DNA from: Chlamydiota bacterium
GTDB taxonomy: Bacteria > Chlamydiota > Chlamydiia > Chlamydiales > FEN-1388
NCBI GenBank assembly: GCA_013287775.1
Contig: JABDDE010000001.1
Coordinates: 7,245-71,244 of the forward strand
DNA: 64,000 nt
Reading direction: 5' to 3'
In this document: piece by piece, positions 1-64,000 of the stretch
How positions within the stretch are numbered: the first letter of the stretch is position 1
Layout of the letters: the number at the start of each line of letters is the position of its first letter
Translations under genes and position numbers: made by a program
Notes under the pieces: model-generated
What the model was told of the DNA's origin: nothing
Databases searched by the model: none
The model's input: only the letters and a program-made list of their open reading frames with translations

Positions 1-77
1 CAAGGCAATTGGCACTGTTTCCACAAGCAACAAAATGGATATGTGTCATATACAGGCGAGCCGACATATCACGCCCT

Positions 78-104
78 GTGCAAATTTTCCTGACGGAACT
101 TTGC
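78..104. repeat. PE-1 hairpin element, degenerate copy
   Basis: gtgcaaattttcc tgac ggaactttgc; the left arm matches the PE-1 consensus and the right arm is decayed. Confidence 0.5.
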
Positions 105-117
105 TTCCCCACGCTGT

Positions 118-529
118 CATCAGGCTAAGGTCATGATTCTCACAGGCTTTGGTACATTTTTTTAACAGGGAGAGCTTCAGGAGAGAGCTTGTCAGAGGCG
201 TGTGGGGTGCTAAAGGCATTGATAATAAAGGTCTGGGCAGAGAGATTAGAGAGAAAGCTAAGGGATTATTATGGGTTTATAAGAAGCACTAAAAATGCAT
301 CGAACATCCCAAACCGTTGCTGGTCTCTGCAGCTCTCTCTCTAAAAAAAGCAACCCAGGTCATAACCACCAACACCCCAAACACCCCTAACGCCTCTGAC
401 AAGCTCTCTCTGCAGCTATTCTCCTGTGGCTCTCCCTGTAAAAAAAAGCAACCAGGGCTTGTATTAGCTATAACGTTGCTATGCTAACATCCTTAGCCTG
501 AGCCTGATGCGTATGCCGCTACCACAGCG
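118..529. mobile_element. Family-3 foldback (MITE-like) element, copy 1
   Basis: Outer ends catcaggctaagg (118-130) and ccttagcctg..ctgatgcgtatgcc (491-517) are inverted. Inner arms at ~157-211 (tttttttaacagggagagc..gagagcttgtcagaggcgtgtggggtgct) and ~373-447 are complementary. The same arms recur at 37428-37883 (opposite orientation), at 32006-32223 and in the arrays at 39745-41010. It has no ORF. Confidence 0.6.
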
Positions 530-560
530 CGAAACTGTTATAATCCTGTTTCTTGATTAA

Positions 561-599
561 CATGATGTGCCATTCTCCAAAGGAGAATGGCACATCATG
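561..599 (-). terminator. PE-1-variant perfect hairpin abutting the Rieske gene stop; probable terminator
   Basis: catgatgtgccattctcc aaa ggagaatggcacatcatg forms an 18-bp perfect stem and ends 1 nt before the stop at 600-602. The arms resemble the PE-1 copy at 45775-45813. Confidence 0.6.
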
Positions 600-905
600 T
601 TAATCAATGATCAAGAAGGGCTGCTCCCCTTCCATTTCAATAGGGTAGCTTTGCACGCCTTCATTCCACAAATTTTGATTCTGCCCCGTGGTGATATCGA
701 ACTGCCAGCCATGCCACGGGCATGTGACAGTAGTGTCATCAAGGCTGCCTTCCCCAAGAGGGCCGCCTTCATGGGGGCAGATGTTGTCAATAGCATAAAG
801 CGTGCCTTTGTAGGTAAACACTGCCACCTCACGCCCATCTTCTAAAAGAAGCCACGTGCCTTTTCCTTCATCTGGAATTTTATTTTTTGGTATTGGAATT
901 CTCAT
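600..905 (-). CDS. Rieske [2Fe-2S] domain protein (NirD / small Rieske ferredoxin-like)
   Basis: 101 aa with both Rieske boxes, CPHEGGPL and CPWHGWQF; ATG start. Confidence 0.85.
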   Translation of the reverse strand: MRIPIPKNKIPDEGKGTWLLLEDGREVAVFTYKGTLYAIDNICPHEGGPLGEGSLDDTTVTCPWHGWQFDITTGQNQNLWNEGVQSYPIEMEGEQPFLIID

Positions 906-956
906 GTATAATTCTCATGGATTATAATAAATTATTTGTGTTAGGATGCGGTTTCA

Positions 957-993
957 GGGGTCGTTAAGAAATACCTCGTACATTAACGACCCC
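957..993. promoter_or_regulatory. Inverted repeat in a divergent promoter region
   Basis: ggggtcgttaa-N15-ttaacgacccc lies between divergent genes. The core gttaagaaatacctcgtacatt recurs at 22220-22241 and ttaacgaccc at 22372-22381. Confidence 0.4.
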
Positions 994-1012
994 TTGTGGA
1001 GTATTTTTGTGT

Positions 1013-1498
1013 ATGGACCCTGAGTATAAAAATAATGATACTGCTGGATCGACTCCAGTGACACCCGTGCTACAGAACATTGTACGACAACTTGAAGATC
1101 TTGTACACATTCTCGTCACATGCGAGAAAAAAGAGCTTGCAGAAGGAGTGTCGTTTGAAATGGTGAACAAGCAGCTAGCACAAATACGCCAAGATCTCGA
1201 TCGCTTACATGAAATGTATCTTGAAACGCTCAGGCTTTTATCGCTGAAAGAAAGCGATATTCAGGAGCAACTAAAAACCCTACCCGAGCACAAAGAAGAA
1301 AGACGGTTATTTGAAACCCTGGAGCGGCTTAAAAAAACGGCAGAAGAAGGGCGTGAGAGAGCTTTTCGTGCTATGCAGGGCAATACTGCAGCTACAAAAC
1401 AAGCAAAAGAATTTTTTCTTGATGAAAAGCGAAAAAAAAGGTACAGAAAGGGAAAATTTAAATCGGTTGGTGGTAAAGAAGGATGGATACCGACGTAA
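1013..1498 (+). CDS. Hypothetical coiled-coil protein with a basic C-terminus
   Basis: First ATG of the 1007 (TTG) ORF. It has heptad-like E/L/K-rich sequence and a tail KRKKRYRKGKFK. I recognise no family. Confidence 0.5.
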   Translation: MDPEYKNNDTAGSTPVTPVLQNIVRQLEDLVHILVTCEKKELAEGVSFEMVNKQLAQIRQDLDRLHEMYLETLRLLSLKESDIQEQLKTLPEHKEERRLFETLERLKKTAEEGRERAFRAMQGNTAATKQAKEFFLDEKRKKRYRKGKFKSVGGKEGWIPT

Positions 1499-1556
1499 TT
1501 CAGGTTGCAAAAAAGTGAATTATGGTGTAAAATAATAATTTATCAAGGTGTGTATC

Positions 1557-2966
1557 ATGCAAATACTACATGCGCTGCTTGGTTTTTTACAACCAGCGCC
1601 TTATAAAGATGAGATTGAAGACAAAAATGTTGTGAAGAAAGAGTATACCTATTGGCGGTATAGAGTCTTTTTTTCGATGTTTTTCGGGTATGCGCTGTAT
1701 TACTTTACCCGCAAAGGGCTTTCGATCATCATGCCGACCCTTATTGCGGACTTGCAGTTCGATAAAAGTGACCTTGGGCTTGTGAGCTCTGTGTGGGCCA
1801 TTTCCTATGGAGTAAGTAAGTTTGTATCTGGCGTGCTGGGTGATAAATCCAATGCGCGCTCCTTTATGGCCTTTGGGCTGGCAATCACTGGGCTTTGTAA
1901 TATCTTATTTGGCCTATCATCATCACTTTCTTTCTTTATGCTGTGTTGGGCGTTGAATGGTTGGTTCCAAGGCTTTGGCTGGCCATCGTGTGCAAGGCTG
2001 CTGACCCATTGGTATTCTCAGTCGGAGCGCGGCAAATGGTGGGGATTTTGGAACGCTTCTCATAACATTGGAGGGGCAATTATTCCCTTGGCAACTGCCT
2101 ACTTTGCCTATCATTATGGCTGGCGCACAGCGATGATTCTTCCTGGCGTGATCAGCATGGCCATGTCAGTTGTACTACTCAAGTGCCTCTGCGATACACC
2201 GCAATCACTGGGACTGCCGCCTATTGAAAAGCACCGAAATGATTACCCCTCAGGACAGGCGAAAAATGAAAAAGAGCATGAACTCACTGTAAAGGAAATT
2301 CTTTTTAGCTATGTACTCAATAATCCCTACATATGGCTCTTGGCAGTTGGCTACTTCTTTGTCTACATCGTGCGCCATGCAGTTGGAGAGTGGTCACTTC
2401 TCTATCTAGTAGAGGCGAAAAATTATACGACCATAGAAGCGAGTAGAGTGGTGTTTTGGTTTGATATTGGCGGTATGTTTGGGGGCCTCGCTGCTGGCTG
2501 GATGTCAGATAGCTTGTTCTCAAGTAAGCGCGCCCCTTCGATGATTTTCTTCGCCATCGCTACAGCTGCTGTCTTACTCGGCATGTGGTTTTGCCCGGTT
2601 GAAGTATATATACTGGATGCGATTCTTTTGTTTGCTGCGGGCTTTTTTATATTTGGCCCACAAATGCTCATTGGTATGATGGCTGCTGAGATAGCGCACA
2701 AAAAAGCAGCAGCAACAGCAAGTGGCTTTACCGGCTGTGCTGCCTATCTAGGAGCTGCTGTCGCAGGCTTTCCTCTTGGCTACCTTCTGCAGAACTTCGG
2801 CTGGACTGCATTTTTCTTGGCACTCAGTGTGTGCGGCTCTATAGCGGCGCTCCTGCTCATGCCCCTCTGGAATATCAAATCGAGAGAAGACTGTCTTGCA
2901 AAAGAAGAGCCCGCGTCAATTTCAGAGACTATAGAACAAGAAGTAGACGCGCGTCCTGCGAGCTAA
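1557..2966 (+). CDS. uhpC: MFS organophosphate:Pi antiporter, hexose-phosphate transporter UhpC/GlpT family
   Basis: YWRYRVFFSMFFGYALYYFTRKGL..DLGLVSSVWAISYGVSKFVSGVLGDK is the typical UhpC/GlpT N-terminus. About 12 TM segments. ATG at 1557 follows the GTG at 1548. Confidence 0.85.
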   Translation: MQILHALLGFLQPAPYKDEIEDKNVVKKEYTYWRYRVFFSMFFGYALYYFTRKGLSIIMPTLIADLQFDKSDLGLVSSVWAISYGVSKFVSGVLGDKSNARSFMAFGLAITGLCNILFGLSSSLSFFMLCWALNGWFQGFGWPSCARLLTHWYSQSERGKWWGFWNASHNIGGAIIPLATAYFAYHYGWRTAMILPGVISMAMSVVLLKCLCDTPQSLGLPPIEKHRNDYPSGQAKNEKEHELTVKEILFSYVLNNPYIWLLAVGYFFVYIVRHAVGEWSLLYLVEAKNYTTIEASRVVFWFDIGGMFGGLAAGWMSDSLFSSKRAPSMIFFAIATAAVLLGMWFCPVEVYILDAILLFAAGFFIFGPQMLIGMMAAEIAHKKAAATASGFTGCAAYLGAAVAGFPLGYLLQNFGWTAFFLALSVCGSIAALLLMPLWNIKSREDCLAKEEPASISETIEQEVDARPAS

Positions 2967-2967
2967 G

Positions 2968-5250
2968 ATGCACACTTTTGAAAGAAATTTAGGCTACTTT
3001 CAGAAGCTGAATCCGCGTGCAGCGGCGCTTCTTTCGTGTGCAAACACAGAACATCTGCAATTTTGCCACACACAAAAAGGTGAGCTGAATCTCGTCGATA
3101 CTCGAATACATCGCACATACCACGACCCAAAAGGGGCTTTGGATGAGGCTATAAAGACTGCCCAAGCTTTTAAGCTTCCCCACCACTATCTGTGCATATA
3201 TGGCGTGGGGCTGGGGTTTCTCTATCAAGCGCTCTCACAGTGGCTGCATGAAGATGAGAGACGTCTTCTTATTATCTTGGAAGATGATTTAGCCGTTATT
3301 TCGCGATTTTTGGAAACCAAAGCAGCGAGTGAGCTACTACTAGACAAGCAGGTATTTCTATACTATTTTGAACATGGCGAGCATTCTGAGTATATTGCGC
3401 AGAGTATTGCGTGGATCACATTTTCAGAGCCTTTAGTTTTCTATGCATCTCCTGTCTATCGTGAAAGGCAGGCATTTGAGGAGATAGAAAAAGTACTGCT
3501 GAATGAGCAAGCAATCGTATATATGATTCTGGGGGAATATGAGATGCTTGGCTGCCCCTTTTTTTGTAATTTTTGGCAAAACCTGCGCCATTTACCGCAT
3601 TCCTATAATGCTGCAGACCTTTTTAGAGCCTTTAAAGGCATTCCTGCGTATGTTATGGGAGCGGGGCCATCACTCACAAAGCAGCTCCCTCTTCTTCGCA
3701 CTCTCTCAGATCGCGCCCTTCTTATTGCTGGTGGTTCTGCTATGAATATTGCCTGTGAGGCAGGTTTGCAGCCTCATTTTGGTGGCGGGGTTGATCCTAA
3801 CCCAACACAGTATTTAAGACTGCGGCAGAGTTTAGCAGTGGAGATGCCGTTTTTTTATAAGCTCAGAGTGTGCTCACGCGTTCCAGATATGGTTATGGGA
3901 ACAAAATTCTACCTTAAAGGTGATGATGCGTATGGGCCTGGGACATGGTTTGATAAAACGCTCCGTATTCGGGGCAAAGAATTTGAAGGCGGCTACAGCA
4001 TAGCCAACACAAGTATTGCCCTCGCCCATGCTCTTGGATGCAATCCTATTATCTTGGTTGGCTTTGATCTTGCCCTGACTGAAGATCGTCACTATGCTAA
4101 AGGGGTAGAGCATGATGAAGAGGAGCCTACCATAGTTGCGTGGAAAGATTATCAAGGCAAGCCCACAAAGACACTGTGGAAGTGGGTGATGGAAGCTGAA
4201 TGGATTTCAGACTTTTGTGAAAAGCACCCCTCAGTGCAGTGTATCAATGCCACAGAAGGTGGGCTCTGGATTCCCAATGTCACCCATATGCCACTCCAGG
4301 ATGCTGCCAAAAAGTGGTGCAAAAAGGAATATGACATGCAAGGGCTTGTGCATATGGCTATACAAAACGCATCCCCACTCAAATGTACACATAAGGCAAT
4401 TCAGCGTCATATGGGGCGCATTGTAGATAGCCTAAAAAAAGCGCAGGAGCTACTAGAACACGTTCTACAAGATAGCAGCAAAGTAAAACTACACGATCCT
4501 TTTGATAATCCTGATATTGCGGCTCTCTTTTATCAGCTTCAAGGAGAGCCTGCGTTTTTGGCAGTGCTTCAAGAGTTTTACAAAAAAGAGATGAAAAGGA
4601 TACAAGTGAGATGTGAGTGGTTGCAGCATCCTGGAGTTACAGATTTTGAGAGGAACAAAGCCATTTACAACATGCGCTGCGAGTGTTTTGAGTGTTTATT
4701 GCAAGTGACAAAAATGAATATCTCCATTATTGCAGAAATTCTTATGTCATGTACGAGTTTTCCTGCGGAAAACTCGCACATGACAAAAAATAGCAGCTCA
4801 GGCGATGTGGTAGCGAAACGTGGGGTTGTGTGTCAATATTTCGATGATGGGAAGCTTGCGAGCCAAACAGAATATGCGGAGGGGCGCCGTGAGGGAGAAG
4901 CGTTTTTTTATTCACGAGAGGGAATATGCGTGCGTAAGGCGACATATACACATGGGGTGTTAGATGGCAAGCAGTACTATTACTATCCAGACGGCGTTCT
5001 CAGGGCTGTTGTGGACTATAAAAATGGAGAGCTCGATGGCGAGTACCGTCATTACTATCCTAATGGGAAGATAATGCGCCAAATTTCGTGTCAGGCTGGC
5101 AAGCGTCATGGGCTTGATACGCTATGGGAGCAAGATGGACAAAAGCAAGGTAAAGAGCGGTTTATATTCCGTTATGAGCATGGTGTCTTAACAGAGGAGC
5201 TGCTTGCTGACCGCATTGCAGATGAGTATGATGTTCTTAATATTCTATGA
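2968..5250 (+). CDS. DUF115 (Maf/MptE-like) domain protein fused to C-terminal MORN/YwqK-type repeats
   Basis: VMGAGPSL..LIAGGSAMN..GGGVDPNP is the DUF115 core. The C-terminus has repeated YxxGxLxGxxxxYYPNG units (DGKQYYYYPDGVL, DGEYRHYYPNGKI). A PE-1 hairpin is translated in frame at 4745-4785. Confidence 0.7.
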   Translation: MHTFERNLGYFQKLNPRAAALLSCANTEHLQFCHTQKGELNLVDTRIHRTYHDPKGALDEAIKTAQAFKLPHHYLCIYGVGLGFLYQALSQWLHEDERRLLIILEDDLAVISRFLETKAASELLLDKQVFLYYFEHGEHSEYIAQSIAWITFSEPLVFYASPVYRERQAFEEIEKVLLNEQAIVYMILGEYEMLGCPFFCNFWQNLRHLPHSYNAADLFRAFKGIPAYVMGAGPSLTKQLPLLRTLSDRALLIAGGSAMNIACEAGLQPHFGGGVDPNPTQYLRLRQSLAVEMPFFYKLRVCSRVPDMVMGTKFYLKGDDAYGPGTWFDKTLRIRGKEFEGGYSIANTSIALAHALGCNPIILVGFDLALTEDRHYAKGVEHDEEEPTIVAWKDYQGKPTKTLWKWVMEAEWISDFCEKHPSVQCINATEGGLWIPNVTHMPLQDAAKKWCKKEYDMQGLVHMAIQNASPLKCTHKAIQRHMGRIVDSLKKAQELLEHVLQDSSKVKLHDPFDNPDIAALFYQLQGEPAFLAVLQEFYKKEMKRIQVRCEWLQHPGVTDFERNKAIYNMRCECFECLLQVTKMNISIIAEILMSCTSFPAENSHMTKNSSSGDVVAKRGVVCQYFDDGKLASQTEYAEGRREGEAFFYSREGICVRKATYTHGVLDGKQYYYYPDGVLRAVVDYKNGELDGEYRHYYPNGKIMRQISCQAGKRHGLDTLWEQDGQKQGKERFIFRYEHGVLTEELLADRIADEYDVLNIL
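4745..4785. repeat. PE-1 hairpin element inside a CDS (in frame)
   Basis: tgtcatgtacgagttttcc tgc ggaaaactcgcacatgaca; it reads MSCTSFPAENSHMT in the frame of ORF 2968-5250. Confidence 0.9.
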
Positions 5251-5641
5251 TGACACCTGTGGTATGTGTCAAAAAAGCTGTATTTTTTTTCTCAAGCGCG
5301 ATCAAAAAAGGCGTTTTTTCTTTGCACCACTTGGGGGCACAACTGCAAAGCATGAGCTGAAAGAGTGGCTTACAACACATTCTGGGGTAGATAGCATTGT
5401 ATTTGTAGAAAAGCAGGCTGTAACTCAATCTGTTTATTATTACAGCCGTGCTATCTTTCGAATGCTATGGCAACTAGGAGGTCTCTGGAGTGTTGTAGGG
5501 CTTCTTTCGTTTCTTCCTTCATGGCTTTTGTACCCTGCAGATGTGGTGTATCGCTTTATTGCACGCCATCGACGCAGCGTGTGTCTTTTGCCAAAAGAGA
5601 CTGCGTTTCAGCAAGAGCATAAGGAGCAGTTTTTGCCATAG
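5222..5641 (+). CDS. DCC-family thiol-disulfide oxidoreductase (DUF393)
   Basis: N-terminal FYDDTCGMC motif with ~130 aa and C-terminal hydrophobic segments. ATG at 5222; the track start at 5204 is TTG and lies inside the upstream gene. Confidence 0.75.
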   Translation: MSMMFLIFYDDTCGMCQKSCIFFLKRDQKRRFFFAPLGGTTAKHELKEWLTTHSGVDSIVFVEKQAVTQSVYYYSRAIFRMLWQLGGLWSVVGLLSFLPSWLLYPADVVYRFIARHRRSVCLLPKETAFQQEHKEQFLP

Positions 5642-5646
5642 AGTTT

Positions 5647-5692
5647 CCAGGGCGTTGCCCTTGGCTGTTGCAATTCCAGCCTTTCAGGCTGG
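5647..5692. repeat. PE-2 hairpin pair between convergent genes
   Basis: ccagggcgttgcccttgg ctgttgcaatt ccagcctttcaggctgg; the same module occurs at 8007-8056 and, inverted, at 45978-46063. Confidence 0.7.
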
Positions 5693-6898
5693 CGTCACAA
5701 TCATCGAATTATGCAAGCGGCTCATAGTGTAAGCACTTAGCGCAGCAATTAGGGCGATGTATACACCTGCAACGGGGAGATAGCCTGTTTGTTGGTAGAG
5801 CCATAAGGTAAGTGCAGATACAGGCGCTCCAATACACTGTGAGCTCACTGCAGCTCCTAAGGCAAGCACCATATAGCGGTGCTCAGGGGCTATTTGTTCT
5901 ATTGCCCACGCTTGATAGGGAGCCGCATAGGCGCATCCAAGGGCCATAATAGCCGTGCGAATGAGAAGTGCAGTGGTAAAAGTACTCCCTTCTAGCAGCT
6001 GCAATAAGGGACATATTGCGAGAGCAAGTACAAGAGCGGCCCCCTTCATAAGCCGCTCCTTGCCTATCTTTGCCGCTATATAGCCAAAACCAGGGAGCAG
6101 TAGCATATCTCCTATCAAGAGGAGGGTATTAGCCTGCATAACCTCGGCTTTTTTGATTGATGTCACTAAGGGAATCAGACCATTCATGAGCACAAATACC
6201 GTATCATAGGTCACGTAGGACATACCAGCAACCAGAATAATGGTCATGAAAGAGCGGCGGTTTTGCCATACAACACGAGGTATTTCTTTGTATTTAACCA
6301 CTATATTGTTAGTATTTATATCAATGTGGCGAAATCTGAGGATGATAGCTGGGATAGAGGTAAGGGAGCCGGCCCAAAAAAAGAGGTGCCAGGTATGTTC
6401 TACGGATGTCCAAGCGCTTACTATAGTGATACTTGCTGAGGCAGTTAAGTACCCAATAATCCAGGATGTGTTATACCAACCACTGGCAATGCAGTGATTC
6501 TTTTTTGGGGTTTGCTCGAGGATATAGAGCCCGGCTCCCACTTCTTCGGCAGCGGCAAAAAAGTTTTGTGTCATTTTTATGATGGCCAAGAGGAGCGGGG
6601 CAAGTATCCCTATACTCTGATAGGAGGGAATGCAGCCCAGAGCAAAAGTAGCACACGCAGTGCCAAGTAGCGAATAAAAGAGAGCGTATGAGCGCCCTCG
6701 TGTGTCGCCAAGCCGGCCAAAAAAAATCGACCCCAAGGGCCGTGTAAGCAGGCCAAGCGGGAGTATGGCATAGGTTAAAATGAGGGATGTTACAGGATCC
6801 CCTGCAAAAAAATGCGGGGCAATAAATGGGGCCAGCAATCCAAAGAGCGCCTTATCGTAATGCTCTAAGATATTGCCAATAAAAACAGAAAAACGCAT
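5684..6898 (-). CDS. MFS transporter, metabolite:H+ symporter (MHS, ProP/KgtP-like) family
   Basis: GNILEHYDKALFGLLAPFIAP and GRLGDTRGR motifs with multiple TM segments. ATG at 6898 is preceded by AAGGAG. Confidence 0.75.
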   Translation of the reverse strand: MRFSVFIGNILEHYDKALFGLLAPFIAPHFFAGDPVTSLILTYAILPLGLLTRPLGSIFFGRLGDTRGRSYALFYSLLGTACATFALGCIPSYQSIGILAPLLLAIIKMTQNFFAAAEEVGAGLYILEQTPKKNHCIASGWYNTSWIIGYLTASASITIVSAWTSVEHTWHLFFWAGSLTSIPAIILRFRHIDINTNNIVVKYKEIPRVVWQNRRSFMTIILVAGMSYVTYDTVFVLMNGLIPLVTSIKKAEVMQANTLLLIGDMLLLPGFGYIAAKIGKERLMKGAALVLALAICPLLQLLEGSTFTTALLIRTAIMALGCAYAAPYQAWAIEQIAPEHRYMVLALGAAVSSQCIGAPVSALTLWLYQQTGYLPVAGVYIALIAALSAYTMSRLHNSMIVTPA

Positions 6899-6948
6899 AT
6901 AGCACACTCCTTCCGCTAGTATAATCTAGATCAAGTTGGGAATCTTAG

Positions 6949-6989
6949 GAACATAGATACCTTATGCTATGCATAAGGTATCTATGTTC
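6949..6989. promoter_or_regulatory. 41-bp perfect palindrome in the MFS/rpsD divergent intergenic region
   Basis: gaacatagataccttatgc tat gcataaggtatctatgttc; a consensus TATAAT sits at 6920-6925 on the + strand. Confidence 0.4.
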
Positions 6990-7181
6990 GTAAGAAACCA
7001 GGTAAGGGTTGGTTTATAAAAACCTCTCAGCCCAAAAGGGCACCCCTGGCGCAAAACATGTCCTCAGTATAACAACTTTTGTGGAAAGCAGCAAGCAGCG
7101 TTTAGGAAAATGGCACACAGACGTAATTCCCTCTTGCAAAAAACTCTCGATATGTGAGATATTGGTAGTAATTTTAATTAA

Positions 7182-7223
7182 ACGTCGTGTGCTATTTTCC
7201 GCCAGGAAAATAGCATATGACGT
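7182..7223. repeat. PE-1 hairpin element
   Basis: acgtcgtgtgctattttcc gcca ggaaaatagcatatgacgt, 20 nt upstream of the rpsD ATG. Confidence 0.85.
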
Positions 7224-7243
7224 CTGAAATTTAAGGAGACACA

Positions 7244-7864
7244 ATGGTTCGTTATACTGGCCCTAAGAATCGTGTATCAAGACGATTTGGGATAAATATT
7301 TTTGGCAGAACGCGCAATCCTTTGGTACACAAGCCACATCCAGCAGGGGTGCATGGAGCGAAAAAGAAAAAGAAGTCTGACTTCGGTATGCAGCTTGATG
7401 AAAAGCAAAAGCTGAAAGCTGCATTCGGTATGCTGACTGAAAAGCAGCTCGTCAACTACTACCAAAAGGCGGCGCGCTTTCATAAGAACACAGCTGAGAT
7501 TTTCATGCAAATGCTCGATCTTCGGCTTGATAATGTGGTATATAGGCTTAAGTTTGCCCATACGCAGTTTCAGGCGCAGCAGCTCGTAGCGCATGGACAT
7601 GTGCTTGTGGATGGTCAACGTGTAGATAGACGCTCATTCCAAGTACGTCCCGGCATGGTGGTTTCTATAAAGCCAGCATCTCAGAAGCAAAAAACAATTG
7701 TGGATGCTGTACAAGGGACAAGCCGCTCAGTGCCTTCCTATTTCGAAGTCGATGCTACCAATTTTTCTGGTAAACTTCTTTCTCTCCCACCTATGGCCGA
7801 GATCTCGCTTCCGCTTGAAGTGAATGTGCCTATGGTGTGCGATTTCATTTCGCATAGAGGGTAA
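7244..7864 (+). CDS. rpsD: 30S ribosomal protein S4
   Basis: MVRYTGPKNRVSRRFG..LDNVVYRL..QLVAHGHVLVDG (S4 domain); AAGGAG RBS. Confidence 0.97.
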   Translation: MVRYTGPKNRVSRRFGINIFGRTRNPLVHKPHPAGVHGAKKKKKSDFGMQLDEKQKLKAAFGMLTEKQLVNYYQKAARFHKNTAEIFMQMLDLRLDNVVYRLKFAHTQFQAQQLVAHGHVLVDGQRVDRRSFQVRPGMVVSIKPASQKQKTIVDAVQGTSRSVPSYFEVDATNFSGKLLSLPPMAEISLPLEVNVPMVCDFISHRG

Positions 7865-7874
7865 TATATTTCTA

Positions 7875-8056
7875 CCCAGGGCGTTGCCCTGGGGGTTAGC
7901 ATGTTGCCCTTCAGGCAACAATGTTAGGATCATCACCTGACCCAGGGCGTTGCCCTGGGGGTTAGCATGTTGCCCTTCAGGCAACAATGTTAGGATCATC
8001 ACCTGACCCAGGGCGTTGCCCTGGGCTGTTGCAATTGTTGCCATTCAGGCAGCAAT
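7875..8056. repeat. 66-bp tandem repeat (2.8 copies) of PE-2 hairpin modules
   Basis: The unit cccagggcgttgccctgggggttagcatgttgcccttcaggcaacaatgttaggatcatcacctga occurs at 7875 and 7941, with a variant third unit from 8007. Confidence 0.9.
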
Positions 8057-8170
8057 TTATTCTTTTATTCTTTTCAATTGATTTAAATATTTATTTCATG
8101 ATAAAATCGTTTTTGTAATAAAAAATAAATGAGGTATTTATGAATAATATAGATAGTTTATCAGTAAAAC

Positions 8171-8698
8171 GTGCAGCATATGTTGTTGCTGGCCGCCACA
8201 CTCGGTGGTGTAGGGGGATACTTGCTTGGGCGCGGGGTTCAAGTTATTGTCGAACCCATGATCAGAATGGATCTTGCATATGAGCGTGCCAAGATGCATG
8301 CCAAGATAGATGTAGAAAGAATAAATCCGAATCGTATAATGATGACTCAGGTGATTGGTAACGTAGTGAATACATGGCACTCTTTTGATGATAGAATGAC
8401 TGAAAGAATGTTTGAGTTCGGGGCCAGGGTTTTGGGGGCCGTACCTTCGCTTCTTCCAGGGGCTGGCACAGCAATCGGAGTCGTGGCTGGTGGATATGCT
8501 GGTAACTGTTTATTCGAGGAGCACTATGCTAGAGAATTGCAGGAAAGACAAGATCGCATTTGGGAAAGGCAAGAGCTCATTAGAGAAGAAACAGCAAGAA
8601 ATAATTTCCTCCAAAGTGGTGAACAAAATGCAGTACAAGCACTCAATTCTTTAACACCCGAGCAGCAGCGAGCAAGACGTGCTGTATACGAGGGTTAA
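8171..8698 (+). CDS. Hypothetical protein (N-terminal Gly-rich TM segment, C-terminal coiled coil)
   Basis: 175-aa ORF with a GTG start. A strong GAGG-ATG start at 8140 is in another frame, so a frameshift is possible. Confidence 0.4.
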   Translation: MQHMLLLAATLGGVGGYLLGRGVQVIVEPMIRMDLAYERAKMHAKIDVERINPNRIMMTQVIGNVVNTWHSFDDRMTERMFEFGARVLGAVPSLLPGAGTAIGVVAGGYAGNCLFEEHYARELQERQDRIWERQELIREETARNNFLQSGEQNAVQALNSLTPEQQRARRAVYEG

Positions 8699-8785
8699 GG
8701 CCCAAGTTAAGGCCCAAGGCCTTGCACATGGCGTCAATTATACCAGCCCACCTAAAAGGCGGGCATGGTATAATTACTTCCATAT

Positions 8786-9517
8786 ATGCCAGATAAAGAT
8801 CACTTTCAGGGGAAAGATCCCCTAAAACATATCGTCGAAGTACAAGCGCGTGGGGTGCTCGCCTCCTCTGAAATTCATGGGGCCGAAACTCCTGGCTCAC
8901 TCTTTGCAGCCTTTGATGCTGCCAAAGATATGGCCCTTGCTCTCTCACTATTTCATATCACTGTTGGTGGCTCTATAACTGCAGCGCTGGCCTTTTCATT
9001 TGGGTTTCTCGTATGGAAATTTGGACGCGCGAGTTATCTTGCTTGGGCAAGGCTGGAAAGGCTGCACAGAATTGTTATTGAAGAGCAGAGCGAGATTCAG
9101 ACTAATCGCTCACAAGAGCGCGAGGAGCTACGCGCCCTCTATGCAGCTAAAGGCTTTCAAGGCAAGCTCTTGGATGATGTAGTCGATGTGCTTATGGCAG
9201 ACTCTGAGCGCCTCCTGCGAGTCATGCTTCAAGAAGAGATGGGATTTCGTCTCGAAGAAAATGAACACCCGCTACAGCAGGGTTTGGGGGCAGCTTGCGG
9301 GGCTGTGTTTTCTACTATAATCATTTTGTGTCTCAGCTATTTTTGTGGGCAGATGTGTGGGTTTCTTGGCGCCATCCTCGCAGTTGCATCTGCTTCGGGC
9401 ATAAATGCATTCTATGAGAAAAATCGCATCATTTCCGCTGTTATTTGGAATATAGCGCTTTTAGCCTTTTCCTCTTTGTGTGCACACTACCTTATGCAGG
9501 TATTGACTGCAGTATGA
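8786..9517 (+). CDS. VIT1/CCC1-family (DUF125) putative Fe/Mn transporter
   Basis: The central soluble segment EREELRALYAAKGFQGKLLDDVVDVLMADSERLLRVMLQEEMG is flanked by TM helices, the usual VIT architecture. Confidence 0.6.
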   Translation: MPDKDHFQGKDPLKHIVEVQARGVLASSEIHGAETPGSLFAAFDAAKDMALALSLFHITVGGSITAALAFSFGFLVWKFGRASYLAWARLERLHRIVIEEQSEIQTNRSQEREELRALYAAKGFQGKLLDDVVDVLMADSERLLRVMLQEEMGFRLEENEHPLQQGLGAACGAVFSTIIILCLSYFCGQMCGFLGAILAVASASGINAFYEKNRIISAVIWNIALLAFSSLCAHYLMQVLTAV

Positions 9518-11526
9518 AGATTATCCCCCCTCTTGGCGCACGAAGAAAGAATCCTTTTATTTTTCGTACTTTTTTTGAAATGGGCTTTGAGGAGAGTGCC
9601 TCGCCCTTTTTAAATACTATCGCTCGCTCTATTAGCCGAAACCTCCCTCTCAAGGCATCGTGTCTTGCTGCGATATTTCTTTTTATCTCCTATCTGTGCA
9701 CATATGGCAGCGGAGGCGCTGGATTTGTCTCACACACACTGCTCGGCTCGGTCTATCTCATTGCTGGTGTGCCGCTTCTTATTGATTCTGTAGAAGATGT
9801 TGTGCTTCGAAGAGATATCAATATTGATCTCTTGATGACCCTGGCAGCCTTTTCCTCTTTTTTACTGGGCGCAGGCTATGAAGGTGGCCTTTTATTGGTG
9901 CTTTTTGCCTTTTCAGGTGCGCTAGAAGACGTTGTAACGCTAAAAGCAAAGAAGGCACTGAGCTCACTTGCACATCTGACACCCACGCGGGCATATATAT
10001 GTGACGATAGTGGCAACCTTATCGAGCGTGCTGTAGAGGATGTTACAGCGGGACAAGAGGTATTTGTGCGCGCAGGGGAGATGGTCCCTCTCGATGGTAT
10101 TGTTATTGAAGGTGCCTCCTCTATAAATATAGGACATATCACGGGCGAAAGCCGGCCTATTCGTAAAATTGTCGGGGATGAAGTGCCTGCTGGGGCGTAT
10201 GTCAATGAAGGCTCGCTCAAAATTCGAGTGACATGTAGCGCAGCGGATTCTACTATTGCAAAGATTATTGAGCTTATTACAAAGGCACAAAGCTCAAGAC
10301 CCACCCTTGAGCGATGGTTTGATCGCTTTGGAAGATACTATGCCTCTCTCATTATCCTCTTTTCTATACTCTCTGCTCTTTTCTTTGCCCATGTTTTAGA
10401 TCTTCCCTATTTTGGCAAAGAAGGGGCTTTGTATCGCTCCCTTGCATTTTTGATAACAGCCTCCCCCTGTGCGCTTATTCTTGCGGTTCCCATCGCGTAT
10501 CTGAGCGCCCTTGGTGCTTGTGCAAAGAACGGGGTGATTTTAAAGGGAGGCATCGTTTTTGATCAGCTCAATCAATGCAACATGGTGGCATTCGATAAAA
10601 CAGGAACACTTACGCGTGGCGAGCTTTCTTTTGTCTCTCTCGATCCCATTCAGGCTGCAGGCTATTCTGAAACAGATGTCTTGTGTGCTGCGCTCTCCTT
10701 GGAGAGGCATGCTGTTCATCCTATTGCCAAGGCAGTTGGGCACCTAGGGCAGATGCGTAGCCTCTCACCACTGCCTACACGCGATGTACGGGTCATTGCA
10801 GGCGTTGGCATTGAGGGGCAAGTGACTATTGCAGGCAGGGCTGTGCAAGCGTTTATTGGGGATGCATCCCAAAAACTGCAAAACGTGTCAGAAGAAATAG
10901 GAAACAAGTGGCGTGCACTTCTGCGGCAAAAGGAAGAGGCGGGCTTCACTGTGGCACTTCTTACTCTTGGCGATGCCCTCTTTTTGTTTTCCTTTGAGGA
11001 TGAACCGCGAGAGGGCACGAGTGAGCTCATCCAGAGATTACGATCGAATGGTAGAGAATCAATAATGCTTACGGGTGATAATAAATCAAGCGCTGCGCGT
11101 ATAGCTGCGCTTGTAGGGATTACTACCTACTATGCCGAGCTCAAACCCGAAGATAAGCTACAAAAGATTGAGGAGCTCTCTCACTGCTCTGGTCTTGCTA
11201 TGGTGGGTGATGGGATCAATGATGCACCGGCACTGGCGCGCAGTACGGTAGGTATTGCTATGGGCAATATTGGCAGTAAAACGACGCAGTCGGTTGCTGA
11301 CTGCATTTTGCTCCATGATACCATCGACGTGCTTGACTGGCTGTTTCAAAAAGCGGCCGCGACCAAAAAAGTGGTCATACAAAACCTGAGCCTTGCGCTC
11401 AGTGCTATAGTCTTTGCTAGTGGCTTTGCCCTCTACGGCCTTGTACCCCTTTGGCTTGCTGTTATCTTACATGAAGGGGGAACTGTGCTCGTAGGGTTAA
11501 ATGCGGTGAGACTGCTGCGAAGATAA
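9514..11526 (+). CDS. Heavy-metal P-type ATPase, P1B-4 subgroup (Co/Zn/Fe exporter type)
   Basis: Motifs ITGESRPI, SPC (TASPCALILAVP), FDKTGTLT, MLTGDN, VGDGINDAPAL and HEGGT in the last TM. No N-terminal metal-binding domain. The ATG at 9514 overlaps the upstream stop (ATGA). Confidence 0.9.
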   Translation: MKIIPPLGARRKNPFIFRTFFEMGFEESASPFLNTIARSISRNLPLKASCLAAIFLFISYLCTYGSGGAGFVSHTLLGSVYLIAGVPLLIDSVEDVVLRRDINIDLLMTLAAFSSFLLGAGYEGGLLLVLFAFSGALEDVVTLKAKKALSSLAHLTPTRAYICDDSGNLIERAVEDVTAGQEVFVRAGEMVPLDGIVIEGASSINIGHITGESRPIRKIVGDEVPAGAYVNEGSLKIRVTCSAADSTIAKIIELITKAQSSRPTLERWFDRFGRYYASLIILFSILSALFFAHVLDLPYFGKEGALYRSLAFLITASPCALILAVPIAYLSALGACAKNGVILKGGIVFDQLNQCNMVAFDKTGTLTRGELSFVSLDPIQAAGYSETDVLCAALSLERHAVHPIAKAVGHLGQMRSLSPLPTRDVRVIAGVGIEGQVTIAGRAVQAFIGDASQKLQNVSEEIGNKWRALLRQKEEAGFTVALLTLGDALFLFSFEDEPREGTSELIQRLRSNGRESIMLTGDNKSSAARIAALVGITTYYAELKPEDKLQKIEELSHCSGLAMVGDGINDAPALARSTVGIAMGNIGSKTTQSVADCILLHDTIDVLDWLFQKAAATKKVVIQNLSLALSAIVFASGFALYGLVPLWLAVILHEGGTVLVGLNAVRLLRR

Positions 11527-11529
11527 TTT

Positions 11530-12048
11530 TTATGCATTGTTAAGTGAATCGAGCACATCAGGAGAGATGCCTGTGAAATGAGACAGACAATTTTGCATAG
11601 CTTGCTGTACAACGGCGTGAATAATGGGTCTCACAATTGGGTTGGATGTAACGGTATGAACTGTGCTGACAGCGGTTTGTAAAAGAGTAGGCTGACCCGT
11701 GTAGCCAATGCGTAGTGTCTCTCCCCCTCCTGTCCCCAGTGTAATGGGTGTTCCTTGAGGTGCCGCTGTTATTGGTTGCAAGGCGCTGTCCATGGTCCTG
11801 CTTGCCTGATTGATCCATTTATTGATTTTGCTCAGGCTTGGACGCGGGATAGCGCGCTGCAATATGCTTCTTGCAATACTTTGATCGCAACTTCTTAATC
11901 CTATGAATAAGTCCTGTATTATCTTTTTTATTTTCGCTGCTTTTTCAGGATCAGAAGATGTTGCGATTCGCCGCACTTCCCGAACACACCAATTTTCTAA
12001 CGCATCTCTACTTATATCAACCGTGTAGTTTGTGCTAAAAATACCCAT
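11530..12048 (-). CDS. Hypothetical protein (orphan, effector-like polar N-terminus)
   Basis: 172 aa with an ATG start and an AT-rich upstream region. I recognise no family. Confidence 0.5.
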   Translation of the reverse strand: MGIFSTNYTVDISRDALENWCVREVRRIATSSDPEKAAKIKKIIQDLFIGLRSCDQSIARSILQRAIPRPSLSKINKWINQASRTMDSALQPITAAPQGTPITLGTGGGETLRIGYTGQPTLLQTAVSTVHTVTSNPIVRPIIHAVVQQAMQNCLSHFTGISPDVLDSLNNA

Positions 12049-12082
12049 AAATTATTAGTAAATATAAAATATAATTATTGAT

Positions 12083-12397
12083 TTACTCTCGGGGTAGGCG
12101 CGCCGCAATACTTCTTACTAACGTAGTAATCCGGTCAGACAAGGCATCTACAATCGCTGCATTAACAGTATCGCCTGATCTTGCTGCACTCCGTTTGGAG
12201 TTAATAATGTCAGCTGCGATCTTTCTTAGTGAATTATGTTCGTCATCTGTTAGTGTTGGATCGCTGCCGAGAATACTTGCATATAGACGTACGACATGTC
12301 TCTCAACAGCCTCGTTGTCCCCTGGTTGGCTTGCACGCTGGGTAAGATAGGGCTTTACATACGCGTTAGTGGTCCCCAAAATATCAGGAATACTCAT
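12083..12397 (-). CDS. Hypothetical protein (orphan, effector-like polar N-terminus)
   Basis: 104 aa with ATG preceded by GAGG. About 140 bp of almost pure A/T lies upstream (12398-12530). Confidence 0.5.
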   Translation of the reverse strand: MSIPDILGTTNAYVKPYLTQRASQPGDNEAVERHVVRLYASILGSDPTLTDDEHNSLRKIAADIINSKRSAARSGDTVNAAIVDALSDRITTLVRSIAARLPRE

Positions 12398-12540
12398 ATT
12401 AACCTCATATATTTTTATATTTTTTAATAAAATTCATATATATCTATAATTATTGTTATAGCTTATCTTTATATTAAAAATTTATTATTTATTTTTCAAT
12501 AGTTATTTTTTTGTTATTTTCTATGATGGCGGCGCAAAAT

Positions 12541-13725
12541 CCATTTGAATACGGAATTATTGATTGTTCCCCTGGTCTTCAATGTCGCTTCGCGGCATGA
12601 AGACCGGGGTATTGAATACGGAATTATTGATTGTTCCCCCAGTCTTCAATGCCGCTTCGCGGCATGAAGACTGGGGTAGTTAATCGGAATTTATTGATTG
12701 TTCCCCAGGTTTCAGATGTCGCTTACGCGAACACTGAAACCTGGGTAGTCGGGCACGGGCTCGGGCACGGGCACGGGCACGGAAATTCGGAATAATTAAT
12801 AAACCCGTTGGCCGAGCGGACGCTCACGCGCCGCTCGGCCCGGAATCAGAATAATTGATTGTTCCCTCGTTCTTCATGCCGCTCTGCGGTATGAAGAACG
12901 AGGGCATAGGTTTCGCTGCTACCGCAGCTCTATTGTATTTCATGCACCTGTAACCCCACGTTACCGCCGACCGTAGCGCGAGGCGCTACGGCCGCGCTCC
13001 ACGCGGGGCTAATGAATTCCACCGCTGCCGCGGTGGGGTCCATATCAGCTAGAAGTATGATATGTTATGCGTTTACCCTATCAACTACCCCGCCCTTCAT
13101 GCCGTGTAACGGCATAAAGGGCGGGGAATAATCAACTATTCCGATTCCGGGCCGAGCGGCGCGAAGCGTCCGCGAAGGCAACCGGAATAATCAACTATTC
13201 CGATTCCGGGCCGAGTGGCGCGTTAGCGTCCGCTCGGCCAACGGATTCATCAACTATTCCGAATTTCCGTGCCCGAGCCCGTGCCCGTGCCCGTGCCCGA
13301 ATCACCCCAGTCGAAGCGCTCGCGAAGCGGCTGCGAGACTGGGGGAACAATCAATAAATTCCGATCAACTACCCCAGTCTTCATGCCGCGAAGCGGCATT
13401 GAAGACTAGGGGAACAATCAATAAATTCCGATCAACTACCCCAGTCTTCATACCGCGGAGCGGCATGAAGACTAGGGGGAACAATCAATAATTCCGATTA
13501 CGGGCCGAGCGGCGCGTTAGCGTCCGCGAAGGCCAACGGAACAATCAATTATTCCGAATTTCCGTGCCCGAGCCCGTGCCCGTGCCCGACTACCCAGGTT
13601 TCAGTGTTCGCGTAAGCGACATCTGAAACCTGGGGAACAATCAATAAATTCCGTATTCAATACCCCGGTCTTCATGCCGCGAAGCGACATTGAAGACCAG
13701 GGGAACAATCAATAAATTCCGATAA
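12541..13725. repeat. BIME-like mosaic cluster of ~17 hairpin modules with overall inverted symmetry
   Basis: There are six forward modules (12551-12905) and ~11 reverse modules (13081-13725). Each is a conserved linker cggaat(t/a)attgattgttcccc plus a ~38-bp hairpin (types ccccggtcttcatgccgcgaagcg.., cccaggtttcagtgttcgcgtaagcg.., ggccgagcggcgcg..). (GGGCAC)n tracts are interspersed. No ORF >=60 aa is present. Confidence 0.9.
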
Positions 13726-13800
13726 AAATGTGTCCAAGTCCGTGAGAGTCATGGCCTTAGCCTGATGCATATGCCGCTGCCGCGGTGGGGTCCATATAAG
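13726..13800. repeat. Family-3 terminal module fused to the BIME-like cluster
   Basis: aaaatgtgtccaagtccgtgagagtcatggccttagcctgatgcatatgccgctgccgcggtggggtccatat matches the outer end of the foldback elements at 118-160, 32170-32223 and 37840-37883. Confidence 0.7.
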
Positions 13801-13888
13801 CTTATACACTTGCCCTAAGTTGACGCCATTGGGCTAAGGCTATGGTTGTATTAGCTATAACGTTATTGATATAATAAAGAGGAAAACG

Positions 13889-14083
13889 ATGAAGAAAAAT
13901 CAAGAAAACATCGACTACGCAGTATCATCCGGCAATGTTTTTGTTGATTTGGGACTAGATCAACCAGAAGAACTGTTAGCAAGAGCAAAACTTCTGTGTG
14001 AGGTAAGTAGGCTTATAAAAAACAGTTCTTCAATAAAAAAGAAAGGCAAAGTCTGTAAAGACTTTGCCTTGCTTATATATTGA
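13889..14083 (+). pseudogene. Truncated XRE/HigA-like antitoxin remnant
   Basis: SGNVFVDLGLDQPEELLARAKLLCEVSRLIK matches the N-terminus of HigA-type XRE antitoxins, but the HTH core is missing. The ORF tail runs through the topA terminator hairpin. Confidence 0.4.
14031..14070 (-). terminator. Intrinsic terminator of topA
   Basis: 12-bp stem aaggcaaagtct/agactttgcctt (14043-14070) followed on the minus strand by a U-run (plus-strand aaaaaa at 14035-14040). Confidence 0.7.
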
Positions 14084-14093
14084 ACGCCTACAC

Positions 14094-16658
14094 TTACCAG
14101 CCCATGCTGCTTCTTGTAGTATTGCATTTCGCAGTATTGCATTTTGCAGAGTTGCTTCGTGCAGTATTGCTTCGTGCAGTAGTTTTTGCACTTGTTTTAC
14201 GTGCTGTTGAAGATTTGCGTGCGGTAATCTTTTTTGCCGCAGGCTTTCTTGCAACTGTTTTTGCAACTGTTTTTGCAACGGTTTTCCTTGCAACCGTTTT
14301 TTTAGCCGCAGTTTTTCTTGCTGGGGCTTTTGTTGTTGTTTTCATATCCCTCCTTGGGTTTTTTTGTTTGACATTAACTTTTTTTGTATACGCTTTTTTT
14401 TCATATGCTGTTCGTTCATGTGCTGTATACTTTTGCAGTACTACTTCCACTGAATTTCCAATGACATCGCATTCAGGGAAGGTAGAACATGAATAAAATG
14501 GTTTACCAAAGCGCGAGCGCTTTTTCACAAGATGCCCTGGACAACCTATTGCTGGACATTTTGTTCCTTGCCCGCTCTCCTCTTCCGTACTTTCGCCTTT
14601 TTTAGGAATATTGACAATACCTTTGCATTCAGGATAACTCACGCAGCCTAAAAAAGCACCGAACTTGCCGAAGCGTATTTTCATCTCAGAGCTACATTTG
14701 GGGCACTTTTGCTCCCAATCGAAGTCAGCTGCGTACTCTTCTTTATTAAAGGCTTCTTTTTCAAGAGAGCTTGTGTACGAGCAGTCCGGGTAGTTGCTGC
14801 AGCCTAAAAAGTACTTCCCCTTTGCCCATATTTTTTGGAGTTTGCCGCCACACTGAGGACAAATAATATCTGTGAGGATTCTTGGCACCACAGCATTGGT
14901 TTCAGCGAGCTTGAGAGAAGGCTCAAATTCCTTCCAAAAATCATGCAAAAGCCCCTTCCATTCCTTTTTATTCTCTGCCACAAGCTCAAGGCCATCTTCC
15001 ATAGAAGCTGTAAAGCCAACGTTTACAACGTCCTTGAAGCTTATCTCGAGCATGTCAATGATAATTCTACCAAGGTCGGTGGGCTTGAGCTTGCCTTGCT
15101 CTTTGGTAGTATAGTCACGGCTTTGAATCTTGTTCATAATGGCGGCATACGTAGAAGGCCGTCCAATGCCTGATTTTTCAAGTTCTTTCACGAGAGAGGC
15201 TTCTGAAAAGCGAGGAGGTGGGCGTGTAAACGACTGATCCTGTTTAAGCTCACACAGTGTCAAGGGCTCTTTTTCTTGAAGTGGCGGCAGCATCTTCTCC
15301 CCATCTTTGTCACTTTGCTCGTCTTCATCTTGCTTTTCTTCGTAGATGGCTAAGAAGCCATTAAACTTCATGACGGAGCCTGTAGCGCGCAGCAGAAACC
15401 GTACTCCTGCTTGTATGTCACATGAGACGGTGTCATATATTGCGGCTGCCATTTGACAGGCAACAAAACGCTTCCAGATAAGTGAATAGAGCTGAAATTG
15501 TTCTTTCGAAAGATACGCTTTTATCTTTTCTGGATGATGGTGGAGATTGGTTGGCCGTATCGCTTCGTGAGCATCTTGTGCGCTCTTTTTGAGACTAAAT
15601 GTCCTGACTTCACCTGGTAGGTATTTTTCTCCAAATTCAGCCTGGACATATGCACGTACCTGTGCGACTGCTTCTGGTGCGAGGCGTACGGAGTCAGTTC
15701 TCATATAAGTGATAAGGCCCTCAGCACCTTCTGAGCCAAGATCTATCCCTTCATAGAGGCTTTGTGCAACCTGCATCGTTTTTGCTGGTGAGAAGCGAAA
15801 ATGCCTTGAGGCCTCTTGCTGCAGTGTCGAGGTGATAAAAGGAGCTTCAGGATTTCTTCGCTTTTCTTTGCGCTCAACGCGGCTGACTGTATATGAGGAG
15901 CTTTGCAGCTCTTTTACAATTTTCGTCGCACTCTCTTCATTGTTAACAAGGACGAAATCTGTGCCCTCTTGCTTACCAGGTGGAGGCTCTTTTTCTAAAC
16001 GCTTGCCATCAATAGAATAGAGAGTTGCTGTAAAGGGTTTTTCGCTTTGTTTGGACTGTAAAAGCGCGCTGATGGTCCAGTACTCTTTGGGAATAAATGC
16101 CTCAATTTCTCGCTCTCGGTCAACGACGAGTTTGAGCGCCACGGACTGAACACGCCCTGCAGAGACGCCCTTGCCTCTGCCGCGCCTGAGCCTTCTATTT
16201 AAGAGTGGCGATATACTGTAGCCCACGAGCCTATCAAGAAGTCTGCGTGCTTGCTGGGCGTTCACAAGGGCAAGGTCAATGTCATGAGGATTTTTGAGGG
16301 CCTCTTTCACCGCATCCTTGGTGATAGAATTAAAAGCCACTCGCTTTATTTGCGTATCTTTTGGCAAAATCTGGCTTATATGCCATGCTATGGCTTCTCC
16401 TTCGCGGTCAGGGTCAGGGGAGAGATACACGACATCAGAGGCCTTCGCAGCCTTTTTGAGTGCAGCTATGACATCTTTTTTGTCTGGCAGGGTTACATAT
16501 GTCGGCTCGAAATCGTGTTCGATGTCAACGCCAAATTCACTTGCTGGCAAGTCCCGAATATGTCCATAGGACGATGCAAAATGGAATCCTGGCCCAAGAA
16601 ACTGCTTGAGCGTTTTGATTTTTGCAGGAGACTCAACTATAATTAAAGATTTTCCCAT
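14094..16658 (-). CDS. topA: DNA topoisomerase I with a C-terminal Lys/Ala/Thr/Arg-rich histone-like tail
   Basis: TOPRIM LIIVESPAKIKT, GHIRDLP and active-site YMRTDS, with several C4 zinc ribbons (CPQCGG, CPKCSS, CPAIGCPG). The last ~85 aa read KTAAKKTVARKTVAKTVAKTVARKPAAKK.. Confidence 0.95.
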   Translation of the reverse strand: MGKSLIIVESPAKIKTLKQFLGPGFHFASSYGHIRDLPASEFGVDIEHDFEPTYVTLPDKKDVIAALKKAAKASDVVYLSPDPDREGEAIAWHISQILPKDTQIKRVAFNSITKDAVKEALKNPHDIDLALVNAQQARRLLDRLVGYSISPLLNRRLRRGRGKGVSAGRVQSVALKLVVDREREIEAFIPKEYWTISALLQSKQSEKPFTATLYSIDGKRLEKEPPPGKQEGTDFVLVNNEESATKIVKELQSSSYTVSRVERKEKRRNPEAPFITSTLQQEASRHFRFSPAKTMQVAQSLYEGIDLGSEGAEGLITYMRTDSVRLAPEAVAQVRAYVQAEFGEKYLPGEVRTFSLKKSAQDAHEAIRPTNLHHHPEKIKAYLSKEQFQLYSLIWKRFVACQMAAAIYDTVSCDIQAGVRFLLRATGSVMKFNGFLAIYEEKQDEDEQSDKDGEKMLPPLQEKEPLTLCELKQDQSFTRPPPRFSEASLVKELEKSGIGRPSTYAAIMNKIQSRDYTTKEQGKLKPTDLGRIIIDMLEISFKDVVNVGFTASMEDGLELVAENKKEWKGLLHDFWKEFEPSLKLAETNAVVPRILTDIICPQCGGKLQKIWAKGKYFLGCSNYPDCSYTSSLEKEAFNKEEYAADFDWEQKCPKCSSEMKIRFGKFGAFLGCVSYPECKGIVNIPKKGESTEEESGQGTKCPAIGCPGHLVKKRSRFGKPFYSCSTFPECDVIGNSVEVVLQKYTAHERTAYEKKAYTKKVNVKQKNPRRDMKTTTKAPARKTAAKKTVARKTVAKTVAKTVARKPAAKKITARKSSTARKTSAKTTARSNTARSNSAKCNTAKCNTTRSSMGW

Positions 16659-16746
16659 ATTTTTGTAGTTATCAAATTTTATTTTTTTTGTAAAACATTT
16701 TTTTCTAATTTTTTTTTTCCGCTCGTACCTTCAGGTCGCCCAGCAG

Positions 16747-16763
16747 CGAAAATAGCACATGAC
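16747..16763. repeat. PE-1 half-copy (right arm only)
   Basis: cgaaaatagcacatgac matches the right arm of the copy at 7205-7223; it lies immediately downstream of the dprA stop (16765-16767). Confidence 0.5.
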
Positions 16764-16764
16764 A

Positions 16765-17853
16765 TCAACATACAATTGTATACCGTTTCCCTGGATGTTC
16801 CAAAACGGTTTTTTTTAGCATAAGCTTTGTAAGTGTTACCTGCAGAGCAGAAACAGGAAGCGGAATCTGCTCTGAGAGCTCTTCTAGAGACATTTCTGAT
16901 TCTGAAAGAAGCGCGTAAATTTTTTTCTCCTCCTGCGTGGAAAATAGGTCTGGTACGCTCTTTTTTTGTGGAGCTGTCGGTTGTTTTGTATGTCCGAGCG
17001 CATGTAAAATTTCTTCAGGATGGTCGATGAGCTTTGCCAAACCCTGCTTTATAAGGAGATGATTGCCTTGTGTATAGGGGCTGCCTGCCTTTCCAGGAAG
17101 CGCAAAGAGGGGTTTTTTATGAGACAGGCCAAGCTGCATGGTGAGCATAGCCCCGCTTTTCTCGGGGGCCTCTGTAAGCAAAAGAGCGTCACTTAATGCT
17201 GAAAGAATACGATTTCTTTGTGGAAATGAAAAACGCGAGGGAGGCTCTTTCATAGCGCATTCACTGATAACAGCGCCGCGCTCTACAATTTTTGCTGCAA
17301 GGCCTGTGTTTTCTCGGGGATAGAGGCAGCTAATGCCAGAGCCGATGACAGCAACGGTTGTGCCCGTCAGGAGCGCCCCCGTGTGGGCAGCAGTGTCAAC
17401 GCCACGAGCAAGGCCACTTACAACAATACATTTTGAAGCTAAGGCCTTTGCAAAGTGCTGTGTGAGGTCTTTGCCTTGTAGAGTTGCTGTGCGGGTGCCA
17501 ACAATGGTAATCCATGGGATCGTAAAATCTGGTAGGCTTCCCTGTACATACAAAAGAGGCGGTGCATCATGGATAGCACGGAGCCGCTGAGGATATTGGG
17601 TGCTCGTGTATGGTATAAGCTGTATGCCCGCTCGCTCTGCCTCCATAAGATCTTGCTGCCAGGATTTTTGCTCAGTATATGTGCGAAGATACTCGAGAGA
17701 TGCTTGTTTAAGGGGTACTGGAGTTGGATGATTGTTTGATAGAGCTTGAACTACGCAAGACGCCTGCCCAAAGTGAGCAAGTAAGGCGCTGGTTGTTGCT
17801 GGGCCTAAAAAAGGTGTATGGGTAAGAATAAGGGTGGCTATAATTTCGTTCAT
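16765..17853 (-). CDS. dprA: DNA-processing protein DprA (Smf)
   Basis: GLARGVDTAAH, FPQRNRILSALS and a C-terminal winged-helix region. The alternative ATG at 17871 adds 6 aa. The dprA-topA adjacency is conserved. Confidence 0.9.
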   Translation of the reverse strand: MNEIIATLILTHTPFLGPATTSALLAHFGQASCVVQALSNNHPTPVPLKQASLEYLRTYTEQKSWQQDLMEAERAGIQLIPYTSTQYPQRLRAIHDAPPLLYVQGSLPDFTIPWITIVGTRTATLQGKDLTQHFAKALASKCIVVSGLARGVDTAAHTGALLTGTTVAVIGSGISCLYPRENTGLAAKIVERGAVISECAMKEPPSRFSFPQRNRILSALSDALLLTEAPEKSGAMLTMQLGLSHKKPLFALPGKAGSPYTQGNHLLIKQGLAKLIDHPEEILHALGHTKQPTAPQKKSVPDLFSTQEEKKIYALLSESEMSLEELSEQIPLPVSALQVTLTKLMLKKTVLEHPGKRYTIVC

Positions 17854-18235
17854 GTGCAATTTTGTACACATGTGTAGCTGACGCTACACAGTGTACAAAT
17901 TGGATTAAAATGACACGGTAATTGTCCCATCAATCCAAATGGTTTCTCCGGCTCTGCTCAGCGATGATGTATGCGCTTTCGCAGTCCGGTGTTGTTGCGC
18001 CTGCTCTGAAGCTTGGGCGCCTGGAAATAAAGACGACATATGCTCATAAAGGAGCGTCAGCGGCGTCTTAGTATGCGCAGAACTTTGCGAACATACAAAT
18101 TGAGTTGCTATCATAAATACCTACCTACTTTGGTAGTGGATAAAAAACAGCACGAATATGAGTACTAGAGAGCGTCGCCTCTGTTCACCTCCTTTTGTCT
18201 CGACACGCTACACATTCATGGGCAAATTATTTAAC

Positions 18236-18272
18236 GGTACAGGGGCAAATTTCTGGAATTTGCCCCTGTACC
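18236..18272. terminator. Perfect 16-bp hairpin downstream of gene 18389-19114
   Basis: ggtacaggggcaaatt tctgg aatttgcccctgtacc; no clear U-tract. Confidence 0.4.
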
Positions 18273-18388
18273 TCTTATACGAGCCCCTTTGCCAAATGGG
18301 GCTTAATTTGCAACTGCTCAAAAACTTGAGGTAATGAGCAGATGCCTTAATCTGTTTCTACAGTAATCAATCAAAAACTACAACAATT

Positions 18389-19114
18389 TTATTTTAAATA
18401 AAAATCTGTTATCGATTTATTTTTGTCTTGCAAGTGGGCTGAGAACTCTACATCTGTGATCTTTTGGAGTTCGTTATATCGTTGTCGTGCTGCTTCGTCA
18501 TTGCCGCATGCTTTTTCAAGCGCAGCCTCTTGAAGGAGAGCGAAGGCGATAAGATGTGGATTTTCTTCTCGATCATTTAATTGTTCTTGTAACTGCTCTC
18601 GGAGTTTTTTGACGCGTGCAAGGGCTTCCTTTTGTTTGTCTTGACTTATGAGAAGCGCAAGAGAAGAAAAGGAAGCAAAGCTATGAGCACCAAGGCTTTG
18701 GAGCTGCTTGCATGCATAGTTTGCAAAAGGAGCCGCCACAGCCACCTGGTTTTTAAGTAGATACTCTTCAGCTAAGATGCCGCTACATCGCTTCTTTACT
18801 TGGGTGTTGCTATTGGCAAGTGCGTCGAGTGCTTGAAGAGGATTCTTTGTTTTTGTGTGTTCTTCACTATCATCTTGGTCAGCAGAGTTTGGCTGCTCCA
18901 ATGATTCCATATATGTTACTGCAGTAGTATACTCAGTCGCTGTTTTTTTCTGAGAGCGTTGCAGCACAAAGGCTATGAGAATTAAAAGAAGAACAACAGC
19001 TCCTGCATAGTAGGCTACTATTTTCTTTTTTTCGATAAGCTGCTGCATCCATGAGGAAGACAGGAGCTGTTCGTACAACGAAGGCTTTGATTCTTTGTGA
19101 TCTTTGTTAGACAT
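18389..19114 (-). CDS. Single-pass membrane protein with a helical (YfgM/TPR-like) ectodomain
   Basis: One TM (VAYYAGAVVLLLILIAFVL) followed by an alpha-helical repeat-like region. The family call is weak. Confidence 0.5.
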   Translation of the reverse strand: MSNKDHKESKPSLYEQLLSSSWMQQLIEKKKIVAYYAGAVVLLLILIAFVLQRSQKKTATEYTTAVTYMESLEQPNSADQDDSEEHTKTKNPLQALDALANSNTQVKKRCSGILAEEYLLKNQVAVAAPFANYACKQLQSLGAHSFASFSSLALLISQDKQKEALARVKKLREQLQEQLNDREENPHLIAFALLQEAALEKACGNDEAARQRYNELQKITDVEFSAHLQDKNKSITDFYLK

Positions 19115-19164
19115 GATGTTTTCGATTCTACGAGAACAAGGGGATTATTTGCAATAGTAATAAT

Positions 19165-19204
19165 GTCATGTGCAAATTTTCCTGACGGAAAATTTGCACA
19201 TGAC
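19165..19204. repeat. PE-1 hairpin element (consensus-like, perfect)
   Basis: gtcatgtgcaaattttcc tgac ggaaaatttgcacatgac followed by gaaaat. Confidence 0.95.
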
Positions 19205-19209
19205 GAAAA

Positions 19210-19397
19210 TGACTCACATGTGAGGTACTTGCAAAATTCCGATTTGGGCCAAAATTTGCGCTTTTGTCGCTGTGGAAAAACCTTTTGCAAATCGCCTACT
19301 CGAGGGAGTATGTCGATTTGCAAAAGGTTTTCCCCATCACCAAAATCATCAAATTTTGTCTCCAACGGAATTTTGCAAGCACCTCATGTGTGAGTCA
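19210..19397. mobile_element. 188-bp foldback MITE (family 4), copy 1
   Basis: 32-bp terminal inverted repeats tgactcacatgtgaggtacttgcaaaattccg / cggaattttgcaagcacctcatgtgtgagtca (3 mismatches). The two halves are ~70% complementary throughout. The second copy is at 33731-33935. Confidence 0.75.
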
Positions 19398-19469
19398 ATA
19401 AAGGACTGTGTGAGTCATAAGTGAGTCAAAATGAGTCATTTCTTAATCGATTTTGACTCAAATGACTCA
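19391..19469. promoter_or_regulatory. Cluster of six TGAGTCA heptamers upstream of the AlbA_2 regulator gene
   Basis: TGAGTCA occurs at 19391, 19411, 19422 and 19432. The complement TGACTCA occurs at 19454 and 19463. The cluster ends 43 nt before the ATG at 19512. Confidence 0.45.
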
Positions 19470-19511
19470 CATATGATATAGTGATCTTAAAAATGGCTCA
19501 CAGGGAGGTAT

Positions 19512-20882
19512 ATGAAATATCCTGAATATGAATCGGCAACGGTAGAATGGAAAAGTACGTTTCCGAAAAATGACCAAATCGCAAAACCAATTATAGGGTT
19601 TTGCAATCGCAGTGGTGGTAAGCTGATTATTGGAGTCGATAATACAGGCGATATAGTTGGTGTCGACGAGAATAAGATACAAGACTTGATGGAATATGTG
19701 GACAAGATGATTTATGACGCAGCTGCACCACCGATTATCCCATTGGTATATTCACAGCGTATTGGCGATAAAACACTTCTGATTATTGAGGTCTCAAGTG
19801 GTATGAATAAGCCATATTACCTTAAATCAGAAGGCTTGGAAAAAGGAACCTATGTACGCGTAGGCAGAAGTACCCTGAAAGCAGATGCAGGCATGATCGA
19901 AGAGCTTAAATGGCTCTCTCGTGGCCTTGCCTTTGATACCATGCCTGTCTATCATGCTCGAGAACAAGATATTTCCATTGAACGAGTCGAGCATTTTCTC
20001 AAAGAGCGTGAAGGTAGAGGTAAAGAGAGCGTAGCTGTTTCTAAGGAGCTTTTTTTATCATACCATATACTGGTAGAAGAACACTCAAGGCTGTATCCCA
20101 CGGTTGCTGGAATGCTCCTTTTTGGACGGGAGCCGCAGCATTTTTTTCCTGAGGCATTTATTATATGTACGCATTTTTCAGCAGAAGAGGGCGCTGAGAG
20201 GCGGACAATTGCCACTATGGATTGTACGGGAACCCTCTTTGAGCAGTATGAACGAGCTTTTGATTTTATCGTTACTCGATTGTATCGCTCTTTTGTTATT
20301 GAAGGGAAAAAAAGGCACGAAGAACTTGAAATTCCCCCTGTTGCAATCCGTGAGATTTTATTGAACGCCATTGTGCATCGTAACTATCACATACAAGCGC
20401 CTATACGTGTTGCTGTATATGCAACACGCGTTGAAATCTTTAGCCCAGGAGATTTCCCTGGACCTATAAATCCTAATAACATTCTCTCAGGGCTTACTTA
20501 CATTCGAAATGGCGCTATCTGCAAAGTATTTAGGCAAGCTGGATATATTGAAAAGCTGGGATCTGGTTTTCTTACGGTATTCCAAGTATATGAAAAACAG
20601 GCGCTTCCTGCTCCTCAAGTAGTTGAAGGGGATAATTTTGTAAAATGCATTTTGCCACGAAAAGCAAGTCTGGTGTATGAGGAGAAAAAGGATGTAGAGG
20701 ATGCCTATACCAAGCAAATACTACATCTATTCGAGCTCAGTAATGAGTTAAGTATCTCAGATGTCATGAATGTGCTTCATATCCCCCGTGCAACCGCTGG
20801 AAGACGCCTCCAGGCTCTTGTCAAGGCAGGTATTCTCAAAAAGGTGGGTAAGGCACGTGGATCGGCATATCGGAAGGTGTAG
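19512..20882 (+). CDS. AlbA_2 (Schlafen-like, 'divergent AAA') + HATPase_c_4 + C-terminal wHTH putative regulator
   Basis: N-terminus ESATVEWKSTFPKN..GFCNRSGGKLIIGVDNTGDIVGV, mid region REILLNAIVHRNY and a C-terminal HTH-like segment; GGGAGG RBS. Confidence 0.8.
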   Translation: MKYPEYESATVEWKSTFPKNDQIAKPIIGFCNRSGGKLIIGVDNTGDIVGVDENKIQDLMEYVDKMIYDAAAPPIIPLVYSQRIGDKTLLIIEVSSGMNKPYYLKSEGLEKGTYVRVGRSTLKADAGMIEELKWLSRGLAFDTMPVYHAREQDISIERVEHFLKEREGRGKESVAVSKELFLSYHILVEEHSRLYPTVAGMLLFGREPQHFFPEAFIICTHFSAEEGAERRTIATMDCTGTLFEQYERAFDFIVTRLYRSFVIEGKKRHEELEIPPVAIREILLNAIVHRNYHIQAPIRVAVYATRVEIFSPGDFPGPINPNNILSGLTYIRNGAICKVFRQAGYIEKLGSGFLTVFQVYEKQALPAPQVVEGDNFVKCILPRKASLVYEEKKDVEDAYTKQILHLFELSNELSISDVMNVLHIPRATAGRRLQALVKAGILKKVGKARGSAYRKV

Positions 20883-20960
20883 ATGGCATGAGCAAGTATA
20901 TAACAAAAAATTGAAATAAATTTTTTAATTTGATAAACAAGAGTTATTTTAGGAGGAAAT

Positions 20961-21602
20961 ATGACAAGCGTTGTCCAAGGACAAGGTCCTATACCAGAGC
21001 CAAATAGCTCAATGTCTGTACAAGATATAAAGATACAACTACAAAGTCTTGAAGCCCGAATAGAGCAGAACAATATTGGTGATTTGATAGCAACTGGAAC
21101 TTTTTGTCGTGGATCAACGACTGCTGGCAATGATATTTGGCTCAATTTTACTCTAATCGAGCAGATAATCGATAGGTTGAATACACTTTCTGTGGCACAG
21201 CCAGCAAATGCGGCAACTATACAATCCCTAAGAGAACAACTCAATAGAGTCGCTTGTCGTCTTATAGACGTTAATGATGAGCTGAGAAGGCCTACAGATA
21301 GGCCGTTTAACGATCCTACAGACCCTCAGGCTATGGTTGAACTGAGATCTGGAGATACGTACGAAGAGTATCTACGCAGGATGGAAAATCGAGGAACATG
21401 GGGTGGACAAACTGAAACTATAGCAGCAGTACAAGCGTTTAATCGCAATGCACGTGTGTATAATGTTTCCAATATAGAACAAGCAGGCGGACGACAGACA
21501 GTGGGCGTGATAACCTATAACACCTTGGCATCATCGTCAGCAGCGCCTCTGCGTCTTATTTATCGCCCAGGACATTATGACGCAGGGATAGTGGCACAAT
21601 AA
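20961..21602 (+). CDS. OTU-like cysteine protease (putative deubiquitinase effector)
   Basis: The C-terminal half YEEYLRRMENRGTWGGQTETIAAVQAFNRNARVYNV..PLRLIYRPGHYD fits the OTU WGG..E and HYD boxes. The Cys box is not clear (candidates C49, C98). AGGAGG RBS. Confidence 0.5.
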   Translation: MTSVVQGQGPIPEPNSSMSVQDIKIQLQSLEARIEQNNIGDLIATGTFCRGSTTAGNDIWLNFTLIEQIIDRLNTLSVAQPANAATIQSLREQLNRVACRLIDVNDELRRPTDRPFNDPTDPQAMVELRSGDTYEEYLRRMENRGTWGGQTETIAAVQAFNRNARVYNVSNIEQAGGRQTVGVITYNTLASSSAAPLRLIYRPGHYDAGIVAQ

Positions 21603-21604
21603 TC

Positions 21605-21659
21605 ATCATCATCATAGATGACCTCTGCCGTAGGCATGAGGTCATCTATAGATGATGAT
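21605..21659. terminator. Bidirectional hairpin between convergent genes
   Basis: atcatcatcatagatgacctc tgccgtaggca gaggtcatctatagatgatgat forms a ~21-bp stem with one bulge. Confidence 0.6.
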
Positions 21660-21669
21660 CGTATCCCAC

Positions 21670-22155
21670 CTAAACCATCGCCTCAGTTTTCTTCGCTACA
21701 CGCTTAGCCAGGTAGTTGCCCTGATACTGTTTGAGATCATCGATGTGGATGACCCATGCAGCACCTTTGCGAGATGCTTTTAAGTAATTTGCGCGCGTTG
21801 CGTAGTAGAGTTTTTGTGCAGGCACGTTGAGCAGCTTTGCTGCTTGGTTAATAGAATAATACCCCTTGTTATTGTCAAAAAGGAGCTCTCCATCAAATGT
21901 CGACTTGGTTCGTGAATATTTTTGTTTACGATATTCATTGAGATCTTCTAGATTGATCATCCATCGACTCGTTTCTTTGACGGCTCGCAGCTTTCTAAGC
22001 TTAATAGCTACATAAATAGCTTGACGAGTCACGTTATTGATTCTTGCAGCTTCTGTAATTGAAACAATTTTTTTGTTTCCAACTATGGAAACCACACGCT
22101 CTTCTTTTGAGCCATCGTGGCTACCGTCTTTAAGGTTTTTTATCACTGGTTTCAT
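21670..22155 (-). CDS. Tandem excisionase-type HTH DNA-binding protein, possibly the Euo-type developmental regulator
   Basis: Two HTH_17-like units: ITEAARINNVTRQAIYVAIKLRKLRAVK..W.INLEDLNEY and INQAAKLLNVPAQKLYYATRANYLKASRKGAAWVIHIDDLKQY. The Euo assignment is from memory of its architecture only. Confidence 0.55.
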   Translation of the reverse strand: MKPVIKNLKDGSHDGSKEERVVSIVGNKKIVSITEAARINNVTRQAIYVAIKLRKLRAVKETSRWMINLEDLNEYRKQKYSRTKSTFDGELLFDNNKGYYSINQAAKLLNVPAQKLYYATRANYLKASRKGAAWVIHIDDLKQYQGNYLAKRVAKKTEAMV

Positions 22156-22525
22156 AATATTTTTCCCATATTTTATTGGTTTCTAAAAAAGTAACTCGTA
22201 CGTATGGCCCTTAGGGATTGTTAAGAAACAACTCATACATTTGAGAGGGGGTTGTAGCGAATTATCTTCTGTGCCTCCTAGCTTGAAGATATTGCTTTGT
22301 AATATCTCCCGCGCAAGGTCTGCTTGAGAATGTAATTTACTCTAACGCCCTCTGGAAAGTACGATTTATTCCTTAACGACCCTTACCACATGGGGCAAGG
22401 ATCGTACGCATTTAATCAATTATTATATACCAAGAAAGAATTTATTGGCAATCCATATTTTTTTGATTTTTTTTGAAGCCAAAAATCATGCATTCGTTCA
22501 TAGTGCAGAAAAGGGAGTACAAATA

Positions 22526-24496
22526 ATGAAACATCTCTATAATATAATACTTTTTTCCATATCGTTACTTGTTTGTCAAACAGTTGCGGCTAAGCCTGCA
22601 GAGCTTTCACAGCAAAATGTAACGGATAAAATGCATGAAATTATGAGGGCGCATGTGCTCTACAAGCATTTTTCACCGCTTCTTGCAAAGCGCTCTATTA
22701 GTAACTTTATCGAGGCGCTCGATCCTACAAAGACCTATTTTCTCTTTAGTGAGATAGAAAGGTGGTTAGATCTCGATGAAGATGGTCTTAAACAAGTTGT
22801 GGAGGATTTTGAGCAATCTGAGTTTCCTCTTTTTACAGCTATTTTTGAGCAAATGGATCAAGCGCTTAAAAGACGTGATCTATTCGAAGAGAGGTTGAAA
22901 GGCGTGGCTCTGCCAAAAAACGTCACTCCCAAGGAATTTAAAGACATGAGTTGGTGTGCCAATGAAGCAGAGCTGTATAATCGGTTAAAACGCCTTCGAG
23001 CGCTACAGCTGGAGGCTGCGGGAAACATTGGCGATGATGCCACTTTGAGAGCCAAACAGCGACTTGCAAAAAAACGTAAAATCATGGAAGAAGAGTTTCA
23101 AAATACCGATCCTGTCCTTCGACAAGAAACTATCTGTACACATATTATGAAGGCACTTGCTTCTTCTCTAGACCCTCATACAATGTACTTTACTCCAGAT
23201 GAAGCGTCGCAGTTTTTGTTTTTAATACAGCAGCGCCTTGTGGGCATTGGTGTGCAGCTACGAGATGATGTAGATGGCTTTACCATTGTCAAGATGGTAG
23301 AAGGCGGGCCTGCAGAAGTGTCTAAGGAAATAAAGGTGAAGGACAAGATTATTGGGATCAACGGTGAGCCTGTGATCGGCCTTGATGATGCTGAGGTAAT
23401 CGATATGATCCGAGGCCCCTCTGGAACGCAAGTTGCTCTACGCGTTATTCGTGAAATAGGCCATGATGGGGCAAAAATGCAGCAGGTAAAGGAGATTCAT
23501 CTTACAAGAGGCGATGTTATTGTGAAAGAAGCTCGTCTCGAAACGGCTATCGAGCCATTTGGCGAGGGTGTTATTGCGCACCTGCACCTGCATTCTTTTT
23601 ACCAAGATGAAGATAGCTCTTCAACAACTGATATCATAAAGGCCCTGGGCGAGATACGCAAAAACTACAAAGTAGTTGGGGTTATGCTAGACCTTAGAAA
23701 TAACTCTGGAGGCATTTTAACGGAAGCGGTTAATATTGTTGGTCTTTTTATAAAAAAAGGCGTTGTTGTTTCTATTAAGGATGAACAAGGCAGCGTACAT
23801 CATATGAGAGATTTAGATTCAGAGCAAATATGGGATGGGCCTGTAGCTGTTTTGGTAAATCGTTTGAGCGCGTCGGCGGCTGAAATTGTGGCGCAGGCCC
23901 TGCAAGATTATGGGAGAGCGCTTATTATAGGGGACGATCACACCTATGGGAAGGGCACTTTTCAGACATTTACGCTGACAGGGGCGACTATTAATCCTGA
24001 AGGCGAGTATAAAGTGACGCGTGGCTGTTACTATACGGTGTCTGGCAAGACGCCGCAGCTTGTTGGTACCAGAGCAGATATTATGATTCCAAGTGGTCTT
24101 ATGGGGCTAGAAATTGGCGAAGAGTATGCAAAATATCCCATAGAAAATGACACCATAGCTCCGAGCTTTAATGATACCTTTAGCGACATTTCGTTCTTTC
24201 AGCGAGACAGGGTTCGAAGGCTCTATGGTAACAATGTACAAAAGCCTGACCCGCACATTCGGAGCTTTTTTGCCCTCCTTCGCAAAAATAGCAAAATACG
24301 ACAGGAAAATAACAAGGCATATCAACGCTTTTTGTTGGAGATGAAAAAGAGTGTGGATGAAATGGAGAGCGATACTTCCCTTGAGCATGCTCCCGATTTT
24401 CAGCTTCAAGAGGCGATGAATACGATGAAAGACTATATTATTGATGTTGTGTGCAATTTTCCTGCGGAAAATGTGCACACAACATCAATAAAATGA
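22526..24496 (+). CDS. tsp: Tail-specific (C-terminal processing) protease, S41 family, with PDZ domain
   Basis: Signal peptide MKHLYNIILFSISLLVCQTVAA, a PDZ domain (IVKMVEGGPAE..KDKIIGING), LDLRNNSGG and SASAAEI..GKGT. AAGGGAG RBS. The last 17 aa derive from a PE-1 copy. Confidence 0.9.
   Translation: MKHLYNIILFSISLLVCQTVAAKPAELSQQNVTDKMHEIMRAHVLYKHFSPLLAKRSISNFIEALDPTKTYFLFSEIERWLDLDEDGLKQVVEDFEQSEFPLFTAIFEQMDQALKRRDLFEERLKGVALPKNVTPKEFKDMSWCANEAELYNRLKRLRALQLEAAGNIGDDATLRAKQRLAKKRKIMEEEFQNTDPVLRQETICTHIMKALASSLDPHTMYFTPDEASQFLFLIQQRLVGIGVQLRDDVDGFTIVKMVEGGPAEVSKEIKVKDKIIGINGEPVIGLDDAEVIDMIRGPSGTQVALRVIREIGHDGAKMQQVKEIHLTRGDVIVKEARLETAIEPFGEGVIAHLHLHSFYQDEDSSSTTDIIKALGEIRKNYKVVGVMLDLRNNSGGILTEAVNIVGLFIKKGVVVSIKDEQGSVHHMRDLDSEQIWDGPVAVLVNRLSASAAEIVAQALQDYGRALIIGDDHTYGKGTFQTFTLTGATINPEGEYKVTRGCYYTVSGKTPQLVGTRADIMIPSGLMGLEIGEEYAKYPIENDTIAPSFNDTFSDISFFQRDRVRRLYGNNVQKPDPHIRSFFALLRKNSKIRQENNKAYQRFLLEMKKSVDEMESDTSLEHAPDFQLQEAMNTMKDYIIDVVCNFPAENVHTTSIK
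24443..24486. repeat. PE-1 hairpin element forming the 3' end of tsp
   Basis: gatgttgtgtgcaattttcc tgc ggaaaatgtgcacacaacatc; translated as DVVCNFPAENVHTTS. Confidence 0.85.
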
Positions 24497-24562
24497 TACT
24501 AGGAAACCAGAAATGCCTATGACCCAGTTTTTGCAGACACAGGCACTCCTCATTTTGTTTTG

Positions 24563-26197
24563 TTAGTTAGATATTGCCTTAATTAAGATGACTTGCAAAT
24601 TTGGCAAAGCTCGCCTGAGCGCTGCTATTTGAGGGTGGTCAATGCGACTGCTAGGGTTCAACACTATTAAGGTACACTGTGCTACTCGCTCGAACAGGGT
24701 AAGTGGAGGCAATCCATGCCGCCCATCCGCGTTGTAAAGGAAGTCATCTGTAACTGTTAGGTGTGTTAGCTCACGGCATCTTGCAAGTGGTAATAGATTG
24801 GTGTGAGGTATCTCCGCTACGTTGAGAGTTCTCAGTACAGGTGCAGCAGTTGCAACTATATTCATATTGGTGAAGTAACCGACATTGTAACCAGCACACT
24901 GTAGATTTAAATCTCTAAGATTATTAAATACAGGGAATGGGCTTGTATTGCCAATATCACCACACCGCGAAAGATTGAGGCTGGTGAGGTTGGGGGCGTT
25001 AATGTGCGTAAGATCTTGTATTTGTGTGCCGGATAGATTTAAATCTCTAAGATTATTAAATACAGAGAGTGGGCTTGTATCGTCAATATCAATGCAGTTA
25101 GAAAGATTGAGACTGGTGAGGTTGGGAGTGTTGATGTGCGTAAGATCTTGTATTTGTGTGGCGGATAGATTCAGGGTTGTAAGATGCTGCAGTTGACTAA
25201 TGGGGGAAAAATCACGTAAGGTAGCCCCATGATTATTTAGAAGATCTAAGCTTACAAGATTTTCAAGCGCTGGGAGATCGTTCAAGGAATCGATATGAGC
25301 ATTGCGAAGCGCTAAATGTGCGAGCCGGGTGGCTGATGCTAACGGAGCAAAGCTCTGGATATTGGACGCGCTGGTGTTATCTATCTCAAACCGAGTGAGT
25401 CGATTAAGTGTCACCAGCTGTTGTAGTGCAGAGGGGTTTGGCCCATTTGGTAGATGGAGAGCATGAAGATTAGGAAAAAAGTCAAAAAGTCGCAATATCT
25501 CGAGTTGCGAAAAGCTACATGGAAGACTAAGAGAAGTAACAGAGCGGCGGTATTGTTCAATAAACCTCATTTGTTCATCAGTCAGGGCATCAATTCTCTT
25601 ACTAAAAGAAGTCCCAGGAGTTCTTTGTAAAAGATTCTGAATATGCCTATTTTGGACCTCAGCGCTGGATGCAATGATTTGTTGTGCTGCCGATCTTGCC
25701 TCTGCCCTTATCTCGCTTGCAGCTATAGGTTGAGTAGCTCCTCTTCGTGACAAAACAGTGATAACATGGTGGAAAGCATCAGGAGTCGGACCAAGGAAGG
25801 CTATAATTTGGCTTGCAATAGGAGTGCCACCTCGAGATCTAAGGGACTCTAGTGTCAAAGGTGAAGTGGGACTGCTTGAAGGCGCTGAAGGGATAGACTG
25901 CGTTGAGGGAGCGGTAGCGGTAGGCTGCGTTGAAGGATCAGTAGTAGATGAGGAAGCAGAGGAGGGTGGAGCCGCTTGCCGGATTGTGTTTATAACAAAA
26001 TTTCTGAAACTCGCTGGGTCCGATGAGCTAAATGAAGTGCTGTTTAAAGTATTTGCTACACTCGCCGCGATAGTGTCTCTGTTTGCAATATTGCCAAGTA
26101 TGTCTTGAATAACAGGCGTAACATCATTCCCTCTTATCGGTTGTGCATTCCCATGCATCTGTTGCAGATTTTCGAAAATATTATTATTAATTTGCAT
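24563..26197 (-). CDS. Leucine-rich repeat protein with a Ser/Pro/Thr-rich N-terminal region (effector candidate)
   Basis: More than 10 LRRs of ~22 aa (LTSLNLSNCIDIDDTSPLSVFNNLRDLNLSGTQIQDLTHIN). The ATG at 26197 has a GAGGA RBS. A 132-bp internal duplication lies at 24902-25165. Confidence 0.8.
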   Translation of the reverse strand: MQINNNIFENLQQMHGNAQPIRGNDVTPVIQDILGNIANRDTIAASVANTLNSTSFSSSDPASFRNFVINTIRQAAPPSSASSSTTDPSTQPTATAPSTQSIPSAPSSSPTSPLTLESLRSRGGTPIASQIIAFLGPTPDAFHHVITVLSRRGATQPIAASEIRAEARSAAQQIIASSAEVQNRHIQNLLQRTPGTSFSKRIDALTDEQMRFIEQYRRSVTSLSLPCSFSQLEILRLFDFFPNLHALHLPNGPNPSALQQLVTLNRLTRFEIDNTSASNIQSFAPLASATRLAHLALRNAHIDSLNDLPALENLVSLDLLNNHGATLRDFSPISQLQHLTTLNLSATQIQDLTHINTPNLTSLNLSNCIDIDDTSPLSVFNNLRDLNLSGTQIQDLTHINAPNLTSLNLSRCGDIGNTSPFPVFNNLRDLNLQCAGYNVGYFTNMNIVATAAPVLRTLNVAEIPHTNLLPLARCRELTHLTVTDDFLYNADGRHGLPPLTLFERVAQCTLIVLNPSSRIDHPQIAALRRALPNLQVILIKAISN

Positions 26198-26310
26198 ATA
26201 TTTCCTCAGTATTGATTTATAATTTAAACATATCATATTATAATTTTCCTGAAAAGATTTATATTATATTTCAAAAACTGATGGTTTTTATGTTGTCGTG
26301 CATATATTTA

Positions 26311-26351
26311 ACGTCATGCACCATTTTCCGTAGGAAAATGGTGCATGACGT
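26311..26351. repeat. PE-1 hairpin element (perfect) abutting the stop of the HEAT-repeat gene
   Basis: acgtcatgcaccattttcc gta ggaaaatggtgcatgacgt; the stop codon is at 26352-26354. Confidence 0.95.
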
Positions 26352-28088
26352 CTACTGATACAAGCACTGCAAGATAGCCCCTGCAGCCCGTATTCGGATG
26401 ACAGGTGAGGGATCTCCCAGCACATCATAGAGAAATGGTAAGGAATTTTTTGAGCCTATAGCGCCCAGGCCGAGTAAAATCTGCTCTTTATGCTCGCGCT
26501 TCGTATGGGTGTGGGAAAATGCTTCTTGGAGCGCCTTAAGCGCTTCTCCATCTTGGAAGGCAACGCATAAGATGAACGCTGCCTGAAGACGGATGACATC
26601 CGACTGGTTTTGTAAAAGCTCGCTAAGTTGTGTGGCTACTTCAGTATTTTCATCAGCCTCTTGTATCAGAAGCATAGCTGCTGCAGCTGCAATGCCAAGG
26701 GTGTGTTCATGCAAAAACGTCGTGCATATGTCTTGAATGATGGAAGGATCACAAGTGGCAAGGACTTGATAGAGTTCGAGGCGGCAGTAGAGATCCTTCA
26801 TTTCTGGCAAGCGAGGCATGAGCGGGCTGTGAAGATCATCTGCGCGTGCAATATAGCGAAAGATGCCTTTCGTGCTCCATGTTATTCGATCCTTCACTGC
26901 GATAAGTGCCTCTTGGAGTATGGGTACGGCGGTATCAAGGTGTGTTCGTTGTTTTATAAGATGAAGAGATAAATTGATTGCCACCAAAGGATCTGTTGTA
27001 GCCTCCAGCCATTTTTTTGAAAGGTCAATGCCCCTTGCGCCTGTGTGCATAAGCGCCCCTGCGCTCAGGGCGCGGTATGCTGGATTTTCAGCCCCAAGCC
27101 ACCTCTCGAGCACTGCTGCGCCCTCGGTATTTCCCATAATGATATCAAGCCAGCAAGCAGTGATGGCAAGCACCCCATCCTCTGTATGCATAAGGGGCTG
27201 ATGTGTTATCCCATTCACACAGTTTGGTAAGCCACCTTGTGCTTGCAGCGCTGCTATTTGCACATCAATTGACGGGTCTTGTATGAGAGGGCCGAGTAAG
27301 TCTGAGCAGTCCCCCAGTTGCTGGATCCGGATACAATCTGCGGCAAGTTGCCTTTCTTCAGGGACTTTGCTCTGACACAGCTTCTCAAGGGACGATCTCT
27401 CTATTGTAGGCTGTATGTAGAGCTCAGCAAGTATTGCGGCCTGTCTTTCTGCATAGGAAGCCGTCATATCTCGAAGACGTGCACTGATAACATCCCTTCC
27501 TTTGAGCGAGCGCATTTTGCCAAGCGAAATGAGCGCCGCACATCGAACAGGAGGTGATCGATCATGCTGACTTGCTAGTATGAGCTTGGTTTCTAGTTTT
27601 TCATCGCGAAAAGCTACTGCAAGCTCGGCTGCCATACAGCGAAGTGCCACGTTTTGATCTTGTAAAAGCTCGCTCACCACCGAAACCCCCTTTGCATCGT
27701 GCGTGCGATGCGCAGCGTAGGCGGCTTCAAAGCGGATAAGAGGAGAGGGATGCTGAGCTGCCTTGCGTATTACTGCCCACGCTACCGCTTCGACAAGATG
27801 TTCTTCTTGATTATGATCATTTTGAGCTACTTCGGGATGGTTTTTTCTAAAATCTGCCCAAGTAGCGAGCATGGATTTTTCATCTTGCAAAGAGGCTAAG
27901 AGGAGGATTTTTTGGCGAAGAAGATCTGCACGTGCAGGGTCATTTTTCAGGGCCGTCTCCACCACTTCGAGCGCTCCATGAAAATCGCGCACAGTACTCA
28001 AAAGCTTTGCACGATGCAGCGCCGTGTCACTATTGGCCCACAGCTGACAGGAAACTAGGAGAAAAATTATGTAGAAGAGCCTTGTCAC
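26352..28088 (-). CDS. HEAT (PBS-lyase type) repeat protein with a signal peptide
   Basis: Signal peptide MTRLFYIIFLLVSCQLWANS. Repeated units of the D/N.....VR..AA.AL type. GTG start overlapping the HIT stop. Confidence 0.7.
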   Translation of the reverse strand: MTRLFYIIFLLVSCQLWANSDTALHRAKLLSTVRDFHGALEVVETALKNDPARADLLRQKILLLASLQDEKSMLATWADFRKNHPEVAQNDHNQEEHLVEAVAWAVIRKAAQHPSPLIRFEAAYAAHRTHDAKGVSVVSELLQDQNVALRCMAAELAVAFRDEKLETKLILASQHDRSPPVRCAALISLGKMRSLKGRDVISARLRDMTASYAERQAAILAELYIQPTIERSSLEKLCQSKVPEERQLAADCIRIQQLGDCSDLLGPLIQDPSIDVQIAALQAQGGLPNCVNGITHQPLMHTEDGVLAITACWLDIIMGNTEGAAVLERWLGAENPAYRALSAGALMHTGARGIDLSKKWLEATTDPLVAINLSLHLIKQRTHLDTAVPILQEALIAVKDRITWSTKGIFRYIARADDLHSPLMPRLPEMKDLYCRLELYQVLATCDPSIIQDICTTFLHEHTLGIAAAAAMLLIQEADENTEVATQLSELLQNQSDVIRLQAAFILCVAFQDGEALKALQEAFSHTHTKREHKEQILLGLGAIGSKNSLPFLYDVLGDPSPVIRIRAAGAILQCLYQ

Positions 28089-28420
28089 ACTAAATGCTGC
28101 AGAGGCCTGCCTCCAAGCAGGTGAAAGTGGAGGTGAAATACAGTTTGCCCCGCATCGGTTCCATTATTGGTAAGCACTCTAAAGCCATCTTCAATATGAA
28201 ACTGCTTGGCAAGCTGCGATGCAATGAGAAGGCACTCGCCTAAGAGAGGAATATCTTCTTCAGTGACTTCAGATATACTGGCAATGTGCTTCTTGGGAAT
28301 AATCAAAAGATGCACAGGGGTGTGCGGTGCAATATCTTTAATAGCGAGCACACGTTCATTTTCAAACACTTTTTCTGCCGGAAGCTCGCCGTCAATAATT
28401 TTTTGAAATACCGTTTTCAT
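28085..28420 (-). CDS. HIT-family (HinT-like) nucleotide hydrolase
   Basis: MKTVFQKIIDGELPA..HLLIIPKKH..HLHFHLLGG (histidine triad). The start was trimmed from 28525. Confidence 0.9.
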   Translation of the reverse strand: MKTVFQKIIDGELPAEKVFENERVLAIKDIAPHTPVHLLIIPKKHIASISEVTEEDIPLLGECLLIASQLAKQFHIEDGFRVLTNNGTDAGQTVFHLHFHLLGGRPLQHLV

Positions 28421-28421
28421 C

Positions 28422-29303
28422 TTATTTTTCCAATATTTTCTGCAGCGCTGTAAGCGCATCTTCTTTTGTTTGCCATACTGAAATAAAGCGCCCTTTATGG
28501 CAAAAAACAGCGCCCGGGATGCCACTTGCTTGCTGGAGATTCCTATCCGAGAGGCCTGCCCATTCTATCGGAAGTGACTGTCGAACCTTCATCTTTTCAT
28601 CAACAGTAGGAGGAATTCCCCTAAGCTTCCAGTATGTGCCTGAGGGCATAATGACAAAGCGAGCGGGATGATGCTCGCCGCCTTGCTCAAAGAAAGTGTC
28701 CATCCAGGGAACGGGTTTCTCAAAGATAAGGCAGTCGCGAAATTCCGCCATTGCGGTGCCTACAACATCTTTGCATGACTGGTTGTATCTGTAGCGTTCG
28801 AGGAGTCTGGCGATATGGCCTAGCGCAAACGCAAGGGCCTCAAAAAATGCCCTGTTTTGCTCCTCAGTGGTTGCATCATAGCATATAGGGGTAAAATTGG
28901 AGATGATATGTGAGAATGTACATACACCAGATGTTTGTAAATCCCTCCCATTATCGTGGGCATCTATGCCACGGACGAGAGAGTTATTGAGAAAGTCGTA
29001 GTCGCTTGCTGTGATGATACTTCGGGTTTTGAGATACTCTAGGACCATTCCGGCACTGCTAAAAGTACCTTTATATTCCACCTGATGATGGTCAAAACGC
29101 TTTATATCAGGATTGTATATGCCGCCGACATCGCATACATATTCGCAAGAGGCAAGCTGTTGTAGATCGCGTGTGCGAATAATTGCCTGCTTGTCAATCA
29201 AATTCAAATAAAGCAAAAGGGCGGCAGCGGTCACTTCGTCCGCATGAAAGGTGCCATCATGCGTGCCAAATGAGCGCTCTCGTATAGGTGTTGTATTAGA
29301 CAT
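28422..29303 (-). CDS. MYG1/UPF0160-family metal-dependent hydrolase
   Basis: FGTHDGTFHADEV..CDVGG.Y....RFDHHQ signature. Confidence 0.85.
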   Translation of the reverse strand: MSNTTPIRERSFGTHDGTFHADEVTAAALLLYLNLIDKQAIIRTRDLQQLASCEYVCDVGGIYNPDIKRFDHHQVEYKGTFSSAGMVLEYLKTRSIITASDYDFLNNSLVRGIDAHDNGRDLQTSGVCTFSHIISNFTPICYDATTEEQNRAFFEALAFALGHIARLLERYRYNQSCKDVVGTAMAEFRDCLIFEKPVPWMDTFFEQGGEHHPARFVIMPSGTYWKLRGIPPTVDEKMKVRQSLPIEWAGLSDRNLQQASGIPGAVFCHKGRFISVWQTKEDALTALQKILEK

Positions 29304-29354
29304 GACATAAGTATAGCAAAATTTTACTACAAAATCATGTGTTTTTTTAGTAAG

Positions 29355-29390
29355 GTGACGTTAAGTGCGAATTTTCCTGTGAGAAATATT
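29355..29390. repeat. PE-1 hairpin element, degenerate, directly upstream of the ATG at 29391
   Basis: gtgacgttaagtgcgaattttcc tgtg agaaatatt. Confidence 0.5.
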
Positions 29391-31493
29391 ATGAGAATAG
29401 ACTTATCACAACATGATCTTGTGACGCCAGATGGCAAAATTGTCTCCATTACAAAAAAAGATGATGGGATAAGTATGGCCGAGGTGGTGATTGAACATAT
29501 TCATTCTTCCTTTGTGGGGTTTGATATCGATCCAGCGCTTGTTACTTTTAATATTAAGAGTACGCTTGCGCAGCTGGGCATTAATGGGATTGGGATGCAC
29601 TATGAGCTGCATCGAGGGCATAGCAAGGCTATGGTTCTTGTAGAGCTTAGGGCTATCGGCTCGATTGGGCGCGAGCTTTTGCAAGAGCTACCTCTGGGAG
29701 CATACATAGGCAAGCTTTTTGCTGCCGATGAGCGAAGACGCGTTCGCGATCCTATCTATCTTTCTCGTATGTTTGGTCGCTCAGATCGTTGGGGAAGGCC
29801 TCTTTTATCGCTAGGAGGCTTACATGGCAGTGACGAGCTTATTTTGGACAAGATTGATGGTCGCACCGTTGCGTACCTTGCATTAAAAAGAGGAAAAATC
29901 ACCTATGATGCCTCGGTTTTTGGCTTTCTCAGAACGCTTGCAAAGGGGCTTACGACCAAGCACACGTTTCGAGAGCTGCTGCAGCTTCATCAGGAATGGA
30001 ATGCTGGTGCGTTTCGTAATGTCGAAGAGGATGAGATTTTACTTGTAAAAACGCAGCCTCTTCATATTCGCACCGTTTTTGCAAAAGTGGTAGATTCGCT
30101 CTTAGCTGCTGGTTATTGCCATACCACAGCATCTGTTTTACAGCCCGACACGCGTGCCTCAGGTGACATTTACGAATTTTATGGCAAATCAAAGCGAGAA
30201 ATTACAGATCTTCCTCTTGAATTTTACACTCTTGACCCATACAGAGAACATGTTTTCTTTGCAGATCGTGACCAGCTGCAAGCGTGTCTTGAGGATCCTC
30301 AGGCGCTCTTTAAAGCCTTTGAGACAGCTCCGAAGCCCACAGAGGTCCCTGTGGCTACGTTTGTTGTGAAGGGTTCACAGCTTCTTTCCTTGGCGGCAGA
30401 TGATTGGGTGGCTCGTGAATCAACTTTTCATGACTTTCCCGGTATTACTCATGGGGCGCGGCAGGCCTTTTTAGTGGAGCGATATATTGAAAGTCAGGCA
30501 GTATTTCCTTTTTTGAAGGCCATAGAAGAGGGTCGTATTACGAGTCAAGGGGTGTTATTTCTCCGCTATTTCCCCTCTCCCATGATGAAGAGGATGCTTC
30601 TTTCTGCAGCGGTAGCCCGTTCTGTGCAGGGGATTTATTTCCAACATCCCTCTAGATCTTATGGGGGCTTTTTTTCGCAAGAGGATCGAGCACTACTTAC
30701 AGACCTTCATAAGTTTGCCATTGGAGTGTTTTGGGTGGATGCTATTTCGGGAAAAATCCTCCAGTACATGCAGCGTAAAGATCGAGAGTCCGGCATGTTT
30801 GTCCCTATTGGAAGGGGTGAGGAATATATGAAGGCAACGGTATTTGGAGTATATGGCTCAAACTTAATTTCAGGTCACTTTGAAGAAGAGCTGCAAGCGT
30901 TATTGAAAGGAGTGCTGGAGCTTCGAAATACCGTGCATCATCCGCTTTTACAAAAAGATACCCCTCTAGCGCTCATCACGGGAGGTGGTCCCGGTGCCAT
31001 GGAAGTGGGCAACCGCATTGCCAGGAAGCTTAATATCCTTTCATGCGCCAATATTGCAGACTTTCATGAAGAAGGCGGGGTAGTCAATGAGCAAAAACAA
31101 AATCCCTACGTGGATGCAAAGATGACCTACCGCCTGAAGCAATTAGTGGAGCGACAATCGGAATTTAATCTCGACTTTCCCATTTTTGTCATGGGAGGTA
31201 TTGGTACTGACTTCGAATTTACGCTTGAAGAGGTACGTAGGAAAGTCGGGGCTACTGCTGCAACTCCTGTGCTTCTTTTTGGAGAAATCGAATACTGGAA
31301 AAGCAAAATCACGCCCCGTTTTTTGCAAAATAAACAGAGCGGTACCATTGTAGGATCCGAATGGGTAAGCAATTGCTTTTTCTGCATCCAAAAAGCCACG
31401 CAGGGGCTAGAAATTTATTCTCAGTTTTTTCATGGCACGTTGCCAATAGGAAAAAATGGGGCAGAAACGGATGTAGGATTTGTCTGTCCTTAA
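29391..31493 (+). CDS. Large protein with a C-terminal LOG/TIGR00730 (lysine-decarboxylase-like) Rossmann domain
   Basis: LITGGGPGAMEVGN...FVMGGIGTDFEF (PGGxGTxxE-like). I do not recognise the ~500-aa N-terminal region. The start was trimmed past the repeat-derived leader. Confidence 0.6.
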   Translation: MRIDLSQHDLVTPDGKIVSITKKDDGISMAEVVIEHIHSSFVGFDIDPALVTFNIKSTLAQLGINGIGMHYELHRGHSKAMVLVELRAIGSIGRELLQELPLGAYIGKLFAADERRRVRDPIYLSRMFGRSDRWGRPLLSLGGLHGSDELILDKIDGRTVAYLALKRGKITYDASVFGFLRTLAKGLTTKHTFRELLQLHQEWNAGAFRNVEEDEILLVKTQPLHIRTVFAKVVDSLLAAGYCHTTASVLQPDTRASGDIYEFYGKSKREITDLPLEFYTLDPYREHVFFADRDQLQACLEDPQALFKAFETAPKPTEVPVATFVVKGSQLLSLAADDWVARESTFHDFPGITHGARQAFLVERYIESQAVFPFLKAIEEGRITSQGVLFLRYFPSPMMKRMLLSAAVARSVQGIYFQHPSRSYGGFFSQEDRALLTDLHKFAIGVFWVDAISGKILQYMQRKDRESGMFVPIGRGEEYMKATVFGVYGSNLISGHFEEELQALLKGVLELRNTVHHPLLQKDTPLALITGGGPGAMEVGNRIARKLNILSCANIADFHEEGGVVNEQKQNPYVDAKMTYRLKQLVERQSEFNLDFPIFVMGGIGTDFEFTLEEVRRKVGATAATPVLLFGEIEYWKSKITPRFLQNKQSGTIVGSEWVSNCFFCIQKATQGLEIYSQFFHGTLPIGKNGAETDVGFVCP

Positions 31494-31549
31494 CCTATGA
31501 CGACCGCAAAATCCGGTGGATTTTGTGGTCGCCATAGGTTAAGGACAGA
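31483..31549. terminator. 67-bp near-perfect palindrome overlapping the stop codon at 31491-31493
   Basis: tctgtccttaacctatgacgaccgcaaaatcc ggt ggattttgtggtcgccataggttaaggacaga; 32-bp arms with 2 mismatches. Confidence 0.55.
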
Positions 31550-31560
31550 CAATTGATATC

Positions 31561-31692
31561 GGGCCTTGACTCGGGCCTCGACTCGGGCCTCGACTCGGGC
31601 CTTGACTCGGGCCTTGACTCGGGCCTTGACTCGGGCCTTGACTCGGGCCTTGACTCGGGCCTTGACTCGGGCCTTGACTCGGGCCTCGACTC
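31561..31692. repeat. 12-bp microsatellite, 11 exact-length copies
   Basis: gggcc(t/c)tgactc x11; units 2, 3 and 11 carry c. The track ORFs translated from it (ARVK.., TRAL..) are artefacts. Confidence 0.95.
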
Positions 31693-31716
31693 TCACGGGC
31701 TTGGACACATTTTTAT

Positions 31717-32005
31717 CGGAATTTATTGATTGTTCCCCTGGTCTTCAATGTCGCTTCGCGGCATGAAGACCGGGGTATTGAATACGGAATTTATTGATTG
31801 TTCCCCAGGTTTCAGATGTCGCTTACGCGAACACTGAAACCTGGGTAGTCGGGCACGGGCAAGGGCACGGGCACGGGCACGGAAATTCGGAATAATTGAT
31901 GAATCCGTTGGTCGAGCGGACGCTCACGCGCCGCTCGGCCCGGAATCGGCAGTTATTGATTGTTCCCCCAGTCTCCAAGTCGCTTCGCGAGCGTTTCGAC
32001 TGGGG
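31717..32005. repeat. Second BIME-like module array (4-5 modules, forward orientation)
   Basis: Near-identical to 12551-12845, including the linker cggaatttattgattgttcccc, the tggtcttcaatgtcgcttcgcggcatgaagacc hairpin, the aggtttcagatgtcgcttacgcg hairpin, a (GGGCAC)n tract and the ggtcgagcggacgctcacgcgccgctcggcc hairpin. Confidence 0.9.
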
Positions 32006-32223
32006 TGCTTCTTAAGCCCATAATGATCCCTCAGCTTTCTCTCTAATCTCTCCACTGCCCAGACCTTAATCATCAATGCACCCCAGCACCCCTAACGCCT
32101 CTGACAAGCTCTCTCTGTAAGCTTTCTCCTGTGGCTCTCCCTGTAAAAAAAATGTGCCAAGCTTGTGAGGGTCGTAGCCTTAGCCTGATGCGTATGTCGC
32201 TACCGCGGTGGTGTCCATATTAG
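32006..32223. repeat. Family-3 foldback element, single arm
   Basis: ..cccagacctt..caccccagcacccctaacgcctctgacaagctctctctgtaagc..cctgtggctctccctgtaaaaaaaa..ccttagcctgatgcgtatgtcgctaccgcggtggtgtccatat. Confidence 0.7.
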
Positions 32224-32370
32224 TCACAACTCGGAGACTAAAAGATGTGTGGTAAAGTATGTCGGTCACGCGGGGTTAATACCAGCCGCCACTACTGTGG
32301 CGGGGGCTATGACACTTGCTCGTATTGGGTGAACAATCATACCAATGAAACGCATATGCATTTTTTCATC

Positions 32371-32426
32371 TGTATTCTTCCATGTTATGGGATGTGCTTG
32401 CACATCCCATAACATGGAAGAATACA
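32371..32426. promoter_or_regulatory. 56-bp perfect palindrome (26-bp stem, 4-nt loop) 50 nt upstream of the BON/DUF1207 gene
   Basis: tgtattcttccatgttatgggatgtg cttg cacatcccataacatggaagaataca; a T6 run lies at 32433-32438. Confidence 0.5.
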
Positions 32427-32477
32427 TGTTGCTTTTTTAGAAAGTATCCTATACTTCTTATAAGGAAGAAGGGTTTT

Positions 32478-33650
32478 ATGAGAACACATTATATAGCAGC
32501 GCTTTGTCTCGCACTCTCCATTTTGAGCTTTTCGCCTTGTGGAGGCGAACAGAAGGACATTTTAGCAGCAGAGCTCCCAGAGGACGCAAGGTCGCCTGTG
32601 GCGCATGTGGCAGATACACGTCTTGCCCATGATAAACAGCTTGAGGCATATATTCAAGGCGTTTTGGATTCAAAATTTGCCAAATACAATGTAACGGTTT
32701 CGGTACGAAATGGGGCTGTGTTTCTCACACACCTACCAGGAGATGAAGCCAAGGCGAATAGGATTATAGCATTTGTAAAAAAGCATACTAATGTCACAGA
32801 TATTAGCAAAACCGAAGATGTCAATGCTGAAGAGATAGCAAAGCAAAAAGATATCGCAAAACAGGGCTACAGCGGTATTTGGCTGCCGCAATCCACAGTA
32901 TTATTTCCAACGCAAGTGGCAAATCCTCGGCAAATTTGTTTTTCCATCGGGCATCGAATGAACGACAGCTGTATGGGTAGAAATGCCTCTATAGTAACGT
33001 TTGGGGATCAATTTCCTATGTATCGTTGGGCAAATATATGGCGCTGGAAAGGCGATTTGCAGCTTGAGATTGAAGCTGGGGTCTTTGCTGTCTTTAACCA
33101 AGATAGGGACACCAAGCCTCTACGAAATGCTGACTATTATGTGGGGGTCCCTTTGAGTTATGCTGTCGACAAGTGGGCATTCCGGCTTCGCCCCTATCAT
33201 ATTTCTTCACATCTCGGTGACGAGTATATGCAAGAGCACCCTCACCGCAGACGCAAAAACAAAAGCTTTGAAGCACTTGACGTGTTTACTTCCTATCAAA
33301 TGACAAATGGTCTCAGGCTGTATGGTGGTGTTGGAGCCGTCGTGCATTCAGACTCTGAAATGCATGTAAAGCCTTTATATGCGGAATATGGTTTCGAAGT
33401 GCGAGCCTTCCGTCATGACTTTACACAGCTTTTTGGACAGCCTTTTCTTGCGACGCATTTTTGCAATGCTCAAGAACATGATTATCGTTTCGATGCTACC
33501 TATGCCCTTGGCTATGAGTGGGGTAAAATCCATGGCGTGGGTCGCAAAATCCGCCTCTTTCTTGAATACCACGACGGCTATTCCTATGAGGGGCAATTTT
33601 CTAGGCATAAGACCGATTATCTTGCGCTCAGACTCGCGTATGGGTTTTGA
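32478..33650 (+). CDS. BON domain + DUF1207 outer-membrane-type protein
   Basis: Signal/lipobox-like MRTHYIAALCLALSILSFSPCGG, a BON-like segment (LEAYIQGVLDSKF..VSVRNGAVFLTH) and a DUF1207-like segment LFPTQVANPRQICFS...YHISSHLGDEY. Confidence 0.6.
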   Translation: MRTHYIAALCLALSILSFSPCGGEQKDILAAELPEDARSPVAHVADTRLAHDKQLEAYIQGVLDSKFAKYNVTVSVRNGAVFLTHLPGDEAKANRIIAFVKKHTNVTDISKTEDVNAEEIAKQKDIAKQGYSGIWLPQSTVLFPTQVANPRQICFSIGHRMNDSCMGRNASIVTFGDQFPMYRWANIWRWKGDLQLEIEAGVFAVFNQDRDTKPLRNADYYVGVPLSYAVDKWAFRLRPYHISSHLGDEYMQEHPHRRRKNKSFEALDVFTSYQMTNGLRLYGGVGAVVHSDSEMHVKPLYAEYGFEVRAFRHDFTQLFGQPFLATHFCNAQEHDYRFDATYALGYEWGKIHGVGRKIRLFLEYHDGYSYEGQFSRHKTDYLALRLAYGF

Positions 33651-33690
33651 TTTGTTACATATAATCACATTGTGATTATATGTAACAAAT
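33650..33690. terminator. 41-bp perfect AT-rich palindrome directly after the stop codon
   Basis: atttgttacatataatcaca t tgtgattatatgtaacaaat. Confidence 0.5.
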
Positions 33691-33730
33691 AATATCACAT
33701 CTTGCTATTTGTTTCGTTTTATTGCATAAT

Positions 33731-33935
33731 GGTTGAGGTGCTTGCAGAATTCCGTTGGAGACAAAATTTGATGATTTTGGCGATGGGGAAAACCTTTTGC
33801 AAATCACCGCAGTGGCCTGTAAGGCCACAATATGTATAGCCCAGGGCAACGCCCTGGGTGACGATTTGCAAAAGGTTTTTGCCCAGCGACAAAAGCGCGA
33901 ATTTTGGCCCAAATCGGAATTGTGCAAGTACCTCA
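33731..33935. mobile_element. Family-4 foldback MITE, copy 2 (inverted, outer TIR tips missing, carries a nested PE-2 hairpin)
   Basis: gaggtgcttgcagaattccgttggagacaaaatttgatgattttgg..cggaattgtgcaagtacctca. There is a nested insert at 33806-33862 containing cccagggcaacgccctggg. It ends 12 nt before tRNA-Ala. Confidence 0.7.
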
Positions 33936-33947
33936 GTGGTTCCATGG

Positions 33948-34020
33948 GGGGCGTTAGCTCAATTGGTAGAGCGCAACAATGGCATTGTTGAGGTCAACGG
34001 TTCGACCCCGTTACGCTCCA
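33948..34020 (+). tRNA. tRNA-Ala (anticodon GGC)
   Basis: 73-nt cloverleaf folded by hand: acceptor ggggcgt/acgctcc with the G3:U70 Ala identity pair, anticodon loop atGGCat and T-loop ttcgacc. No encoded CCA. Confidence 0.9.
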
Positions 34021-34034
34021 ATCGTTTTCCCTAT

Positions 34035-37000
34035 CTATGTGCGTGCTCTGGAATGAGAACTCATAATCTCCCTCCACTTATTCACGATCGCCGCCGCAAT
34101 AGGCGCTGCATCCTTACCATAGCCCCCATAACGCAAATATACCACCACGACAAGCTCAGGATCTTGGAAGGTAAAGACGCCATTATTTTGTGGAAAGGCA
34201 ATACCCCCATACCAGATATGACGATACATATGAGGGGTGTCACCCACATCGAGGCCTATTCGCTCAACTACTTCTGAGGTACTTGTTTTCCCAATAAGCC
34301 CTTGCATTGCAGTAAACTCCTTATAGACACGCGGTAAAAAATGGCAGCCTGCACCTATAAAGCGTTTTCGCTTATATTCTTCTTGTGCATGGGAGGTACA
34401 GCGACGCATGCCCTCAAAGAGTGTGTTTTGAATTTCAACAGGCAAAAAAACGCTCCTGCGCACGTGTCTGGAGAACTCTTCTACCTCATTTACAGAACTT
34501 GGTTGCTCTGAAATGGTTCTTCCAGCGGCAAGGAGGGCAATTTGAGGACGCAGGAGATCCCCGCCATTGGCAAGTGCCGCAATCATGCAAGAGCTTTGAA
34601 GGGGAGTGTTGACAAGAGTGTGTTGCCCAATAGCAGTTGCATACAGCCCCGTTTTATTGGTCGCGATATCTTGTGGAAGGTTGCCTTTGATCTCGTAGGG
34701 GAGCTGTATGCCACTTTTTTCTCCATACCCAAAATCTTGGGCACATTGAATAAGCGTGGTAGGATCGTGTAGGAAATCGCCTGCGAGAAGGGAAAAATAA
34801 GGATTTGAGGAGGTCTCTATAGCGCGAAGAAGATTCATGGTGCCAAGATGAAGATTCAAGCTTTTTGGAATTCTGCCTCCTTTATAAAGCTGTGGGATGG
34901 GTTGACCATTTGAAAAATTGCCAACAAAGGTTTTCCCATGCATTTTGTAATAGTGATCTGAGATTTCAAAAAGCTGCATATCTTTTGGAGACACGCTGCC
35001 CTGCTTTTCAAGGTAGAGTTGTTTTAAGGCGGTATATCCCGTAATGAGCTTGAAGATCGATCCTTGGATAGAAGATTCACGAAACGCATATGAGCGCAAA
35101 TAATGCCCACTTACTGATTTCATAAATGACGAAGCAAGGGATTTTGCATCAGTGCCAAGTCCACGATAGCGGCCATATAAAGGATGTGTTATATCCATAT
35201 ACCCTTTGCATATGTGCAAAAGCTCTGGGGCATAAGGAAAGAGTGGTTTTATTTTGTCATGAAGCTCTGCAAAGCGCTCAATATAGGGCTCAAGCTCTAC
35301 AAATTCAGTTCCAAATGCTGCAGAGTTTTTTGTGCATGCAAAGGTTAAGAGTGCCTCTTTCCATTTTTTCCAAAATGCATCAAAGGCTTCCTTTTCATGC
35401 TTGTCTATATATTCTAAATAGGGGCGAGGATATTTGCCTGCTCGCTTTTCTTCTACTCGTTTTGCTTGTAAAAATGCCTTTTCATGGGTACTTCGCCAGG
35501 CTTTCATAGTATGAAGGCGAAATATTTTTTTTGCCTCTTTTTTGAGAAGCTCAGATATAAAAACAGCTGTCGATGAAAGCGCACGAAATTCACGTATGCT
35601 ATAGCGGCTAAGCTCAGTAGCTGCTGCTCCTCGAGTGTTTATCTCTTCTGCTTGGATGATAAGACGGCTAAGATCCAGAAGCAAAAGGCGCTCTTTTGTA
35701 TTTTGAAGGGGCTGCAGCGCTCTGTCAAGGACTGCCTTGTAGGTGGCGACATCTTGCAAAAACTGGCCTACATATGGCTCATCGCCTTGTTCATAGAGGA
35801 GTGACATCACCTCTTCAGGGCTTAATGTAGGGGCTCTTTTGAGTATTTCGTTAAAAGCACTTTGAAGCGCAATGATATGTTCGAGAGAGGTGTTTTCTGA
35901 TAGAAGAGTTTTGATAGGGCAATGTGGGGGCAGTATCCATTCCAGAAACCTATCCCATTCAAGAAGCTCTTCTTTTTCTTGCATGCTGCCGTCAGGGCCA
36001 ACTTCTTCTTGTACAAGGCCGATTTTTTGATTCCAAGTTGCGGCTTCATACTCTTCATTCTCAATCCAGCGCTTTACATTTTCATTGGCTTGTATAAAGT
36101 CATTAGGATCAAATCTGGGAAAGCTTGCCAGAGCAACGACTTGCCCATTTTTTGGATCAATTGCTACGATGCTACCACCGCGAATCCATGGCTCTTTATA
36201 ACGCTCATGTGTTTTTTCTTGTTCTTGCTTAGCTGCACTTTTGCGCACTTTTTCACTTTCTGCAAGAAGTTTTTCTGCATATTCTTGGAGCTGCAGTGAG
36301 ATTGAGAGCACTAAGCGCTTACCTGAAAGAGGTGGCTGCGATTGCAGGCTTCGCACGAAATTGCCTTTAGCATCAGAAAAATATTCTTCTTTACCATAAA
36401 ACCCTCGCAAGTAGTTCTCAAAAGAGGCTTCAACTCCAAGTGTGCCTATATGATCATTTATGGTGTAGGCTCGCTCTTGCAGCTCTGTCAGGCTTTTTTT
36501 TGCCTCTTCAATAGTGGTAAAAGGTGCTGGAAGTCCAAGACCCAGTTCTGCTACAGTGATTGCCGAGGCAGTAGTGTGGATGTCAGAGAGCACTTTTTCA
36601 TACTGCTCTTTTTGTATGGGTGCAAGATATCCAAGAATATGACAGAGCGCCTTGCCATGAGGATAGCTGCGCTTTGGAATACGCTCGACATGCAATCCTG
36701 GCCAGTCTTTTTCAAGCATTTTGAGTCGATAATATTCTTGTTCTGTAAGATGATTTTTGAGGATGTAAGGAATATTATTATTCTGAGCGGCGTATGAATA
36801 GATGAGGTCAACGACTCGCTCTTGATCAAGCCCTACCTCACGCTCGATCAGTTCAGCGAGGGCGCGAATATACATTTTGCGAAGATATACCTTGCGTCTC
36901 TCTCCAGTACTCGTTTTGTCAAAAATGACTTGGGGAATCTCACGAAGAGAAGCATAGATGATACCAAGACGAAAATCTGTAGTGTTTGTTGCAAGTACAA

Positions 37001-37283
37001 TATTAAAGCGATCGCGGATGGTGCCGCGCTCTGCTGCTTGTACGACCACTTTTGTGCGTGCCAGAAATGCCTCTTCTGATTTTTTGTCGTGCTGGATAAT
37101 AGCCAAATGCCACAGGCGCAGCGCAATAAGCAAAAGCAAAAAAAGCACTACATTCAGAAGACGGTTAGCCTTTACTGGAATGGATGCAAGGGATGGAGAG
37201 TGGTCTCGGCGTATATTTCTCACACCATTATGGTATTTTGTTTGTGAAAAAAACGCAACATACGTGTATAATGGAGACGTCAT
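34035..37283 (-). CDS. Penicillin-binding protein 2 (transpeptidase), long chlamydial type
   Basis: N-terminal TM with SxxK (GSIFKLITGY), SxN (SSNPYF) and a KTG-like motif (GKTSTSE). The ~1080 aa length matches chlamydial PBP2. The start codon lies within a PE-1 arm. Confidence 0.85.
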   Translation of the reverse strand: MTSPLYTYVAFFSQTKYHNGVRNIRRDHSPSLASIPVKANRLLNVVLFLLLLIALRLWHLAIIQHDKKSEEAFLARTKVVVQAAERGTIRDRFNIVLATNTTDFRLGIIYASLREIPQVIFDKTSTGERRKVYLRKMYIRALAELIEREVGLDQERVVDLIYSYAAQNNNIPYILKNHLTEQEYYRLKMLEKDWPGLHVERIPKRSYPHGKALCHILGYLAPIQKEQYEKVLSDIHTTASAITVAELGLGLPAPFTTIEEAKKSLTELQERAYTINDHIGTLGVEASFENYLRGFYGKEEYFSDAKGNFVRSLQSQPPLSGKRLVLSISLQLQEYAEKLLAESEKVRKSAAKQEQEKTHERYKEPWIRGGSIVAIDPKNGQVVALASFPRFDPNDFIQANENVKRWIENEEYEAATWNQKIGLVQEEVGPDGSMQEKEELLEWDRFLEWILPPHCPIKTLLSENTSLEHIIALQSAFNEILKRAPTLSPEEVMSLLYEQGDEPYVGQFLQDVATYKAVLDRALQPLQNTKERLLLLDLSRLIIQAEEINTRGAAATELSRYSIREFRALSSTAVFISELLKKEAKKIFRLHTMKAWRSTHEKAFLQAKRVEEKRAGKYPRPYLEYIDKHEKEAFDAFWKKWKEALLTFACTKNSAAFGTEFVELEPYIERFAELHDKIKPLFPYAPELLHICKGYMDITHPLYGRYRGLGTDAKSLASSFMKSVSGHYLRSYAFRESSIQGSIFKLITGYTALKQLYLEKQGSVSPKDMQLFEISDHYYKMHGKTFVGNFSNGQPIPQLYKGGRIPKSLNLHLGTMNLLRAIETSSNPYFSLLAGDFLHDPTTLIQCAQDFGYGEKSGIQLPYEIKGNLPQDIATNKTGLYATAIGQHTLVNTPLQSSCMIAALANGGDLLRPQIALLAAGRTISEQPSSVNEVEEFSRHVRRSVFLPVEIQNTLFEGMRRCTSHAQEEYKRKRFIGAGCHFLPRVYKEFTAMQGLIGKTSTSEVVERIGLDVGDTPHMYRHIWYGGIAFPQNNGVFTFQDPELVVVVYLRYGGYGKDAAPIAAAIVNKWREIMSSHSRART

Positions 37284-37318
37284 ATGTCATTTTCCTAACG
37301 GAAAACGACATATGACGA
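37277..37318. repeat. PE-1 hairpin element containing the PBP2 start codon
   Basis: acgtcatatgtcattttcc taac ggaaaacgacatatgacg followed by aaaatag. Confidence 0.85.
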
Positions 37319-37335
37319 AAATAGCTTGTCCTTAT

Positions 37336-37406
37336 GCGCCTGTAGTTCAATGGTAGAACTGTAGCCTTCCAAGCTACGAGTGTCAGTTCGATTCTGACCA
37401 GGCGCT
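37336..37406 (+). tRNA. tRNA-Gly (anticodon TCC)
   Basis: 71-nt cloverleaf: acceptor gcgcctg/caggcgc, anticodon loop ctTCCaa and T-loop ttcgatt. Confidence 0.9.
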
Positions 37407-37427
37407 ATTATCCTCCTCACGTTTCAC

Positions 37428-37883
37428 GCATACGCATCAGGCTAAGGGATATTAGCATAACAAAGGTTATAGCTAGTACAAGCCATGGTTGCTTTTTTTT
37501 ACAGGGAGAGCCACAGGAGAATAGCTGCAGAGAGAGCTTGTCAGAGGCGTTAGGGGTGCTAGATGCATTTTTCCACTGAAAGTGGAACAGTCCAGGCATA
37601 TAAAAATCGATTGGCAAATTTATTTGCCATGCGATTTTTATATGCCTGGACTACAGCGAGCATACGCTCGCTGAAAATGCATCTTTGATGCTTCGTATAA
37701 GCCAATACAGATCTCTTAGCTCTCTCTAATCTCTCTGCCCAGACCTTTATTACTAATGCCTTTAGCCACCCCACACGCCTCTGACAAGCTCTCTCCTGCA
37801 GCTCTCCCTGTTAAAAAATGTGCCAAAGCCTGTGAGAGCCATGGTTTAGCCTGATGCATATGCCACTACCGTGGCGGGGCACC
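37428..37883. mobile_element. Family-3 foldback (MITE-like) element, copy 2, inserted next to tRNA-Gly
   Basis: The arms are inverted copies of those at 118-529. The centre holds nested hairpins (gtccaggcatataaaaatcg..cgatttttatatgcctggac). It has no ORF. Confidence 0.65.
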
Positions 37884-37911
37884 AGTTCCAATTGGGCATG
37901 TTCTAATTTTC

Positions 37912-37950
37912 GTCATGTGTAATTTTCCGTTAGGAAAATTCACACATGAC
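37912..37950. repeat. PE-1 hairpin element (reverse orientation) abutting the stop of the BNR gene
   Basis: (attttc)gtcatgtgtaattttcc gtta ggaaaattcacacatgac. Confidence 0.9.
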
Positions 37951-39671
37951 TAGTCTTTATGCATCATGCGTGTGAGCAGTTCATGTACATGCTTTTTGTG
38001 AGCCTCTACGATGGTAACAAAGGGGGCTTGCCGCTTGTTCTTATCAAGGATGACGATGGCATGGTGCTCACGGTCAAACAGAAGCCTTTCTGGTTTTTTA
38101 AAGGGCCCATTAAATGATTTTGTGTAGATAGCATACAGCTTACTCTTCTGAGCCACTAAGAAAGGATAGTCGCCATCTACCATGTTGCCTTGCGTCGTTG
38201 TTGGTCCATGTTGAACTATATATGACTTTTTAGAAAGTCGCAGTTCTTTGACAAAGTTAAGGCCAGCTTTGGTGCTGCCTCCATTTTGTTTTTCAACCTC
38301 ATTATATACTGCAAGCCACGCATCGATCTTGGTTTTATTGATATGTGCCTTGTTATCGTTTCTGAGATCAAAGTACAAAACTCCTAGCTGTCCATCTTCA
38401 GTGATAGCAACGAATGGAGAAAATGCTTGAGGGTTTTTGGCATGTTTCGGTGTTCGGCTGATGCGTACGGGCTTAGACCATGTTTGGCCGCCATCTCGAG
38501 AGGAAGAGATCGCAATTTGGGGTAGCTTGTCATCGCGAAAGTGGCCTGTTTGCCATACGGCATACAGAAATCCATTTGCTGGATTTACGCAGAATGCAGG
38601 GATGATGTCTCCAGCTCTAATTAAGGCTCCAATGCCACCTGAAATATGGCCATGTTTGTACGTGTAGCCGCCCGTGAAGACTAAATTGCCATCGAGTGGA
38701 TGTACTACATGAGCATGTTTTTCCCACGTTTTTCCCTGATTTTTAGAGCGCACAAATGCTATATCGAATTTTGTATGCTGATAGGGGAATATATCGTTCG
38801 TATATTGCGCATCTGTCACACCAGGTTTGGCGAAGATGCGTACCATGAAGTTGAGCAGGTCCCCATTCATATGTGGTTTTTTGCCTTTCGGAAGGACAAC
38901 CACAATATTATTGACTGTTGAGTTGTCATTCAAAATGCCATTGCTGTGATTGTGTGCGATAAGGTCTGGAAATGGATCGTAGAGTACTTTATGGGGTGTC
39001 CACGTCTTACCACCATTTTTTGTACGGCTGATTTCTGTATGTGAGTGAAAAGAAATGGCTTGATCAAAGCGATCCCACACAGCATAGGCAAGGTCAGAAT
39101 AGTTGGGGTCGGCAGTAATTGAGGTCTTGTCGTCGAGTGCAAATAAACCTGTGGGCTCATTTAATGACTCCTGACTCGATGCAAGAAAATAGGGCTTACC
39201 CCAGTGCGCGCCACCATCTTTTGACACTGTAACAACGACGCCTTGTTGATTTTGGGTATTGCGCTCTGTTTTTGCATTGATGAAAATAGCAATGAGATAG
39301 ACACGGCTGCCGTCTTTTGAAAAGCTCAGCCATGTATCTGTGACCCTTTGCGAGATGCCGCCATTACATATCTGAAACGGTACTGTACTGTTTTTCCATG
39401 TTTTGCCGCCATCTTTAGAATAGGCAATGCCCGCCTCTAATGCACCAGCATTTGAAATTCTATCTTGTTGCCAGCAGGTAACGATATTATTTGTGTTTTT
39501 CGGATTGACCGCTATTGTCGGCTCTACAGCTGCACCAACATGAATGGTAGTTGTTGCATTATATACTTCTTGTTGTTTTAAGCAGTGGCGGCTATAGTGT
39601 GTTGCAAAGCCCTGAGACATCATTGTCAGGGCAGCTAATGCCCATGCTGCTAAAATGGAAAATTTTCTCAT
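37950..39671 (-). CDS. Secreted BNR/Asp-box repeat protein (sialidase/exo-alpha-sialidase-like beta-propeller)
   Basis: Signal peptide plus five SxDxGxTW boxes (SKDGGKTW, SKDGGAHW, TKNGGKTW, SKNQGKTW, SRDGGQTW). Confidence 0.75.
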   Translation of the reverse strand: MRKFSILAAWALAALTMMSQGFATHYSRHCLKQQEVYNATTTIHVGAAVEPTIAVNPKNTNNIVTCWQQDRISNAGALEAGIAYSKDGGKTWKNSTVPFQICNGGISQRVTDTWLSFSKDGSRVYLIAIFINAKTERNTQNQQGVVVTVSKDGGAHWGKPYFLASSQESLNEPTGLFALDDKTSITADPNYSDLAYAVWDRFDQAISFHSHTEISRTKNGGKTWTPHKVLYDPFPDLIAHNHSNGILNDNSTVNNIVVVLPKGKKPHMNGDLLNFMVRIFAKPGVTDAQYTNDIFPYQHTKFDIAFVRSKNQGKTWEKHAHVVHPLDGNLVFTGGYTYKHGHISGGIGALIRAGDIIPAFCVNPANGFLYAVWQTGHFRDDKLPQIAISSSRDGGQTWSKPVRISRTPKHAKNPQAFSPFVAITEDGQLGVLYFDLRNDNKAHINKTKIDAWLAVYNEVEKQNGGSTKAGLNFVKELRLSKKSYIVQHGPTTTQGNMVDGDYPFLVAQKSKLYAIYTKSFNGPFKKPERLLFDREHHAIVILDKNKRQAPFVTIVEAHKKHVHELLTRMMHKD

Positions 39672-39744
39672 AGTACCTCAAATTTTTTTACAGTTGTCCC
39701 TTTCCATAACGGTGTTTTGCTTTTCTTGCAAGCTAAAATTTTTT

Positions 39745-40115
39745 GGGAGAGAGCTTGACAGAGGCGTGTGTGGTGCTGGGATGTGTTGGTGAGGAAGGTC
39801 TGGGGGAATTTTTTTCACAGGGAGAGCTACAGGAGAGAGCTTACAGAGAGAGCTTGACAGAGGCGTGTGGGGTGCTTTGAAGGGATGGTGTGAAACGCCT
39901 GGGGAGTTTTTTTCACAGGGAGAGCCACAGGAGAGAGCTTACAGAGAGAGCTTGACAGAGGCGTGTGGGGTGCTTTGAAGGGATGGTGTGAAACGCCTGG
40001 GGAGTTTTTTTCACAGGGAGAGCCACAGGAGAGAGCTTACAGAGAGAGCTTGACAGAGGCGTGTGGGGTGCTTTGAAGGGATGGTGTGAAACGCCTGGGG
40101 AGTTTTTTTCACAGG
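39745..40115. repeat. 98-bp tandem array (~3.8 units) of the family-3 arm, forward
   Basis: cacagggagag recurs at 39816, 39914, 40012 and 40110. The unit is ..cacagggagagccacaggagagagcttacagagagagcttgacagaggcgtgtggggtgctttgaagggatggtgtgaaacgcctggggagttttttt. Confidence 0.95.
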
Positions 40116-40136
40116 AACACAGTGAATTAAAAGGTT

Positions 40137-40523
40137 TTACGTTTCCAAGTCGAGCCTTCGAATGCCATCTACGAGCTTTATTTCATTAAAATTAATGAGT
40201 AAGCCCACCTTGTAATTAGATAGTTTGAGGTATGAGAGTAACTGCGCCTCATGGATTGGAATAAGGCGCTCAACTGACTTGATTTCCAGTATCACTTTGT
40301 TTTCAATCACCAGATCGAGACGTAATTTACGCGCAAGATTTGTGTTCTTATAAACCAGAGGAATTTCTTTTTGCGTTTCCGCAACTAGCTGTTTTTGCTG
40401 CAATTCGTAAAACAAACATTGTTCATAAATCGGTTCAAGTAAGCCAGGGCCGAGTTCGCGATGGACTTCAATAGCAGTACCAATAATCTTGCTAGTAAGA
40501 ATATTTATATCTTCTCCGATCAT
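40137..40523 (-). CDS. GxxExxY protein (PD-(D/E)XK nuclease-fold family)
   Basis: IIGTAIEVHRELGPGLLEPIYEQCL (the GxxExxY box), then LDLVIENKVILEIKSV and EAQLLSYLK. The start was trimmed from 40613, where the extension is translated repeat. Confidence 0.8.
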   Translation of the reverse strand: MIGEDINILTSKIIGTAIEVHRELGPGLLEPIYEQCLFYELQQKQLVAETQKEIPLVYKNTNLARKLRLDLVIENKVILEIKSVERLIPIHEAQLLSYLKLSNYKVGLLINFNEIKLVDGIRRLDLET

Positions 40524-40569
40524 AAAAAAGACTCTTCTCCTTTGTTTTTCTCTAAAATTGTTACACAAA

Positions 40570-41010
40570 CCGTAACCACCAACACATCCAAGCACCCCAC
40601 ACGCCTCTGACAAGCTCTCTCTGTAAGCTCTCTCCTGTGGCTCTCCCTGTGAAAAAATTCCCCAAGGCCTTTCTCACCAACACATCCAAGCACCTCACAC
40701 ACCTCTGACAAGCTCTCTCCTGTGGCTCTCCCTGTGAAAAAATTCCCCAAGGCCTTTCTCACCAACACATCCAAGCACCCCACACGCCTCTGACAAGCTC
40801 TCTCTGTAAGCTCTCTCCTGTGGCTCTCCCTGTGAAAAATTCCCCAAGGCCTTTCTCACCAACACATCCAAGCACCCCACACACCTCTGACAAGCTCTCT
40901 CTGTAAGTTCTCTCCTGTGGCTCTCCCTGTGAAAAAATTCCCCAAGGCCGTCCCCACCAACACCTTAAGCCCCCTACACGCCTCTGACAAGCTCTCCCTG
41001 TAAAAAATTT
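40570..41010. repeat. 85-99-bp tandem array (~4.5 units) of the family-3 arm, reverse orientation
   Basis: accaacacatccaagcac recurs at 40577, 40676, 40761 and 40858. The units are the reverse complement of the first (39745-39815) unit subtype of the left array, and share the conserved arm core with its main 98-bp units. Confidence 0.95.
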
Positions 41011-41044
41011 CCTCCAGACCTATGACTGCCCACTGCCCAAGCCG

Positions 41045-42175
41045 TCACATAATCCCGTTTTGCAAAAGGGCTTCCTGGACCATCTTGAGGCTATATGGAC
41101 CATCATTATTTTTTAGTGGAGCAAAGCAAGTACTTCTGTCATAGACGACAACTCCTGCATTTTCTGACTCCTCCAAAATATCAAAGATAAAATACTCAAA
41201 TTTCCATGCTGGAGGAAGCTCTGGCGCAGGTTTTTTATGGGCTTTGTGTAAAGGAAGTGTATGTTTTGAAGTTACAAATTTTCTAATAAAGGCGAGGCTG
41301 AAACAAAAATTGCTGATATTAGCAAAGGGAAAAAGCAGCGCTCCAGTACTATCACGGGCGTTTTGTATTTCCTCAGATACTTCAAAATATTCACATACTT
41401 TAAGGTGTTTCCCCTGCTCTACGATAATGCCAAGGTGCTCTGCAGGATCTGTTTTTTTCATTGCCATTCTTTTCATTGCTATTCTTTCGATTGCTTTTAC
41501 GGTAATATCTCTATTTGCCAAGATATGTGAGCCGATAAGTTCTGCATCAAAGGGGTCTGCAAGGGGATTGTCGACGCAGATGACGACAATGTGTTCGATG
41601 CCTTGTTTTTCCCACGCTTGCAAAAGGCCGCAAGATTCCATATTCCAAAACAGTGAGCCATTGCCATCTGGCCCTTGCAGAGGGATGCCATCTGGTCCGA
41701 TGATATACTTTCCTGCATCGTCTAAAAAGGGAAGTGTGCTTTGCATAAAAAAGGATAATGAGTCTTTTGGTAGTCCAAAAAAATTATGACTTTGGAAAAA
41801 GGCATTTGTGGCGTCATGATTTTGTGCTGCAGTCATGCATGCAACAGACAGGGCTCTTTCCACTTGCGCGTTGCAAGCAATTATTTTCTCTGCAAATATT
41901 TGAAAAAGGCTTTTATGCAGGATTGGAGAAACAGAGATCATCCCTTTTGGGGTTGTGATCCCTAGCCTGCTTGCTTGGCCACCTGCAAGAATAACGCTAC
42001 CCACTTTGCCTTCTCGCAGCGCAATTTTTCCTGCCTCTTGTGCTTTTCGATTTGGAGCACGCTCAAAAGAGACAAGTGGCGAAAAGGTGCATGCAGGCTT
42101 CGGTGCTTCATGCAAACACGCAAGCTGTGAGTTATATACGGTATTATTCATGGAAACATCGTATAGTCTCTTCAT
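41045..42175 (-). CDS. UDP-sugar pyrophosphorylase (UDPGP family, eukaryote-type UDP-GlcNAc pyrophosphorylase-like)
   Basis: ILAGGQASRLG..PKGM and GPDGNGSLF motifs. The start is uncertain (ATG at 42175 or 42151). Confidence 0.8.
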   Translation of the reverse strand: MKRLYDVSMNNTVYNSQLACLHEAPKPACTFSPLVSFERAPNRKAQEAGKIALREGKVGSVILAGGQASRLGITTPKGMISVSPILHKSLFQIFAEKIIACNAQVERALSVACMTAAQNHDATNAFFQSHNFFGLPKDSLSFFMQSTLPFLDDAGKYIIGPDGIPLQGPDGNGSLFWNMESCGLLQAWEKQGIEHIVVICVDNPLADPFDAELIGSHILANRDITVKAIERIAMKRMAMKKTDPAEHLGIIVEQGKHLKVCEYFEVSEEIQNARDSTGALLFPFANISNFCFSLAFIRKFVTSKHTLPLHKAHKKPAPELPPAWKFEYFIFDILEESENAGVVVYDRSTCFAPLKNNDGPYSLKMVQEALLQNGIM

Positions 42176-43214
42176 ATACTTCGTCAACCGAGATTTGCAT
42201 CATACAGCGAAAATCGATGGGGCAAACTCTACGATAGCATGGACTGCATGAGACATGTTTATGAATAACACTGCCCCATTTATAAGGGCCAGTTTTGACC
42301 TCGTTAGTGGATCCAAAAATGGCTACAAGAGGTTTTCGTAAGGCGGCAGCAATATGCATGGGGCCACTGTCGTTGGTGACAAAGGCAGATGAAGTGTCTA
42401 CAAGGGCAATAAATTGTCTGAGAGTTGTTTTGCCAGCAAGGTTCACAACGCGTGGAGGAAAGTGTCGCACGATGTCGTCAACAAGTGTTTTTGTGTCCTG
42501 ATCCCCAAAATAGAGAACACGGCAGCGCATATCTTCTATAAGGCGATGTGTGAGTGCTATGAAGCGCTCTTTCGGCCAGCATTTGGCTGGTCCAAAAGCA
42601 GCTCCTGGATTGATTCCTATAATACGATGAGTATCAGAAACCCCATATGCCTCCAAGGTAGCCCACGCTTGTTTTTTTTCTTGCGCACTGACGTAGAGTG
42701 TGGGGCGTGTTAGGCTCGAGCTTTGCCCTGTAATTGGGTTGAGGAGTGCCTTATACATCTCTACTTCATGTACTTGTTCGGAGTTTTTTGGACGACATGC
42801 TGGATGAGTCAGCAAAAGACGGCGAAAATGCATGCTATAGCCTATGCGTACTGGGATTTTCGCTTTCCAGAACCACCATGCTGACGAAAATGAGTTTGTG
42901 GTGAGCAGACCTATATCAAATTTATGGTGTTTTAAATCGGCAATAATTTTTGGGACGTTTTTTTCTTTTTTTGAGAACGCAATAACCCCATCTACAAAAG
43001 GGCTCTCTTTCACAAGTTCACAAATTGAGAGATGCCCCAAAATAAACACCTCAGCATGTTTATTCCATGCTTTTATGTCTTCGAGTACTGGCAGAGCCAT
43101 GACAGCATCGCCAATCCAATTGGGCATGCGGACAATTATTTTTGTTTTCTCATGGTGTGAGCACCCTTGCAGGGAGCTCACATCATGAGAAAAATCGATG
43201 TTTTTTTCTGACAT
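42144..43214 (-). CDS. Glycosyltransferase family 9 (ADP-heptose:LPS heptosyltransferase II-like)
   Basis: IVRMPNWIGDAVMALP, GINPGAAFGPAKCWP and VTNDSGPMHIAAAL. Confidence 0.85.
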   Translation of the reverse strand: MSEKNIDFSHDVSSLQGCSHHEKTKIIVRMPNWIGDAVMALPVLEDIKAWNKHAEVFILGHLSICELVKESPFVDGVIAFSKKEKNVPKIIADLKHHKFDIGLLTTNSFSSAWWFWKAKIPVRIGYSMHFRRLLLTHPACRPKNSEQVHEVEMYKALLNPITGQSSSLTRPTLYVSAQEKKQAWATLEAYGVSDTHRIIGINPGAAFGPAKCWPKERFIALTHRLIEDMRCRVLYFGDQDTKTLVDDIVRHFPPRVVNLAGKTTLRQFIALVDTSSAFVTNDSGPMHIAAALRKPLVAIFGSTNEVKTGPYKWGSVIHKHVSCSPCYRRVCPIDFRCMMQISVDEVYEETIRCFHE

Positions 43215-43287
43215 TTATTTAGACTCTTGTTTTTTTTAACATAAATTCGTTATGCTACGCATAATGTTTTTTCATGGACGTCAATAT

Positions 43288-44346
43288 ATGACAAAGTTAA
43301 TTTTTTATTTGCTGTCAGTTCTGTTATTCGTATGGAGCAGTCTTGTTTGCGATGAGCAAATAAGGCATGCAAACATGGCACATGAGGGTGTGGCAGTTGA
43401 GGAGCCGGTTGATATTGTATATACATGGGTAGATGGCGCTGATCCGCGTTGGCAAGTGATTCGCAGGTACTGGCAGACGGAATATATGCACTATCTTACG
43501 AATTCGGACTCAATTTCTTCGTGTCGGTATAAAAATCGTGACGAGTTGAAATATTCGCTACGTTCAGTGTATCAGTTTGCTCCATTTGTTCGCCATATCT
43601 ACATCATCACCTTTAACCAGGTGCCTGCATGGTTGCAATCAGATCCTCGAATTACTATTGTGGATCACAGCGTGATTTTTCGAAATACTGAGGACCTGCC
43701 TACGTTTAATTCCCAAGCCATCGAGTGCAATCTCCATCGCATTCCAGGACTCTCAGAGCGATTTATCTACCTGAATGACGACGTGTTTTTTGGCTCAGAA
43801 GTAACTGTGGATGATTTTTTCACAAAAGATGGCGGCATTATTGTCACTCTCAGCAAACACTTGGCAGCTCGTGGAAAAAATACAGGCCTAGAATCTACCT
43901 ACGAAAGTGCGTGGAAGAATGCGACAGCCCTCTTAAATAGCAATTTTAAAAAAGAAAGGCGCTTTAGGATGGCTCATGCCCCGTTTGCCTTTACAAAAAC
44001 ACTCTTCAAAGAGGTGGAAAATTATTTCTTCTATATTTTTGATCTGGTGATATCGCATAAATTTCGTCTCCCTTCCGATTTTCCCGTCATCAATGGCGTC
44101 ATTCAATATTATGCGTTCTATACAAAAAGGGCCGAGTTTGGGCAAGCGGCTGCAGGGCAAGTGCGCATTACCGATGATGTAGTGAAGAATGAGGAAGCCT
44201 TAAAGGCCTTCGAAGGCACTCCTTGGAAGTTTTTTTGCGTGCAAGATGTTACGGAAAGTGATGATCCAGTAATAGATGTTCAAGTTAAGGAATTTTTTGA
44301 ATTTCTCTACCCAAATCCTGCCCCCTGGGAGCGCAGAACAGATTGA
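43288..44346 (+). CDS. Stealth-family hexose-1-phosphoryltransferase (capsule phosphotransferase / GNPTAB-like)
   Basis: Stealth CR1 DIVYTWVDGADPRW, CR2 NRDELKYSLRSV..RHIYIIT and CR3 FNSQAIECNLHRIPGLSERFIYLNDDVFF. N-terminal TM. Confidence 0.85.
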   Translation: MTKLIFYLLSVLLFVWSSLVCDEQIRHANMAHEGVAVEEPVDIVYTWVDGADPRWQVIRRYWQTEYMHYLTNSDSISSCRYKNRDELKYSLRSVYQFAPFVRHIYIITFNQVPAWLQSDPRITIVDHSVIFRNTEDLPTFNSQAIECNLHRIPGLSERFIYLNDDVFFGSEVTVDDFFTKDGGIIVTLSKHLAARGKNTGLESTYESAWKNATALLNSNFKKERRFRMAHAPFAFTKTLFKEVENYFFYIFDLVISHKFRLPSDFPVINGVIQYYAFYTKRAEFGQAAAGQVRITDDVVKNEEALKAFEGTPWKFFCVQDVTESDDPVIDVQVKEFFEFLYPNPAPWERRTD

Positions 44347-44396
44347 GGATTTTATTGGCGAGGTATATAATGACACCCAATTATTTGGCAGGCACC

Positions 44397-44454
44397 GGGA
44401 GAGGATATGTTATTCTACTACCCCGAGCTTGCGAGGGGTAGTAGGATAACATGA
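44397..44454 (+). promoter_or_regulatory. 15-codon uORF plus an 18-bp hairpin overlapping the murA SD and start
   Basis: GGGAGAGGA, then ATG at 44407 and MLFYYPELARGSRIT, with TGA at 44452-44454 overlapping the murA ATG (44451). Arms 44407-44424 / 44435-44452 pair with one G-U. Confidence 0.5.
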
Positions 44455-45785
44455 CACTAATAATACGCGGAGGAACACCTCTGAGTGGCGAGGTGCAAGT
44501 AGCGGGAGCAAAAAATGCAACGACAAAGCTGTTGGTTGCATCACTTCTTTCTGACAAGCGATGCACCTTGTATAATGTCCCGAACATTGGGGATGTTGAA
44601 ATAACCGTTGCTTTATGCAAAGAAATGGGAGCAGAGGTTACTTGGGATAAAAAAGAAAAAACGCTCTCCATAATCACTCCAGAGCTCAAAACTTCCTATA
44701 TTTCCCAGCGGTTTTCTGGGGCTAATCGTATTCCTATTCTTATGATAGGAGCGCTTCTAGGGCGCACGGAAGAAGACATTATTGTCCCAACAGCTGGAGG
44801 CTGTAAGCTGGGGCCGCGTGCAATTGATTTTCATATTGATGCCCTACAAAAACTGGGCGCAACTATTGAACTTCGCGAGATGAAGAAAGAGGCGGCCTAT
44901 TTTGCCCATGCGCACAATGGCCTCAAAGGCGCTGTCATCAATTTGCCCTATCCTTCTGTCGGCGCCACTGAAAACAGCATTCTCGCTGCAGTTTCTGCCA
45001 AGGGGACAACTATTATTAAAAATGCCGCAGTAGAGCCTGAAATTGTCGACCTCATCCTCTTTTTGCAGAAACTCGGTGCCAATATCTCCATCGAGACAGA
45101 TCGGACGATTGTTATTCACGGGACGAAAAAATTTTATGAAGTAGAACATACAGTCATGCCAGATAGGAATGAGGCCGCCTCATTTGCGATGGCGGCCATC
45201 AGCACCAAAGGGCGTGTGTTTGTACGAGGCGCACAGCATCGAGACATGATGTGCTTTTTGAATAAAATTCGTGAACTCGGTGGCGGTTTTCATATTAAGC
45301 ACGACGGTATTGAATTCTTTTATGATGGCGCTCTTCAGGGGGGATGCCACTTAGAGACCGATGTGCATCCAGGTTTTTTAACCGACTGGCAACCACCCTT
45401 TGTCGTGCTTCTTACCCAGGCGTCAGGGGTGTCTGTCGTACATGAGACGGTTTACGAAAATCGCTTCGGCTATACTACCGCCCTCAAGGAAATGGGCGCA
45501 CAAATTGCGCTTTATAAACAATGCCTTGGTGGAAAAAATTGCAGATTTTCGACAAATGCACACTATCATAGCATTGCGATTAGCGGCCCCACACCACTTT
45601 CTGGAAAGACTATTTCAATTCCTGATTTGCGCGCGGGTTTTGCCTATGTTATGGCAGCGCTTATCTCACCCGAAGAGAGCACTCTTTCAGGTCTACATTT
45701 TATTGATCGTGGTTATGAAGATTTAACCACAAAACTAGAACAGCTCGGTGCAACCATTTGCCGAGCAAAAGAGAGTCATGTGTAA
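44451..45785 (+). CDS. murA: UDP-N-acetylglucosamine 1-carboxyvinyltransferase
   Basis: GGTPLSGEVQVAGAKNATTKLLVASLL. The active-site loop PTAGGCKLGPRAIDFH retains Cys. The last codons and stop lie in a PE-1 arm. Confidence 0.95.
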   Translation: MTLIIRGGTPLSGEVQVAGAKNATTKLLVASLLSDKRCTLYNVPNIGDVEITVALCKEMGAEVTWDKKEKTLSIITPELKTSYISQRFSGANRIPILMIGALLGRTEEDIIVPTAGGCKLGPRAIDFHIDALQKLGATIELREMKKEAAYFAHAHNGLKGAVINLPYPSVGATENSILAAVSAKGTTIIKNAAVEPEIVDLILFLQKLGANISIETDRTIVIHGTKKFYEVEHTVMPDRNEAASFAMAAISTKGRVFVRGAQHRDMMCFLNKIRELGGGFHIKHDGIEFFYDGALQGGCHLETDVHPGFLTDWQPPFVVLLTQASGVSVVHETVYENRFGYTTALKEMGAQIALYKQCLGGKNCRFSTNAHYHSIAISGPTPLSGKTISIPDLRAGFAYVMAALISPEESTLSGLHFIDRGYEDLTTKLEQLGATICRAKESHV

Positions 45786-45813
45786 TTCTCCTGGCGGCAG
45801 AATTACACATGAC
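45775..45813. repeat. PE-1 hairpin element containing the murA stop codon
   Basis: gtcatgtgtaattctcc tggc ggcagaattacacatgac followed by gaaaaaa. Confidence 0.85.
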
Positions 45814-45854
45814 GAAAAAATCAGCTATATGCAATTTTGCGATAGGAAAATTAT

Positions 45855-45893
45855 GCCATGTGCGACTTTTCCTGACGGAAAAGTGCACATGGC
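45855..45893. repeat. PE-1 hairpin element
   Basis: gccatgtgcgacttttcc tgac ggaaaagtgcacatggc followed by gaaaatag. Confidence 0.9.
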
Positions 45894-45977
45894 GAAAATA
45901 GCGCACATAGTGCCAATACAATTAACGCGAGGCGCGACTTACGAGCTGTTCGAATTGTAAGGATTCATAGCCTTTTC

Positions 45978-46063
45978 TTTGCCCAAAGGGCAAAAATTGC
46001 AACAGCCCAGGGCAACGCCCTGGGTTAGGCGGTGGCCCAAATATTGTTGCCTGAAGGGCAACA
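45978..46063. repeat. PE-2 hairpin module (three small hairpins)
   Basis: tttgcccaaagggcaaa .. attgcaacagcccagggcaacgccctggg .. ttgttgcctgaagggcaacaa. Confidence 0.8.
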
Positions 46064-46106
46064 ACAGCAAAAAGTCGCACATCGCGTGAAAATTAGGAGG
46101 AATTAT

Positions 46107-47102
46107 ATGTCATCAATGAGTGCTGTAGAGATGAGCTCTTCGAGTAGTCTTTCGAGTAATTTTGCAAGTGAATCTATTTCATTAGTAGGGTCGCAGCTTC
46201 GCACGTATTCGAGCACAGAGAATCCAAGTGAGGAGGTCGAGACGGTGCGTCCGCGCCCTGGTCCAGGGCTTATAGCGCCGCCGCCCAGGGAGTCTTCGAC
46301 CTCTATCCGTGAGCGAGATGATGGGACCGTGCGCGTCTTTATGCAAAAGTCGTTTTGGGATCATGGGGTTTTACGAGGTGTGTATTATTGTTTCATCTAT
46401 TGGTTTCACCTTGGTGAGGCCCAGAAGGCAATTATGAGTCAGATATATGCCAACGTGAAAGAGGCGGTTTTGCACCGGGTAAATGTGACCATAGAAGAAT
46501 GCGCACAGCGATTTTCTACCGCCCCAGAGGCACCTCTTGCAGCGCTTTTTGGAGATCGATATGACATGGTTGTTCATGCTCTAGGAAATGAGGAGCTGGC
46601 ATTTCATCTTCTCATCGACAGTATACAGCTACGACGTACAAATGGGCGGGCGACGTGTAGCGATCTCTATAAGGTGTTGATACAGCGAATACTTGGCGTG
46701 GGATATCTTGCGGACATCTCAAGAGAGTATTTTCTTTCAAACTTAGCCTGGCTGCGCCGACCAAGAGATGTTGACAACTCAACGCTGCCCCCCCGTTCGG
46801 TTAAGGAAATACTTACAGCATGTGTCCAGAAGGCGCGTGAGCACCCTTGTCAAGACAAGATAAAGGGGCTGTTTGGTGATGGTGCTAATGGGACCGCCAA
46901 TATTGCGAGGAACATTCTCATCGTAATTCAAGAAAATGTTCATGCATTTGCTACAAATATGAGAGACGTAAGATTTCTCATTGACGAAGATGCTGATTAC
47001 GTCCGTCTTATCAAGCAACAGCTTAGCAGCGACGGTTTAGCGGCATTTCCATTTGTCGAAAACGAAGATAATTCGGAAGTAGCAATAACGTCTGCCACAT
47101 AG
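46107..47102 (+). CDS. Hypothetical protein (orphan; Ser-rich N-terminus, effector candidate)
   Basis: AGGAGG RBS with N-terminus MSSMSAVEMSSSSSLSSNFASE. I recognise no family. The start was trimmed from 46032. Confidence 0.5.
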   Translation: MSSMSAVEMSSSSSLSSNFASESISLVGSQLRTYSSTENPSEEVETVRPRPGPGLIAPPPRESSTSIRERDDGTVRVFMQKSFWDHGVLRGVYYCFIYWFHLGEAQKAIMSQIYANVKEAVLHRVNVTIEECAQRFSTAPEAPLAALFGDRYDMVVHALGNEELAFHLLIDSIQLRRTNGRATCSDLYKVLIQRILGVGYLADISREYFLSNLAWLRRPRDVDNSTLPPRSVKEILTACVQKAREHPCQDKIKGLFGDGANGTANIARNILIVIQENVHAFATNMRDVRFLIDEDADYVRLIKQQLSSDGLAAFPFVENEDNSEVAITSAT

Positions 47103-47117
47103 CGTGGAGCCCTTTTA

Positions 47118-47150
47118 CTACCATAAACATATTTTATCTGTTTATGGTAG
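47118..47150 (+). terminator. Hairpin after gene 46107-47102
   Basis: ctaccataaaca tattttatc tgtttatggtag (12-bp stem). Confidence 0.5.
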
Positions 47151-47213
47151 TAGACAATAATTTAATAAATCTGATATAATTAGTGCATGTTTTAATTTTG
47201 AGATGGAGAAACT

Positions 47214-48764
47214 ATGTCCAACGTAACCCAAGAATTTAGCAAATGGCGTGCCTTTTTTTGGCCCATTCATGCTTTTGAACTGAAAAAGATCTTGCCGATG
47301 TTTTTCATGTTCTTTTTTATATCTTTTAACTATACGATCCTTCGTGATACAAAAGATACGATTATCGTAACGTCTGCAGCTGGAGCTGCGGCAATTCCGT
47401 TCCTAAAAGTGGGTGGAGTGCTTCCGGCGGCGATTATTATCATGCTTATTTACTCTAAGTTGAGTAATATACTAAGCAAGACAAACCTGTTCTACACAAC
47501 TGTGGCGCCGTTCCTTCTGTTTTTTGGCCTATTTCCGGTTGCGATTTATCCGTTTAGGGATGCATTGCAAATGGATAGCATAGCTAATTTCCTTCATGGC
47601 AGCCTGCCTGCAGGATGGAGTGGCTTTGCAGAAAGCGTGCGCAATTGGCACTACTCACTCTTCTACATCCTTTCTGAGTTATGGGGATCGGTAGTTCTTT
47701 CGCTTCTCTTCTGGGGATTTGCGAATGATATTACCAAGACCGGTGAAGCAAAGCGCTTTTATAGCCTCTTCGGTTTAGGTGCTAACCTTGCCCTTATGGT
47801 GTCAGGACCCTTTATTAGCAAAGTATCCGATATTCGACGCTATTTACCAGCAGATGTGGATGCTTGGCAGGTATCGTTAAATTATCTTATGACAGGCGTG
47901 GTGGTAGCAGGGATTGGTGTGATTGCGCTCTATGCGCTTATGCAGCGTTATGTACTTACTGATAGTCGTTTCTACGATCCGTCAGAGCTTAAAGCTGCTA
48001 AGAAGCCGAAGTCAAAGATGTCTATGACAGACAGCTTCTTGTTCTTGGCACGATCACCATATATCTTGTGCTTAGCACTTCTTGTGATCGCTTATGGTGT
48101 ATCTATTAACCTTGTTGAGGTGACATGGAAAAACCAATTGAAATTGCAGTATCCCGATCCGAACGACTATAGCTCATTTATGGGTAATTTTTCGTTCTTC
48201 ACAGGTACTGTGACTGTGCTTATGATGCTTTTTGTCGGTGGTAATGCTGTACGAAAAGGATGGGGTTTTGCAGCAATGATTACTCCTGTGGTTCTTTTGA
48301 TTACAGGTGTTGCGTTCTTTGCCTTCATTCTCTTCCGTGACTCTCTTACTGGCTACATTGCTGCTCTTGGAACAACGCCGCTCATGTTGGCTGTGCTCTT
48401 TGGTGCTGCGCAAAACATTATGAGTAAGTCATCGAAGTACTCGCTCTTTGATCCGACGAAAGAGATGGCCTATATTCCTCTAGACCAAGAATCAAAGGTT
48501 AAAGGGAAGGCGGCTGTTGACGTGGTAGGTGCACGTCTTGGTAAGTCAGGTGGCTCTCTTATTCAAATTGCTCTTATGGGCGCGCTTGGCTCTATTTCTG
48601 CCATTACGCCATACATTGCAGCTATCTTATTTGTGATTATTGCAATATGGATGGTTGCTGTAAGGGTACTTGAGAAGAAGTTCTTAGCACTTTCTGCCGA
48701 AAAAGAAGGCCGTCAGACAACTGTACAGCATCAGGATGCTAATAAGGCAGCTGTCACAGCCTAA
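47214..48764 (+). CDS. Nucleotide transporter (ADP/ATP translocase, NTT/Tlc family)
   Basis: FSKWRAFFWPIHAFELKKILPMFFMFFFISFNYTILRDTKDTIIVT is the typical Tlc/NTT N-terminus. About 12 TM segments and 516 aa. Confidence 0.92.
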   Translation: MSNVTQEFSKWRAFFWPIHAFELKKILPMFFMFFFISFNYTILRDTKDTIIVTSAAGAAAIPFLKVGGVLPAAIIIMLIYSKLSNILSKTNLFYTTVAPFLLFFGLFPVAIYPFRDALQMDSIANFLHGSLPAGWSGFAESVRNWHYSLFYILSELWGSVVLSLLFWGFANDITKTGEAKRFYSLFGLGANLALMVSGPFISKVSDIRRYLPADVDAWQVSLNYLMTGVVVAGIGVIALYALMQRYVLTDSRFYDPSELKAAKKPKSKMSMTDSFLFLARSPYILCLALLVIAYGVSINLVEVTWKNQLKLQYPDPNDYSSFMGNFSFFTGTVTVLMMLFVGGNAVRKGWGFAAMITPVVLLITGVAFFAFILFRDSLTGYIAALGTTPLMLAVLFGAAQNIMSKSSKYSLFDPTKEMAYIPLDQESKVKGKAAVDVVGARLGKSGGSLIQIALMGALGSISAITPYIAAILFVIIAIWMVAVRVLEKKFLALSAEKEGRQTTVQHQDANKAAVTA

Positions 48765-48775
48765 TTCTCCTATTA

Positions 48776-48811
48776 TTCTCCTGCCCCTTTGCAAGCAAAG
48801 GGACAGGAGAA
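48776..48811 (+). terminator. Intrinsic terminator-like hairpin after the NTT gene
   Basis: ttctcctgcccctttgc aa gcaaagggacaggagaa, 12 nt after the stop and followed by T-rich sequence. Confidence 0.6.
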
Positions 48812-48883
48812 TATAATTTCTTATTATCAAAGTCTTTTGCTGTCATTAAATCAGAATAAATTTCCCGAAAAAATTCTACGAAA

Positions 48884-48940
48884 GATTTTGCGAAAAAAAA
48901 GTTTTGCGAAAAAGTTTTGCCGAAAAAGTTTTGCGAAAAT
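48884..48940. repeat. 13-17-bp tandem repeat x4 (gttttgcgaaaaa)
   Basis: gattttgcgaaaaaaaa gttttgcgaaaaa gttttgccgaaaaa gttttgcgaaaat, ~110-160 bp upstream of the ATG at 49047. Confidence 0.9.
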
Positions 48941-49046
48941 ATTGCAATATATATGCATTTTAATATATAATAGTAATTATTCTGTTTTATAATCAGAATT
49001 GTAATGTGTTTATGTATAAAATCTTATTATCAAGAGTAATTATTTT

Positions 49047-49940
49047 ATGGCGAATTGTAGTAATAATTATAAAAATGTGCAATCAATGGCGGTCTTTCGA
49101 TGGGATTCATCGATACCCAGTCCCTTAAACATTAATAGCAATAGGCCTTACTACGCTCAACTGTATACTCATGACAGGCGTCCCATAAGAGCTGCTATTG
49201 CTATGACTTACGAAGGCAATGGTAGGAGTCTTGTTCTCGAGAATGATGATGAAGTAGGAGGTATGAAGTACGAAAACTGTGATCCTATACCAGACCGGCG
49301 ATCTGCTACTGGATATCGAGTTCGTGACTCAGTAACAATAGATAGGTTATACAATTGCACGCACCTTGTTTCCGAAAAAGTACATAAAGTGGGAACAGCT
49401 TTAATAGAAATTGCAATCGTAGATAGCTTTCGCAGAAGATATCAAGGACGAGTATCATTAGATGCAGTACACAATTCACATGGGTTCTACTGGAAACTCG
49501 GATTTCGGCCAACCAATACAAGCACAGAGGTATTCTTAGCTAAACTCGGTAAAAAAATCCAAACAAACGTAATGCTTACAGAAGCTGAATCTCGTTTTGT
49601 CCAAAATAAAAAAACTAAAATAGCGGACGAAATACCTGGATCAGACTCAGAAATGTTACAAATCTGTTCTGTATCAATAACAGAAGCAATGCAAATGGCT
49701 TTTGAGCAGGGCATAGATATGGACAAGATTATGGGAAGTGATCGCGCGACAGATTATGGTAGCTATGATATGTCACTTCCTACAGATGCAATTGTTCAAT
49801 GGGAAGAGCGTATTTTATTTGAACCAACTGTTATTGGTCATAGCGATGTAGTTATTGGTGAACTGTTTATAAGAAAATTGCAGAGGGATCGCGAACCTCA
49901 ACGAATTCTAGATATAATTGGTGAATACTGCGCTGTGTAG
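49047..49940 (+). CDS. Orphan protein with a GNAT-like acetyltransferase core (effector candidate)
   Basis: KVHKVGTALIEIAIVDSF..GRVSLDAVHNSHGFYWKLGF resembles GNAT motif A plus the FY.KLGF tail. The upstream region is AT-rich. The call is weak. Confidence 0.45.
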   Translation: MANCSNNYKNVQSMAVFRWDSSIPSPLNINSNRPYYAQLYTHDRRPIRAAIAMTYEGNGRSLVLENDDEVGGMKYENCDPIPDRRSATGYRVRDSVTIDRLYNCTHLVSEKVHKVGTALIEIAIVDSFRRRYQGRVSLDAVHNSHGFYWKLGFRPTNTSTEVFLAKLGKKIQTNVMLTEAESRFVQNKKTKIADEIPGSDSEMLQICSVSITEAMQMAFEQGIDMDKIMGSDRATDYGSYDMSLPTDAIVQWEERILFEPTVIGHSDVVIGELFIRKLQRDREPQRILDIIGEYCAV

Positions 49941-50061
49941 TTGTCCTTCATAGCCCGCTCGGCTCTATTTCTGTCATTTGTTGAGGGGATATAGAGAGGC
50001 TATGAAAAGTATTGCATTCTTTTCCCTCTGTCTTGTATAGTAGAGGGAAGTCTTTATTCAA

Positions 50062-50134
<73 letters not shown>

Positions 50135-50194
50135 TTCTTTTGTACATACGTGTGAATTAATTGGGTTGAGTAATAACAAATCGAATATTTCAAT

Positions 50195-50584
50195 TTGCTG
50201 AAGTTTTCCCTGATGAGCAAATTGTCGTTACACTGTCACGACATTCTCCTAAAAGATAAGAGAACGATTTCAGAGCATGTAAAAAATATTTTTAATACGG
50301 GTGAGCTACGAGAAGATTCAGTTGTCCGGAATTTCCGGATAACTGCCGCAAATGGTAAGAATTATCAGGTTATTCACTACAATCTTGATGTTATTATCTC
50401 TGTTGGTTACCGAGTTGCATCGCATAGAGGTATGCAGTTTCGCATTTGGGCTACTCAACGATTGAAAGAATATCTTGTCAAAGGGTTTGTCTTAGATTTT
50501 GAAGACATAGCTCTATCTACAGTCAGGAATGGGTTTTTAAGCTATCAGAGGGCAATAGTAGGCTTGAGCTGTATAAGCTTATGA
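50195..50584 (+). pseudogene. RhuM-family virulence protein fragment
   Basis: KRTISEHVKNIFNTGELREDSVVRNFRITAANGKNYQVIHYNLDVIISVGYRVASHRGMQFRIWATQRLKEYLVKGFVLD matches the RhuM core. Only ~100 of ~330 aa remain. TTG start, 60 nt downstream of tRNA-Met. Confidence 0.65.
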
Positions 50585-50633
50585 GCATGGTTGCACCAAA
50601 CGGTGTTGTAGATATCCCATTCGTCACCAACTA

Positions 50634-50678
50634 TCACTCCCTCACTGTCCCCCTTCATGGGGGACAGTGAGGGAGTGA
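50634..50678. terminator. Perfect 20-bp hairpin overlapping the last 12 codons of gene 50642-51529
   Basis: tcactccctcactgtccccc ttcat gggggacagtgagggagtga. Confidence 0.6.
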
Positions 50679-51529
50679 CAATACTTTTCCACACGCTCCA
50701 TGAAACGCCGTCCTAATTCCATCTTTTGTGTGGTTAAGGCTGTGTGGCGGTTATAGCGCTCCTGCTTCATTACTTCTTGATGGATATCCTGCTCAGCAAT
50801 GCGTTCTGACTTCATACTATGGCTTTGGAGGAGCCTCTGTATTTTCTCCACTGTAAGTACCATGGGAATGTATCCATTTTGTGCTATTGAAGCATCCGTG
50901 GTTTGTTCAAAGCCTAAGTTTGCATAAAAAGGGGTAGCGGATGGGCAAGCGCTGAGAACAAATGATCTCTGGTGGCTAATATCACTGACAATATGTGTCA
51001 TCAAGGCAGTGCCAGCACCGCGGCAAGGCCTTTTCTGCATAGGGTCTAATGGAATATTATGCGGATGCGTCACAATACAAGTAAGCTCAGGATCTTCTTC
51101 TTGCTCTGAAAAATTCATAAGTGCCATTGCTTGAATGGTATGCGCTTCATCGTACGCTATATAAGGGATTTCTAAAAGATTGCCTTGCCGTAATCGTTCT
51201 ATGAAAACTGAGATGACGGCTGTGGCGTCCATTATGAGGTTGATTCGCTCTTCCGGAAAACTCTCTTGCACAAGCGGTGCGCTCCATTGATCGAAAGCAA
51301 TATCTAACCACTCTTGTGCTACATCTTCGAGAATCGCACGATTTTGTGGTGTAAGGATTTTTACTGTTCGTAGCCTGCATTCTGGAGGAGAAAGTAAGGT
51401 GTTAACAGATATGGGCTCTCTTGTAGCTGCAAGGCCAAGAAGAGAAGTGTTATCTTGAGTAGATGCAGAAACATCTGCTACATTAATAAGTAATGCTGGA
51501 TAAAATTGAGTATTTACAGATAATGACAT
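50642..51529 (-). CDS. Orphan protein with a GNAT-like acetyltransferase core (effector candidate)
   Basis: IVTHPHN..QKRPCRGAGTALMTHIV..ATPFYANLGF (GNAT motif A, R/Q-x-x-G-x-G/A). N-terminus MSLSVNTQFYPALL. The upstream region is AT-rich. Confidence 0.5.
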   Translation of the reverse strand: MSLSVNTQFYPALLINVADVSASTQDNTSLLGLAATREPISVNTLLSPPECRLRTVKILTPQNRAILEDVAQEWLDIAFDQWSAPLVQESFPEERINLIMDATAVISVFIERLRQGNLLEIPYIAYDEAHTIQAMALMNFSEQEEDPELTCIVTHPHNIPLDPMQKRPCRGAGTALMTHIVSDISHQRSFVLSACPSATPFYANLGFEQTTDASIAQNGYIPMVLTVEKIQRLLQSHSMKSERIAEQDIHQEVMKQERYNRHTALTTQKMELGRRFMERVEKYCHSLTVPHEGGQ

Positions 51530-51667
51530 AATTAAATGATATTACCAAAACACGCTATAAAATTCCAGGGAAAAAATAAAAAATGAAAGTGGAAAATGCA
51601 TATTTTAGATAGGTTGACTTTTTAATTAAATTCATGTATCATATTGATATAATTATTATAGTTTATT

Positions 51668-52300
51668 ATGTCTTTTTTAAAATCATTGCTTTTTGGCTCT
51701 GCAGGATCTTACACTATTTTTGGTACTAAGATGAAGTTTGAAAATGAACTTCCATCACATCTGACTCCTCCTAGCTTAGATAGATTAGGTATTATTTCAC
51801 AATTAGCATTTAGATGCATACACAGTGATGCCTTTCGTTGGATTACCCAAGGGTATACTCATGTGTTCGTGCATGAGATGAGTCATGCCCTAGCTTGTAA
51901 AGTACTCACTGGTCAAAATTCGGAAGTGAATGTTTTTACAAGTCTCTGTGTAGGAAACTATCAGCCCCCTTCAGCAGTGGGCTATGCTTCAGATTGGAAA
52001 CGAACTCTTATTGAGACTGCAGGACCCATGGGAGACATTGCCTTCGCTACTTGCAAACTAGTTGCTGCTACAGCCTTGAAAAGCTACCTTTCTTGGCCAG
52101 TTGCGTTAGCCTTGGGAAGCGGGGCAGTAATTTGGATCTCTGGTGAGCTTCTTTATGCATATGTTTCAGCCTCGAATAGCGATCATGGTGATTTTGGTTC
52201 TATTGCACGCCGTGGCAATACCCATCTAGCGTTAGCTAGCACAGCTCTTGCTAGTCAAGTTGCTTTAGGAATATTCGCAGCGATTAAGCTTGCAGCTTAA
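51668..52300 (+). CDS. Membrane protein with an HExxH zinc-metalloprotease motif
   Basis: VFVHEMSHALACK with 3-4 TM segments downstream (M50/DUF3267-like architecture). Confidence 0.5.
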   Translation: MSFLKSLLFGSAGSYTIFGTKMKFENELPSHLTPPSLDRLGIISQLAFRCIHSDAFRWITQGYTHVFVHEMSHALACKVLTGQNSEVNVFTSLCVGNYQPPSAVGYASDWKRTLIETAGPMGDIAFATCKLVAATALKSYLSWPVALALGSGAVIWISGELLYAYVSASNSDHGDFGSIARRGNTHLALASTALASQVALGIFAAIKLAA

Positions 52301-52321
52301 AATTTTACACCTCCGAGGGCC

Positions 52322-52510
52322 CTAGCGTGAGTTTATTGTGAAATTCTTAATAATGACTCTACAGACCTTTTTAAATACATTTTTGTGTATACACTAACTC
52401 TATACAGAGTCTCTCTTTACAGTTGGTGTATACAAACGCAGTAGCAAAAAACGCGTCTACAATGTGTTGACAGTGAAGCTTAGAAAAACTTCACAATAAA
52501 CTCACGCTAG
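52322..52510. repeat. 189-bp segment bounded by 21-bp perfect inverted repeats
   Basis: ctagcgtgagtttattgtgaa ... ttcacaataaactcacgctag, with gtgtatacac palindromes inside. It lies between convergent genes. Confidence 0.8.
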
Positions 52511-52524
52511 CTGATGACGACCTT

Positions 52525-52578
52525 CAATCACTACGATCAGCTGGGCGAGCTTGCTCGTCCAGCTGATCGTAGTGATTG
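52525..52578. terminator. 54-bp near-perfect palindrome overlapping the last 14 codons of the BatD-like gene
   Basis: caatcactacgatcagctgggcgagc tt gctcgtccagctgatcgtagtgattg (1 mismatch). Confidence 0.55.
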
Positions 52579-54261
52579 CAAGCGGTAATTAAGTTTTGCC
52601 GCCTCTTGCAAAATCTCCTTTACCCCCATATTGCTGCTCAGGCCCCCAAAGCGGCTTTTTTCTATGGAGATCAGCAGTCTTTGAATTTCACCTTGTAGGC
52701 CTTCTTTTGATAAAAGCTCTGGAGCTTCAATAAGCTCTTTTGTGATTCCTGCTTCATAGAGACCGAGTAAGAGCGCTTCTCGTACGAGCCTGAGGGCGGT
52801 ATCAGGGTCTCCCTCTTTCAGGGCGCTCAGCATTAATTCACGGCTAGAGACGTGTCTTTTTTCTTGCTGCCATGTATGCCATAATTTGCTGATGATAACT
52901 TGCAGCAGAAAAAGAAGGCCAAGGACAATGACTATGGTCGCAAATAATGAGGCAGGCACATGGCGCGCCTGAAGGGTGTTTTCGGTAAGGGGCATATTGC
53001 TCTCTATGATGCTTGGCGGTAAAGGCGTGGCTTGCTCGTGAGTTGGTGCTGTCTTCTTTGGAGGTGGTGGTGGAGGAGTATTTGAGTGGACAACTAGGGG
53101 GATAGCTGATGTTTGTCCAACAAAATAGGTGCCAAGCGAGGAATCAAAGGAAGAAAATATGATTGGAGGAATTTCCTTTACCGATGCATAACGAGGTCTA
53201 AGTGATACCGTGAAGCGCTTTTGATTATCGGTGATAACTCCTGCAGGGACAATACTGCTAAAGGCAAACCCTGCAAAGCCTTTTTGACGTGAAAGATCCG
53301 GAAATTGAACGGTATCAAAATCGCCTCTTCCAGAGACCACTACTTCTACTTCTACAGTATCACCGATAGCCACAGGGCCCGTGCCTACACGACGTGCATA
53401 ATAGGAGAAGATCCCTAAAGCACCTGTAAATGAGGCGGGCTTATCTTTTTCGGGAAAGGGGCTTACTTGTAAGGAAAAACCCGGGCTATCCGCTTTGAAG
53501 AGCGGAGGGACTTGGACAATATTGCCAAGGAGATCTTTTGCAAAGGCGAATCCCTCGATACGAGAAGGGGGTATAGTATATGATCCTGGCTGCATTGTGA
53601 ACGCTTTTTGTGCTATATTTTGTACGGTATACTCTCCACTTGTATAGGTAGTTACAACAGGGCTGCCCACATTTTGAAAGCCTGCTATATGAAGCAGTGG
53701 CAGCTCTTCTGCCGATAAGGCAATAGGGATTTTGAAAAAGATGCGGTATTCAAAGGTCACGCGCTGTCCTGGATAGATAAGCCCCTGCTCTTTTATGCCA
53801 GCTTCGAGTTTGAGAGTAGCATTGGAAACGGTAGCGACAACTTGATACGTACTTTGCGGAGAAATAATATCAATCTCACCCACCTTTGCCGTAATGCTAT
53901 CGACGGTATAGATGCCCTCCTTTCGAGGTGGTAAGAAAAAGCGATATGTCGAGACAACAAGGCTTCCCGGGCCTTCTTGAGGAAAGATAAGTTCAGGATT
54001 AGGATGCTCATCGCGAACAAAAGTTACGACAAGCGGCTTGCCACCCATGAGAAAGCTTGTAGGGTCTACCTTTTGCTCTGCCATGCGGATAATGGTGATG
54101 GTCACGGGAATCGGCTGGTTGGCAATAGCGTCCTGGAAGGCCACGGAGGCTGTCATCTTTGGAGGTAAATTCACTGAGATAGGTCGAGGATTTTGCATCT
54201 CTTGCAAAAACAAGAGACTTGGCGAGGCGAAAAATACTATAAATAATAAAAATCTTACCAT
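52537..54261 (-). CDS. BatD-like (oxygen-tolerance family) membrane protein
   Basis: Signal peptide, a large beta-rich ectodomain, a Pro-rich linker (PPPPPPKK) and one C-terminal TM. It is the last gene of a batA-batB-batD arrangement. Confidence 0.6.
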   Translation of the reverse strand: MVRFLLFIVFFASPSLLFLQEMQNPRPISVNLPPKMTASVAFQDAIANQPIPVTITIIRMAEQKVDPTSFLMGGKPLVVTFVRDEHPNPELIFPQEGPGSLVVSTYRFFLPPRKEGIYTVDSITAKVGEIDIISPQSTYQVVATVSNATLKLEAGIKEQGLIYPGQRVTFEYRIFFKIPIALSAEELPLLHIAGFQNVGSPVVTTYTSGEYTVQNIAQKAFTMQPGSYTIPPSRIEGFAFAKDLLGNIVQVPPLFKADSPGFSLQVSPFPEKDKPASFTGALGIFSYYARRVGTGPVAIGDTVEVEVVVSGRGDFDTVQFPDLSRQKGFAGFAFSSIVPAGVITDNQKRFTVSLRPRYASVKEIPPIIFSSFDSSLGTYFVGQTSAIPLVVHSNTPPPPPPKKTAPTHEQATPLPPSIIESNMPLTENTLQARHVPASLFATIVIVLGLLFLLQVIISKLWHTWQQEKRHVSSRELMLSALKEGDPDTALRLVREALLLGLYEAGITKELIEAPELLSKEGLQGEIQRLLISIEKSRFGGLSSNMGVKEILQEAAKLNYRLQSLRSAGRASSPS

Positions 54262-56216
54262 GGCTTTTTCGAGGGTTCTGGGGGATTATGTGGCTCTTGG
54301 CGCATGAGTGGTAGATCCGAGAGGTTCATCTCTTGTAAAAGCGATGATACAGCCCCAGGAGATGCGCTTGGAGGCGGTGGTGGCCCCTTACTTTCTTCCT
54401 GCTGAGCAAGTTTTGCAAGCTGTTTTTCGAGTGCATCAATAGCTGTGAGGGTATTGGATGCGCTCTCTTTCTCAAGAGCAGAAGTAAGTGCAGTTTCAGC
54501 AGATGTAAGCTCTGCAGACGTCGGCAGGCTATGTACAAAAAAGCCGGATCTCATACGCAAAGAGGGACTAATATAGCTAAGATAGGCCTTTTCATTTTTT
54601 TTTGCTCTCTCAAAATGGGAGATTTCGTTTTTTTGCTCTTCAAGATAGGCAATTGCCGTTTGAATTTTTTGAGCTGTAGTTGCCTGCATATAATCCACTT
54701 CAAATTTCTGTTTTTCTAGCTGACGTTTAGCATATTTTAGCTTTTCTATGCTATATCGTTTAAATGCCTCATCATGTTGTATGTGCTGAATACCTGCTTC
54801 TGCATAGTCTATTCGATCTGCAATGGTAGTTGAAGCTGCTTCTGTAGGGGGCAGCTTCAGGGCGTTATCAAGAGACGTGAGAGTGGTAAGTACGCTATTA
54901 TGATATACAGTATCTACAAAGGCTGCAGGGGCATTTTCTGGCAGTTCAATTTCTCTAAAGGTTTTTTCAGCATCATCGCCATCTCCCATCATGATATAGA
55001 TGGTTGCAATATTGTATAAGACGTAGGCGCGATCGAGCTCAGACAGGTTGGTAGCCAGGAGCCCCTGCAGATTCGATATGGCAAGCTCGTAGCGTGCAGC
55101 TTTTGCTAAAATAATATTATTTGCTACGGTGTCGTTAATATCTCCATAGAGGGTGCCACACACGAGGAGAAGTCCTAGGCTTGTCTTCTTTGCATAACTC
55201 TCCAGACTCTCTGGAAGGAGTAGGGCAATAATCAGAAAAAAGAGACAGGCCGCAAGGGGATAGTCTGCAAGGGATGTCGCTGCCGGTGGTGGCTGCACCG
55301 CTTTATTCATTCCCGCGCGAGCTAGTAGATCGCCTATCACTTGAAAAGAGTTCAGATGCTGCGCAAAATAGCTATTTCCACCGCTTGTGTTGGCAATTTC
55401 GGCAAGAAGCTGGGGATTTTCGTGGCTTATAACGGGCTTGCCTTCATACAAGACATTAGGCACCGTAGCCCCCTCTTGAGTGCCGATACCTATGGTAAAC
55501 CAAGGCATAGAGGCTTTATAAAATGGCGCTACGTTATCGAGAATATCTTTTTCGGTATTGACGGTGTCTTCACCATCACTAAAAAATACAAAAAGGGGCT
55601 TTTTCTGCATGGGACTATCTATGTATCGCTGCTTCATAGTTTGCATGAGCGCGGCAATATCAGTGCCTGTCTTTTTTGTGTCATTGATTGCAAGAAATGA
55701 GAGGGCAAAATGGAGGGACAAAAGATCTGTGGTCGCAGGCACTTTACATACAGTATCTCCTGCAAAAGCATACAGCGAGACGTATATGCCGCCCAACTGA
55801 TCTGTAATGTCTTTTGCAATATTTTTTGCAACTTCAAGGCGGGCTGTGTGGTCTTTAGTATCTGCTGCGCTCATGGATGCAGAAACATCAATCAGAAAGG
55901 CAATTTCATCGAAGTGTAGCGTTGACACTGTGTTGGACGCTGCTTCCTGATGCTGCGGTTTTGCAGTAGTTGGCTGCATCAAGGCAATCACCGCAAATAT
56001 AAAGCTGAGCGCTAGCGAGAGGGCATATAGCCAAAAAAATCTTTTTTGTCTTGGTATCAGACCAAAAGGTTGGTTTTCTTGAGCATACATTGCCTGGAGC
56101 GCGCGCTTTTTGGCTTTAAAAAGAAGTGAGTACATGAAGAGTATGATGGGTGCTCCATATACCCACAGCCCAATCTCTGGTACTTGATAATATATTACAG
56201 CTATCATTATGGACAT
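54255..56216 (-). CDS. vWA-domain + TPR membrane protein (BatB/BatC-like)
   Basis: N-terminal TMs with a vWA MIDAS (FLIDVSASMSA..TGTDIA..FFSDGED) and TPR-like repeats (AYVLYNIATIYIMMGDGDDAEKTF). Confidence 0.75.
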   Translation of the reverse strand: MSIMIAVIYYQVPEIGLWVYGAPIILFMYSLLFKAKKRALQAMYAQENQPFGLIPRQKRFFWLYALSLALSFIFAVIALMQPTTAKPQHQEAASNTVSTLHFDEIAFLIDVSASMSAADTKDHTARLEVAKNIAKDITDQLGGIYVSLYAFAGDTVCKVPATTDLLSLHFALSFLAINDTKKTGTDIAALMQTMKQRYIDSPMQKKPLFVFFSDGEDTVNTEKDILDNVAPFYKASMPWFTIGIGTQEGATVPNVLYEGKPVISHENPQLLAEIANTSGGNSYFAQHLNSFQVIGDLLARAGMNKAVQPPPAATSLADYPLAACLFFLIIALLLPESLESYAKKTSLGLLLVCGTLYGDINDTVANNIILAKAARYELAISNLQGLLATNLSELDRAYVLYNIATIYIMMGDGDDAEKTFREIELPENAPAAFVDTVYHNSVLTTLTSLDNALKLPPTEAASTTIADRIDYAEAGIQHIQHDEAFKRYSIEKLKYAKRQLEKQKFEVDYMQATTAQKIQTAIAYLEEQKNEISHFERAKKNEKAYLSYISPSLRMRSGFFVHSLPTSAELTSAETALTSALEKESASNTLTAIDALEKQLAKLAQQEESKGPPPPPSASPGAVSSLLQEMNLSDLPLMRQEPHNPPEPSKKPW

Positions 56217-57235
56217 GATCTTGCAAATAGGGTTTCTAAAAGGCAGCCACCAAACAGAAAAACAAGCCCTATAATAATGAAAAGAGGCTGTAGATTAGTT
56301 GTAGGTGGATTTTCTGTGGCTATTTCTGGTGCCAGTGTGCTTTTTTTAAGAGTATCTAGTTTTTCGTATATTTTTGGTAGTGGGCTGAGAGTATCGCTTA
56401 CAAAAAAAGCGCCCCCTGTGTGCGTAACTGCATCTTTAATCTCTTGCACTTCACGGATAAACTGGGACTCGAGGATAACAGGATCAACACCAATAAAAAA
56501 AATAGGCACATGATTTACAGCTGCAAAGTCTGCTGCTTGCTGCGGTCGAATACTGCGGAAACGGTCATGTAGATCATCGGGATGAGGGCTTTGTAGGCCG
56601 TCAGTAAGAATAATAATGGCTTGGCTCTCTATTGTGTATACTGGTTTATGCAGCTCACGTTGTAGTTCGGCATAGTGCTTTGCCGAGAGAATGAGATTTA
56701 CTGTTTTTAAAAGAGCATATCCGATAGCAGTTCCTTCAAGATCATCCGAGGGCACGATGGTAATAGAGACAAGTTTTGAAAGAAGCTCCTGACGATCGAT
56801 GGTAAGAGGGCAGACGATCTCTGGTATGCGAGCAAATTTGACTAATCCAATCAAGTCATTTTTTCGCTCTTCAATAATTTTTTTTGCAACTTGTTTTACC
56901 CAGGTGATTTTTGCCTCATGGCCGCCGCCTTCGACTACTACTTCTTCCTGCATAGAACCTGATTCATCAATGAGAATATAGAGTGCAACGCCTTGACGAG
57001 ACAGCTCCGGCTTTATAGAGAGAGAGGACGCATATTCAGGGTGTAGCCAGGCAAGACCAAAGAAAAACAGTGCAGCCAAAAAAAATGGGAGTATAAGGCC
57101 GTGGAGGAGAGTTTTTAGGGTGGTATATTTTTGCAAAAATGGGGCGGCAGAATAGAGTAAAGTGGGTCTGTGTTTCTTTTGGATAAGATAATAGATGCCC
57201 CATACAAGCGCTACAAGAATGCATATTTTCAGCAT
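56207..57235 (-). CDS. vWA-domain membrane protein (BatA-like)
   Basis: ILIDESGSM..GTAIG..ILTDG vWA motifs, with two N-terminal TMs and one C-terminal TM. The start was trimmed from 57358 to the ATG just after the nifU-like stop. Confidence 0.75.
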   Translation of the reverse strand: MLKICILVALVWGIYYLIQKKHRPTLLYSAAPFLQKYTTLKTLLHGLILPFFLAALFFFGLAWLHPEYASSLSIKPELSRQGVALYILIDESGSMQEEVVVEGGGHEAKITWVKQVAKKIIEERKNDLIGLVKFARIPEIVCPLTIDRQELLSKLVSITIVPSDDLEGTAIGYALLKTVNLILSAKHYAELQRELHKPVYTIESQAIIILTDGLQSPHPDDLHDRFRSIRPQQAADFAAVNHVPIFFIGVDPVILESQFIREVQEIKDAVTHTGGAFFVSDTLSPLPKIYEKLDTLKKSTLAPEIATENPPTTNLQPLFIIIGLVFLFGGCLLETLFARSCP

Positions 57236-57239
57236 GACG

Positions 57240-58007
57240 TTATAATTCAGGCACCACAACAAGATCAGGGTGCAGCTTAGCGCGCAGTACGTGTTGAATA
57301 TACGAAAGAGTTGCCCCCGTCGCTGAATGACAAGAGGTGCAGCTGCCCTGATACGCAATGCTTACTTCTCCATTTTTCGTGATATTGAGCACTTCGATCC
57401 CGCCGGCATCGAGCTCTATATAGGGCCTGATATCAGAGGCAATGACCTCTTCAAGAAGTGCAAGCTGCTGTTTTGTAGCCAGTTCTAAAAACCCAGGATA
57501 CCCTCCCTCAATTGCCTGGATTTCATGACCCATCACAGGTGGCGCGACGTAGCCATGCGCTAAGGGAATATGCCCACACTGCATGCTTGCGGCTTCAATT
57601 GCATCGACGACCATATTCAAGTGTGGATATACTGTTTGAGGAAATGCTGGGATATCATTTTTATCGCGCACATGCTTATCGATGAGGTCTGCAGTAATGC
57701 GATGGGCTTGATCGTAGTTCTTGCCAATCACAAGCTCGCAGGCAATCTCTGCTGCCGCAATGAGCGCAGTATTGCCGAAGGCTTGAAAGCGTGCATCGAT
57801 GATGACGCCATCTTCTGGATCGATAAGCCAGTAGAGGACCACTTTATTGCCATCATAGACCCCTCCTTCAACACCTTGCGCAAATTCAAGAGAGCGCTCT
57901 ATTGCATCCTCTTTAGTAAAGGTGCCGACGCAGTAAGGCGTATCTATCCGGAGCTGCACTTTTTTGCTGTACTCAGTCCAGGGAAAGGGGCGATATATTG
58001 TGTTCAT
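57240..58007 (-). CDS. NifU-like protein (degenerate IscU-like N-domain + NifU C-domain with CxxC)
   Basis: The C-terminus IRPYIELDAGGIEVL..GSCTSCHSATGATL is typical NifU. The N-domain aligns to IscU, but FQAFGNTALIAAAE replaces FGCGSAIASSS. Confidence 0.75.
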   Translation of the reverse strand: MNTIYRPFPWTEYSKKVQLRIDTPYCVGTFTKEDAIERSLEFAQGVEGGVYDGNKVVLYWLIDPEDGVIIDARFQAFGNTALIAAAEIACELVIGKNYDQAHRITADLIDKHVRDKNDIPAFPQTVYPHLNMVVDAIEAASMQCGHIPLAHGYVAPPVMGHEIQAIEGGYPGFLELATKQQLALLEEVIASDIRPYIELDAGGIEVLNITKNGEVSIAYQGSCTSCHSATGATLSYIQHVLRAKLHPDLVVVPEL

Positions 58008-59155
58008 AATAACGTTTTTGATAATTTTCGTAGGCGTACTATGGCCTCGCCTATAATTGTAGCAGCTTTTTCAATATCGTGCTCGGTTGTAAACTTTGAA
58101 AGACTGAAGGAGAGTGTACATGAGGCGATGATATGATCGATACCTGAAGCTTCTACGACGCGTTCAATATGCTGCTCGCAGCCGCCGCCCATGGTGGCAA
58201 AGACCCCTTTTTTGCTCAGGGCATAGAGGAGTGCTTCGCTTCGTATGCCATAAAAGGCAATGGCTGAAGTGGTCGGCAGCCGCTCGCTTTCTTTGAATAA
58301 CACGCTCGCTTCGGGACATTGCTGGATAATACGCTCTTCAAAGAGGTCACGCAGGCGTGCTACTTCACTACAATAGAGGGTGCTACTTTGCTCTGCTTCT
58401 ATACACGCTTGTCCCAGCGCAATTTCGAGAGGTACGTTTATAGGGCCACCGCGAAAGCGCGTCTCTTGCCCATCACCTGCTATGAGAGGGATAAGCGGTG
58501 TCCCTTTTCGTGCAAAAAGGCCGCCAGTGCCCTTAGGGGCATGCAGCTGTTCACCATTGAAGGTAAGATAATCGGCACCAAGCTCGGCAAAGTCGACAAG
58601 AAGTTTGCCAAGTGCATGGGTGACATCAATGTGCAGAAGAATCCCCCGCTCTTTACAAAGTGCAGCGATATCATATACGGGCTGTATAACACCTGTGAGG
58701 GCAGATGCTAGGGGAAGAGAGATGAGGCAGGTGCGAGGAGTAATTGCCTCGATGATGCTGTCTAGTGGCACATACCCCTCTTTTGACACTTTGGCCATTT
58801 GAAGGGCGCAGCCCTCTTCTTCTAATTTTGAAAGTGCATAAATCGTTGCCGCGTCCCCTATAGTGGATGTGATAAAATGGGTTTTGCCTGTTTGCCGCGC
58901 CACTTGTTCATACACAGAGTGAATGACTTGTGTTATTGATTCACTATATGATGATGTAAATACAAACAAATCATCCTCTTTGGCACCGGCGAGGTGGTAT
59001 ATAGCGTGTAGAGCCTTTTCGATAGGTCGCAATAGTTCTTGCCCCATCGCATGTGGGCAAGAGGGGCTAGCATAATGCTCCTCAAAGTAGGGCATCATGG
59101 CTAAGATAACCGTTTGAGAGGGTTTTGTTGCTGTGTTGTTGTCTAGGTATGTCAT
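58004..59155 (-). CDS. Cysteine desulfurase-like class-V aminotransferase-fold protein (NifS/IscS-like); the PLP lysine is apparently substituted
   Basis: MTYLDNNTATKP.., HIDVTHALGK and a Cys loop MGGGCEQH. At the SGHKxxGPKG position it reads NGEQLHAPKG. The start was trimmed to the ATG at 59155. Confidence 0.75.
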   Translation of the reverse strand: MTYLDNNTATKPSQTVILAMMPYFEEHYASPSCPHAMGQELLRPIEKALHAIYHLAGAKEDDLFVFTSSYSESITQVIHSVYEQVARQTGKTHFITSTIGDAATIYALSKLEEEGCALQMAKVSKEGYVPLDSIIEAITPRTCLISLPLASALTGVIQPVYDIAALCKERGILLHIDVTHALGKLLVDFAELGADYLTFNGEQLHAPKGTGGLFARKGTPLIPLIAGDGQETRFRGGPINVPLEIALGQACIEAEQSSTLYCSEVARLRDLFEERIIQQCPEASVLFKESERLPTTSAIAFYGIRSEALLYALSKKGVFATMGGGCEQHIERVVEASGIDHIIASCTLSFSLSKFTTEHDIEKAATIIGEAIVRLRKLSKTLL

Positions 59156-59159
59156 ATAT

Positions 59160-59195
59160 TGTACTCGTGTTCTCGCAAGCGAGAACACGAGTACA
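59160..59195. promoter_or_regulatory. 36-bp perfect palindrome 5 nt upstream of the nifS-like ATG
   Basis: tgtactcgtgttctcgc aa gcgagaacacgagtaca; it is preceded on the minus strand by tatact. Confidence 0.45.
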
Positions 59196-59301
59196 GTATA
59201 TGATATAAAACTGTCCTGAATCAATCGTTTTTTGTAGAGAATACTTTCCTTTAAAGGTATATTAGGCTACGATGGTACCACATGAATGTGGAGAGTTGGC
59301 T

Positions 59302-59889
59302 ATGACTATCATAAAAATACTTCTGTTTGTAATGAGCACCTTTTACGCTCTAAATGCTGCCGTACAAGAGGCTCCAAAGGCACGTGGGCAATTTTTTGGG
59401 GTGTTGCGCCAGAGTGATGAAGAGGCGATAGATGATGATGCCTATAGTGAGGGAGATGCGCTTATTGACGAAATTATCGATAAAACAGTAAAGAGTATTA
59501 AAAAGAAGTATGCTGTTGTTCGATTGCAAAAAGAGAGCGTGCTGTCTCAAGGTCTTATAGGTACCATCTCGATGCATTTAGAGATGTGCAAAGAGATATG
59601 CAAAGAAGATGCGCGAAAAATACTCGTTGCAACGGCAAAGGAGTTTATGCAGAACGTAAGCCACAGCAGCAAAATAAAGCAATTTTTAAAACATCCTCCC
59701 TTTGCTTTAGAAGATCTCCAAATAGTACTCTATTGTTATCAGGAGAATATGGACAACGACGACTCCATTGCGCTCGCAGATATGACCAAAGGGACTTTGA
59801 ATTATATCACCGTAGATTGCCATAATAATTTTGCATGTAAGGAATATCGGGAAACCTATGAGGAAGCGGTTCAAGCTCTTAGTTTATAA
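59302..59889 (+). CDS. Hypothetical secreted protein
   Basis: GGAGAG RBS with signal peptide MTIIKILLFVMSTFYALNA. I recognise no family. Confidence 0.5.
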   Translation: MTIIKILLFVMSTFYALNAAVQEAPKARGQFFGVLRQSDEEAIDDDAYSEGDALIDEIIDKTVKSIKKKYAVVRLQKESVLSQGLIGTISMHLEMCKEICKEDARKILVATAKEFMQNVSHSSKIKQFLKHPPFALEDLQIVLYCYQENMDNDDSIALADMTKGTLNYITVDCHNNFACKEYRETYEEAVQALSL

Positions 59890-59972
59890 ATTATTTATTT
59901 TAATGTGTGTCTGGATCATAAAAGGTGAAGGAGTAGAAAAAGTAAGCCCCTTTACGAGGTCCTTGCAACAGT

Positions 59973-61025
59973 ATGGGTTTTGTACCTTTTGTTTACGCTG
60001 CCATACGGGCGGCTGCAAAGCACTCAAAGAGGGTGTCGCTCAGGAGTATGCAAAACGAGTCGAGCAAGAACAAAATTTTCGAAGAAAGATTTGGCGAGAA
60101 GATCACGATGAAAACGGAGAGAGATATCCATATTGGGATGGAGGGCGCCCATACGAACACCAAGGATATTAGCGAAGAGAAAAAGCGAAGTCGAATAGCG
60201 GTTAAAAAGAAGCTCAAGCGGCTTCGAAAGGGGATACAAGAAAAACAGCAAAGTCTTGAAGAGGCTCAAAATTGGCAAGGCACTCAGCATCTTGCAGACC
60301 TTCTCAAAGCGCATTTCTACATGCTCCAAGAAGGTATGAGCTCAATTACGATTCCTGATTGGGAAAAAGAGGGAGCTTTAGTGGAAATTCCGCTTGAGCC
60401 TTTAGTGCCTCTTGACACACAGCTCAAAGCACTCTACACTACAGCAAAAAAACAAAAAAAAGCCATTCTGCCACTACAAAAGATTGTGCAGCATCTCCAT
60501 GATGAAGAGGGTAAGTGGGAAAAGGTACTCACCCAAATAGAGTCTACAGATACGCTTGAGGCACTCGAGTCTTTACAAAGGGAGCATCAGCTCGTACAAC
60601 AAAAACCAAACGCTTCAAAGGTGAGTCAAAAGCAGCCACTTGCCTACCATGTGTTTTATTCAGCCTCACATCACACTATCTATGTGGGAAAGAGTGCTGA
60701 GGGCAACGATTTTGTTACATTTAAGATGGGACATGGCGATGATCTGTGGCTGCATATCCATGGCACAGCAGGCTCTCATGTACTCATAAAAAAGCAAAAG
60801 AACATGCAAATCGATCCAGAAACTATTGCAGATGCGGCTCACTTAGCTATATATTTCAGTAAAGAGCGCTCGCAGTTGCAAAAAAAGCATGAGGTGATTC
60901 TGTGTGAAAGACGCGAGGTCTCGCGAATGAAAAAAATGCCTCCAGGGAAGGTGACAGTGCGTACTTCTAAGACGCTCTGCATTGTACTCGATCCGCAGCG
61001 TATTGAGGCTATTAAAGATCGTTAA
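59973..61025 (+). CDS. NFACT-R/DUF814 domain protein (RqcH/FbpA C-terminal-like)
   Basis: IYVGKSAEGNDFVTFKMGHGDDLWLHIHGTAGSHVLIK is the DUF814 core. The N-terminal part is coiled coil. The start is uncertain (59973, 60048 or 60108). Confidence 0.7.
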   Translation: MGFVPFVYAAIRAAAKHSKRVSLRSMQNESSKNKIFEERFGEKITMKTERDIHIGMEGAHTNTKDISEEKKRSRIAVKKKLKRLRKGIQEKQQSLEEAQNWQGTQHLADLLKAHFYMLQEGMSSITIPDWEKEGALVEIPLEPLVPLDTQLKALYTTAKKQKKAILPLQKIVQHLHDEEGKWEKVLTQIESTDTLEALESLQREHQLVQQKPNASKVSQKQPLAYHVFYSASHHTIYVGKSAEGNDFVTFKMGHGDDLWLHIHGTAGSHVLIKKQKNMQIDPETIADAAHLAIYFSKERSQLQKKHEVILCERREVSRMKKMPPGKVTVRTSKTLCIVLDPQRIEAIKDR

Positions 61026-61142
61026 TAAAGCTTTTGCCTACTTGCCTTGCCCCACGCAGAATAATAGGGCAGCGCAGAGGGTCCTCTTTCCATTTTTTTA
61101 GCTCTGTTTCTATAGCTCGTTTCATGCCTTCAGTATACAAGA

Positions 61143-61201
61143 TTGGCTAATTTATGGGGGTGATTTTCGCCAATTCTTGGCTAATTTATGGGGGTGATTT
61201 T
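61143..61201. repeat. Direct repeat x2 (25 bp)
   Basis: ttggctaatttatgggggtgatttt occurs at 61143 and 61177. Confidence 0.85.
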
Positions 61202-61214
61202 AGCCAAAAACCAC

Positions 61215-61253
61215 GCCATATGCGACTTTTCCTTACGGAAAAGCGCACATGGC
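61215..61253. repeat. PE-1 hairpin element
   Basis: gccatatgcgacttttcc ttac ggaaaagcgcacatggc followed by ggaaata. Confidence 0.9.
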
Positions 61254-61270
61254 GGAAATATTTTCAGGAA

Positions 61271-61370
61271 AGATTAATTGTTCCTCAGGCCTCAGATGAT
61301 GCTTACGTGAGTATTGACACCAGGGCTATTTGGACGCGGACACGGAAATTCGGTAGTTCTACTAATTCCC
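61271..61370. repeat. Degenerate single BIME-like module
   Basis: attaattgttcctcaggcctcagatgatgcttacgtgagtattgacaccaggg...acggaaattcgg aligns with module 12681-12790. Confidence 0.55.
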
Positions 61371-61390
61371 TAGATTCGGAAAAATATTTT

Positions 61391-61431
61391 TGTCATGTGC
61401 AATTTTTCGATAGAAAAATTCGCACATGACA
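61391..61431. repeat. PE-1 hairpin element 6 nt from the response-regulator stop
   Basis: tgtcatgtgcaatttttc gata gaaaaattcgcacatgaca. Confidence 0.9.
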
Positions 61432-61436
61432 CAGCA

Positions 61437-62126
61437 CTAGTCATCACGCTTGAATCGGTAGCCTACTCCTCGAACGGTTTCAATAAAGTCAAAATGTGGT
61501 CCAAGCTTTTTTCTGAGGGCTGCTATATGCACATCAATATTTCTATCCACGACAAAGGTATTATCGCCCTGAAGATCATCCAGGAGTTGGTTTCTGGTAA
61601 ACACTTTCCCAGGACAGATGGCGAGGCGGCGCAAAATGCCAAATTCTGAAAGAGTTAGGTTAATGGTCTTGTTTTTCTTCTTTACAATGTAGGTTTCTAA
61701 TTCTATGGAATATTCGCCAAACTCAATACGCTTTTCATCTGGTTCATCCTCATTATTACGTCTCAGGACTGCTTTTATACGAGACATGAGGACGCGTGGG
61801 GAAAAGGGTTTTGTCACGTAATCATCAGCACCAAGCTCAAGGCCTAACACCACGTCTGTCTCTTCGCTTTTTGCTGAAATCATAATAATAGGAATATGCT
61901 TTAATGCATCATTCGCTTTGACTTTGCGGCAGACATCGAGCCCATTTTGTCCGGGTATCATAAGATCTAAGATGAGAAGATCTGGCGGCTGTTTTTGAAG
62001 AGTTTCATAGCCATTTAATCCATCATACGCTACGGAAAATGCATAGCCAGCCATCTCTGCTTGTAATTTAATTAGGGCAGCAATGTCTTCTTCATCTTCT
62101 ATAAGCAATATTTTTTGTTTTTGCAT
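61437..62126 (-). CDS. OmpR/PhoB-family response regulator
   Basis: The receiver domain has the acidic pocket LLIEDEED, the phospho-Asp context DLLILDLMIPG, and SAKS and KPF. The wHTH region has TLSEFGILRRL..VRGVGYRF. Confidence 0.9.
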   Translation of the reverse strand: MQKQKILLIEDEEDIAALIKLQAEMAGYAFSVAYDGLNGYETLQKQPPDLLILDLMIPGQNGLDVCRKVKANDALKHIPIIMISAKSEETDVVLGLELGADDYVTKPFSPRVLMSRIKAVLRRNNEDEPDEKRIEFGEYSIELETYIVKKKNKTINLTLSEFGILRRLAICPGKVFTRNQLLDDLQGDNTFVVDRNIDVHIAALRKKLGPHFDFIETVRGVGYRFKRDD

Positions 62127-62280
62127 CGTGTAAAATCCTTAATTATGAGACATAAGATTATGAGAGCATAAGTATAGCAAGAGGACGAATTCATGTCATG
62201 GGATAAATGGAGCGATGCTAAAAAAACCGTGCATAAAAAAGTAAAAACAGGTATGATGTAAGACAATTAAGGAGAAGATT

Positions 62281-62736
62281 ATGGAAGCGATAACCGTATC
62301 ATGGGATGCAATACTTGCAGTGGTAATGTCAATGCTGATTCTACCGACATTGGCATTTTTAGGATTTATTCGCCGAGAAATCAAAGACTGGAAAAACGAA
62401 ATGAAAGCAGACTCTGTAGCGCTGCGCAGTGAAATGAAAGCAGAATCTGCAGCGCTACGCGACGAAATAAAAGCAGAGTCTACAGCGCTGCGCCAAGAAG
62501 TATCTGTGTGGAGGCAAGAAACACGAGAGGAGACGGCAGCAATATGGCAAGAAAGAGATCGACAAGATCAAAAGATCGATCAGCAAGCGCAAAGGATCGA
62601 TCAGCAAGCACATAGGATAGACCAACAGATACAACAACAGGCACTGAGAATGGATCAACAAGCAAGACGGGCAGATCAGCAGTATGAGATGTTTATGGCG
62701 CTTGTAGGAAAACGTCCTACTCAATCTGAACCATAA
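62281..62736 (+). CDS. Membrane-anchored coiled-coil protein with internal tandem repeats
   Basis: AAGGAG RBS and one TM. It has an 11-aa repeat (EMKADSVALRS x3) and a 7-aa repeat (QRIDQQA x~6). Confidence 0.55.
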   Translation: MEAITVSWDAILAVVMSMLILPTLAFLGFIRREIKDWKNEMKADSVALRSEMKAESAALRDEIKAESTALRQEVSVWRQETREETAAIWQERDRQDQKIDQQAQRIDQQAHRIDQQIQQQALRMDQQARRADQQYEMFMALVGKRPTQSEP

Positions 62737-62747
62737 TATAATGCACA

Positions 62748-63656
62748 ATGTTTTGGCTGGTTATTTTATTATACGCATTATTTGCGAGCATCTTCACGAT
62801 TTCAAAGCAAAGTCTTTTTTGTGCAGAGCCCTATTTTTTGGTTGGGACGAGAATGGCCATTGCTGGAATCCTTATGTTGGGATTTCAGGCCCTTCGATGT
62901 AGAAAAGAACTGATCATTAAAAAGGGGACAATACTAAGGCTTTGCAGCCTTGCCTTTTTTAATATTTACATCACCAATACATCGGAGTTTTGGGGGCTCA
63001 AGCACTTAACTTCTTTTAAAACTTGTTTTATCTATAGCCTGTCGCCTTTTGTGGCAGCCTTGCTTTCTTTCCTTTTTTTCAAAGAAAAACTACACTATAA
63101 GAAATGGATAGGTCTTGCAGTTGGCTTTTGTGGTCTTTTGCCGGTGCTTCTCAGTCATACAAGTCTTGAAGAAGCAGCGGGTAGCCTGTGGGTATTTTCA
63201 CGGGCAGAACTGGCGGTTGTGGTGGCGGCCATTTCTGGGGTATATGGCTGGATGGTGCTCAAGCAGCTCGTGCAAGAAAATGGCTATAGTCCTATCACTG
63301 CCAATGGGTATTCGATGCTTTTTGGAGGGGTGCTTGCGCTCAGCCATTCTTTGATAGTAGAAGAGTGGACACCGATTCCTGTGACCGATGTGTGGCCTTT
63401 TGTGGGATGCACCTTCTTTTTAATTGCTATTTCGAATTGTATCTGCTATAACCTATATGGGCACTTACTGAAGACCTTTTCAGCAACATTTATGTCCTTT
63501 GCAGGGTTAACCACGCCACTTTTTACCGTGTTTTTTGGCTATTTGGTTCATGGAGAGGTAACGAACATGAGCTTTTGGGTATCCTTTTCGATTGTGGCGA
63601 GTGGATTACTCCTATTTTACCTTGAAGAGTTGAAAAAGAAAGCGATTCAAATATGA
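62748..63656 (+). CDS. EamA/DMT-superfamily transporter
   Basis: 10 TM segments in two EamA-like halves, 302 aa. Confidence 0.8.
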   Translation: MFWLVILLYALFASIFTISKQSLFCAEPYFLVGTRMAIAGILMLGFQALRCRKELIIKKGTILRLCSLAFFNIYITNTSEFWGLKHLTSFKTCFIYSLSPFVAALLSFLFFKEKLHYKKWIGLAVGFCGLLPVLLSHTSLEEAAGSLWVFSRAELAVVVAAISGVYGWMVLKQLVQENGYSPITANGYSMLFGGVLALSHSLIVEEWTPIPVTDVWPFVGCTFFLIAISNCICYNLYGHLLKTFSATFMSFAGLTTPLFTVFFGYLVHGEVTNMSFWVSFSIVASGLLLFYLEELKKKAIQI

Positions 63657-64000
63657 TAGCATCACTTGCACAGACTCAAAATTTTGGGTTTCAAGACTCT
63701 GGATTTGCAATACGTCGTTTTCAAGCGATTTCTCGTAAATACCTTTTTTTTCATTTCTTATTTATAGGACTCGTTGTTGTTGAGCTCCTCTTTTTAGCTC
63801 TTTTTCTCCATCCTCTTATTGCATTTCACTGTATTGGCATAGCTGTAGGCTCTATTTTCTTTACGTGCTTGATGTACGCTCTTCTTAGGCTCTATTTTCA
63901 GGAGCAAAAGAATGAAGAATTTATACAACTCAAAAATGCCATCTTAGAGAGAAGTTCGGCTATTGTCGATACGGCATTTGGTATAGCTGATGCCTTGAAA
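63653..64000 (+). CDS. Hypothetical membrane protein, 5' partial (runs off the window)
   Basis: The ATG at 63653 overlaps the upstream TGA (ATGA). The frame stays open to the window end (116 codons, read by hand) with two hydrophobic segments. Confidence 0.4.
   Translation, partial: MIASLAQTQNFGFQDSGFAIRRFQAISRKYLFFHFLFIGLVVVELLFLALFLHPLIAFHCIGIAVGSIFFTCLMYALLRLYFQEQKNEEFIQLKNAILERSSAIVDTAFGIADALK

Follow-up and report, generated by a model that had tools for sequence, protein, structure and literature searches.

What is the short hairpin that recurs along this DNA, and what does it do there? Within the window, meaning the whole 64-kb stretch that was analysed, each unit of the element (PE-1) consists of a 38-40-nt stem-loop followed by a 10-30-nt A-rich 3' tail. 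A covariance model, R1, found 11 canonical copies at 58-71 bits (E 1e-13 to 2e-17); with one diverged symmetric variant and four remnants confirmed by local alignment, the total comes to 12 intact copies and 4 remnants (Table 1). The initial annotation had described a ~40-bp hairpin repeated at least 15 times, and all 15 of its positions proved to be full, variant or decayed copies; the remnant at 17837-17863 was absent from its list. The comparison it had proposed with shuffled sequence also came out in favour of a real family, as R1 copies in the window stand far above the almost complete lack of matches in shuffles. The motif TTTTCC-N3-5-GGAAAA was found 9 times against 0.08 expected, the core plus 3' arm pattern gave 13 strand matches in 7 copies against 0 expected, and TCATGTGC...GCACATGA occurred twice against 0 expected, with all statistics referring to this one window and the 2.4-kb metagenome contig L092.

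Table 1. PE-1 copies in the window, with the position of the R1 match for each canonical copy and the neighbouring genes.
Position	Strand	Description	R1 match	Score or energy	Gene context
77..104	+	decayed copy, only inner stem and loop		local alignment score 44; R1 partial match E 0.22	
553..607	.	diverged, almost perfectly symmetric variant, 26-bp stem		R1 46.7 and 44.1 bits on the two strands; -42.9 kcal/mol	spans final codons and stop of Rieske gene 600-905(-)
4746..4794	+	full copy with tail	4746	59.6 bits	within ORF 2968-5250
7184..7231	-	full copy	7184	60.7 bits	divergent spacer; 22 nt 5' of rpsD start; faces MFS transporter gene 5684-6907(-)
16744..16765	-	truncated copy, only 5' arm		local alignment	immediately 3' of dprA stop codon, same orientation as dprA
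17837..17863	-	truncated copy, 3' arm and tail		local alignment score 38	dprA 5' end
19165..19214	+	full copy, perfect 18-bp stem	19165	71.4 bits; -28.3 kcal/mol	divergent spacer; faces Schlafen/AlbA_2 gene 19512-20882(+)
24446..24496	+	full copy	24446	58.0 bits	Tsp 3' end
26303..26349	-	full copy	26313	62.9 bits; -33.5 kcal/mol	2 nt 3' of stop codon of HEAT-repeat gene 26352-28088(-)
29360..29390	+	decayed copy		local alignment score 36	start of ORF 29337-31493
37279..37326	+	full copy	37279	66.2 bits	divergent spacer; overlaps first ATG of PBP2 ORF (-); tRNA-Gly (+) 37336-37406 begins 20 nt further
37902..37950	-	full copy	37912	68.8 bits	first base within TAG stop of BNR-repeat gene 37950-39671(-)
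45775..45823	+	full copy	45775	61.8 bits	murA 3' end
45855..45910	+	full copy, bulged G, long tail GAAAATAGCGCACAT	45855	70.4 bits	
61215..61263	+	full copy	61215	65.3 bits	convergent spacer; NFACT-like gene 59973-61025(+) ends 189 nt upstream
61382..61430	-	full copy	61392	67.4 bits	same convergent spacer as 61215 copy; 6 nt 3' of stop codon of response-regulator gene 61437-62126(-)

The family includes subfamilies as well as decayed copies, and copies at unlinked loci are nearly identical over 38-55 nt. The symmetric variant has CATGATGTGC and ATTCTCC/GGAGAAT in common with the 45775 copy, which itself forms a head-to-tail tandem with the 45855 copy (80 nt start to start), and the long tail of the latter is common to both tandem copies on L092. 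Short-read contigs L001 and L088 stop, respectively, 26 nt beyond the 19165 copy and within the 45855 copy.

The stems (17-19 bp; -21 to -33 kcal/mol; z-scores -6.5 to -10.9) contain two conserved blocks, GTCATGTGC and TTTTCC/GGAAAA. Both arms change at 10 of the 17 pairs with 93% of cells paired, a pairing matched by none of 500 shuffles and lost in the slid controls, bearing out the earlier suggestion that the inner stem varies on both arms together; such compensatory changes could have come from quasipalindrome correction (template switching) instead of selection. PE-1 is nevertheless asymmetric: its loop is T-N-A-C (variants TAAC, TTAC, TAC and TGC), a G often bulges from the 5' arm, and the 3' tail reads GAAAAT(AGCG). 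The GAAAAT that had been described as often following is found in 7-8 of 11 copies. With R1, the sense strand beats the antisense by 10-40 bits in all 11 canonical copies.

PE-1 therefore has a direction, a point missed in the initial annotation, and it points with local transcription. Its orientation is that of the nearest upstream gene in all eight informative copies (5/5 between tandem genes, 3/3 in convergent spacers), and the same is true of two fragments and of copy c on L092. GC skew is positive over the whole window, yet the minus strand carries four copies, of which three immediately follow genes encoded on it; hence orientation tracks transcription, not replication. As for placement, most copies bear out the claim that nearly every one sits beside a start or stop codon, with seven of the 12 intact copies overlapping a stop codon or lying at most 10 nt from one; the others are 20-190 nt away. 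Of the 45 gene ends in the window, 16 have structure of -20 kcal/mol or below near the stop codon, as against 0 of 18 in two loci from relatives (L089 and L091). PE-1 is just the repeated part of a genome-wide excess of stop-codon-adjacent hairpins, which had likewise gone unremarked.

Several copies are translated, again unnoticed by the first reading, three of them at the ends of MurA and Tsp and, in frame, in an MptE-MORN linker. Firstly, the 45775 copy encodes the last three codons and stop (SHV-stop) of murA (44451-45785). Twelve homologues have a longer C-terminal tail than this MurA, and the loss of this variable tail and its replacement by element-encoded residues has the appearance of an insertion footprint. 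Secondly, the 24446 copy encodes the final 16 residues (VVCNFPAENVHTTSI) and stop of Tsp (22445-24496), where the CT441 Tsp profile stops at residue 666 of 683 and the protein continues for 17 residues, through the PE-1 copy. Thirdly, the 4746 copy is translated in frame as SCTSFPAENSHMTKN, within the linker between an MptE-like domain and MORN repeats; homologues of 737-778 aa have both domains in a single protein with a variable linker, and an independent gene call places a single 760-aa gene at this locus.

The host, an uncultured bacterium, had been taken for a chlamydia-like organism, and this is upheld by the TopA/SWI fusion, CT441-type Tsp and TLC ATP/ADP transporter encoded in the window, as well as by a MurA closest to those of Chlamydiae metagenome-assembled genomes. 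The sequence available from the nearest relatives, ~59 kb, gave no PE-1 copy. Loci L089, L090, L091 and L095, which come from the organisms most similar in MurA (78-79% identity), and L094 are without copies, and the murA 3' flanks of the first four are empty. A scan of the whole metagenome collection matched a single contig, L092, with three copies of the same subfamily. PE-1 thus appears to be lineage-specific, and the empty sites suggest that it is mobile, these relatives being distant ones (at most 79% MurA identity).

In broad terms PE-1 belongs with REP, RPE and other untagged stem-loop repeats. The REP/RPE-like behaviour initially proposed stands in that the family is dispersed, structured, multi-copy, split into subfamilies and absent from the sampled relatives, but it does not extend to membership in a named family, as PE-1 falls outside the definitions of GTAG-REP, CGTC-REP, RPE and MITE. 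The REP/BIME elements of gamma-proteobacteria are likewise multi-copy imperfect palindromes of only 20-40 nt that lie mostly downstream of genes and are transcribed as stable 3' hairpins, with subfamilies and a species- or lineage-specific distribution. However, they are GTAG-tagged and RAYT-associated, whereas PE-1 has no GTAG tag or known RAYT, a stem about twice as long, a conserved A-rich 3' tail, single or head-to-tail tandem copies instead of inverted pairs, and a host in the phylum Chlamydiota. CGTC-tagged REPs include Rickettsia RPE-4/6 and Neisseria dRS3 (Di Nocera et al. 2013, PMC3733652); CGTCATG appears as the complement of the 3' end in 7 of 11 PE-1 copies, and these REPs also have obligate intracellular hosts, some copies inside genes and no dedicated transposase found. 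Yet the GTC of this CGTC-like end is base-paired in PE-1, not a free tag, its stem length is twofold, and CGTC REPs are mostly head-to-head dimers; their 8-9-bp stems starting with A/T pairs, their loops of 4-5 nt and their CCA tail (PMC3733652) are all absent from PE-1. RPEs are palindromic repeats of an obligate intracellular bacterium, inserted in frame and translated as an extra peptide, much as in the MptE-MORN linker and Tsp C-terminus, but they are ~100-150 bp long against 40-70 nt, have no known sequence relationship to PE-1, and differ from it in that most PE-1 copies are extragenic and adjoin stop codons. MITEs (Correia, ERIC, NEMIS) resemble it as small non-autonomous repeats with inverted-repeat ends, co-transcribed with their neighbours and able to change mRNA stability and gene ends; unlike them, PE-1 has no target-site duplication, only a 3-4-nt loop between its inverted repeats and no known parent insertion sequence.

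The best explanation overall, which we favour with modest confidence, is a lineage-specific dispersed REP/RPE-like hairpin family, inserted at gene boundaries and acting as a 3' mRNA hairpin, which is probably its role. Against this role stand the three copies in divergent spacers, where there is no upstream mRNA end, and the folding of the antisense strand as RNA, never weaker than that of the sense strand in the 14 copies and stronger in 12 of them, because the sense-strand mismatches are A.C; this is not what selection on the sense RNA predicts. Those mismatches, G.T on the opposite strand, suggest instead that it is the bottom DNA strand whose folding is kept, a pattern that a strand-specific single-stranded DNA transposition substrate would show. 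PE-1 could be a purely selfish miniature element without host function. A transposase encoded elsewhere, of the HUH/Y1 type (IS200/IS605 or RAYT-like) or another, would move it in single-stranded form, and where copies lie and which way they face would reflect only insertion tolerance or transcription-exposed single strands. Subfamilies, decayed copies, head-to-tail duplicates and footprints at coding ends fit such an element, and CGTC-type REPs also have no identifiable transposase (PMC3733652). We nonetheless consider it rather unlikely: no transposase was found among the 50 window ORFs with Pfam and NCBIfam profiles, in agreement with the initial annotation's failure to see a RAYT or transposase gene; there is neither a target-site duplication nor a conserved target or cleavage tetranucleotide 5' of the hairpins, nor the replication-strand bias that IS200/IS605-type insertion would produce; and the tight stop-codon placement, the same as that of the host's unique hairpins, argues for shared function over mere tolerance. 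The absence of a transposase from the window, of a target-site duplication and of a 5' target tetranucleotide also weighs against the favoured explanation.

Ordinary transcription terminators, intrinsic or factor-dependent, conserved in place and alike through descent or convergence, are very improbable. Rho-independent terminators are, like PE-1, stable stem-loops right after a stop codon and co-oriented with the gene. Eight of the 11 copies are found at the 3' end of a gene and share its orientation, and for other phyla terminators made of a hairpin alone ('I-shaped') have been proposed. However, no copy has a U tract 3' of the stem on the sense strand, where the tail is A-rich, and PE-1 stems are therefore not canonical terminators; they are also AT-rich, and the host genome has a canonical U-tract terminator 3' of topA. 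Copies lie within an ORF, across stop codons and in divergent spacers, and their near-identity at unlinked loci excludes convergence. A dispersed, structured, multi-copy family that overlaps or interrupts coding sequence and is missing from relatives hence rules out ordinary conserved terminators, the alternative that had been left to comparison with relatives.

Still less credible is a duplex DNA site bound by a protein dimer, such as a regulon operator, a site for a nucleoid-associated protein or a BIME-like gyrase/IHF site. The long palindrome with its two conserved blocks would suit it, and E. coli REP/BIME elements bind gyrase and IHF, but two-arm changes that preserve pairing alter the sequence, which is unexpected for a protein-recognised duplex, most copies are at 3' ends or in convergent spacers and not at promoters, and strand-specific loop, bulge, tail and co-orientation are meaningless for a symmetric duplex. 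Least probable of all is an outward-facing promoter or 5'-leader module, for although the loop (C)TGAC(G) and tail GAAAAT are weak -35/-10-like boxes at a promoter-like spacing of 16-17 nt, with a co-oriented downstream gene for 8 of 11 copies and tRNA-Gly 20 nt beyond one, either hexamer matches just 3-4 of 6 positions, the loop is variable, a promoter scan over 20 kb called none of the three copies covered, and copies 24446, 61215 and 61392 face convergent genes with nothing to drive.

Under the favoured reading of an inserted 3' mRNA hairpin, copies would have arisen by insertion into gene boundaries, through an enzyme whose gene lies elsewhere in the genome or has since been lost. This enzyme may recognise the hairpin as such, which would explain the pairing kept within each subfamily. 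Selection would remove antisense insertions and most insertions inside genes, while occasional in-frame insertions may survive because sense frame 2 is open. Once inserted, PE-1 would form the last part of the upstream mRNA and fold there into an RNA hairpin of high stability, with no U tract. Most likely this hairpin would stop 3'-to-5' exonucleases or mark the transcript boundary. REP hairpins are established 3' stabilisers at E. coli malE-malF. This role is also summarised in PMC3733652. In PE-1, by analogy with E. coli REP elements, cleavage in the single-stranded GAAAAU tail possibly comes first. PE-1 would thereby occupy the same niche as the many unique stop-codon-adjacent hairpins of its host genome, as a REP-like repeat family apparently undescribed so far in Chlamydiota.

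PE-1 is a dispersed, directional and structurally constrained element, specific to its lineage, that lies at the 3' ends of genes in the orientation of their transcription, leaves footprints in coding ends and also exists as decayed copies. Its statistics come from one 64-kb window and a 2.4-kb metagenome contig (L092), the central numbers being on the scale of the window. Each of the 15 coordinates listed in the initial annotation was found, on reading the sequence, to hold a hairpin, a variant or a remnant, and the enrichment over shuffled sequence is borne out: TTTTCC-N3-5-GGAAAA occurs nine times in the window against 0.08 expected from dinucleotide shuffles, the apical motif with the 3' arm gives 13 strand matches in seven copies against none expected, and the perfect outer palindrome occurs twice against none expected. 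A covariance model (R1), built by aligning the 11 clear copies over an 18-pair stem and run on the window with filters off, found these copies at 58-71 bits (E 1e-13 to 2e-17) and a symmetric variant at 47 bits, with no further match in the window above 20 bits. With the remnants detected by local alignment, the window holds 12 intact copies of 37-55 nt and four remnants, or about one intact copy per 5 kb. They are mostly extragenic, and PE-1 thus has the character of an imperfect palindrome in many extragenic copies. In the same sample, short-read contigs that match parts of the window exactly end inside the copy at 45855 or 26 nt past that at 19165, which fits, without proving, the presence of more copies elsewhere in the genome.

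PE-1 copies, remnants and examples of unique stop-adjacent palindromes (single numbers are start coordinates in the window)
Coordinates	Feature	Gene context	Relation to stop codon	Subfamily or basis
77-104	Decayed or truncated remnant			Local alignment
553-607	Symmetric variant		Spans stop of Rieske gene	
4746	Canonical copy	Between or within tandem genes		
7184	Canonical copy	Divergent spacer		AGAC...GTT(T)AA
16744-16765	Truncated remnant, 5' arm only			Local alignment
17837-17863	Truncated remnant, 3' arm and tail			Local alignment; absent from the initial annotation
19165	Canonical copy	Divergent spacer		
24446	Canonical copy	Convergent spacer	tsp stop 10 nt further on	
26313	Canonical copy	Between or within tandem genes	2 nt past TAG	AGAC...GTT(T)AA
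29360-29390	Decayed or truncated remnant			Local alignment
37279	Canonical copy	Divergent spacer		
37912	Canonical copy	Between or within tandem genes	TAG overlapped by one base	TGT-AAT
45775	Canonical copy	Between or within tandem genes	murA stop inside element	TGT-AAT
45855	Canonical copy	Between or within tandem genes		GCGAC, bulged G, tail AGCGCACAT
61215	Canonical copy	Convergent spacer		GCGAC, bulged G, tail AGCGCACAT
61392	Canonical copy	Convergent spacer	6 nt past TAG	
L092 a, b	Copies in head-to-tail tandem, metagenome contig			GCGAC, bulged G, tail AGCGCACAT
L092 c	Copy on metagenome contig, outside the window and its counts		6 nt past TAA	GCGAC, bulged G, tail AGCGCACAT
~21604-21660, 31480-31552, 32371-32426, 48774-48813, 50632-50680, 59148-59207, 6943-6995	Unique palindromes (examples)		By stop codons	

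The direction of the element is new relative to the initial annotation. Under R1, one strand outscores the other by 10-40 bits in all 11 canonical copies. This sense strand has a T-N-A-C or T-N-C loop, a 3' tail of GAAAAT, which one subfamily lengthens to GAAAATAGCGCACAT, and, in roughly half of the copies, an extra G that bulges from the 5' arm at position 10. The lengthened tail resembles a second, degenerate 3' arm. At its longest the unit measures about 69 nt, a form present on L092 as a head-to-tail duplicate. In folding, each copy forms a single hairpin with a 17-19-bp stem and a 3-4-nt loop, at -21 to -33 kcal/mol (-43 for the variant at 553-607), with z-scores of -6.5 to -12.7.

The two arms do change together, as had been proposed. 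Across 13 sequences (11 from the window, two from the metagenome contig), in an alignment that was itself fitted to the model, standard pairs fill 93% of cells, and ten of the 17 pairs are altered on both sides, although several of these double changes distinguish subfamilies rather than single copies. None of 500 shuffles reached the observed values, and sliding the partners by 1-3 columns dropped pairing to 28-52%. Compensatory changes can also be produced when quasipalindromes are corrected by template switching, and this process, rather than selection, could be their source in PE-1.

The orientation of PE-1 follows that of genes. All five copies between or within tandem genes are co-oriented with them, and all three in convergent spacers point with the preceding gene, making eight of eight informative copies; two remnants and copy c of L092 behave likewise, while the three copies in divergent spacers are uninformative. 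Seven canonical copies lie on the plus strand and four on the minus strand, three of the latter directly 3' of minus-strand genes. As GC skew is uniformly positive across the window, these four minus copies mean that orientation tracks transcription, not replication. Position is similarly constrained: of the 12 intact copies, seven overlap a stop codon or start no more than 10 nt from one, which is not attributable to chance because the spacers span 66 to ~540 nt.

Some copies are translated. The last three codons and stop of murA (SHV*) lie within the copy at 45775, and 12 MurA homologues extend 8-40 variable residues beyond the conserved end. In the tail-specific protease Tsp, the CT441-family profile stops at residue 666 of 683, and the C-terminal 16 residues, VVCNFPAENVHTTSI, come from reading the hairpin at 24446 in frame 1, which is open there because the loop is TGC, not TGAC. 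The third case is internal: within the ORF at 2968-5250, sense frame 2 of the copy at 4746 is translated as SCTSFPAENSHMTKN. An exhaustive profile search found many homologues of 737-778 residues uniting an MptE-like domain with MORN repeats, a second, independent gene call gave one 760-residue MptE-MORN gene, and the PE-1 segment aligns to the variable linker between the domains of these homologues. Sense frame 2 is open in ten of the 11 copies, which may account for the survival of in-frame copies. The comparison, with homologues no more than 42% identical and a linker that varies, suggests that the translated segments arose by insertion.

PE-1 occurs in a genome rich in hairpins. Stem-loops of at least 12 bp with at most one mismatch number 22 in the 64-kb window, while 43 kb of the nearest relatives have 0-1. 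Similarly, a structure of -20 kcal/mol or lower between -20 and +60 of the stop was found at 16 of 45 gene ends in the window, at none of 18 in two murA loci of the nearest relatives (L089 and L091) and at three of 12 in a further chlamydial contig (L094). Many of the stop-adjacent hairpins are unique, long, perfect or near-perfect palindromes with 18-35-nt arms, which start about 10 nt or less from the stop and lack U tracts. Stop-adjacent hairpins thus form a general class specific to the lineage, and PE-1 comprises its repeated members. We take this excess to be the best evidence that the cell benefits from such hairpins and that PE-1 persists where its copies fit that role.

The window contains several other repeats. 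The stretches at 12400-14080 and 31700-32000 are non-coding and packed with other hairpin families, such as CCxGGTCTTCAATGxCGCTTCGCGGCATGAAGACCGGGG and CCCAGGTTTCAGATGTCGCTTACGCGAACACTGAAACCTGGG; the latter family has a further member at 61284-61325, with a PE-1 copy on either side. Tandem repeats of ~98 nt at 39736-40115 and 40550-41013, in opposite orientations, flank a PD-(D/E)XK (PDDEXK_3) gene at 40137-40613, with partial copies at 170-470, 37493-37560 and 37738-37831. A 12-nt tandem repeat, TCGGGCCTTGAC, runs for ~12 units at 31559-31704, directly after the long palindrome that ends the ORF at 29337-31493. At least three copies of a short repeat, CATCAGGCTAAGGYCATGRYTCTCACRGRCTTKG, are present (~125-165, 13748-13790 and 37840-37900), a 50-nt exact duplicate is found at ~7928-7977 and 7994-8043, and GTGAGTCA / TGACTCA recurs several times at 19383-19470, upstream of a Schlafen/AlbA_2-HTH gene (19512-20882).

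The assignment of the host to a chlamydia-like bacterium is upheld by a DNA topoisomerase I/SWI fusion, a CT441-type tail-specific protease, PBP2, a TLC ATP/ADP transporter and MurA. The nearest MurA sequences, from Chlamydiae MAGs, are at most 79% identical, and those of Parachlamydia and Protochlamydia 72-73%; therefore the host represents an uncultured lineage of chlamydiae for which no close relative has been sequenced. With filters off, R1 found no PE-1 in 21 kb (L089) and 13 kb (L090) of the organism whose MurA is 78% identical, in 8 kb of L091 (MAG GCA_023269335.1, MurA 79%) or in 3.4 kb of a third relative at 79% (L095), and the murA 3' flank is free of PE-1 in all four murA loci from these three organisms. 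It found none in 12 kb of L094 either, the sole weak match being a CIRCE operator. This CIRCE-like operator, TTAGCACTT-N9-AAGTGCTAA at 6750-6788, lies upstream of groES-groEL; the contig (JADMIO011189589.1) belongs to a very large assembly, GCA_016307145.1, which is probably eukaryotic.

A strict 26-position pattern matched one contig only in the whole metagenome collection, the 2.4-kb L092 with its three copies. The best matches to the L092 protein are only 44% identical; L094 is a different organism. A pattern scan of the viral contig collection found no PE-1. Rfam contains no family related to PE-1: at the gathering threshold it identified three tRNAs only in the window, and with E up to 1 it gave only chance miRNA matches in 45700-46000 and 61150-61480. 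The looser pattern TTTTCC-N3-5-GGAAAA-N2-6-CAYAYGRC proved too unspecific on genome contigs, with chance hits among the matches listed. Also among the matches listed was an unrelated multi-copy repeat, ...GCTTCATATTTTCCGCAGGAAAATGCTTCATACGGCGGAGCCGTGCTTCAT..., in Lentisphaeria RGIG3841 and Victivallaceae MAGs (L007, L011, L013, L014, L018, L020 and others). It consists of several small hairpins with GCTTCAT between them, is often at contig ends, and has only the apical TTTTCC-GCA-GGAAAA in common with PE-1.

PE-1 would have spread by insertion, its propagation requiring the hairpin, and would be transcribed together with the upstream gene. What it does can be approached by analogy. REP sequences of E. 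coli form 3' hairpins that block exonucleases or define transcript ends, a role reviewed by Di Nocera et al. (PMC3733652). The RNA of PE-1 would likewise fold at the 3' end and there stop exonucleases or set the end of the transcript, possibly after cleavage in the single-stranded GAAAAU tail. Strict co-orientation, stop-codon position, translated copies and a hairpin-rich host raise PE-1 above the routine. At its most ambitious, the proposal is that stop-adjacent hairpins are the lineage's general mRNA 3'-end module, replacing U-tract terminators, and that PE-1 is its copy-and-paste form: an RNA element with an orientation and with its 5' arm inside the terminating ribosome's footprint, coupling translation termination to folding of the hairpin and thereby to mRNA stability, access of Rho or downstream expression, and spread neither by a RAYT nor by a classical transposase, but possibly in a transcription-coupled manner. 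In this full form we consider the proposal improbable.

One observation does not fit the reading of PE-1 as a 3' mRNA hairpin. When both strands are folded as RNA, the antisense one is the more stable in 12 of 14 copies from the window and L092, and in no copy the less stable, because the mismatches on the sense strand are A.C, which become G.U on the opposite strand. Some of these mismatches are common by descent, leaving perhaps four or five independent events. If the bias held genome-wide, it would mean that folding of the bottom strand is preserved, for instance in a single-stranded DNA intermediate, and would favour PE-1 being a selfish element. The window contains no transposase, in agreement with the initial annotation: family-profile scans of its 50 ORFs found none of any kind, and no insertion sequence is present in the window.

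Among known systems, PE-1 works like a REP and most resembles REP and RPE in behaviour, but departs from each named family in defining features; the earlier label of 'REP/RPE-like' is right as to kind, but family membership and mobility are unproven. The likeness to RPEs lies in the in-frame copies within protein-coding genes (4746, and 24446 as the Tsp C-terminus), whereas RPEs are 100-150 bp long against 40-70 nt for PE-1, a length that sets it apart from RPE-1 to RPE-10. Unlike GTAG REPs, PE-1 has no GTAG at either end, its 5' flanks reading ..TAT, ..AAT or ..GAC. It also differs from REPs in BIMEs in being mostly single with few inverted pairs: head-to-tail tandems occur twice (45775/45855 and L092 a/b), and the two tail-to-tail pairs lie 139 and 596 nt apart with other repeats between. 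CGTC REPs have an unpaired CGTC (or TGTC/CCTC) tag, an 8-9-bp stem starting with A/T, a 4-5-nt loop and a CCA tail (PMC3733652). The complement of the PE-1 3' end does read CGTC or TGTC, or in two copies CGCC, yet the GTC of this motif is paired with the GAC of the other arm, and the stem is twice as long at 17-19 bp, starts with G-C, and is followed by a GAAAAT tail after a 3-4-nt loop. The paired tag and overlong stem exclude membership. MITEs differ in their target-site duplications, as the 14 PE-1 copies have neither these nor a direct repeat at a consistent offset, and IS200/IS605 ends and PATEs differ in that PE-1 5' flanks share no common 4-5-mer and show no replication-strand bias. The passages of Di Nocera et al. 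on GTAG repeats in the PVC superphylum name no chlamydial host (PMC3733652), and other passages describe REP-like families without conserved terminal motifs in several phyla (PMC3733652). PE-1 belongs among the latter. Our search of the full-text literature turned up no description of a REP-like family of repeats in Chlamydiota or Chlamydiae.

Other kinds of element account for PE-1 less well. An intrinsic terminator is rejected by the sense-strand tails, none of the 11 being U-rich and all being A-rich. Of the PE-1 copies in the 20 kb that it covered, a terminator scan flagged only the antisense side of that at 19165; a classical U-tract terminator is present after topA in the same genome. 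An operator site is opposed by the covariation and positions of the copies, and a promoter module by weak hexamers and the three copies in convergent spacers. Integron attC sites (R''/R' = RYYYAAC ... GTTRRRY) are rejected because the PE-1 ends read GTCATG...CATGAC, the genes that the copies flank, on both strands, have housekeeping functions (murA, tsp, rpsD, a response regulator), and there is no integrase. A CRISPR mini-array is dismissed since the 30-nt 'spacers' of L092 are near-identical, and so part of a duplicated 69-nt unit, and most copies are dispersed and single.

Repeat expansion of the type seen in Rickettsia has a counterpart in an environmental chlamydial lineage, where it alters the ends of proteins (MurA and Tsp) and adds an in-frame peptide to a two-domain protein. 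PE-1 also breaks short-read assemblies, and R1 can be used to flag the lineage in metagenomes and to explain fragmented MAGs. The co-orientation and stop-codon position of its copies, together with an excess of gene-end hairpins that is missing in the nearest relatives, provide a handle on the distinction between selfish DNA and recruited 3'-end modules.

Follow-up and report, generated by a model that had tools for sequence, protein, structure and literature searches.

A 41-bp palindrome at 4745-4785 is translated in frame within a 760-aa DUF115-MORN gene of this chlamydial contig; it belongs to a dispersed family of REP-like repeats and lies exactly on the seam of a lineage-specific fusion of two partner genes. 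The phenomenon itself is known: Rickettsia supplies the most familiar in-frame palindromic repeats, and catalogues of them exist for several other bacteria too. What is new here is a further family of this kind, one copy of which sits on a gene-fusion seam. We favor, with moderate confidence, the reading that this member (copy c1) is a REP-like copy placed at the old DUF115 3' end and read through into the MORN gene, giving the 760-aa fusion.

The translated hairpin and its protein

Positions refer to the window, the whole 64-kb stretch of DNA that was analyzed. The features of the locus are as follows.

2968-5250, + strand: 760-aa ORF with a DUF115/MptE-like (Maf-type) domain and MORN_2 repeats (intact ORF, Pfam, AlphaFold2)
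2968-4743, + strand: DUF115 half, residues 1-592, orthologous to stand-alone DUF115 proteins of ~600-640 aa (homology)
4744-4794, + strand: copy c1 in sense orientation, hairpin 4745-4785 plus A-rich tail AAAAATAG(C), translated MSCTSFPAENSHMTKNS (alignments, covariance model)
4745-4763, + strand: left hairpin arm TGTCATGTACGAGTTTTCC (sequence, inverted-repeat search, RNA fold)
4767-4785, + strand: right hairpin arm GGAAAACTCGCACATGACA, carrying the in-frame ATG of M605 (sequence, inverted-repeat search, RNA fold)
4785-4793, + strand: A6 run, then TAG (alignment with the family, translation of edited sequence)
4795-5250, + strand: MORN half, most closely related to MORN genes that stand alone in loci L002 and L013
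4807-4809, + strand: in-frame GTG, which we infer to be a possible former MORN start overlapping a hypothetical stop (GTGGTAG)

The palindrome, found at the coordinates that an earlier note on this DNA had given, reads TGTCATGTACGAGTTTTCC-TGC-GGAAAACTCGCACATGACA, with 19-nt arms, a single A:C mismatch (18 of 19 stem pairs formed) and a 3-nt TGC loop. An inverted-repeat search gave longer arms, 22 nt with 91% complementarity, and shuffled sequences gave an expectation of 0 chance matches. As RNA it folds at -25.4 kcal/mol (z = -8.4), and none of 200 shuffles was equally stable. Codon 593 begins at 4744, and 4744-4785 is read in frame and free of stops as codons 593-606 of the 760-aa ORF, giving the peptide MSCTSFPAENSHMT, as the earlier note had also read it. 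Of the three sense frames of c1 only one is open, the one that c1 uses, and most copies are open in it too.

Pfam placed the MptE-like (DUF115) domain at residues 201-372 and the best MORN_2 stretch at 689-706, with a weak match to Maf_flag10_N. Since DUF115-only homology ends at about residue 592 and the MORN repeats begin at about 614, the hairpin lies between the two parts, where the earlier note had put it. The MORN half and its stand-alone relatives in L002 and L013 have a C-terminal motif in common, GKRHGxDxxW. In the AlphaFold2 model (pLDDT 90.5, pTM 0.90) the last DUF115 helix occupies residues 559-597 and the first MORN strand begins at 614; the stretch in between, 598-613, is coil, and pLDDT falls below 50 at residues 605-612. 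The element peptide is thus predicted to be the end of the last DUF115 helix plus a disordered linker that leads up to the first MORN strand, which agrees with the linker location suggested earlier. An intact ORF, an open frame and a structurally permissive site (the predicted disordered linker) together characterize an in-frame insert. At the protein level the hairpin probably does no more than provide a tolerated linker. Furthermore, the pTM of 0.90 suggests that the modeled DUF115 and MORN halves pack together as partners, and the pairing, split in some lineages and fused in others, suggests a complex of the two proteins.

The insert is not a plain extra segment of 14 residues. The family is missing from orthologous loci (see below). 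The hairpin with its tail probably spans ~17 codons, give or take 1-2 nt at the edges of the element, and distant fused paralogues have non-palindromic linkers of about the same length as the linker here.

A dense family of oriented repeats

The window holds 12 copies of the family, about one per 5 kb, with the consensus A-[T/C]GTCATGTGC-nnn-TTTTCC-TRAC-GGAAAA-nnn-GCACATGAC[G/A]-AAAATAG. The repeat unit is ~50 nt and oriented, a hairpin followed by an GAAAATAG tail; stems in the family measure 18-20 bp and loops 3-4 nt, with folding energies of -21 to -37 kcal/mol across all copies. A covariance model scored 11 copies at 60-70 bits, a match by construction in that the model was built from these 11, and the divergent c12, left out of the building, at 47 bits. 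Each copy has a clear strand preference. The hairpin at 4745-4785 scored 61.7 bits (E = 5e-14) on the + strand and 42.1 bits on the - strand, which bears out the earlier claim that it is a member of a repeat family. The other 11 copies, placed with the covariance model, are listed below.

547-613, - strand: c12, divergent, overlapping the stop of a Rieske gene (600-905, - strand)
7178-7227, - strand: c2, ~20 nt upstream of rpsD
19161-19208, + strand: c3, between divergently transcribed genes
24440-24498, + strand: c11, forming the last ~17 codons of tsp (..DVVCNFPAENVHTTSIK*), also from homologue comparison
26305-26357, - strand: c4, abutting the stop of a HEAT-repeat gene (26352-28088, - strand)
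37278-37317, + strand: c5, just upstream of tRNA-Gly (37336)
37911-37950, - strand: c6, overlapping by 1 nt the stop of a BNR-repeat gene (37950-39671, - strand)
45774-45813, + strand: c7, giving the EPSP synthase gene (44451-45785) its last 3 codons and TAA
45855-45895, + strand: c8, 70 nt downstream of aroA, with extended tail AAAATAGCGCACAT
61215-61255, + strand: c9, downstream of an NFACT-like gene (59973-61025)
61391-61431, - strand: c10, 5 nt past the stop of a response-regulator gene (61437-62126, - strand)

All copies except c1 (11 of 12) lie outside gene bodies, and half of them (c4, c6, c7, c10, c11 and c12) overlap a stop codon or lie no more than 5 nt from one. The nine copies at or downstream of gene 3' ends all share the orientation of that gene. 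The family thus shows the dispersed consensus palindrome, the 3'-end placement and the orientation bias of the generic REP class, and by analogy with that class the sense-strand hairpin at the other sites is most likely an mRNA 3'-end structure.

In the window, Tsp, EPSP synthase and the Rieske protein have C-termini rewritten by the family, which does so as a matter of routine. The tsp ORF (22445-24496; S41, PDZ and TSP_NTD domains) ends ...DYIIDVVCNFPAENVHTTSIK* across c11, where the FPAEN core noted earlier is again encoded. Its homologues are conserved through ..MKDYII and then carry a variable tail ending in KAA; in the window tsp, an element-encoded tail stands in place of this native tail, of which nothing recognizable was found downstream of c11. 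Annotators of chlamydial genomes should expect C-terminal tails and linkers encoded by repeats.

Outside the window, four further copies were found on metagenome contigs L110 and L091, three of them on L110, including two in tandem with a longer tail. These were the only genuine hits among 33 matches of a metagenome pattern scan; the others were rejected as chance or as a conserved coding motif. A pattern scan of 78 chlamydial loci gave no genuine copies, but the pattern missed some copies and the covariance model was used instead; with it, the family was absent from all ten orthologous loci scanned, which are too divergent to be compared base by base. An Rfam gathering scan of the whole window returned three tRNAs only, with no family for the hairpins. 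The family is a lineage-restricted, REP-like, oriented palindromic repeat, and this environmental chlamydial lineage carries it as its own, at high density.

Split orthologues and the origin of the fusion

The DUF115 and MORN halves are separate genes in 9 of 11 positional orthologues of the MFS-DUF115-MORN locus (rpsD next in most), as the earlier note had proposed an orthologue alignment might reveal. In these split loci the two genes overlap, mostly by an ATGA stop/start, or lie a few bases apart; L002, for instance, has the order MFS, DUF115 (624 aa), MORN (183 aa, ATGA overlap), rpsD. Of the remaining two loci, one is ended by a contig edge and the other, L011, is an independent fusion, joined by a short linker, that lacks both the leading MORN repeats and the element. 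The best homologues of the window protein are DUF115-only, ~600-640 aa long and 39-44% identical; the databases searched held no close orthologue, the next best being 44% identical. In a phylogeny that was neighbor-joining only and built on divergent sequences, the clade had 100% bootstrap support and the window grouped with L002 at 92%; in the outgroup loci, L037 and L067, DUF115 is present and MORN is not. Because the window groups with a split locus, the fusion is derived in the window lineage.

Family copies normally lie at, or overlap, the stop codons of co-oriented genes, and c1 would likewise have landed where a stand-alone DUF115 (Maf-like) gene formerly ended, with a former separate MORN gene overlapping it or starting a few bases downstream. 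Translation would then have passed through the element in the single sense frame that is generally open and gone on in this frame into the MORN gene, yielding one protein of 760 aa whose last-helix cap and disordered linker are encoded by the element. Insertion may have produced the fusion either directly or in two steps, the second route consisting of a 3'-end insertion and then a +1 slip from A5 to A6 that would have moved the frame from TAG 4811-4813 into MORN. Compared with the consensus GAAAATAG, the tail of c1 has one extra nucleotide. With one A removed, the ORF becomes a 614-aa DUF115 protein ending ..AQAMW* at TAG 4811-4813; the fusion depends on one A in the A6 run. In the window, ATGACAAAAAAT resembles ATGACAAAAAAA, with which the MORN gene of L003 starts, and could thus have been a start codon that was kept; this reading was rejected because ATGACAAAAAAT belongs to the element consensus.

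The earlier suggestion that two former genes were fused here is upheld by the separate halves in 9 of 11 loci and the grouping with L002; its other part, the element as the cause, is no more than plausible, because the edges of the element can be placed only to within 1-2 nt and the databases searched gave no empty site in a close relative. If the causal link is true, selfish hairpin repeats could make multidomain proteins from adjacent genes with overlapping frames.

Alternatively, the fusion came first, by a small deletion or frameshift, and the repeat later landed as a passenger in a permissive linker, a course of events that we regard as possible yet rather unlikely. In silico excision of 41 nt leads to KK* and of 49 nt to ..AQAMW*, whereas excision of 51 nt (4744-4794) gives a clean in-frame ..AEIL-SSGDVV.., so that fusion would predate insertion; the 51-nt unit also agrees with the left-hand A, which is conserved, and with the tail AAAATAGC. 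A later landing is consistent, moreover, with the element-free fusion in L011, with the site predicted by AlphaFold2 to be a disordered linker, and with the usually neutral, passenger nature of intragenic REPs and RPEs in other bacteria (PMC3733652, PMC2229807). Against it, the other 11 window copies are never inside a gene body and six are on stop codons, such that insertion at the old DUF115 stop suits the habit of the family better than an internal site, and the near-perfect palindrome (18/19 pairs) suggests a recent event.

Two side observations on the linker weigh against causation. Linkers are permissive, and survivorship alone could leave an intragenic copy in one; and L011 is fused without an element, the linker length here equaling that of distant fused paralogues.

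Insertion at the DUF115 3' end with readthrough, our preferred reading, takes the A6 run as real. It is improbable that the true sequence at 4785-4790 is A5 and that A6 is a homopolymer artefact masking separate genes, a 614-aa DUF115 protein ending ..HMTKIAAQAMW* and a MORN gene starting from GTG 4807. Such a DUF115 protein would have the typical length for the clade and a W* end like that of L007, and A5 would give a start/stop overlap like that of relatives and the consensus tail length. Yet an identical 760-aa protein is found both in the 89-kb NCBI/JGI contig and in the Logan assembly of SRR8434706, although the two possibly share reads, and A6 is short for an Illumina-type error.

We give very little credence to the idea that the hairpin is an intragenic regulatory signal (an attenuator or terminator, an RNase site or a frameshift stimulator) from which both DUF115 alone and the fusion would be made. 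The hairpin is stable (-25.4 kcal/mol), and the sequence resembles the layout of a dnaX-type -1 frameshift signal, a zero-frame A_AAA_AAN heptamer with a -1-frame stop directly after it: A_AAA_AAT occupies 4785-4791 of the zero frame, and the -1 frame has TAG at 4791-4793. Such signals also have a stimulatory structure 5-9 nt downstream, an SD-like element upstream, or both. Here, however, the hairpin is upstream rather than downstream of the slippery site, and the downstream RNA folds no better than shuffles (z = +1.5 and -0.5). An intrinsic (Rho-independent) terminator is a GC-rich hairpin followed by a T-run, whereas this hairpin is followed on the sense strand by an A-run, and a terminator and promoter scan of 4400-5400 found no terminator-like site and nothing around the hairpin. 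The same tail occurs at intergenic copies and was therefore not built for the DUF115-MORN gene. Equally improbable is a combined scheme in which insertion at the DUF115 stop, alone or followed by a +1 slip in the A-run of the element, made the two-domain protein and the A_AAA_AAT-TAG tail may still give DUF115-only and fused forms; if true, a REP-like repeat would be a direct agent of both domain fusion and dual-product coding in Chlamydiae. Lastly, a chance palindrome in coding sequence, outside any repeat family, has nothing for it beyond the general occurrence of short palindromes and is refuted by the alignments and the covariance model (E = 5e-14), with 0 matches expected in shuffles and with arms, loop type, orientation and tail that c1 has in common with other window copies.

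Comparison with known repeats and fusions

MITEs are 70-300 bp long with terminal inverted repeats and a target-site duplication; the unit here is ~50 nt with a single hairpin, and alignment of the family copies shows no flanking direct repeat. Classical GTAG REPs, which occur with RAYT transposases (REPtrons), are 3'-end hairpins and proposed mRNA 3'-end stabilizers. The window family resembles them as short hairpins at gene 3' ends that sometimes give the flanking ORF its stop, but it has no conserved GTAG tag, and most of its copies stand alone instead of forming head-to-head or tail-to-tail dimers. No Y1/RAYT transposase domain was found among 10 small ORFs of the 64-kb window.

The analogy drawn earlier with in-frame Rickettsia RPEs is apt, as is one with intragenic REPs, since copies of this hairpin are dispersed as a repeat family. 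RPEs (Ogata et al. 2000) are in-frame palindromic repeats inside protein genes, as described in PMC2229807 and PMC3733652. Both systems combine a dispersed palindrome, an obligate intracellular host, in-frame copies, an intact host ORF and surface- or linker-like encoded peptides. They differ in that the unit here is ~50 nt, against ~100-200 bp for the repeat elements that PMC2229807 reviews along with RPEs; in that the c1 family mostly hugs stop codons; and in that RPEs are inserted inside a single ancestral gene, whereas c1 is at a gene-fusion seam. The host here belongs to a different phylum, Chlamydiota, and a sequence relationship between the two families is unlikely.

A further comparison is with CGTC-tagged REPs (Di Nocera et al. 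2013), in which CGTC is often changed to TGTC and stems start with AT, and which have an unpaired tag, a stem of 8-9 bp, a loop of 4-5 nt and a CCA tail (PMC3733652). They share with the window family its short loop, its dispersal, a location no more than 20 bp from the 3' ends of ORFs and the occasional copy inside a gene; no associated transposase was found for them, nor one among the 10 small ORFs searched here. In nine of the 12 copies AT comes directly after a (C/T)GTC or (C/T)GCC tag; the forms seen are CGTCAT in c2, c4 and c5, TGTCAT in c1, c3 and c10, TGCCAT or CGCCAT in c8 and c9, and AGTCAT in c6 and c7. In the window family, by contrast, the tag is paired with a terminal GACG, the stem is 18-20 bp, the loop 3-4 nt and the tail GAAAATAG; CGTC repeats are not reported from Chlamydiae (PMC3733652).

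As a gene fusion, the locus is of the Rosetta-stone type, with ATGA-overlapping neighbors in relatives and one ORF here. It differs in what the seam holds, a repeat copy instead of a simple indel or deletion; L011 represents the simple route.

The hairpin and its host protein

The hairpin at 4745-4785 (TGTCATGTACGAGTTTTCC-TGC-GGAAAACTCGCACATGACA; two 19-nt arms that pair except at one A:C position, around a 3-nt loop) lies within a 760-aa ORF (2968..5250, +) and is read in frame, as the earlier note had claimed for codons ~593-606: codon 593 begins at 4744, and 4744-4785 is translated as MSCTSFPAENSHMT without a stop. In an inverted-repeat search the arms reached 22 nt, with 91% complementarity; dinucleotide shuffles gave zero expected chance occurrences of the whole sequence or of its core, and the RNA fold has an energy of -25.4 kcal/mol (z = -8.4). 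Of the element's three sense frames a single one is open, and it is the one in use; the others stop at the TGA in CATGAC or the TAG in the tail. Since the prior for being in frame is thus about one in three, the in-frame state is what purifying selection would leave and is not remarkable by itself. An intrinsic terminator was ruled out, as no T-run and no terminator-like site was found.

Pfam places MptE-like/DUF115 at residues 201-372, MORN_2 repeats at the C-terminus and a weak Maf match at the N-terminus, while NCBIfam gave a PseD-like match below threshold. The AlphaFold2 model, run with a 79-sequence alignment (mean pLDDT 90.5, pTM 0.90), ends the final DUF115-half helix (residues 559-597) just before a coil at 598-613, where pLDDT falls below 50 at 605-612, and begins the first MORN strand at residue 614. 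The element-encoded residues 593-609 are therefore predicted to cap the helix and then to form a disordered linker between the domains. The hairpin does lie between the DUF115/Maf-like part and the MORN repeats, since similarity to DUF115-only homologues extends up to it and the first MORN strand comes after it. The high pTM suggests that the two halves of the modelled protein pack together.

An oriented repeat family at gene 3' ends

Scanning the window for similar hairpins returned 12 copies (c1-c12, c1 being that at 4744-4794), 11 of which align (alignment A2) to the consensus nGTCATGTGCnAnTTTTCC-TGAC-GGAAAA-TTGCACATGAC-GAAAATA; alignment A4 holds 16 copies, metagenome ones included. With a covariance model built from the alignment, copies reach 60-70 bits on their preferred strand, with the opposite strand 20-30 bits lower (c1, 61.7 on + vs 42.1 on -; the divergent c12, 47 bits), so the element is oriented, its direction given by an asymmetric loop (T-R-A/G-C) and an A-rich 3' tail. 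Fold energies range from -21 to -37 kcal/mol across all copies, most of which keep the same sense frame open (M-S/P-C-x-x-F-P-x-G-K-x-H-M-T/A-K-I). Half of the copies touch the stop codon of a same-strand gene or come within 5 nt of it:

544-616 (c12), overlaps the stop of a Rieske gene
24440-24498 (c11), encodes the final ~17 codons of Tsp
26305-26357 (c4), adjoins the stop of a HEAT-repeat gene
37911-37950 (c6), 1-nt overlap with the stop of a BNR-repeat gene
45774-45813 (c7), provides the final three codons and TAA of EPSP synthase
61391-61431 (c10), 5 nt past the stop of a response regulator gene

Nine copies lie at a gene 3' end or beyond it, and each of them runs in the same direction as that gene (sign test, ~0.004 two-sided); the regions that contain c2, c3 and c5 separate divergently transcribed genes. 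Such stop-codon placement and co-orientation suggest either a role at the RNA level or an insertion mechanism with a strong bias. Tsp homologues (n=24) are conserved to ..MKDYII, beyond which the tail varies and mostly ends in KAA; the window's Tsp has no KAA-type tail and ends in the element-encoded DVVCNFPAENVHTTSIK*, where c11 yields the FPAEN peptide that the earlier note had read there. From these sequence comparisons and the placement at stop codons, the family appears to insert at gene 3' ends, replacing native tails and becoming translated. Some Tsp homologue tails end AAA, and a conserved alanine-rich C-terminus is curious for a tail-specific protease.

Rickettsia RPEs are the established case of palindromic repeats lying in frame, as the earlier note had stated. 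In-frame copies are also catalogued among the GTAG and CGTC REPs of several phyla (Opitutus terrae, a PVC-group member, among the hosts), and these REPs keep close to ORF 3' ends and at times donate stop codons (PMC3733652, PMC2229807). Like CGTC-tagged REPs, the present family opens with CGTC or TGTC and then AT, and no transposase was found for it among 10 small ORFs of the window; however, its tag is paired, its stem measures 18-20 bp against 8-9 bp in theirs, and its tail is GAAAATAG rather than CCA. Chlamydiae are absent from CGTC-repeat reports (PMC3733652). Given the paired tag, longer stem and different tail, we file it as a putative new REP-like family outside every described family, which by analogy would work like RPEs and intragenic REPs. 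Rfam contains no family matching these hairpins, the covariance model found no copy in ten orthologous loci, and a pattern scan of JGI metagenomes gave true copies in only two contigs, L110 (three) and L091 (one); the family looks confined to this lineage. L110 (Ga0207126_1381, GC 45%), probably from the same organism or a close relative, carries its copies at 2280-2412 and 859-919. Two are in tandem with a longer common tail, GAAAATAGCGCACATCGYGTTRCATGTAAT, which also begins at window copy c8, and the full unit of one subfamily may be ~70 nt.

Origin of the DUF115-MORN fusion

The nearest homologues (P0002-P0015; 39-44% identical, ~600-640 aa) contain DUF115 only and cover 78% of the query, up to the hairpin, and homologues with both domains are more distant (29-36% identical). 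On the contig of the best match, L002, an MFS transporter gene is followed by DUF115 (624 aa), then by a MORN gene of its own (183 aa) with an ATGA overlap, then by rpsD; in the window, MFS is followed by the fused gene, a DCC1-like gene, a minus-strand MFS gene and rpsD. When both halves were mapped by tblastn over 79 loci, the genes proved separate, the possibility that the earlier note had raised, in nine loci of the window's clade (L002, L003, L004, L005, L007, L010, L013, L042 and L050), mostly with ATGA or GTGA stop/start overlaps. The other two loci of the clade are L006, truncated by a contig end, and L011, which became fused by a different route. An MFS gene is immediately upstream in 11 of 11 loci and rpsD directly follows MORN in most, which makes the eleven positional orthologues. 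The clade has bootstrap 100/100 for the DUF115 domain (NJ) and again 100% with rpsD concatenated and L037 and L067, more distant DUF115-rpsD loci without MORN, as outgroup; in the latter tree 92% of replicates join the window to L002, a split locus. For the window's MORN half, the stand-alone MORN genes of L002 and L013 are the closest (~40% identity), and all three have a C-terminal GKRHGxDxxW motif in common. By parsimony, these split loci and trees indicate that the split state is ancestral and the window fusion derived.

We consider it fairly probable that the element caused this fusion. It lies exactly at the relatives' stop/start junction, beginning 9 residues past an invariant VN motif, after which the proteins of the shortest relatives end at +10 to +13; it has the orientation taken by the family at gene 3' ends, and c1 alone among window copies is inside a gene body. 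Its tail, with A6 before TAG against a consensus one base shorter, suggests a two-step path in which the element would have arrived at the DUF115 3' end and one extra A would then have opened the frame into MORN. Deleting one A in silico gives a 614-aa DUF115 ending ..SHMTKIAAQAMW* (stop at 4811-4813), which an in-frame GTG at 4807 would overlap as GTGGTAG, a hypothetical junction much like those of relatives and with a W* end as in L007.

Alternatively, the element may have landed in an existing DUF115-MORN linker without causing the fusion. With 51 nt excised the two halves stay cleanly fused in frame, whereas excising 41 or 49 nt restores a stop, and the element boundaries are uncertain by 1-2 nt. 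Furthermore, an intragenic copy would in any case survive in a linker, this linker has the length of the non-palindromic linkers of distant fused paralogues (~25 aa), and L011 (4989-6950), a related MAG, is fused independently, with a short linker, leading MORN repeats missing and no palindromic element. Against these points stand the junction position, the 3'-end orientation and the uniqueness of c1 within a gene body, and we regard this explanation as rather unlikely. A novel dnaX-like frameshift at the c1 tail is very improbable: as in dnaX, a slippery A_AAA_AAT is in the zero frame with TAG directly in the -1 frame (4785-4793 together), but the hairpin lies upstream and the downstream RNA folds no better than shuffles. 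A homopolymer sequencing artefact, with no fusion at all, is improbable; the Logan assembly of run SRR8434706 encodes an identical 760-aa protein. Of the earlier note's suggestion that the hairpin fused two formerly separate genes, the separate genes in relatives and the derived fusion thus stand, while the element's causal part is what we still infer; linking a repeat to a gene fusion is attractive, and this is a single case.

Neighboring genes and other hairpins

The ATGA or GTGA junctions (L002, L004, L005, L007, L013 and L050) imply translational coupling of DUF115 and MORN, which suggests that the two proteins form a complex. Many Parachlamydiaceae-like paralogues have the pair fused while others have it split, so its state has changed repeatedly. 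Between the fused gene and rpsD, 5204-6907 holds the genes for a DCC1-like thiol-disulfide oxidoreductase and a second MFS transporter (minus); since rpsD directly follows MORN in relatives, this segment is a local insertion or rearrangement beside the fusion.

The window contains 44 inverted repeats in 64 kb, and the genome seems unusually hairpin-rich. Many of its long, near-perfect palindromes, with arms of 25-37 nt and loops of 1-3 nt, show no sequence relationship to the c1 family:

6943-6995, palindrome
31480-31552, palindrome
32371-32426, palindrome
33640-33700, palindrome
37589-37652, palindrome
52514-52589, palindrome
59148-59207, palindrome

Hairpins at 12864-12904 and 13088-13126 have the arm motif CTTCATGCCG in common (CCCTCGTTCTTCATGCCGC and CCCCGCCCTTCATGCCGT) and may form a second small palindrome family. 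Four further ORFs could be defence-related, mobile or effector-like:

19512-20882, Schlafen/AlbA_2 and HATPase_c_4 match
20961-21602, OTU-like protease match
40137-40613, PD-(D/E)XK nuclease match
50195-50584, RhuM fragment beside tRNA-Met

Follow-up and report, generated by a model that had tools for sequence, protein, structure and literature searches.

The analyzed window is a 64,000-nt stretch of chromosomal DNA from an uncultured chlamydia; the same species, or one closely related to it, is present in ERZ27297709 and Ga0207126. It encodes a TopA protein (14094–16658, minus strand) that is 66–75% identical to Chlamydiia, Parachlamydia, and Protochlamydia proteins, and it carries an ATP/ADP translocase gene. 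Intergenic repeats of at least six families occupy 4.5 kb, or 7%, of the window. The intergenic structure here called array 1 (12545–13725, ~1.2 kb) is flanked by a 104-aa gene (12083–12397, minus strand) and by a 64-aa truncated HTH-like ORF (13889–14083), which adjoins a terminator-like hairpin and topA. In L113 and L114, the nearest relatives available (TopA 72–75% identical), the dprA–topA order is kept and is followed by a DUF4097 gene; both lack such modules, but (GTGCCC)n tracts occur in L113 as an inverted pair. Since the gene order of the relatives is left at array 1, the array is located at a synteny breakpoint, and the absence of modules from genomes that keep dprA–topA indicated that the family expanded recently in this lineage.

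Array 1 was composed of 14 hairpin modules, spaced at 59–68 bp, in two opposed blocks of five forward and nine reverse modules (12549–12909 and 13081–13723, cut at the linker core). The initial annotation had described ~17 hairpin modules, six facing forward and about eleven facing backward. These totals fit when the three (GGGCAC)n tracts are counted as units, giving five hairpin modules and one tract against nine modules and two tracts; the number of hairpins proper is 14 rather than 17. The left arm (12545–12909, plus strand), delineated by sequence and hairpin energies, contained two type-A modules (12549–12614 and 12616–12681), one of type B (12683–12748), one of type C (12785–12850), and an A variant (12844–12909), each made of the linker CGGAAT(T)ATTGATTGTTCC followed by a 38–42-nt hairpin. 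The right arm (13081–13723, minus strand), delineated by sequence and by identity to array 2 described below, reads A, B, hexamer tract, C, A, A, D, hexamer tract, C, C, and A′ on the minus strand from 13723, and its first four units were 97–100% identical to array 2. The three tracts were mapped to 12750–12782 on the plus strand, as (CGGGCA)5.5 with five G3 runs and 3-nt loops on the linker-forward strand, and to 13267–13299 and 13561–13588, where the minus strand is G-rich. By their letters, they fit a G-quadruplex motif.

Between the arms, a central spacer of ~170 bp (12910–13075) contained many small hairpins (z = −3.6 for its RNA fold). The reported giant inverted repeat was real: 12685–12776 and 13562–13653 were 98% complementary, 12542–12648 and 13624–13730 were 85% complementary, and 12749–12865 and 13184–13300 were 91% complementary. 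It arises because two composite blocks lie tail to tail. As single-stranded DNA, the 1.2 kb was predicted to fold arm on arm with −496 kcal/mol; the 170-bp spacer and the divergence of the arms, however, argue against easy cruciform extrusion. The region is also free of ORFs in practice, as the initial annotation held. The longest ORF was 54 aa, and a concatenated six-frame translation of the reverse arm with its flanks (13070–13745) matched no protein at E ≤ 0.001. A coding reading was rejected. An origin or terminus of replication was likewise rejected, as GC skew did not switch.

The linker and the hairpin differed sharply in character. The linker pattern GGAAYWATYRATWRWTYCC, with up to two mismatches, gave 32 strand-hits in the window compared with 0.17 expected from shuffles, and all of them fell within 12552–13720 or 31718–31967. 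Linkers were 20–25 nt long and AT-rich, with the form CGGAAT(T)(T/A)ATTGATTGTTCC or CGGAATAGTTGATTATTCC; the arms GGAAT and RTTCC stood 8–9 nt apart, TTGAT was invariant, and mean G+C was 31% compared with 64% for the hairpins. The common linker form was unfolded (DNA −0.7 kcal/mol, z = −0.7), indicating that it is conserved as sequence and not as structure. Such conservation would suggest a site that is recognized by a protein or used in recombination.

The GC-rich hairpins (38–42 nt) formed four related types: A (CCCCAGTCTTCA..TGAAGACTGGGG), B (CCCAGGTTTCAG..CTGAAACCTGGG), C (GGCCGAGCGG..CCGCTCGGCC), and D (CCCCAGTC..GACTGGGG), the last with a weaker interior. All four align at a common apex, CGCT-N-CGCG. 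Stems were 11–19 bp long, and 14–19 bp in all except one; RNA folding energies ranged from −19 to −37 kcal/mol, and against shuffles, the DNA folds of types A, B, and C reached z = −5.9 to −9.6, whereas type D reached only −2.4. The GCGAAGC loops noted previously were present, with CGCGAAGCG at 13160, 13321, 13387, and 13678, and represent the common hairpin apex seen on the reverse strand. As the motif is only the apex of 14–19-bp stems, it does not form the independent mini-hairpin that had been proposed. Reverse-strand hairpin loops were GAA, GTAA, GTGA, GTTA, and GGA. On the linker-forward strand, GTAG followed the stem on its 3′ side (GGGGTAGTT or GGGTAGTC) in approximately 8 of 24 modules; the remaining modules had GTAT or GTGA at this position, and type C had none of these. 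TTGAT, present in every linker, occurred again in most hairpin tails (TAGTTGAT).

Stems were compared through per-hairpin folds and pair lists; a MAFFT alignment of all modules, analyzed with RNAalifold, was structurally out of register and gave only 7 pairs. The outer stem of A-type hairpins varied as CG-AT, TG-GC, TA-GC, TA-CG, and CG-GC-CG, with changes on both sides and pairing retained. Among unique hairpins, with the decayed relic excluded, 11 G·T wobbles were on the linker-forward strand compared with 2 on the other strand (binomial p = 0.022, from few events that are not fully independent). The bias was the same whether the element lay on the plus strand (forward arm and array 2) or on the minus strand (reverse arm). 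It thus follows the orientation of the element, which a replication-strand mutation bias would not do. This pattern points to folding of one element strand, as single-stranded DNA or as RNA. The strand signal was nevertheless mixed, such that wobbles favored the forward strand, whereas stable GAA and GNRA-type loops were on the reverse strand.

The second array and the decayed unit indicated by the initial annotation were both confirmed. Array 2 (31715–32010) is part of a composite element (31682–32223, plus strand) that consists of a partial T terminus on the minus strand (31682–31712), the array itself in the order A, B, hexamer tract (31850–31882), C, and D, a ~98-bp unit (32054–32153), and a T terminus on the plus strand (32150–32223). 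Immediately upstream, a (TCGGGCCTTGAC)x11 tandem array (31559–31692, plus strand) may resemble an expanded piece of the T terminus, judged by eye (GTCATGGCCTTA compared with GTCAAGGCCCGA). The relic of a block (61271–61390, plus strand) retained a linker, a type-B hairpin with 74% identity to type B, a hexamer remnant, and the next linker. Altogether, 18 hairpin modules of 38–42 nt and the relic were found in the window, all extragenic and confined to the two arrays and the one relic locus; solo hairpins and solo linkers were absent from the 64 kb.

The arrays were related as blocks. The reverse arm shared 195 nt at 97% with array 2, including ~30 nt of non-modular flank, and the forward arm had a 163-nt block in common with array 2 at 96%. 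Positional homologues between arrays were 97–100% identical, whereas neighbors of the same type within an array were only 74–94% identical. The arrays would therefore have been built mainly by copying and recombination of multi-unit blocks, and simple local tandem duplication was probably not the main route.

Outside the window, one further homologue was found. In a metagenome scan for two linker cores 45–60 nt apart, which gave more than 102 loci, the 2289-bp contig L082 was the sole homologue among the matches listed. Its array (A, D, hexamer tract, C, C, C, and D) was 90% identical to the inner reverse arm over 354 nt and shared with it the order A-D-hexamer-C-C. It directly follows a nucleotidyltransferase/HEPN-like gene pair, and this gene context differs from those of the arrays in the window. 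The family is therefore known from four loci, three of them in the window, and its designation as dispersed rests on few copies. A scan of the genome collection, which does not include the source species, with the linker GGAACAATCAATWAWTTCCG gave eight single matches in unrelated MAGs, which were attributed to chance, and in a plasmid scan the hexamer tract alone matched (Streptomyces). Viral contigs gave no match to the modules. Rfam, at gathering and E-value thresholds, returned no family, only sub-threshold generic miRNA-precursor matches. Literature searches found no paper on such repeats in chlamydiae and none citing the read set.

Both arrays were associated with a further repeat, the T terminus, an attachment that the initial annotation had not noted. 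Its copy beside array 1 (13726–13802, plus strand, ~75 nt; AAAAATGTGTCCAAG..GTGAGAG..GCCTTAGCCTGATGC..CCGCTGCCGCGGTGG) abuts the start of the reverse arm, and its last 29 nt, the outer hairpin, recur in the central spacer at 13022–13050. A 29-nt direct repeat (13022–13050 and 13774–13802) brackets the entire reverse arm together with T. Besides the copy at 32150–32223, further copies were located at 37816–37879 and, on the minus strand, at 118–159 and 31682–31712. The reverse arm and array 2 each start right after the inner end of T, and array 2 lies inside a T-bounded element together with one 98-bp unit. Inverted T pairs also bounded two MITE-like elements (113–525 and 37420–37880) carrying ~98-bp repeat units.

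The ~98-bp family was in turn arranged as inverted tandem arrays flanking a single-domain PD-(D/E)XK_3 "GxxExxY" gene (PF13366; 40137–40613). This was the only repeat-flanked nuclease gene in the window, and the family that flanks it differs from the linker-hairpin modules. In unrelated genomes, GxxExxY homologues showed the same layout, with CCACAGAG/CTCTGTGG-type repeats adjoining the gene; within 500 nt of seven GxxExxY genes, the motif reached 8.9 per kb, compared with 0.39 per kb elsewhere at the same loci. This association of a nuclease gene with flanking repeats recalls the partnerships of RAYT with REP and of Ssn with NTS (PMC3733652, PMC11893778). No open-access paper linking GxxExxY to repeats was found.

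The modules were compared with known repeat systems. They share with REPs and BIMEs that they are extragenic, GC-rich, imperfect palindromes of 35–42 nt joined into mosaics with short linker motifs, that many of them end in GTAG (GGGGTAGT), and that both break short-read assemblies. The E. coli REP consensus, however, has GTAG 5′ of the stem, whereas the tag of the modules follows the stem on its 3′ side when the linker-forward strand is read. In addition, modules are direct within each arm here, compared with the alternating REPs of BIMEs, and neither solo copies nor a RAYT gene was found in the 64 kb. The description as a BIME-like mosaic is therefore a fair analogy, but the direct module orientation, the opposite polarity of GTAG, and the absence of RAYT from the 64 kb speak against identity with BIMEs. 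The tag is known to sit at one end of a REP (PMC3733652).

The closest architectural analogue is the neisserial NIME, in which the 20-bp dRS3, ATTCCC-N8-GGGAAT, alternates with RS units; NTS is a longer form that is cleaved as single-stranded DNA by the GIY-YIG nuclease SsnA (PMC1797815; PMC11893778). In both cases, an intergenic array is formed by a conserved ~20-bp unit, with 5–6-bp inverted arms 8 nt apart, that alternates with variable units of several families. G+C content rises and falls in a regular wave, copy number and order vary between loci, and the arrays are regarded as substrates of recombination (PMC1797815; PMC11893778). The resemblance is architectural only. The linker sequence, GGAAT-N8/9-RTTCC around a conserved TTGAT center, contrasts with ATTCCC-N8-GGGAAT, in which the center is variable, and it matched neither the dRS3 consensus nor NTS CGTCATTCCCGCG..GCGGGAATC. 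Roles are also swapped, such that the variable units here are strong hairpins and the conserved unit is AT-rich. A repeat-flanked single-domain GIY-YIG ssnA gene was absent from the 64-kb window. Moreover, the host belongs to another phylum, while NIMEs are reported to be Neisseria-specific; according to the 2007 FAM18 genome paper, a layout of the NIME type was not observed outside Neisseria (PMC1797815).

By these characters, and by those considered below for CRISPR, the modules fail to qualify as REP/BIME, NIME, or CRISPR elements. The BOX elements of Streptococcus pneumoniae, boxA-(boxB)n-boxC, are similarly modular composites with variable internal module number and strong structure, located downstream of genes. 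They have no sequence similarity to the modules, which lack fixed terminal A and C modules and have a conserved linker between all units. Palindrome-associated elements derived from IS200/IS605 likewise use strand-polar hairpins, and ISDra2 of this group inserts 3′ of TTGAT, of which the TTGAT of the modules is reminiscent. Here, in contrast, there was no TnpA, no definable pair of left and right ends, and no evidence of an insertion site.

The modules are a real family of non-coding repeats, palindromic and mosaic, carried by an uncultured chlamydia. They are selfish or semi-domesticated intergenic repeats and belong to no named family; the family is new, but of a kind already known from E. 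coli and Neisseria, and not a new kind of system. With moderate confidence, we interpret them as a lineage-specific mosaic repeat of the REP/BIME or NIME kind that spread in blocks, was reshuffled at its linkers, acts as a single strand, and is probably recognized by a trans-acting protein encoded outside the window. Blocks of several units with a (GGGCAC)n tract would have been copied between intergenic sites and then reshuffled via recombination or slippage between identical linkers, the linker being a recognition-type unit that precedes the GC-rich hairpin. Because the hairpins are kept foldable on one element strand, the element may act or be copied as a single strand, either single-stranded DNA or a transcript. 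That strand would most likely be the substrate of a hairpin- and linker-specific trans-acting protein encoded elsewhere in the genome. The RAYT-like gene whose search had been recommended was not found, nor was a transposase, HUH, GIY-YIG, or integrase gene, among the 58 ORFs screened in the 64-kb window, so the cognate protein is hypothetical. Mobility or recombination as the route of spread is suggested by the copies and shared blocks rather than by empty sites or target duplications, and the arrays may affect neighboring genes.

Other explanations were weighed against this interpretation. The arrays might function at the RNA level, as transcribed 3′-UTR or intergenic stem-loops that protect upstream mRNA from 3′-exonucleases or insulate neighboring transcription units, as has been established for E. 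coli REPs and pneumococcal BOX elements. Such a role, which we consider rather unlikely, would be compatible with a selfish origin and with the mosaic-repeat reading. It would account for the G·U-compatible wobble bias on one strand and for the very stable RNA hairpins (−19 to −37 kcal/mol). At array 2 (gene 29337–31493), the relic (gene 59973–61025), and L082, where the array starts 8 nt past a stop codon, the wobble-favored strand coincided with the sense strand of the gene upstream; the same holds more loosely for the reverse arm, which lies downstream of topA. However, no sense gene precedes the forward arm of array 1, and agreement in four of five cases is not significant. Furthermore, a terminator-like hairpin (14043–14070) separates topA from the reverse arm, and no Rfam family matched. 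The hairpins themselves have no U-tails and none was scored as a terminator, and the two terminator-like sites within the region sit between hairpins. A terminator function was rejected for the same lack of T-tails. Another reading takes the array as a set of binding sites for a protein of the nucleoid or of DNA topology, such as an IHF/HU-like protein, gyrase, or topoisomerase, in the manner of the E. coli BIMEs that bind IHF and gyrase; it seems very unlikely. The linker has the geometry of a dimer site, with 5–6-bp inverted arms 8–9 nt apart, AATCAA, which forms the core of the IHF consensus WATCAANNNNTTR, is present on its reverse strand, and array 1 lies beside topA. The TTR part of that consensus nevertheless fails in every linker variant, leaving the ATCAA core as the sole match, and an IHF site was rejected. 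The proximity to topA is also a single case, as the neighbors of array 2 and L082 are unrelated, and the strand-polar wobble bias would be left unexplained. A CRISPR array with a 22-nt repeat and 38–45-nt spacers is next to impossible. The regular 59–68-bp periodicity with a conserved short repeat recalls one, whereas the putative spacers are palindromes of four recurring types, 74–100% identical, and recur in identical order at three loci; CRISPR spacers would be unique and non-palindromic, and no cas gene was found in the 64 kb.

The arrangement of array 1, as distinct from the modules themselves, could also be an assembly mis-join, in which two contig ends, each finishing in an array, were connected in inverted orientation. 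The Logan k-mer contigs of SRR8434706 end at ~12581 and ~13749, the two edges of array 1, which leaves the 89-kb contig as the sole support for its internal order. The inverted junction and the internal order thus rest on one assembly, and an exact look-up of a central ORF (13012–13131), sought as a means to an independent junction-spanning contig, returned no record. Array 1 also lies exactly where the gene order leaves the dprA–topA–DUF4097 synteny of both relatives, and 67-bp units at 75–100% identity are hard to resolve with short reads. We nevertheless regard a mis-join as quite unlikely. The arms have diverged (85–98%), differ in length and module order, and are connected by a unique 170-bp center, and L082 independently shows the five-unit order found inside the reverse arm. 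In addition, the gene coordinates of an ENA contig derived from a different sample suggest that it continues for ~363 nt beyond the 104-aa gene, into the forward arm.

A broader proposal extends the mosaic-repeat interpretation. The linker-hairpin arrays and the ~98-bp/T repeats could be two cargoes of one nuclease–repeat partnership, driven by the single-domain GxxExxY protein (40137–40523) through recognition of single-stranded DNA hairpins. Although we judge this unlikely, it would, if true, place a third system beside RAYT/REP and Ssn/NTS, provide a first function for a very large family of unknown function (PF13366), and explain how an intracellular chlamydia acquired ~7% intergenic repeats. 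As a side observation, GxxExxY genes with their own flanking repeats across phyla may prove to be the more valuable lead.

Chlamydiae are usually viewed as having compact, repeat-poor genomes. The arrays described here show mosaics of the NIME and BIME kind, and their dynamics, in Chlamydiota. Their strand-polar conservation provides a concrete hypothesis, that of a strand-specific hairpin, which can be tested in vitro. As the arrays break assemblies, mark synteny breakpoints, and are candidate substrates for recombination or hairpin-specific nucleases, they matter both for the quality of MAGs and for the plasticity of intracellular genomes.

We found a single-domain PD-(D/E)XK_3 'GxxExxY' nuclease gene at 40137-40613 on the minus strand, with an annotated product of 128 aa, within a repeat region spanning 39747-41013 of the window. 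On either side of the gene, a ~98-bp repeat forms inverted tandem arrays, and this family is distinct from the linker-hairpin modules of array 1 (12545-13725) and array 2 (31715-32010). CCACAGAG/CTCTGTGG-type repeats also adjoined GxxExxY homologues in unrelated genomes (loci L115, L116, L119, L120, L122, and L123). The density of this motif was 8.9/kb within 500 nt of the seven GxxExxY-type genes, compared to 0.39/kb in the remainder of the same loci. Some of these homologues were enclosed by housekeeping genes; in L123, for instance, groEL lies on one side and dnaJ on the other. The GxxExxY nuclease and its own repeat look like a pairing of the RAYT/REP or Ssn/NTS type; our literature search found no paper on such a nuclease-repeat pairing.

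Units of the ~98-bp family were also observed inside two MITE-like elements, located at 113-525 and 37420-37880. Both elements are bounded at each end by inverted copies of T, the ~75-nt terminus that abuts both arrays, which read CATCAGGCTAAGG ... CCTTAGCCTGATG. A tRNA gene occupies 37336-37406, and the second element begins 14 nt beyond it. Immediately upstream of array 2, a perfect 12-mer tandem array, (TCGGGCCTTGAC)x11, was located at 31559-31692, and it resembles an expanded portion of the T terminus. Array 2 itself lies, together with a Schlafen/AlbA_2 gene and an HTH_17 gene, in a 14.5-kb segment enclosed by inverted repeats (19221-19402 and 33718-33935; 88 nt at 90% and 74 nt at 95%). 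A tRNA gene at 33948-34020 adjoins one end of this segment, which may be invertible or acquired.

At array 1, comparison of the region 12400-14100 showed that the dprA-topA-DUF4097 order of the closest available relatives, L113 and L114, breaks precisely at the array. A bidirectional terminator-like hairpin at 14043-14070 overlaps the flanking 64-aa ORF (13889-14083), apparently an HTH antitoxin gene that has been truncated. L113, whose TopA is 75% identical, contains (GTGCCC)n tracts at 1930-2036 and 11813-11832, including one inverted pair separated by a 40-bp AT-rich spacer. Despite these tracts, no linker-hairpin modules were found in L113, and the hexamer microsatellite may be older than the module family. 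The adjacent topA (14094-16658, minus strand) encodes a lysine-rich C-terminal tail like histone-like HC2 (residues 743-846). A SWIB domain (PF02201) replaces this tail in most Parachlamydiaceae-type homologues among the matches listed, and the closest TopA matches have neither.

Two further families were present in the window. Dispersed palindromes of ~45 nt (GTCATGTGC..TTTTCC-loop-GGAAAA..GCACATGAC) were located at 4736-4791, 19157-19210, 24435-24484, 37902-37951, 45767-45900, 61205-61260, and 61382-61431. Each is a single intergenic copy, and several lie close to the 3' ends of genes. The family resembles REPs or terminators and is separate from the linker-hairpin modules of the two arrays. 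The other family, whose 66-bp unit comprises two GC-rich hairpins, forms 2.7 copies at 7874-8056, with a partial inverted copy 38 kb away at 45980-46063. Altogether, ~4.5 kb (7%) of the 64-kb window is repeated within it; nearly all of this sequence is intergenic, and it falls into at least six families, a high repeat load for a chlamydial genome.
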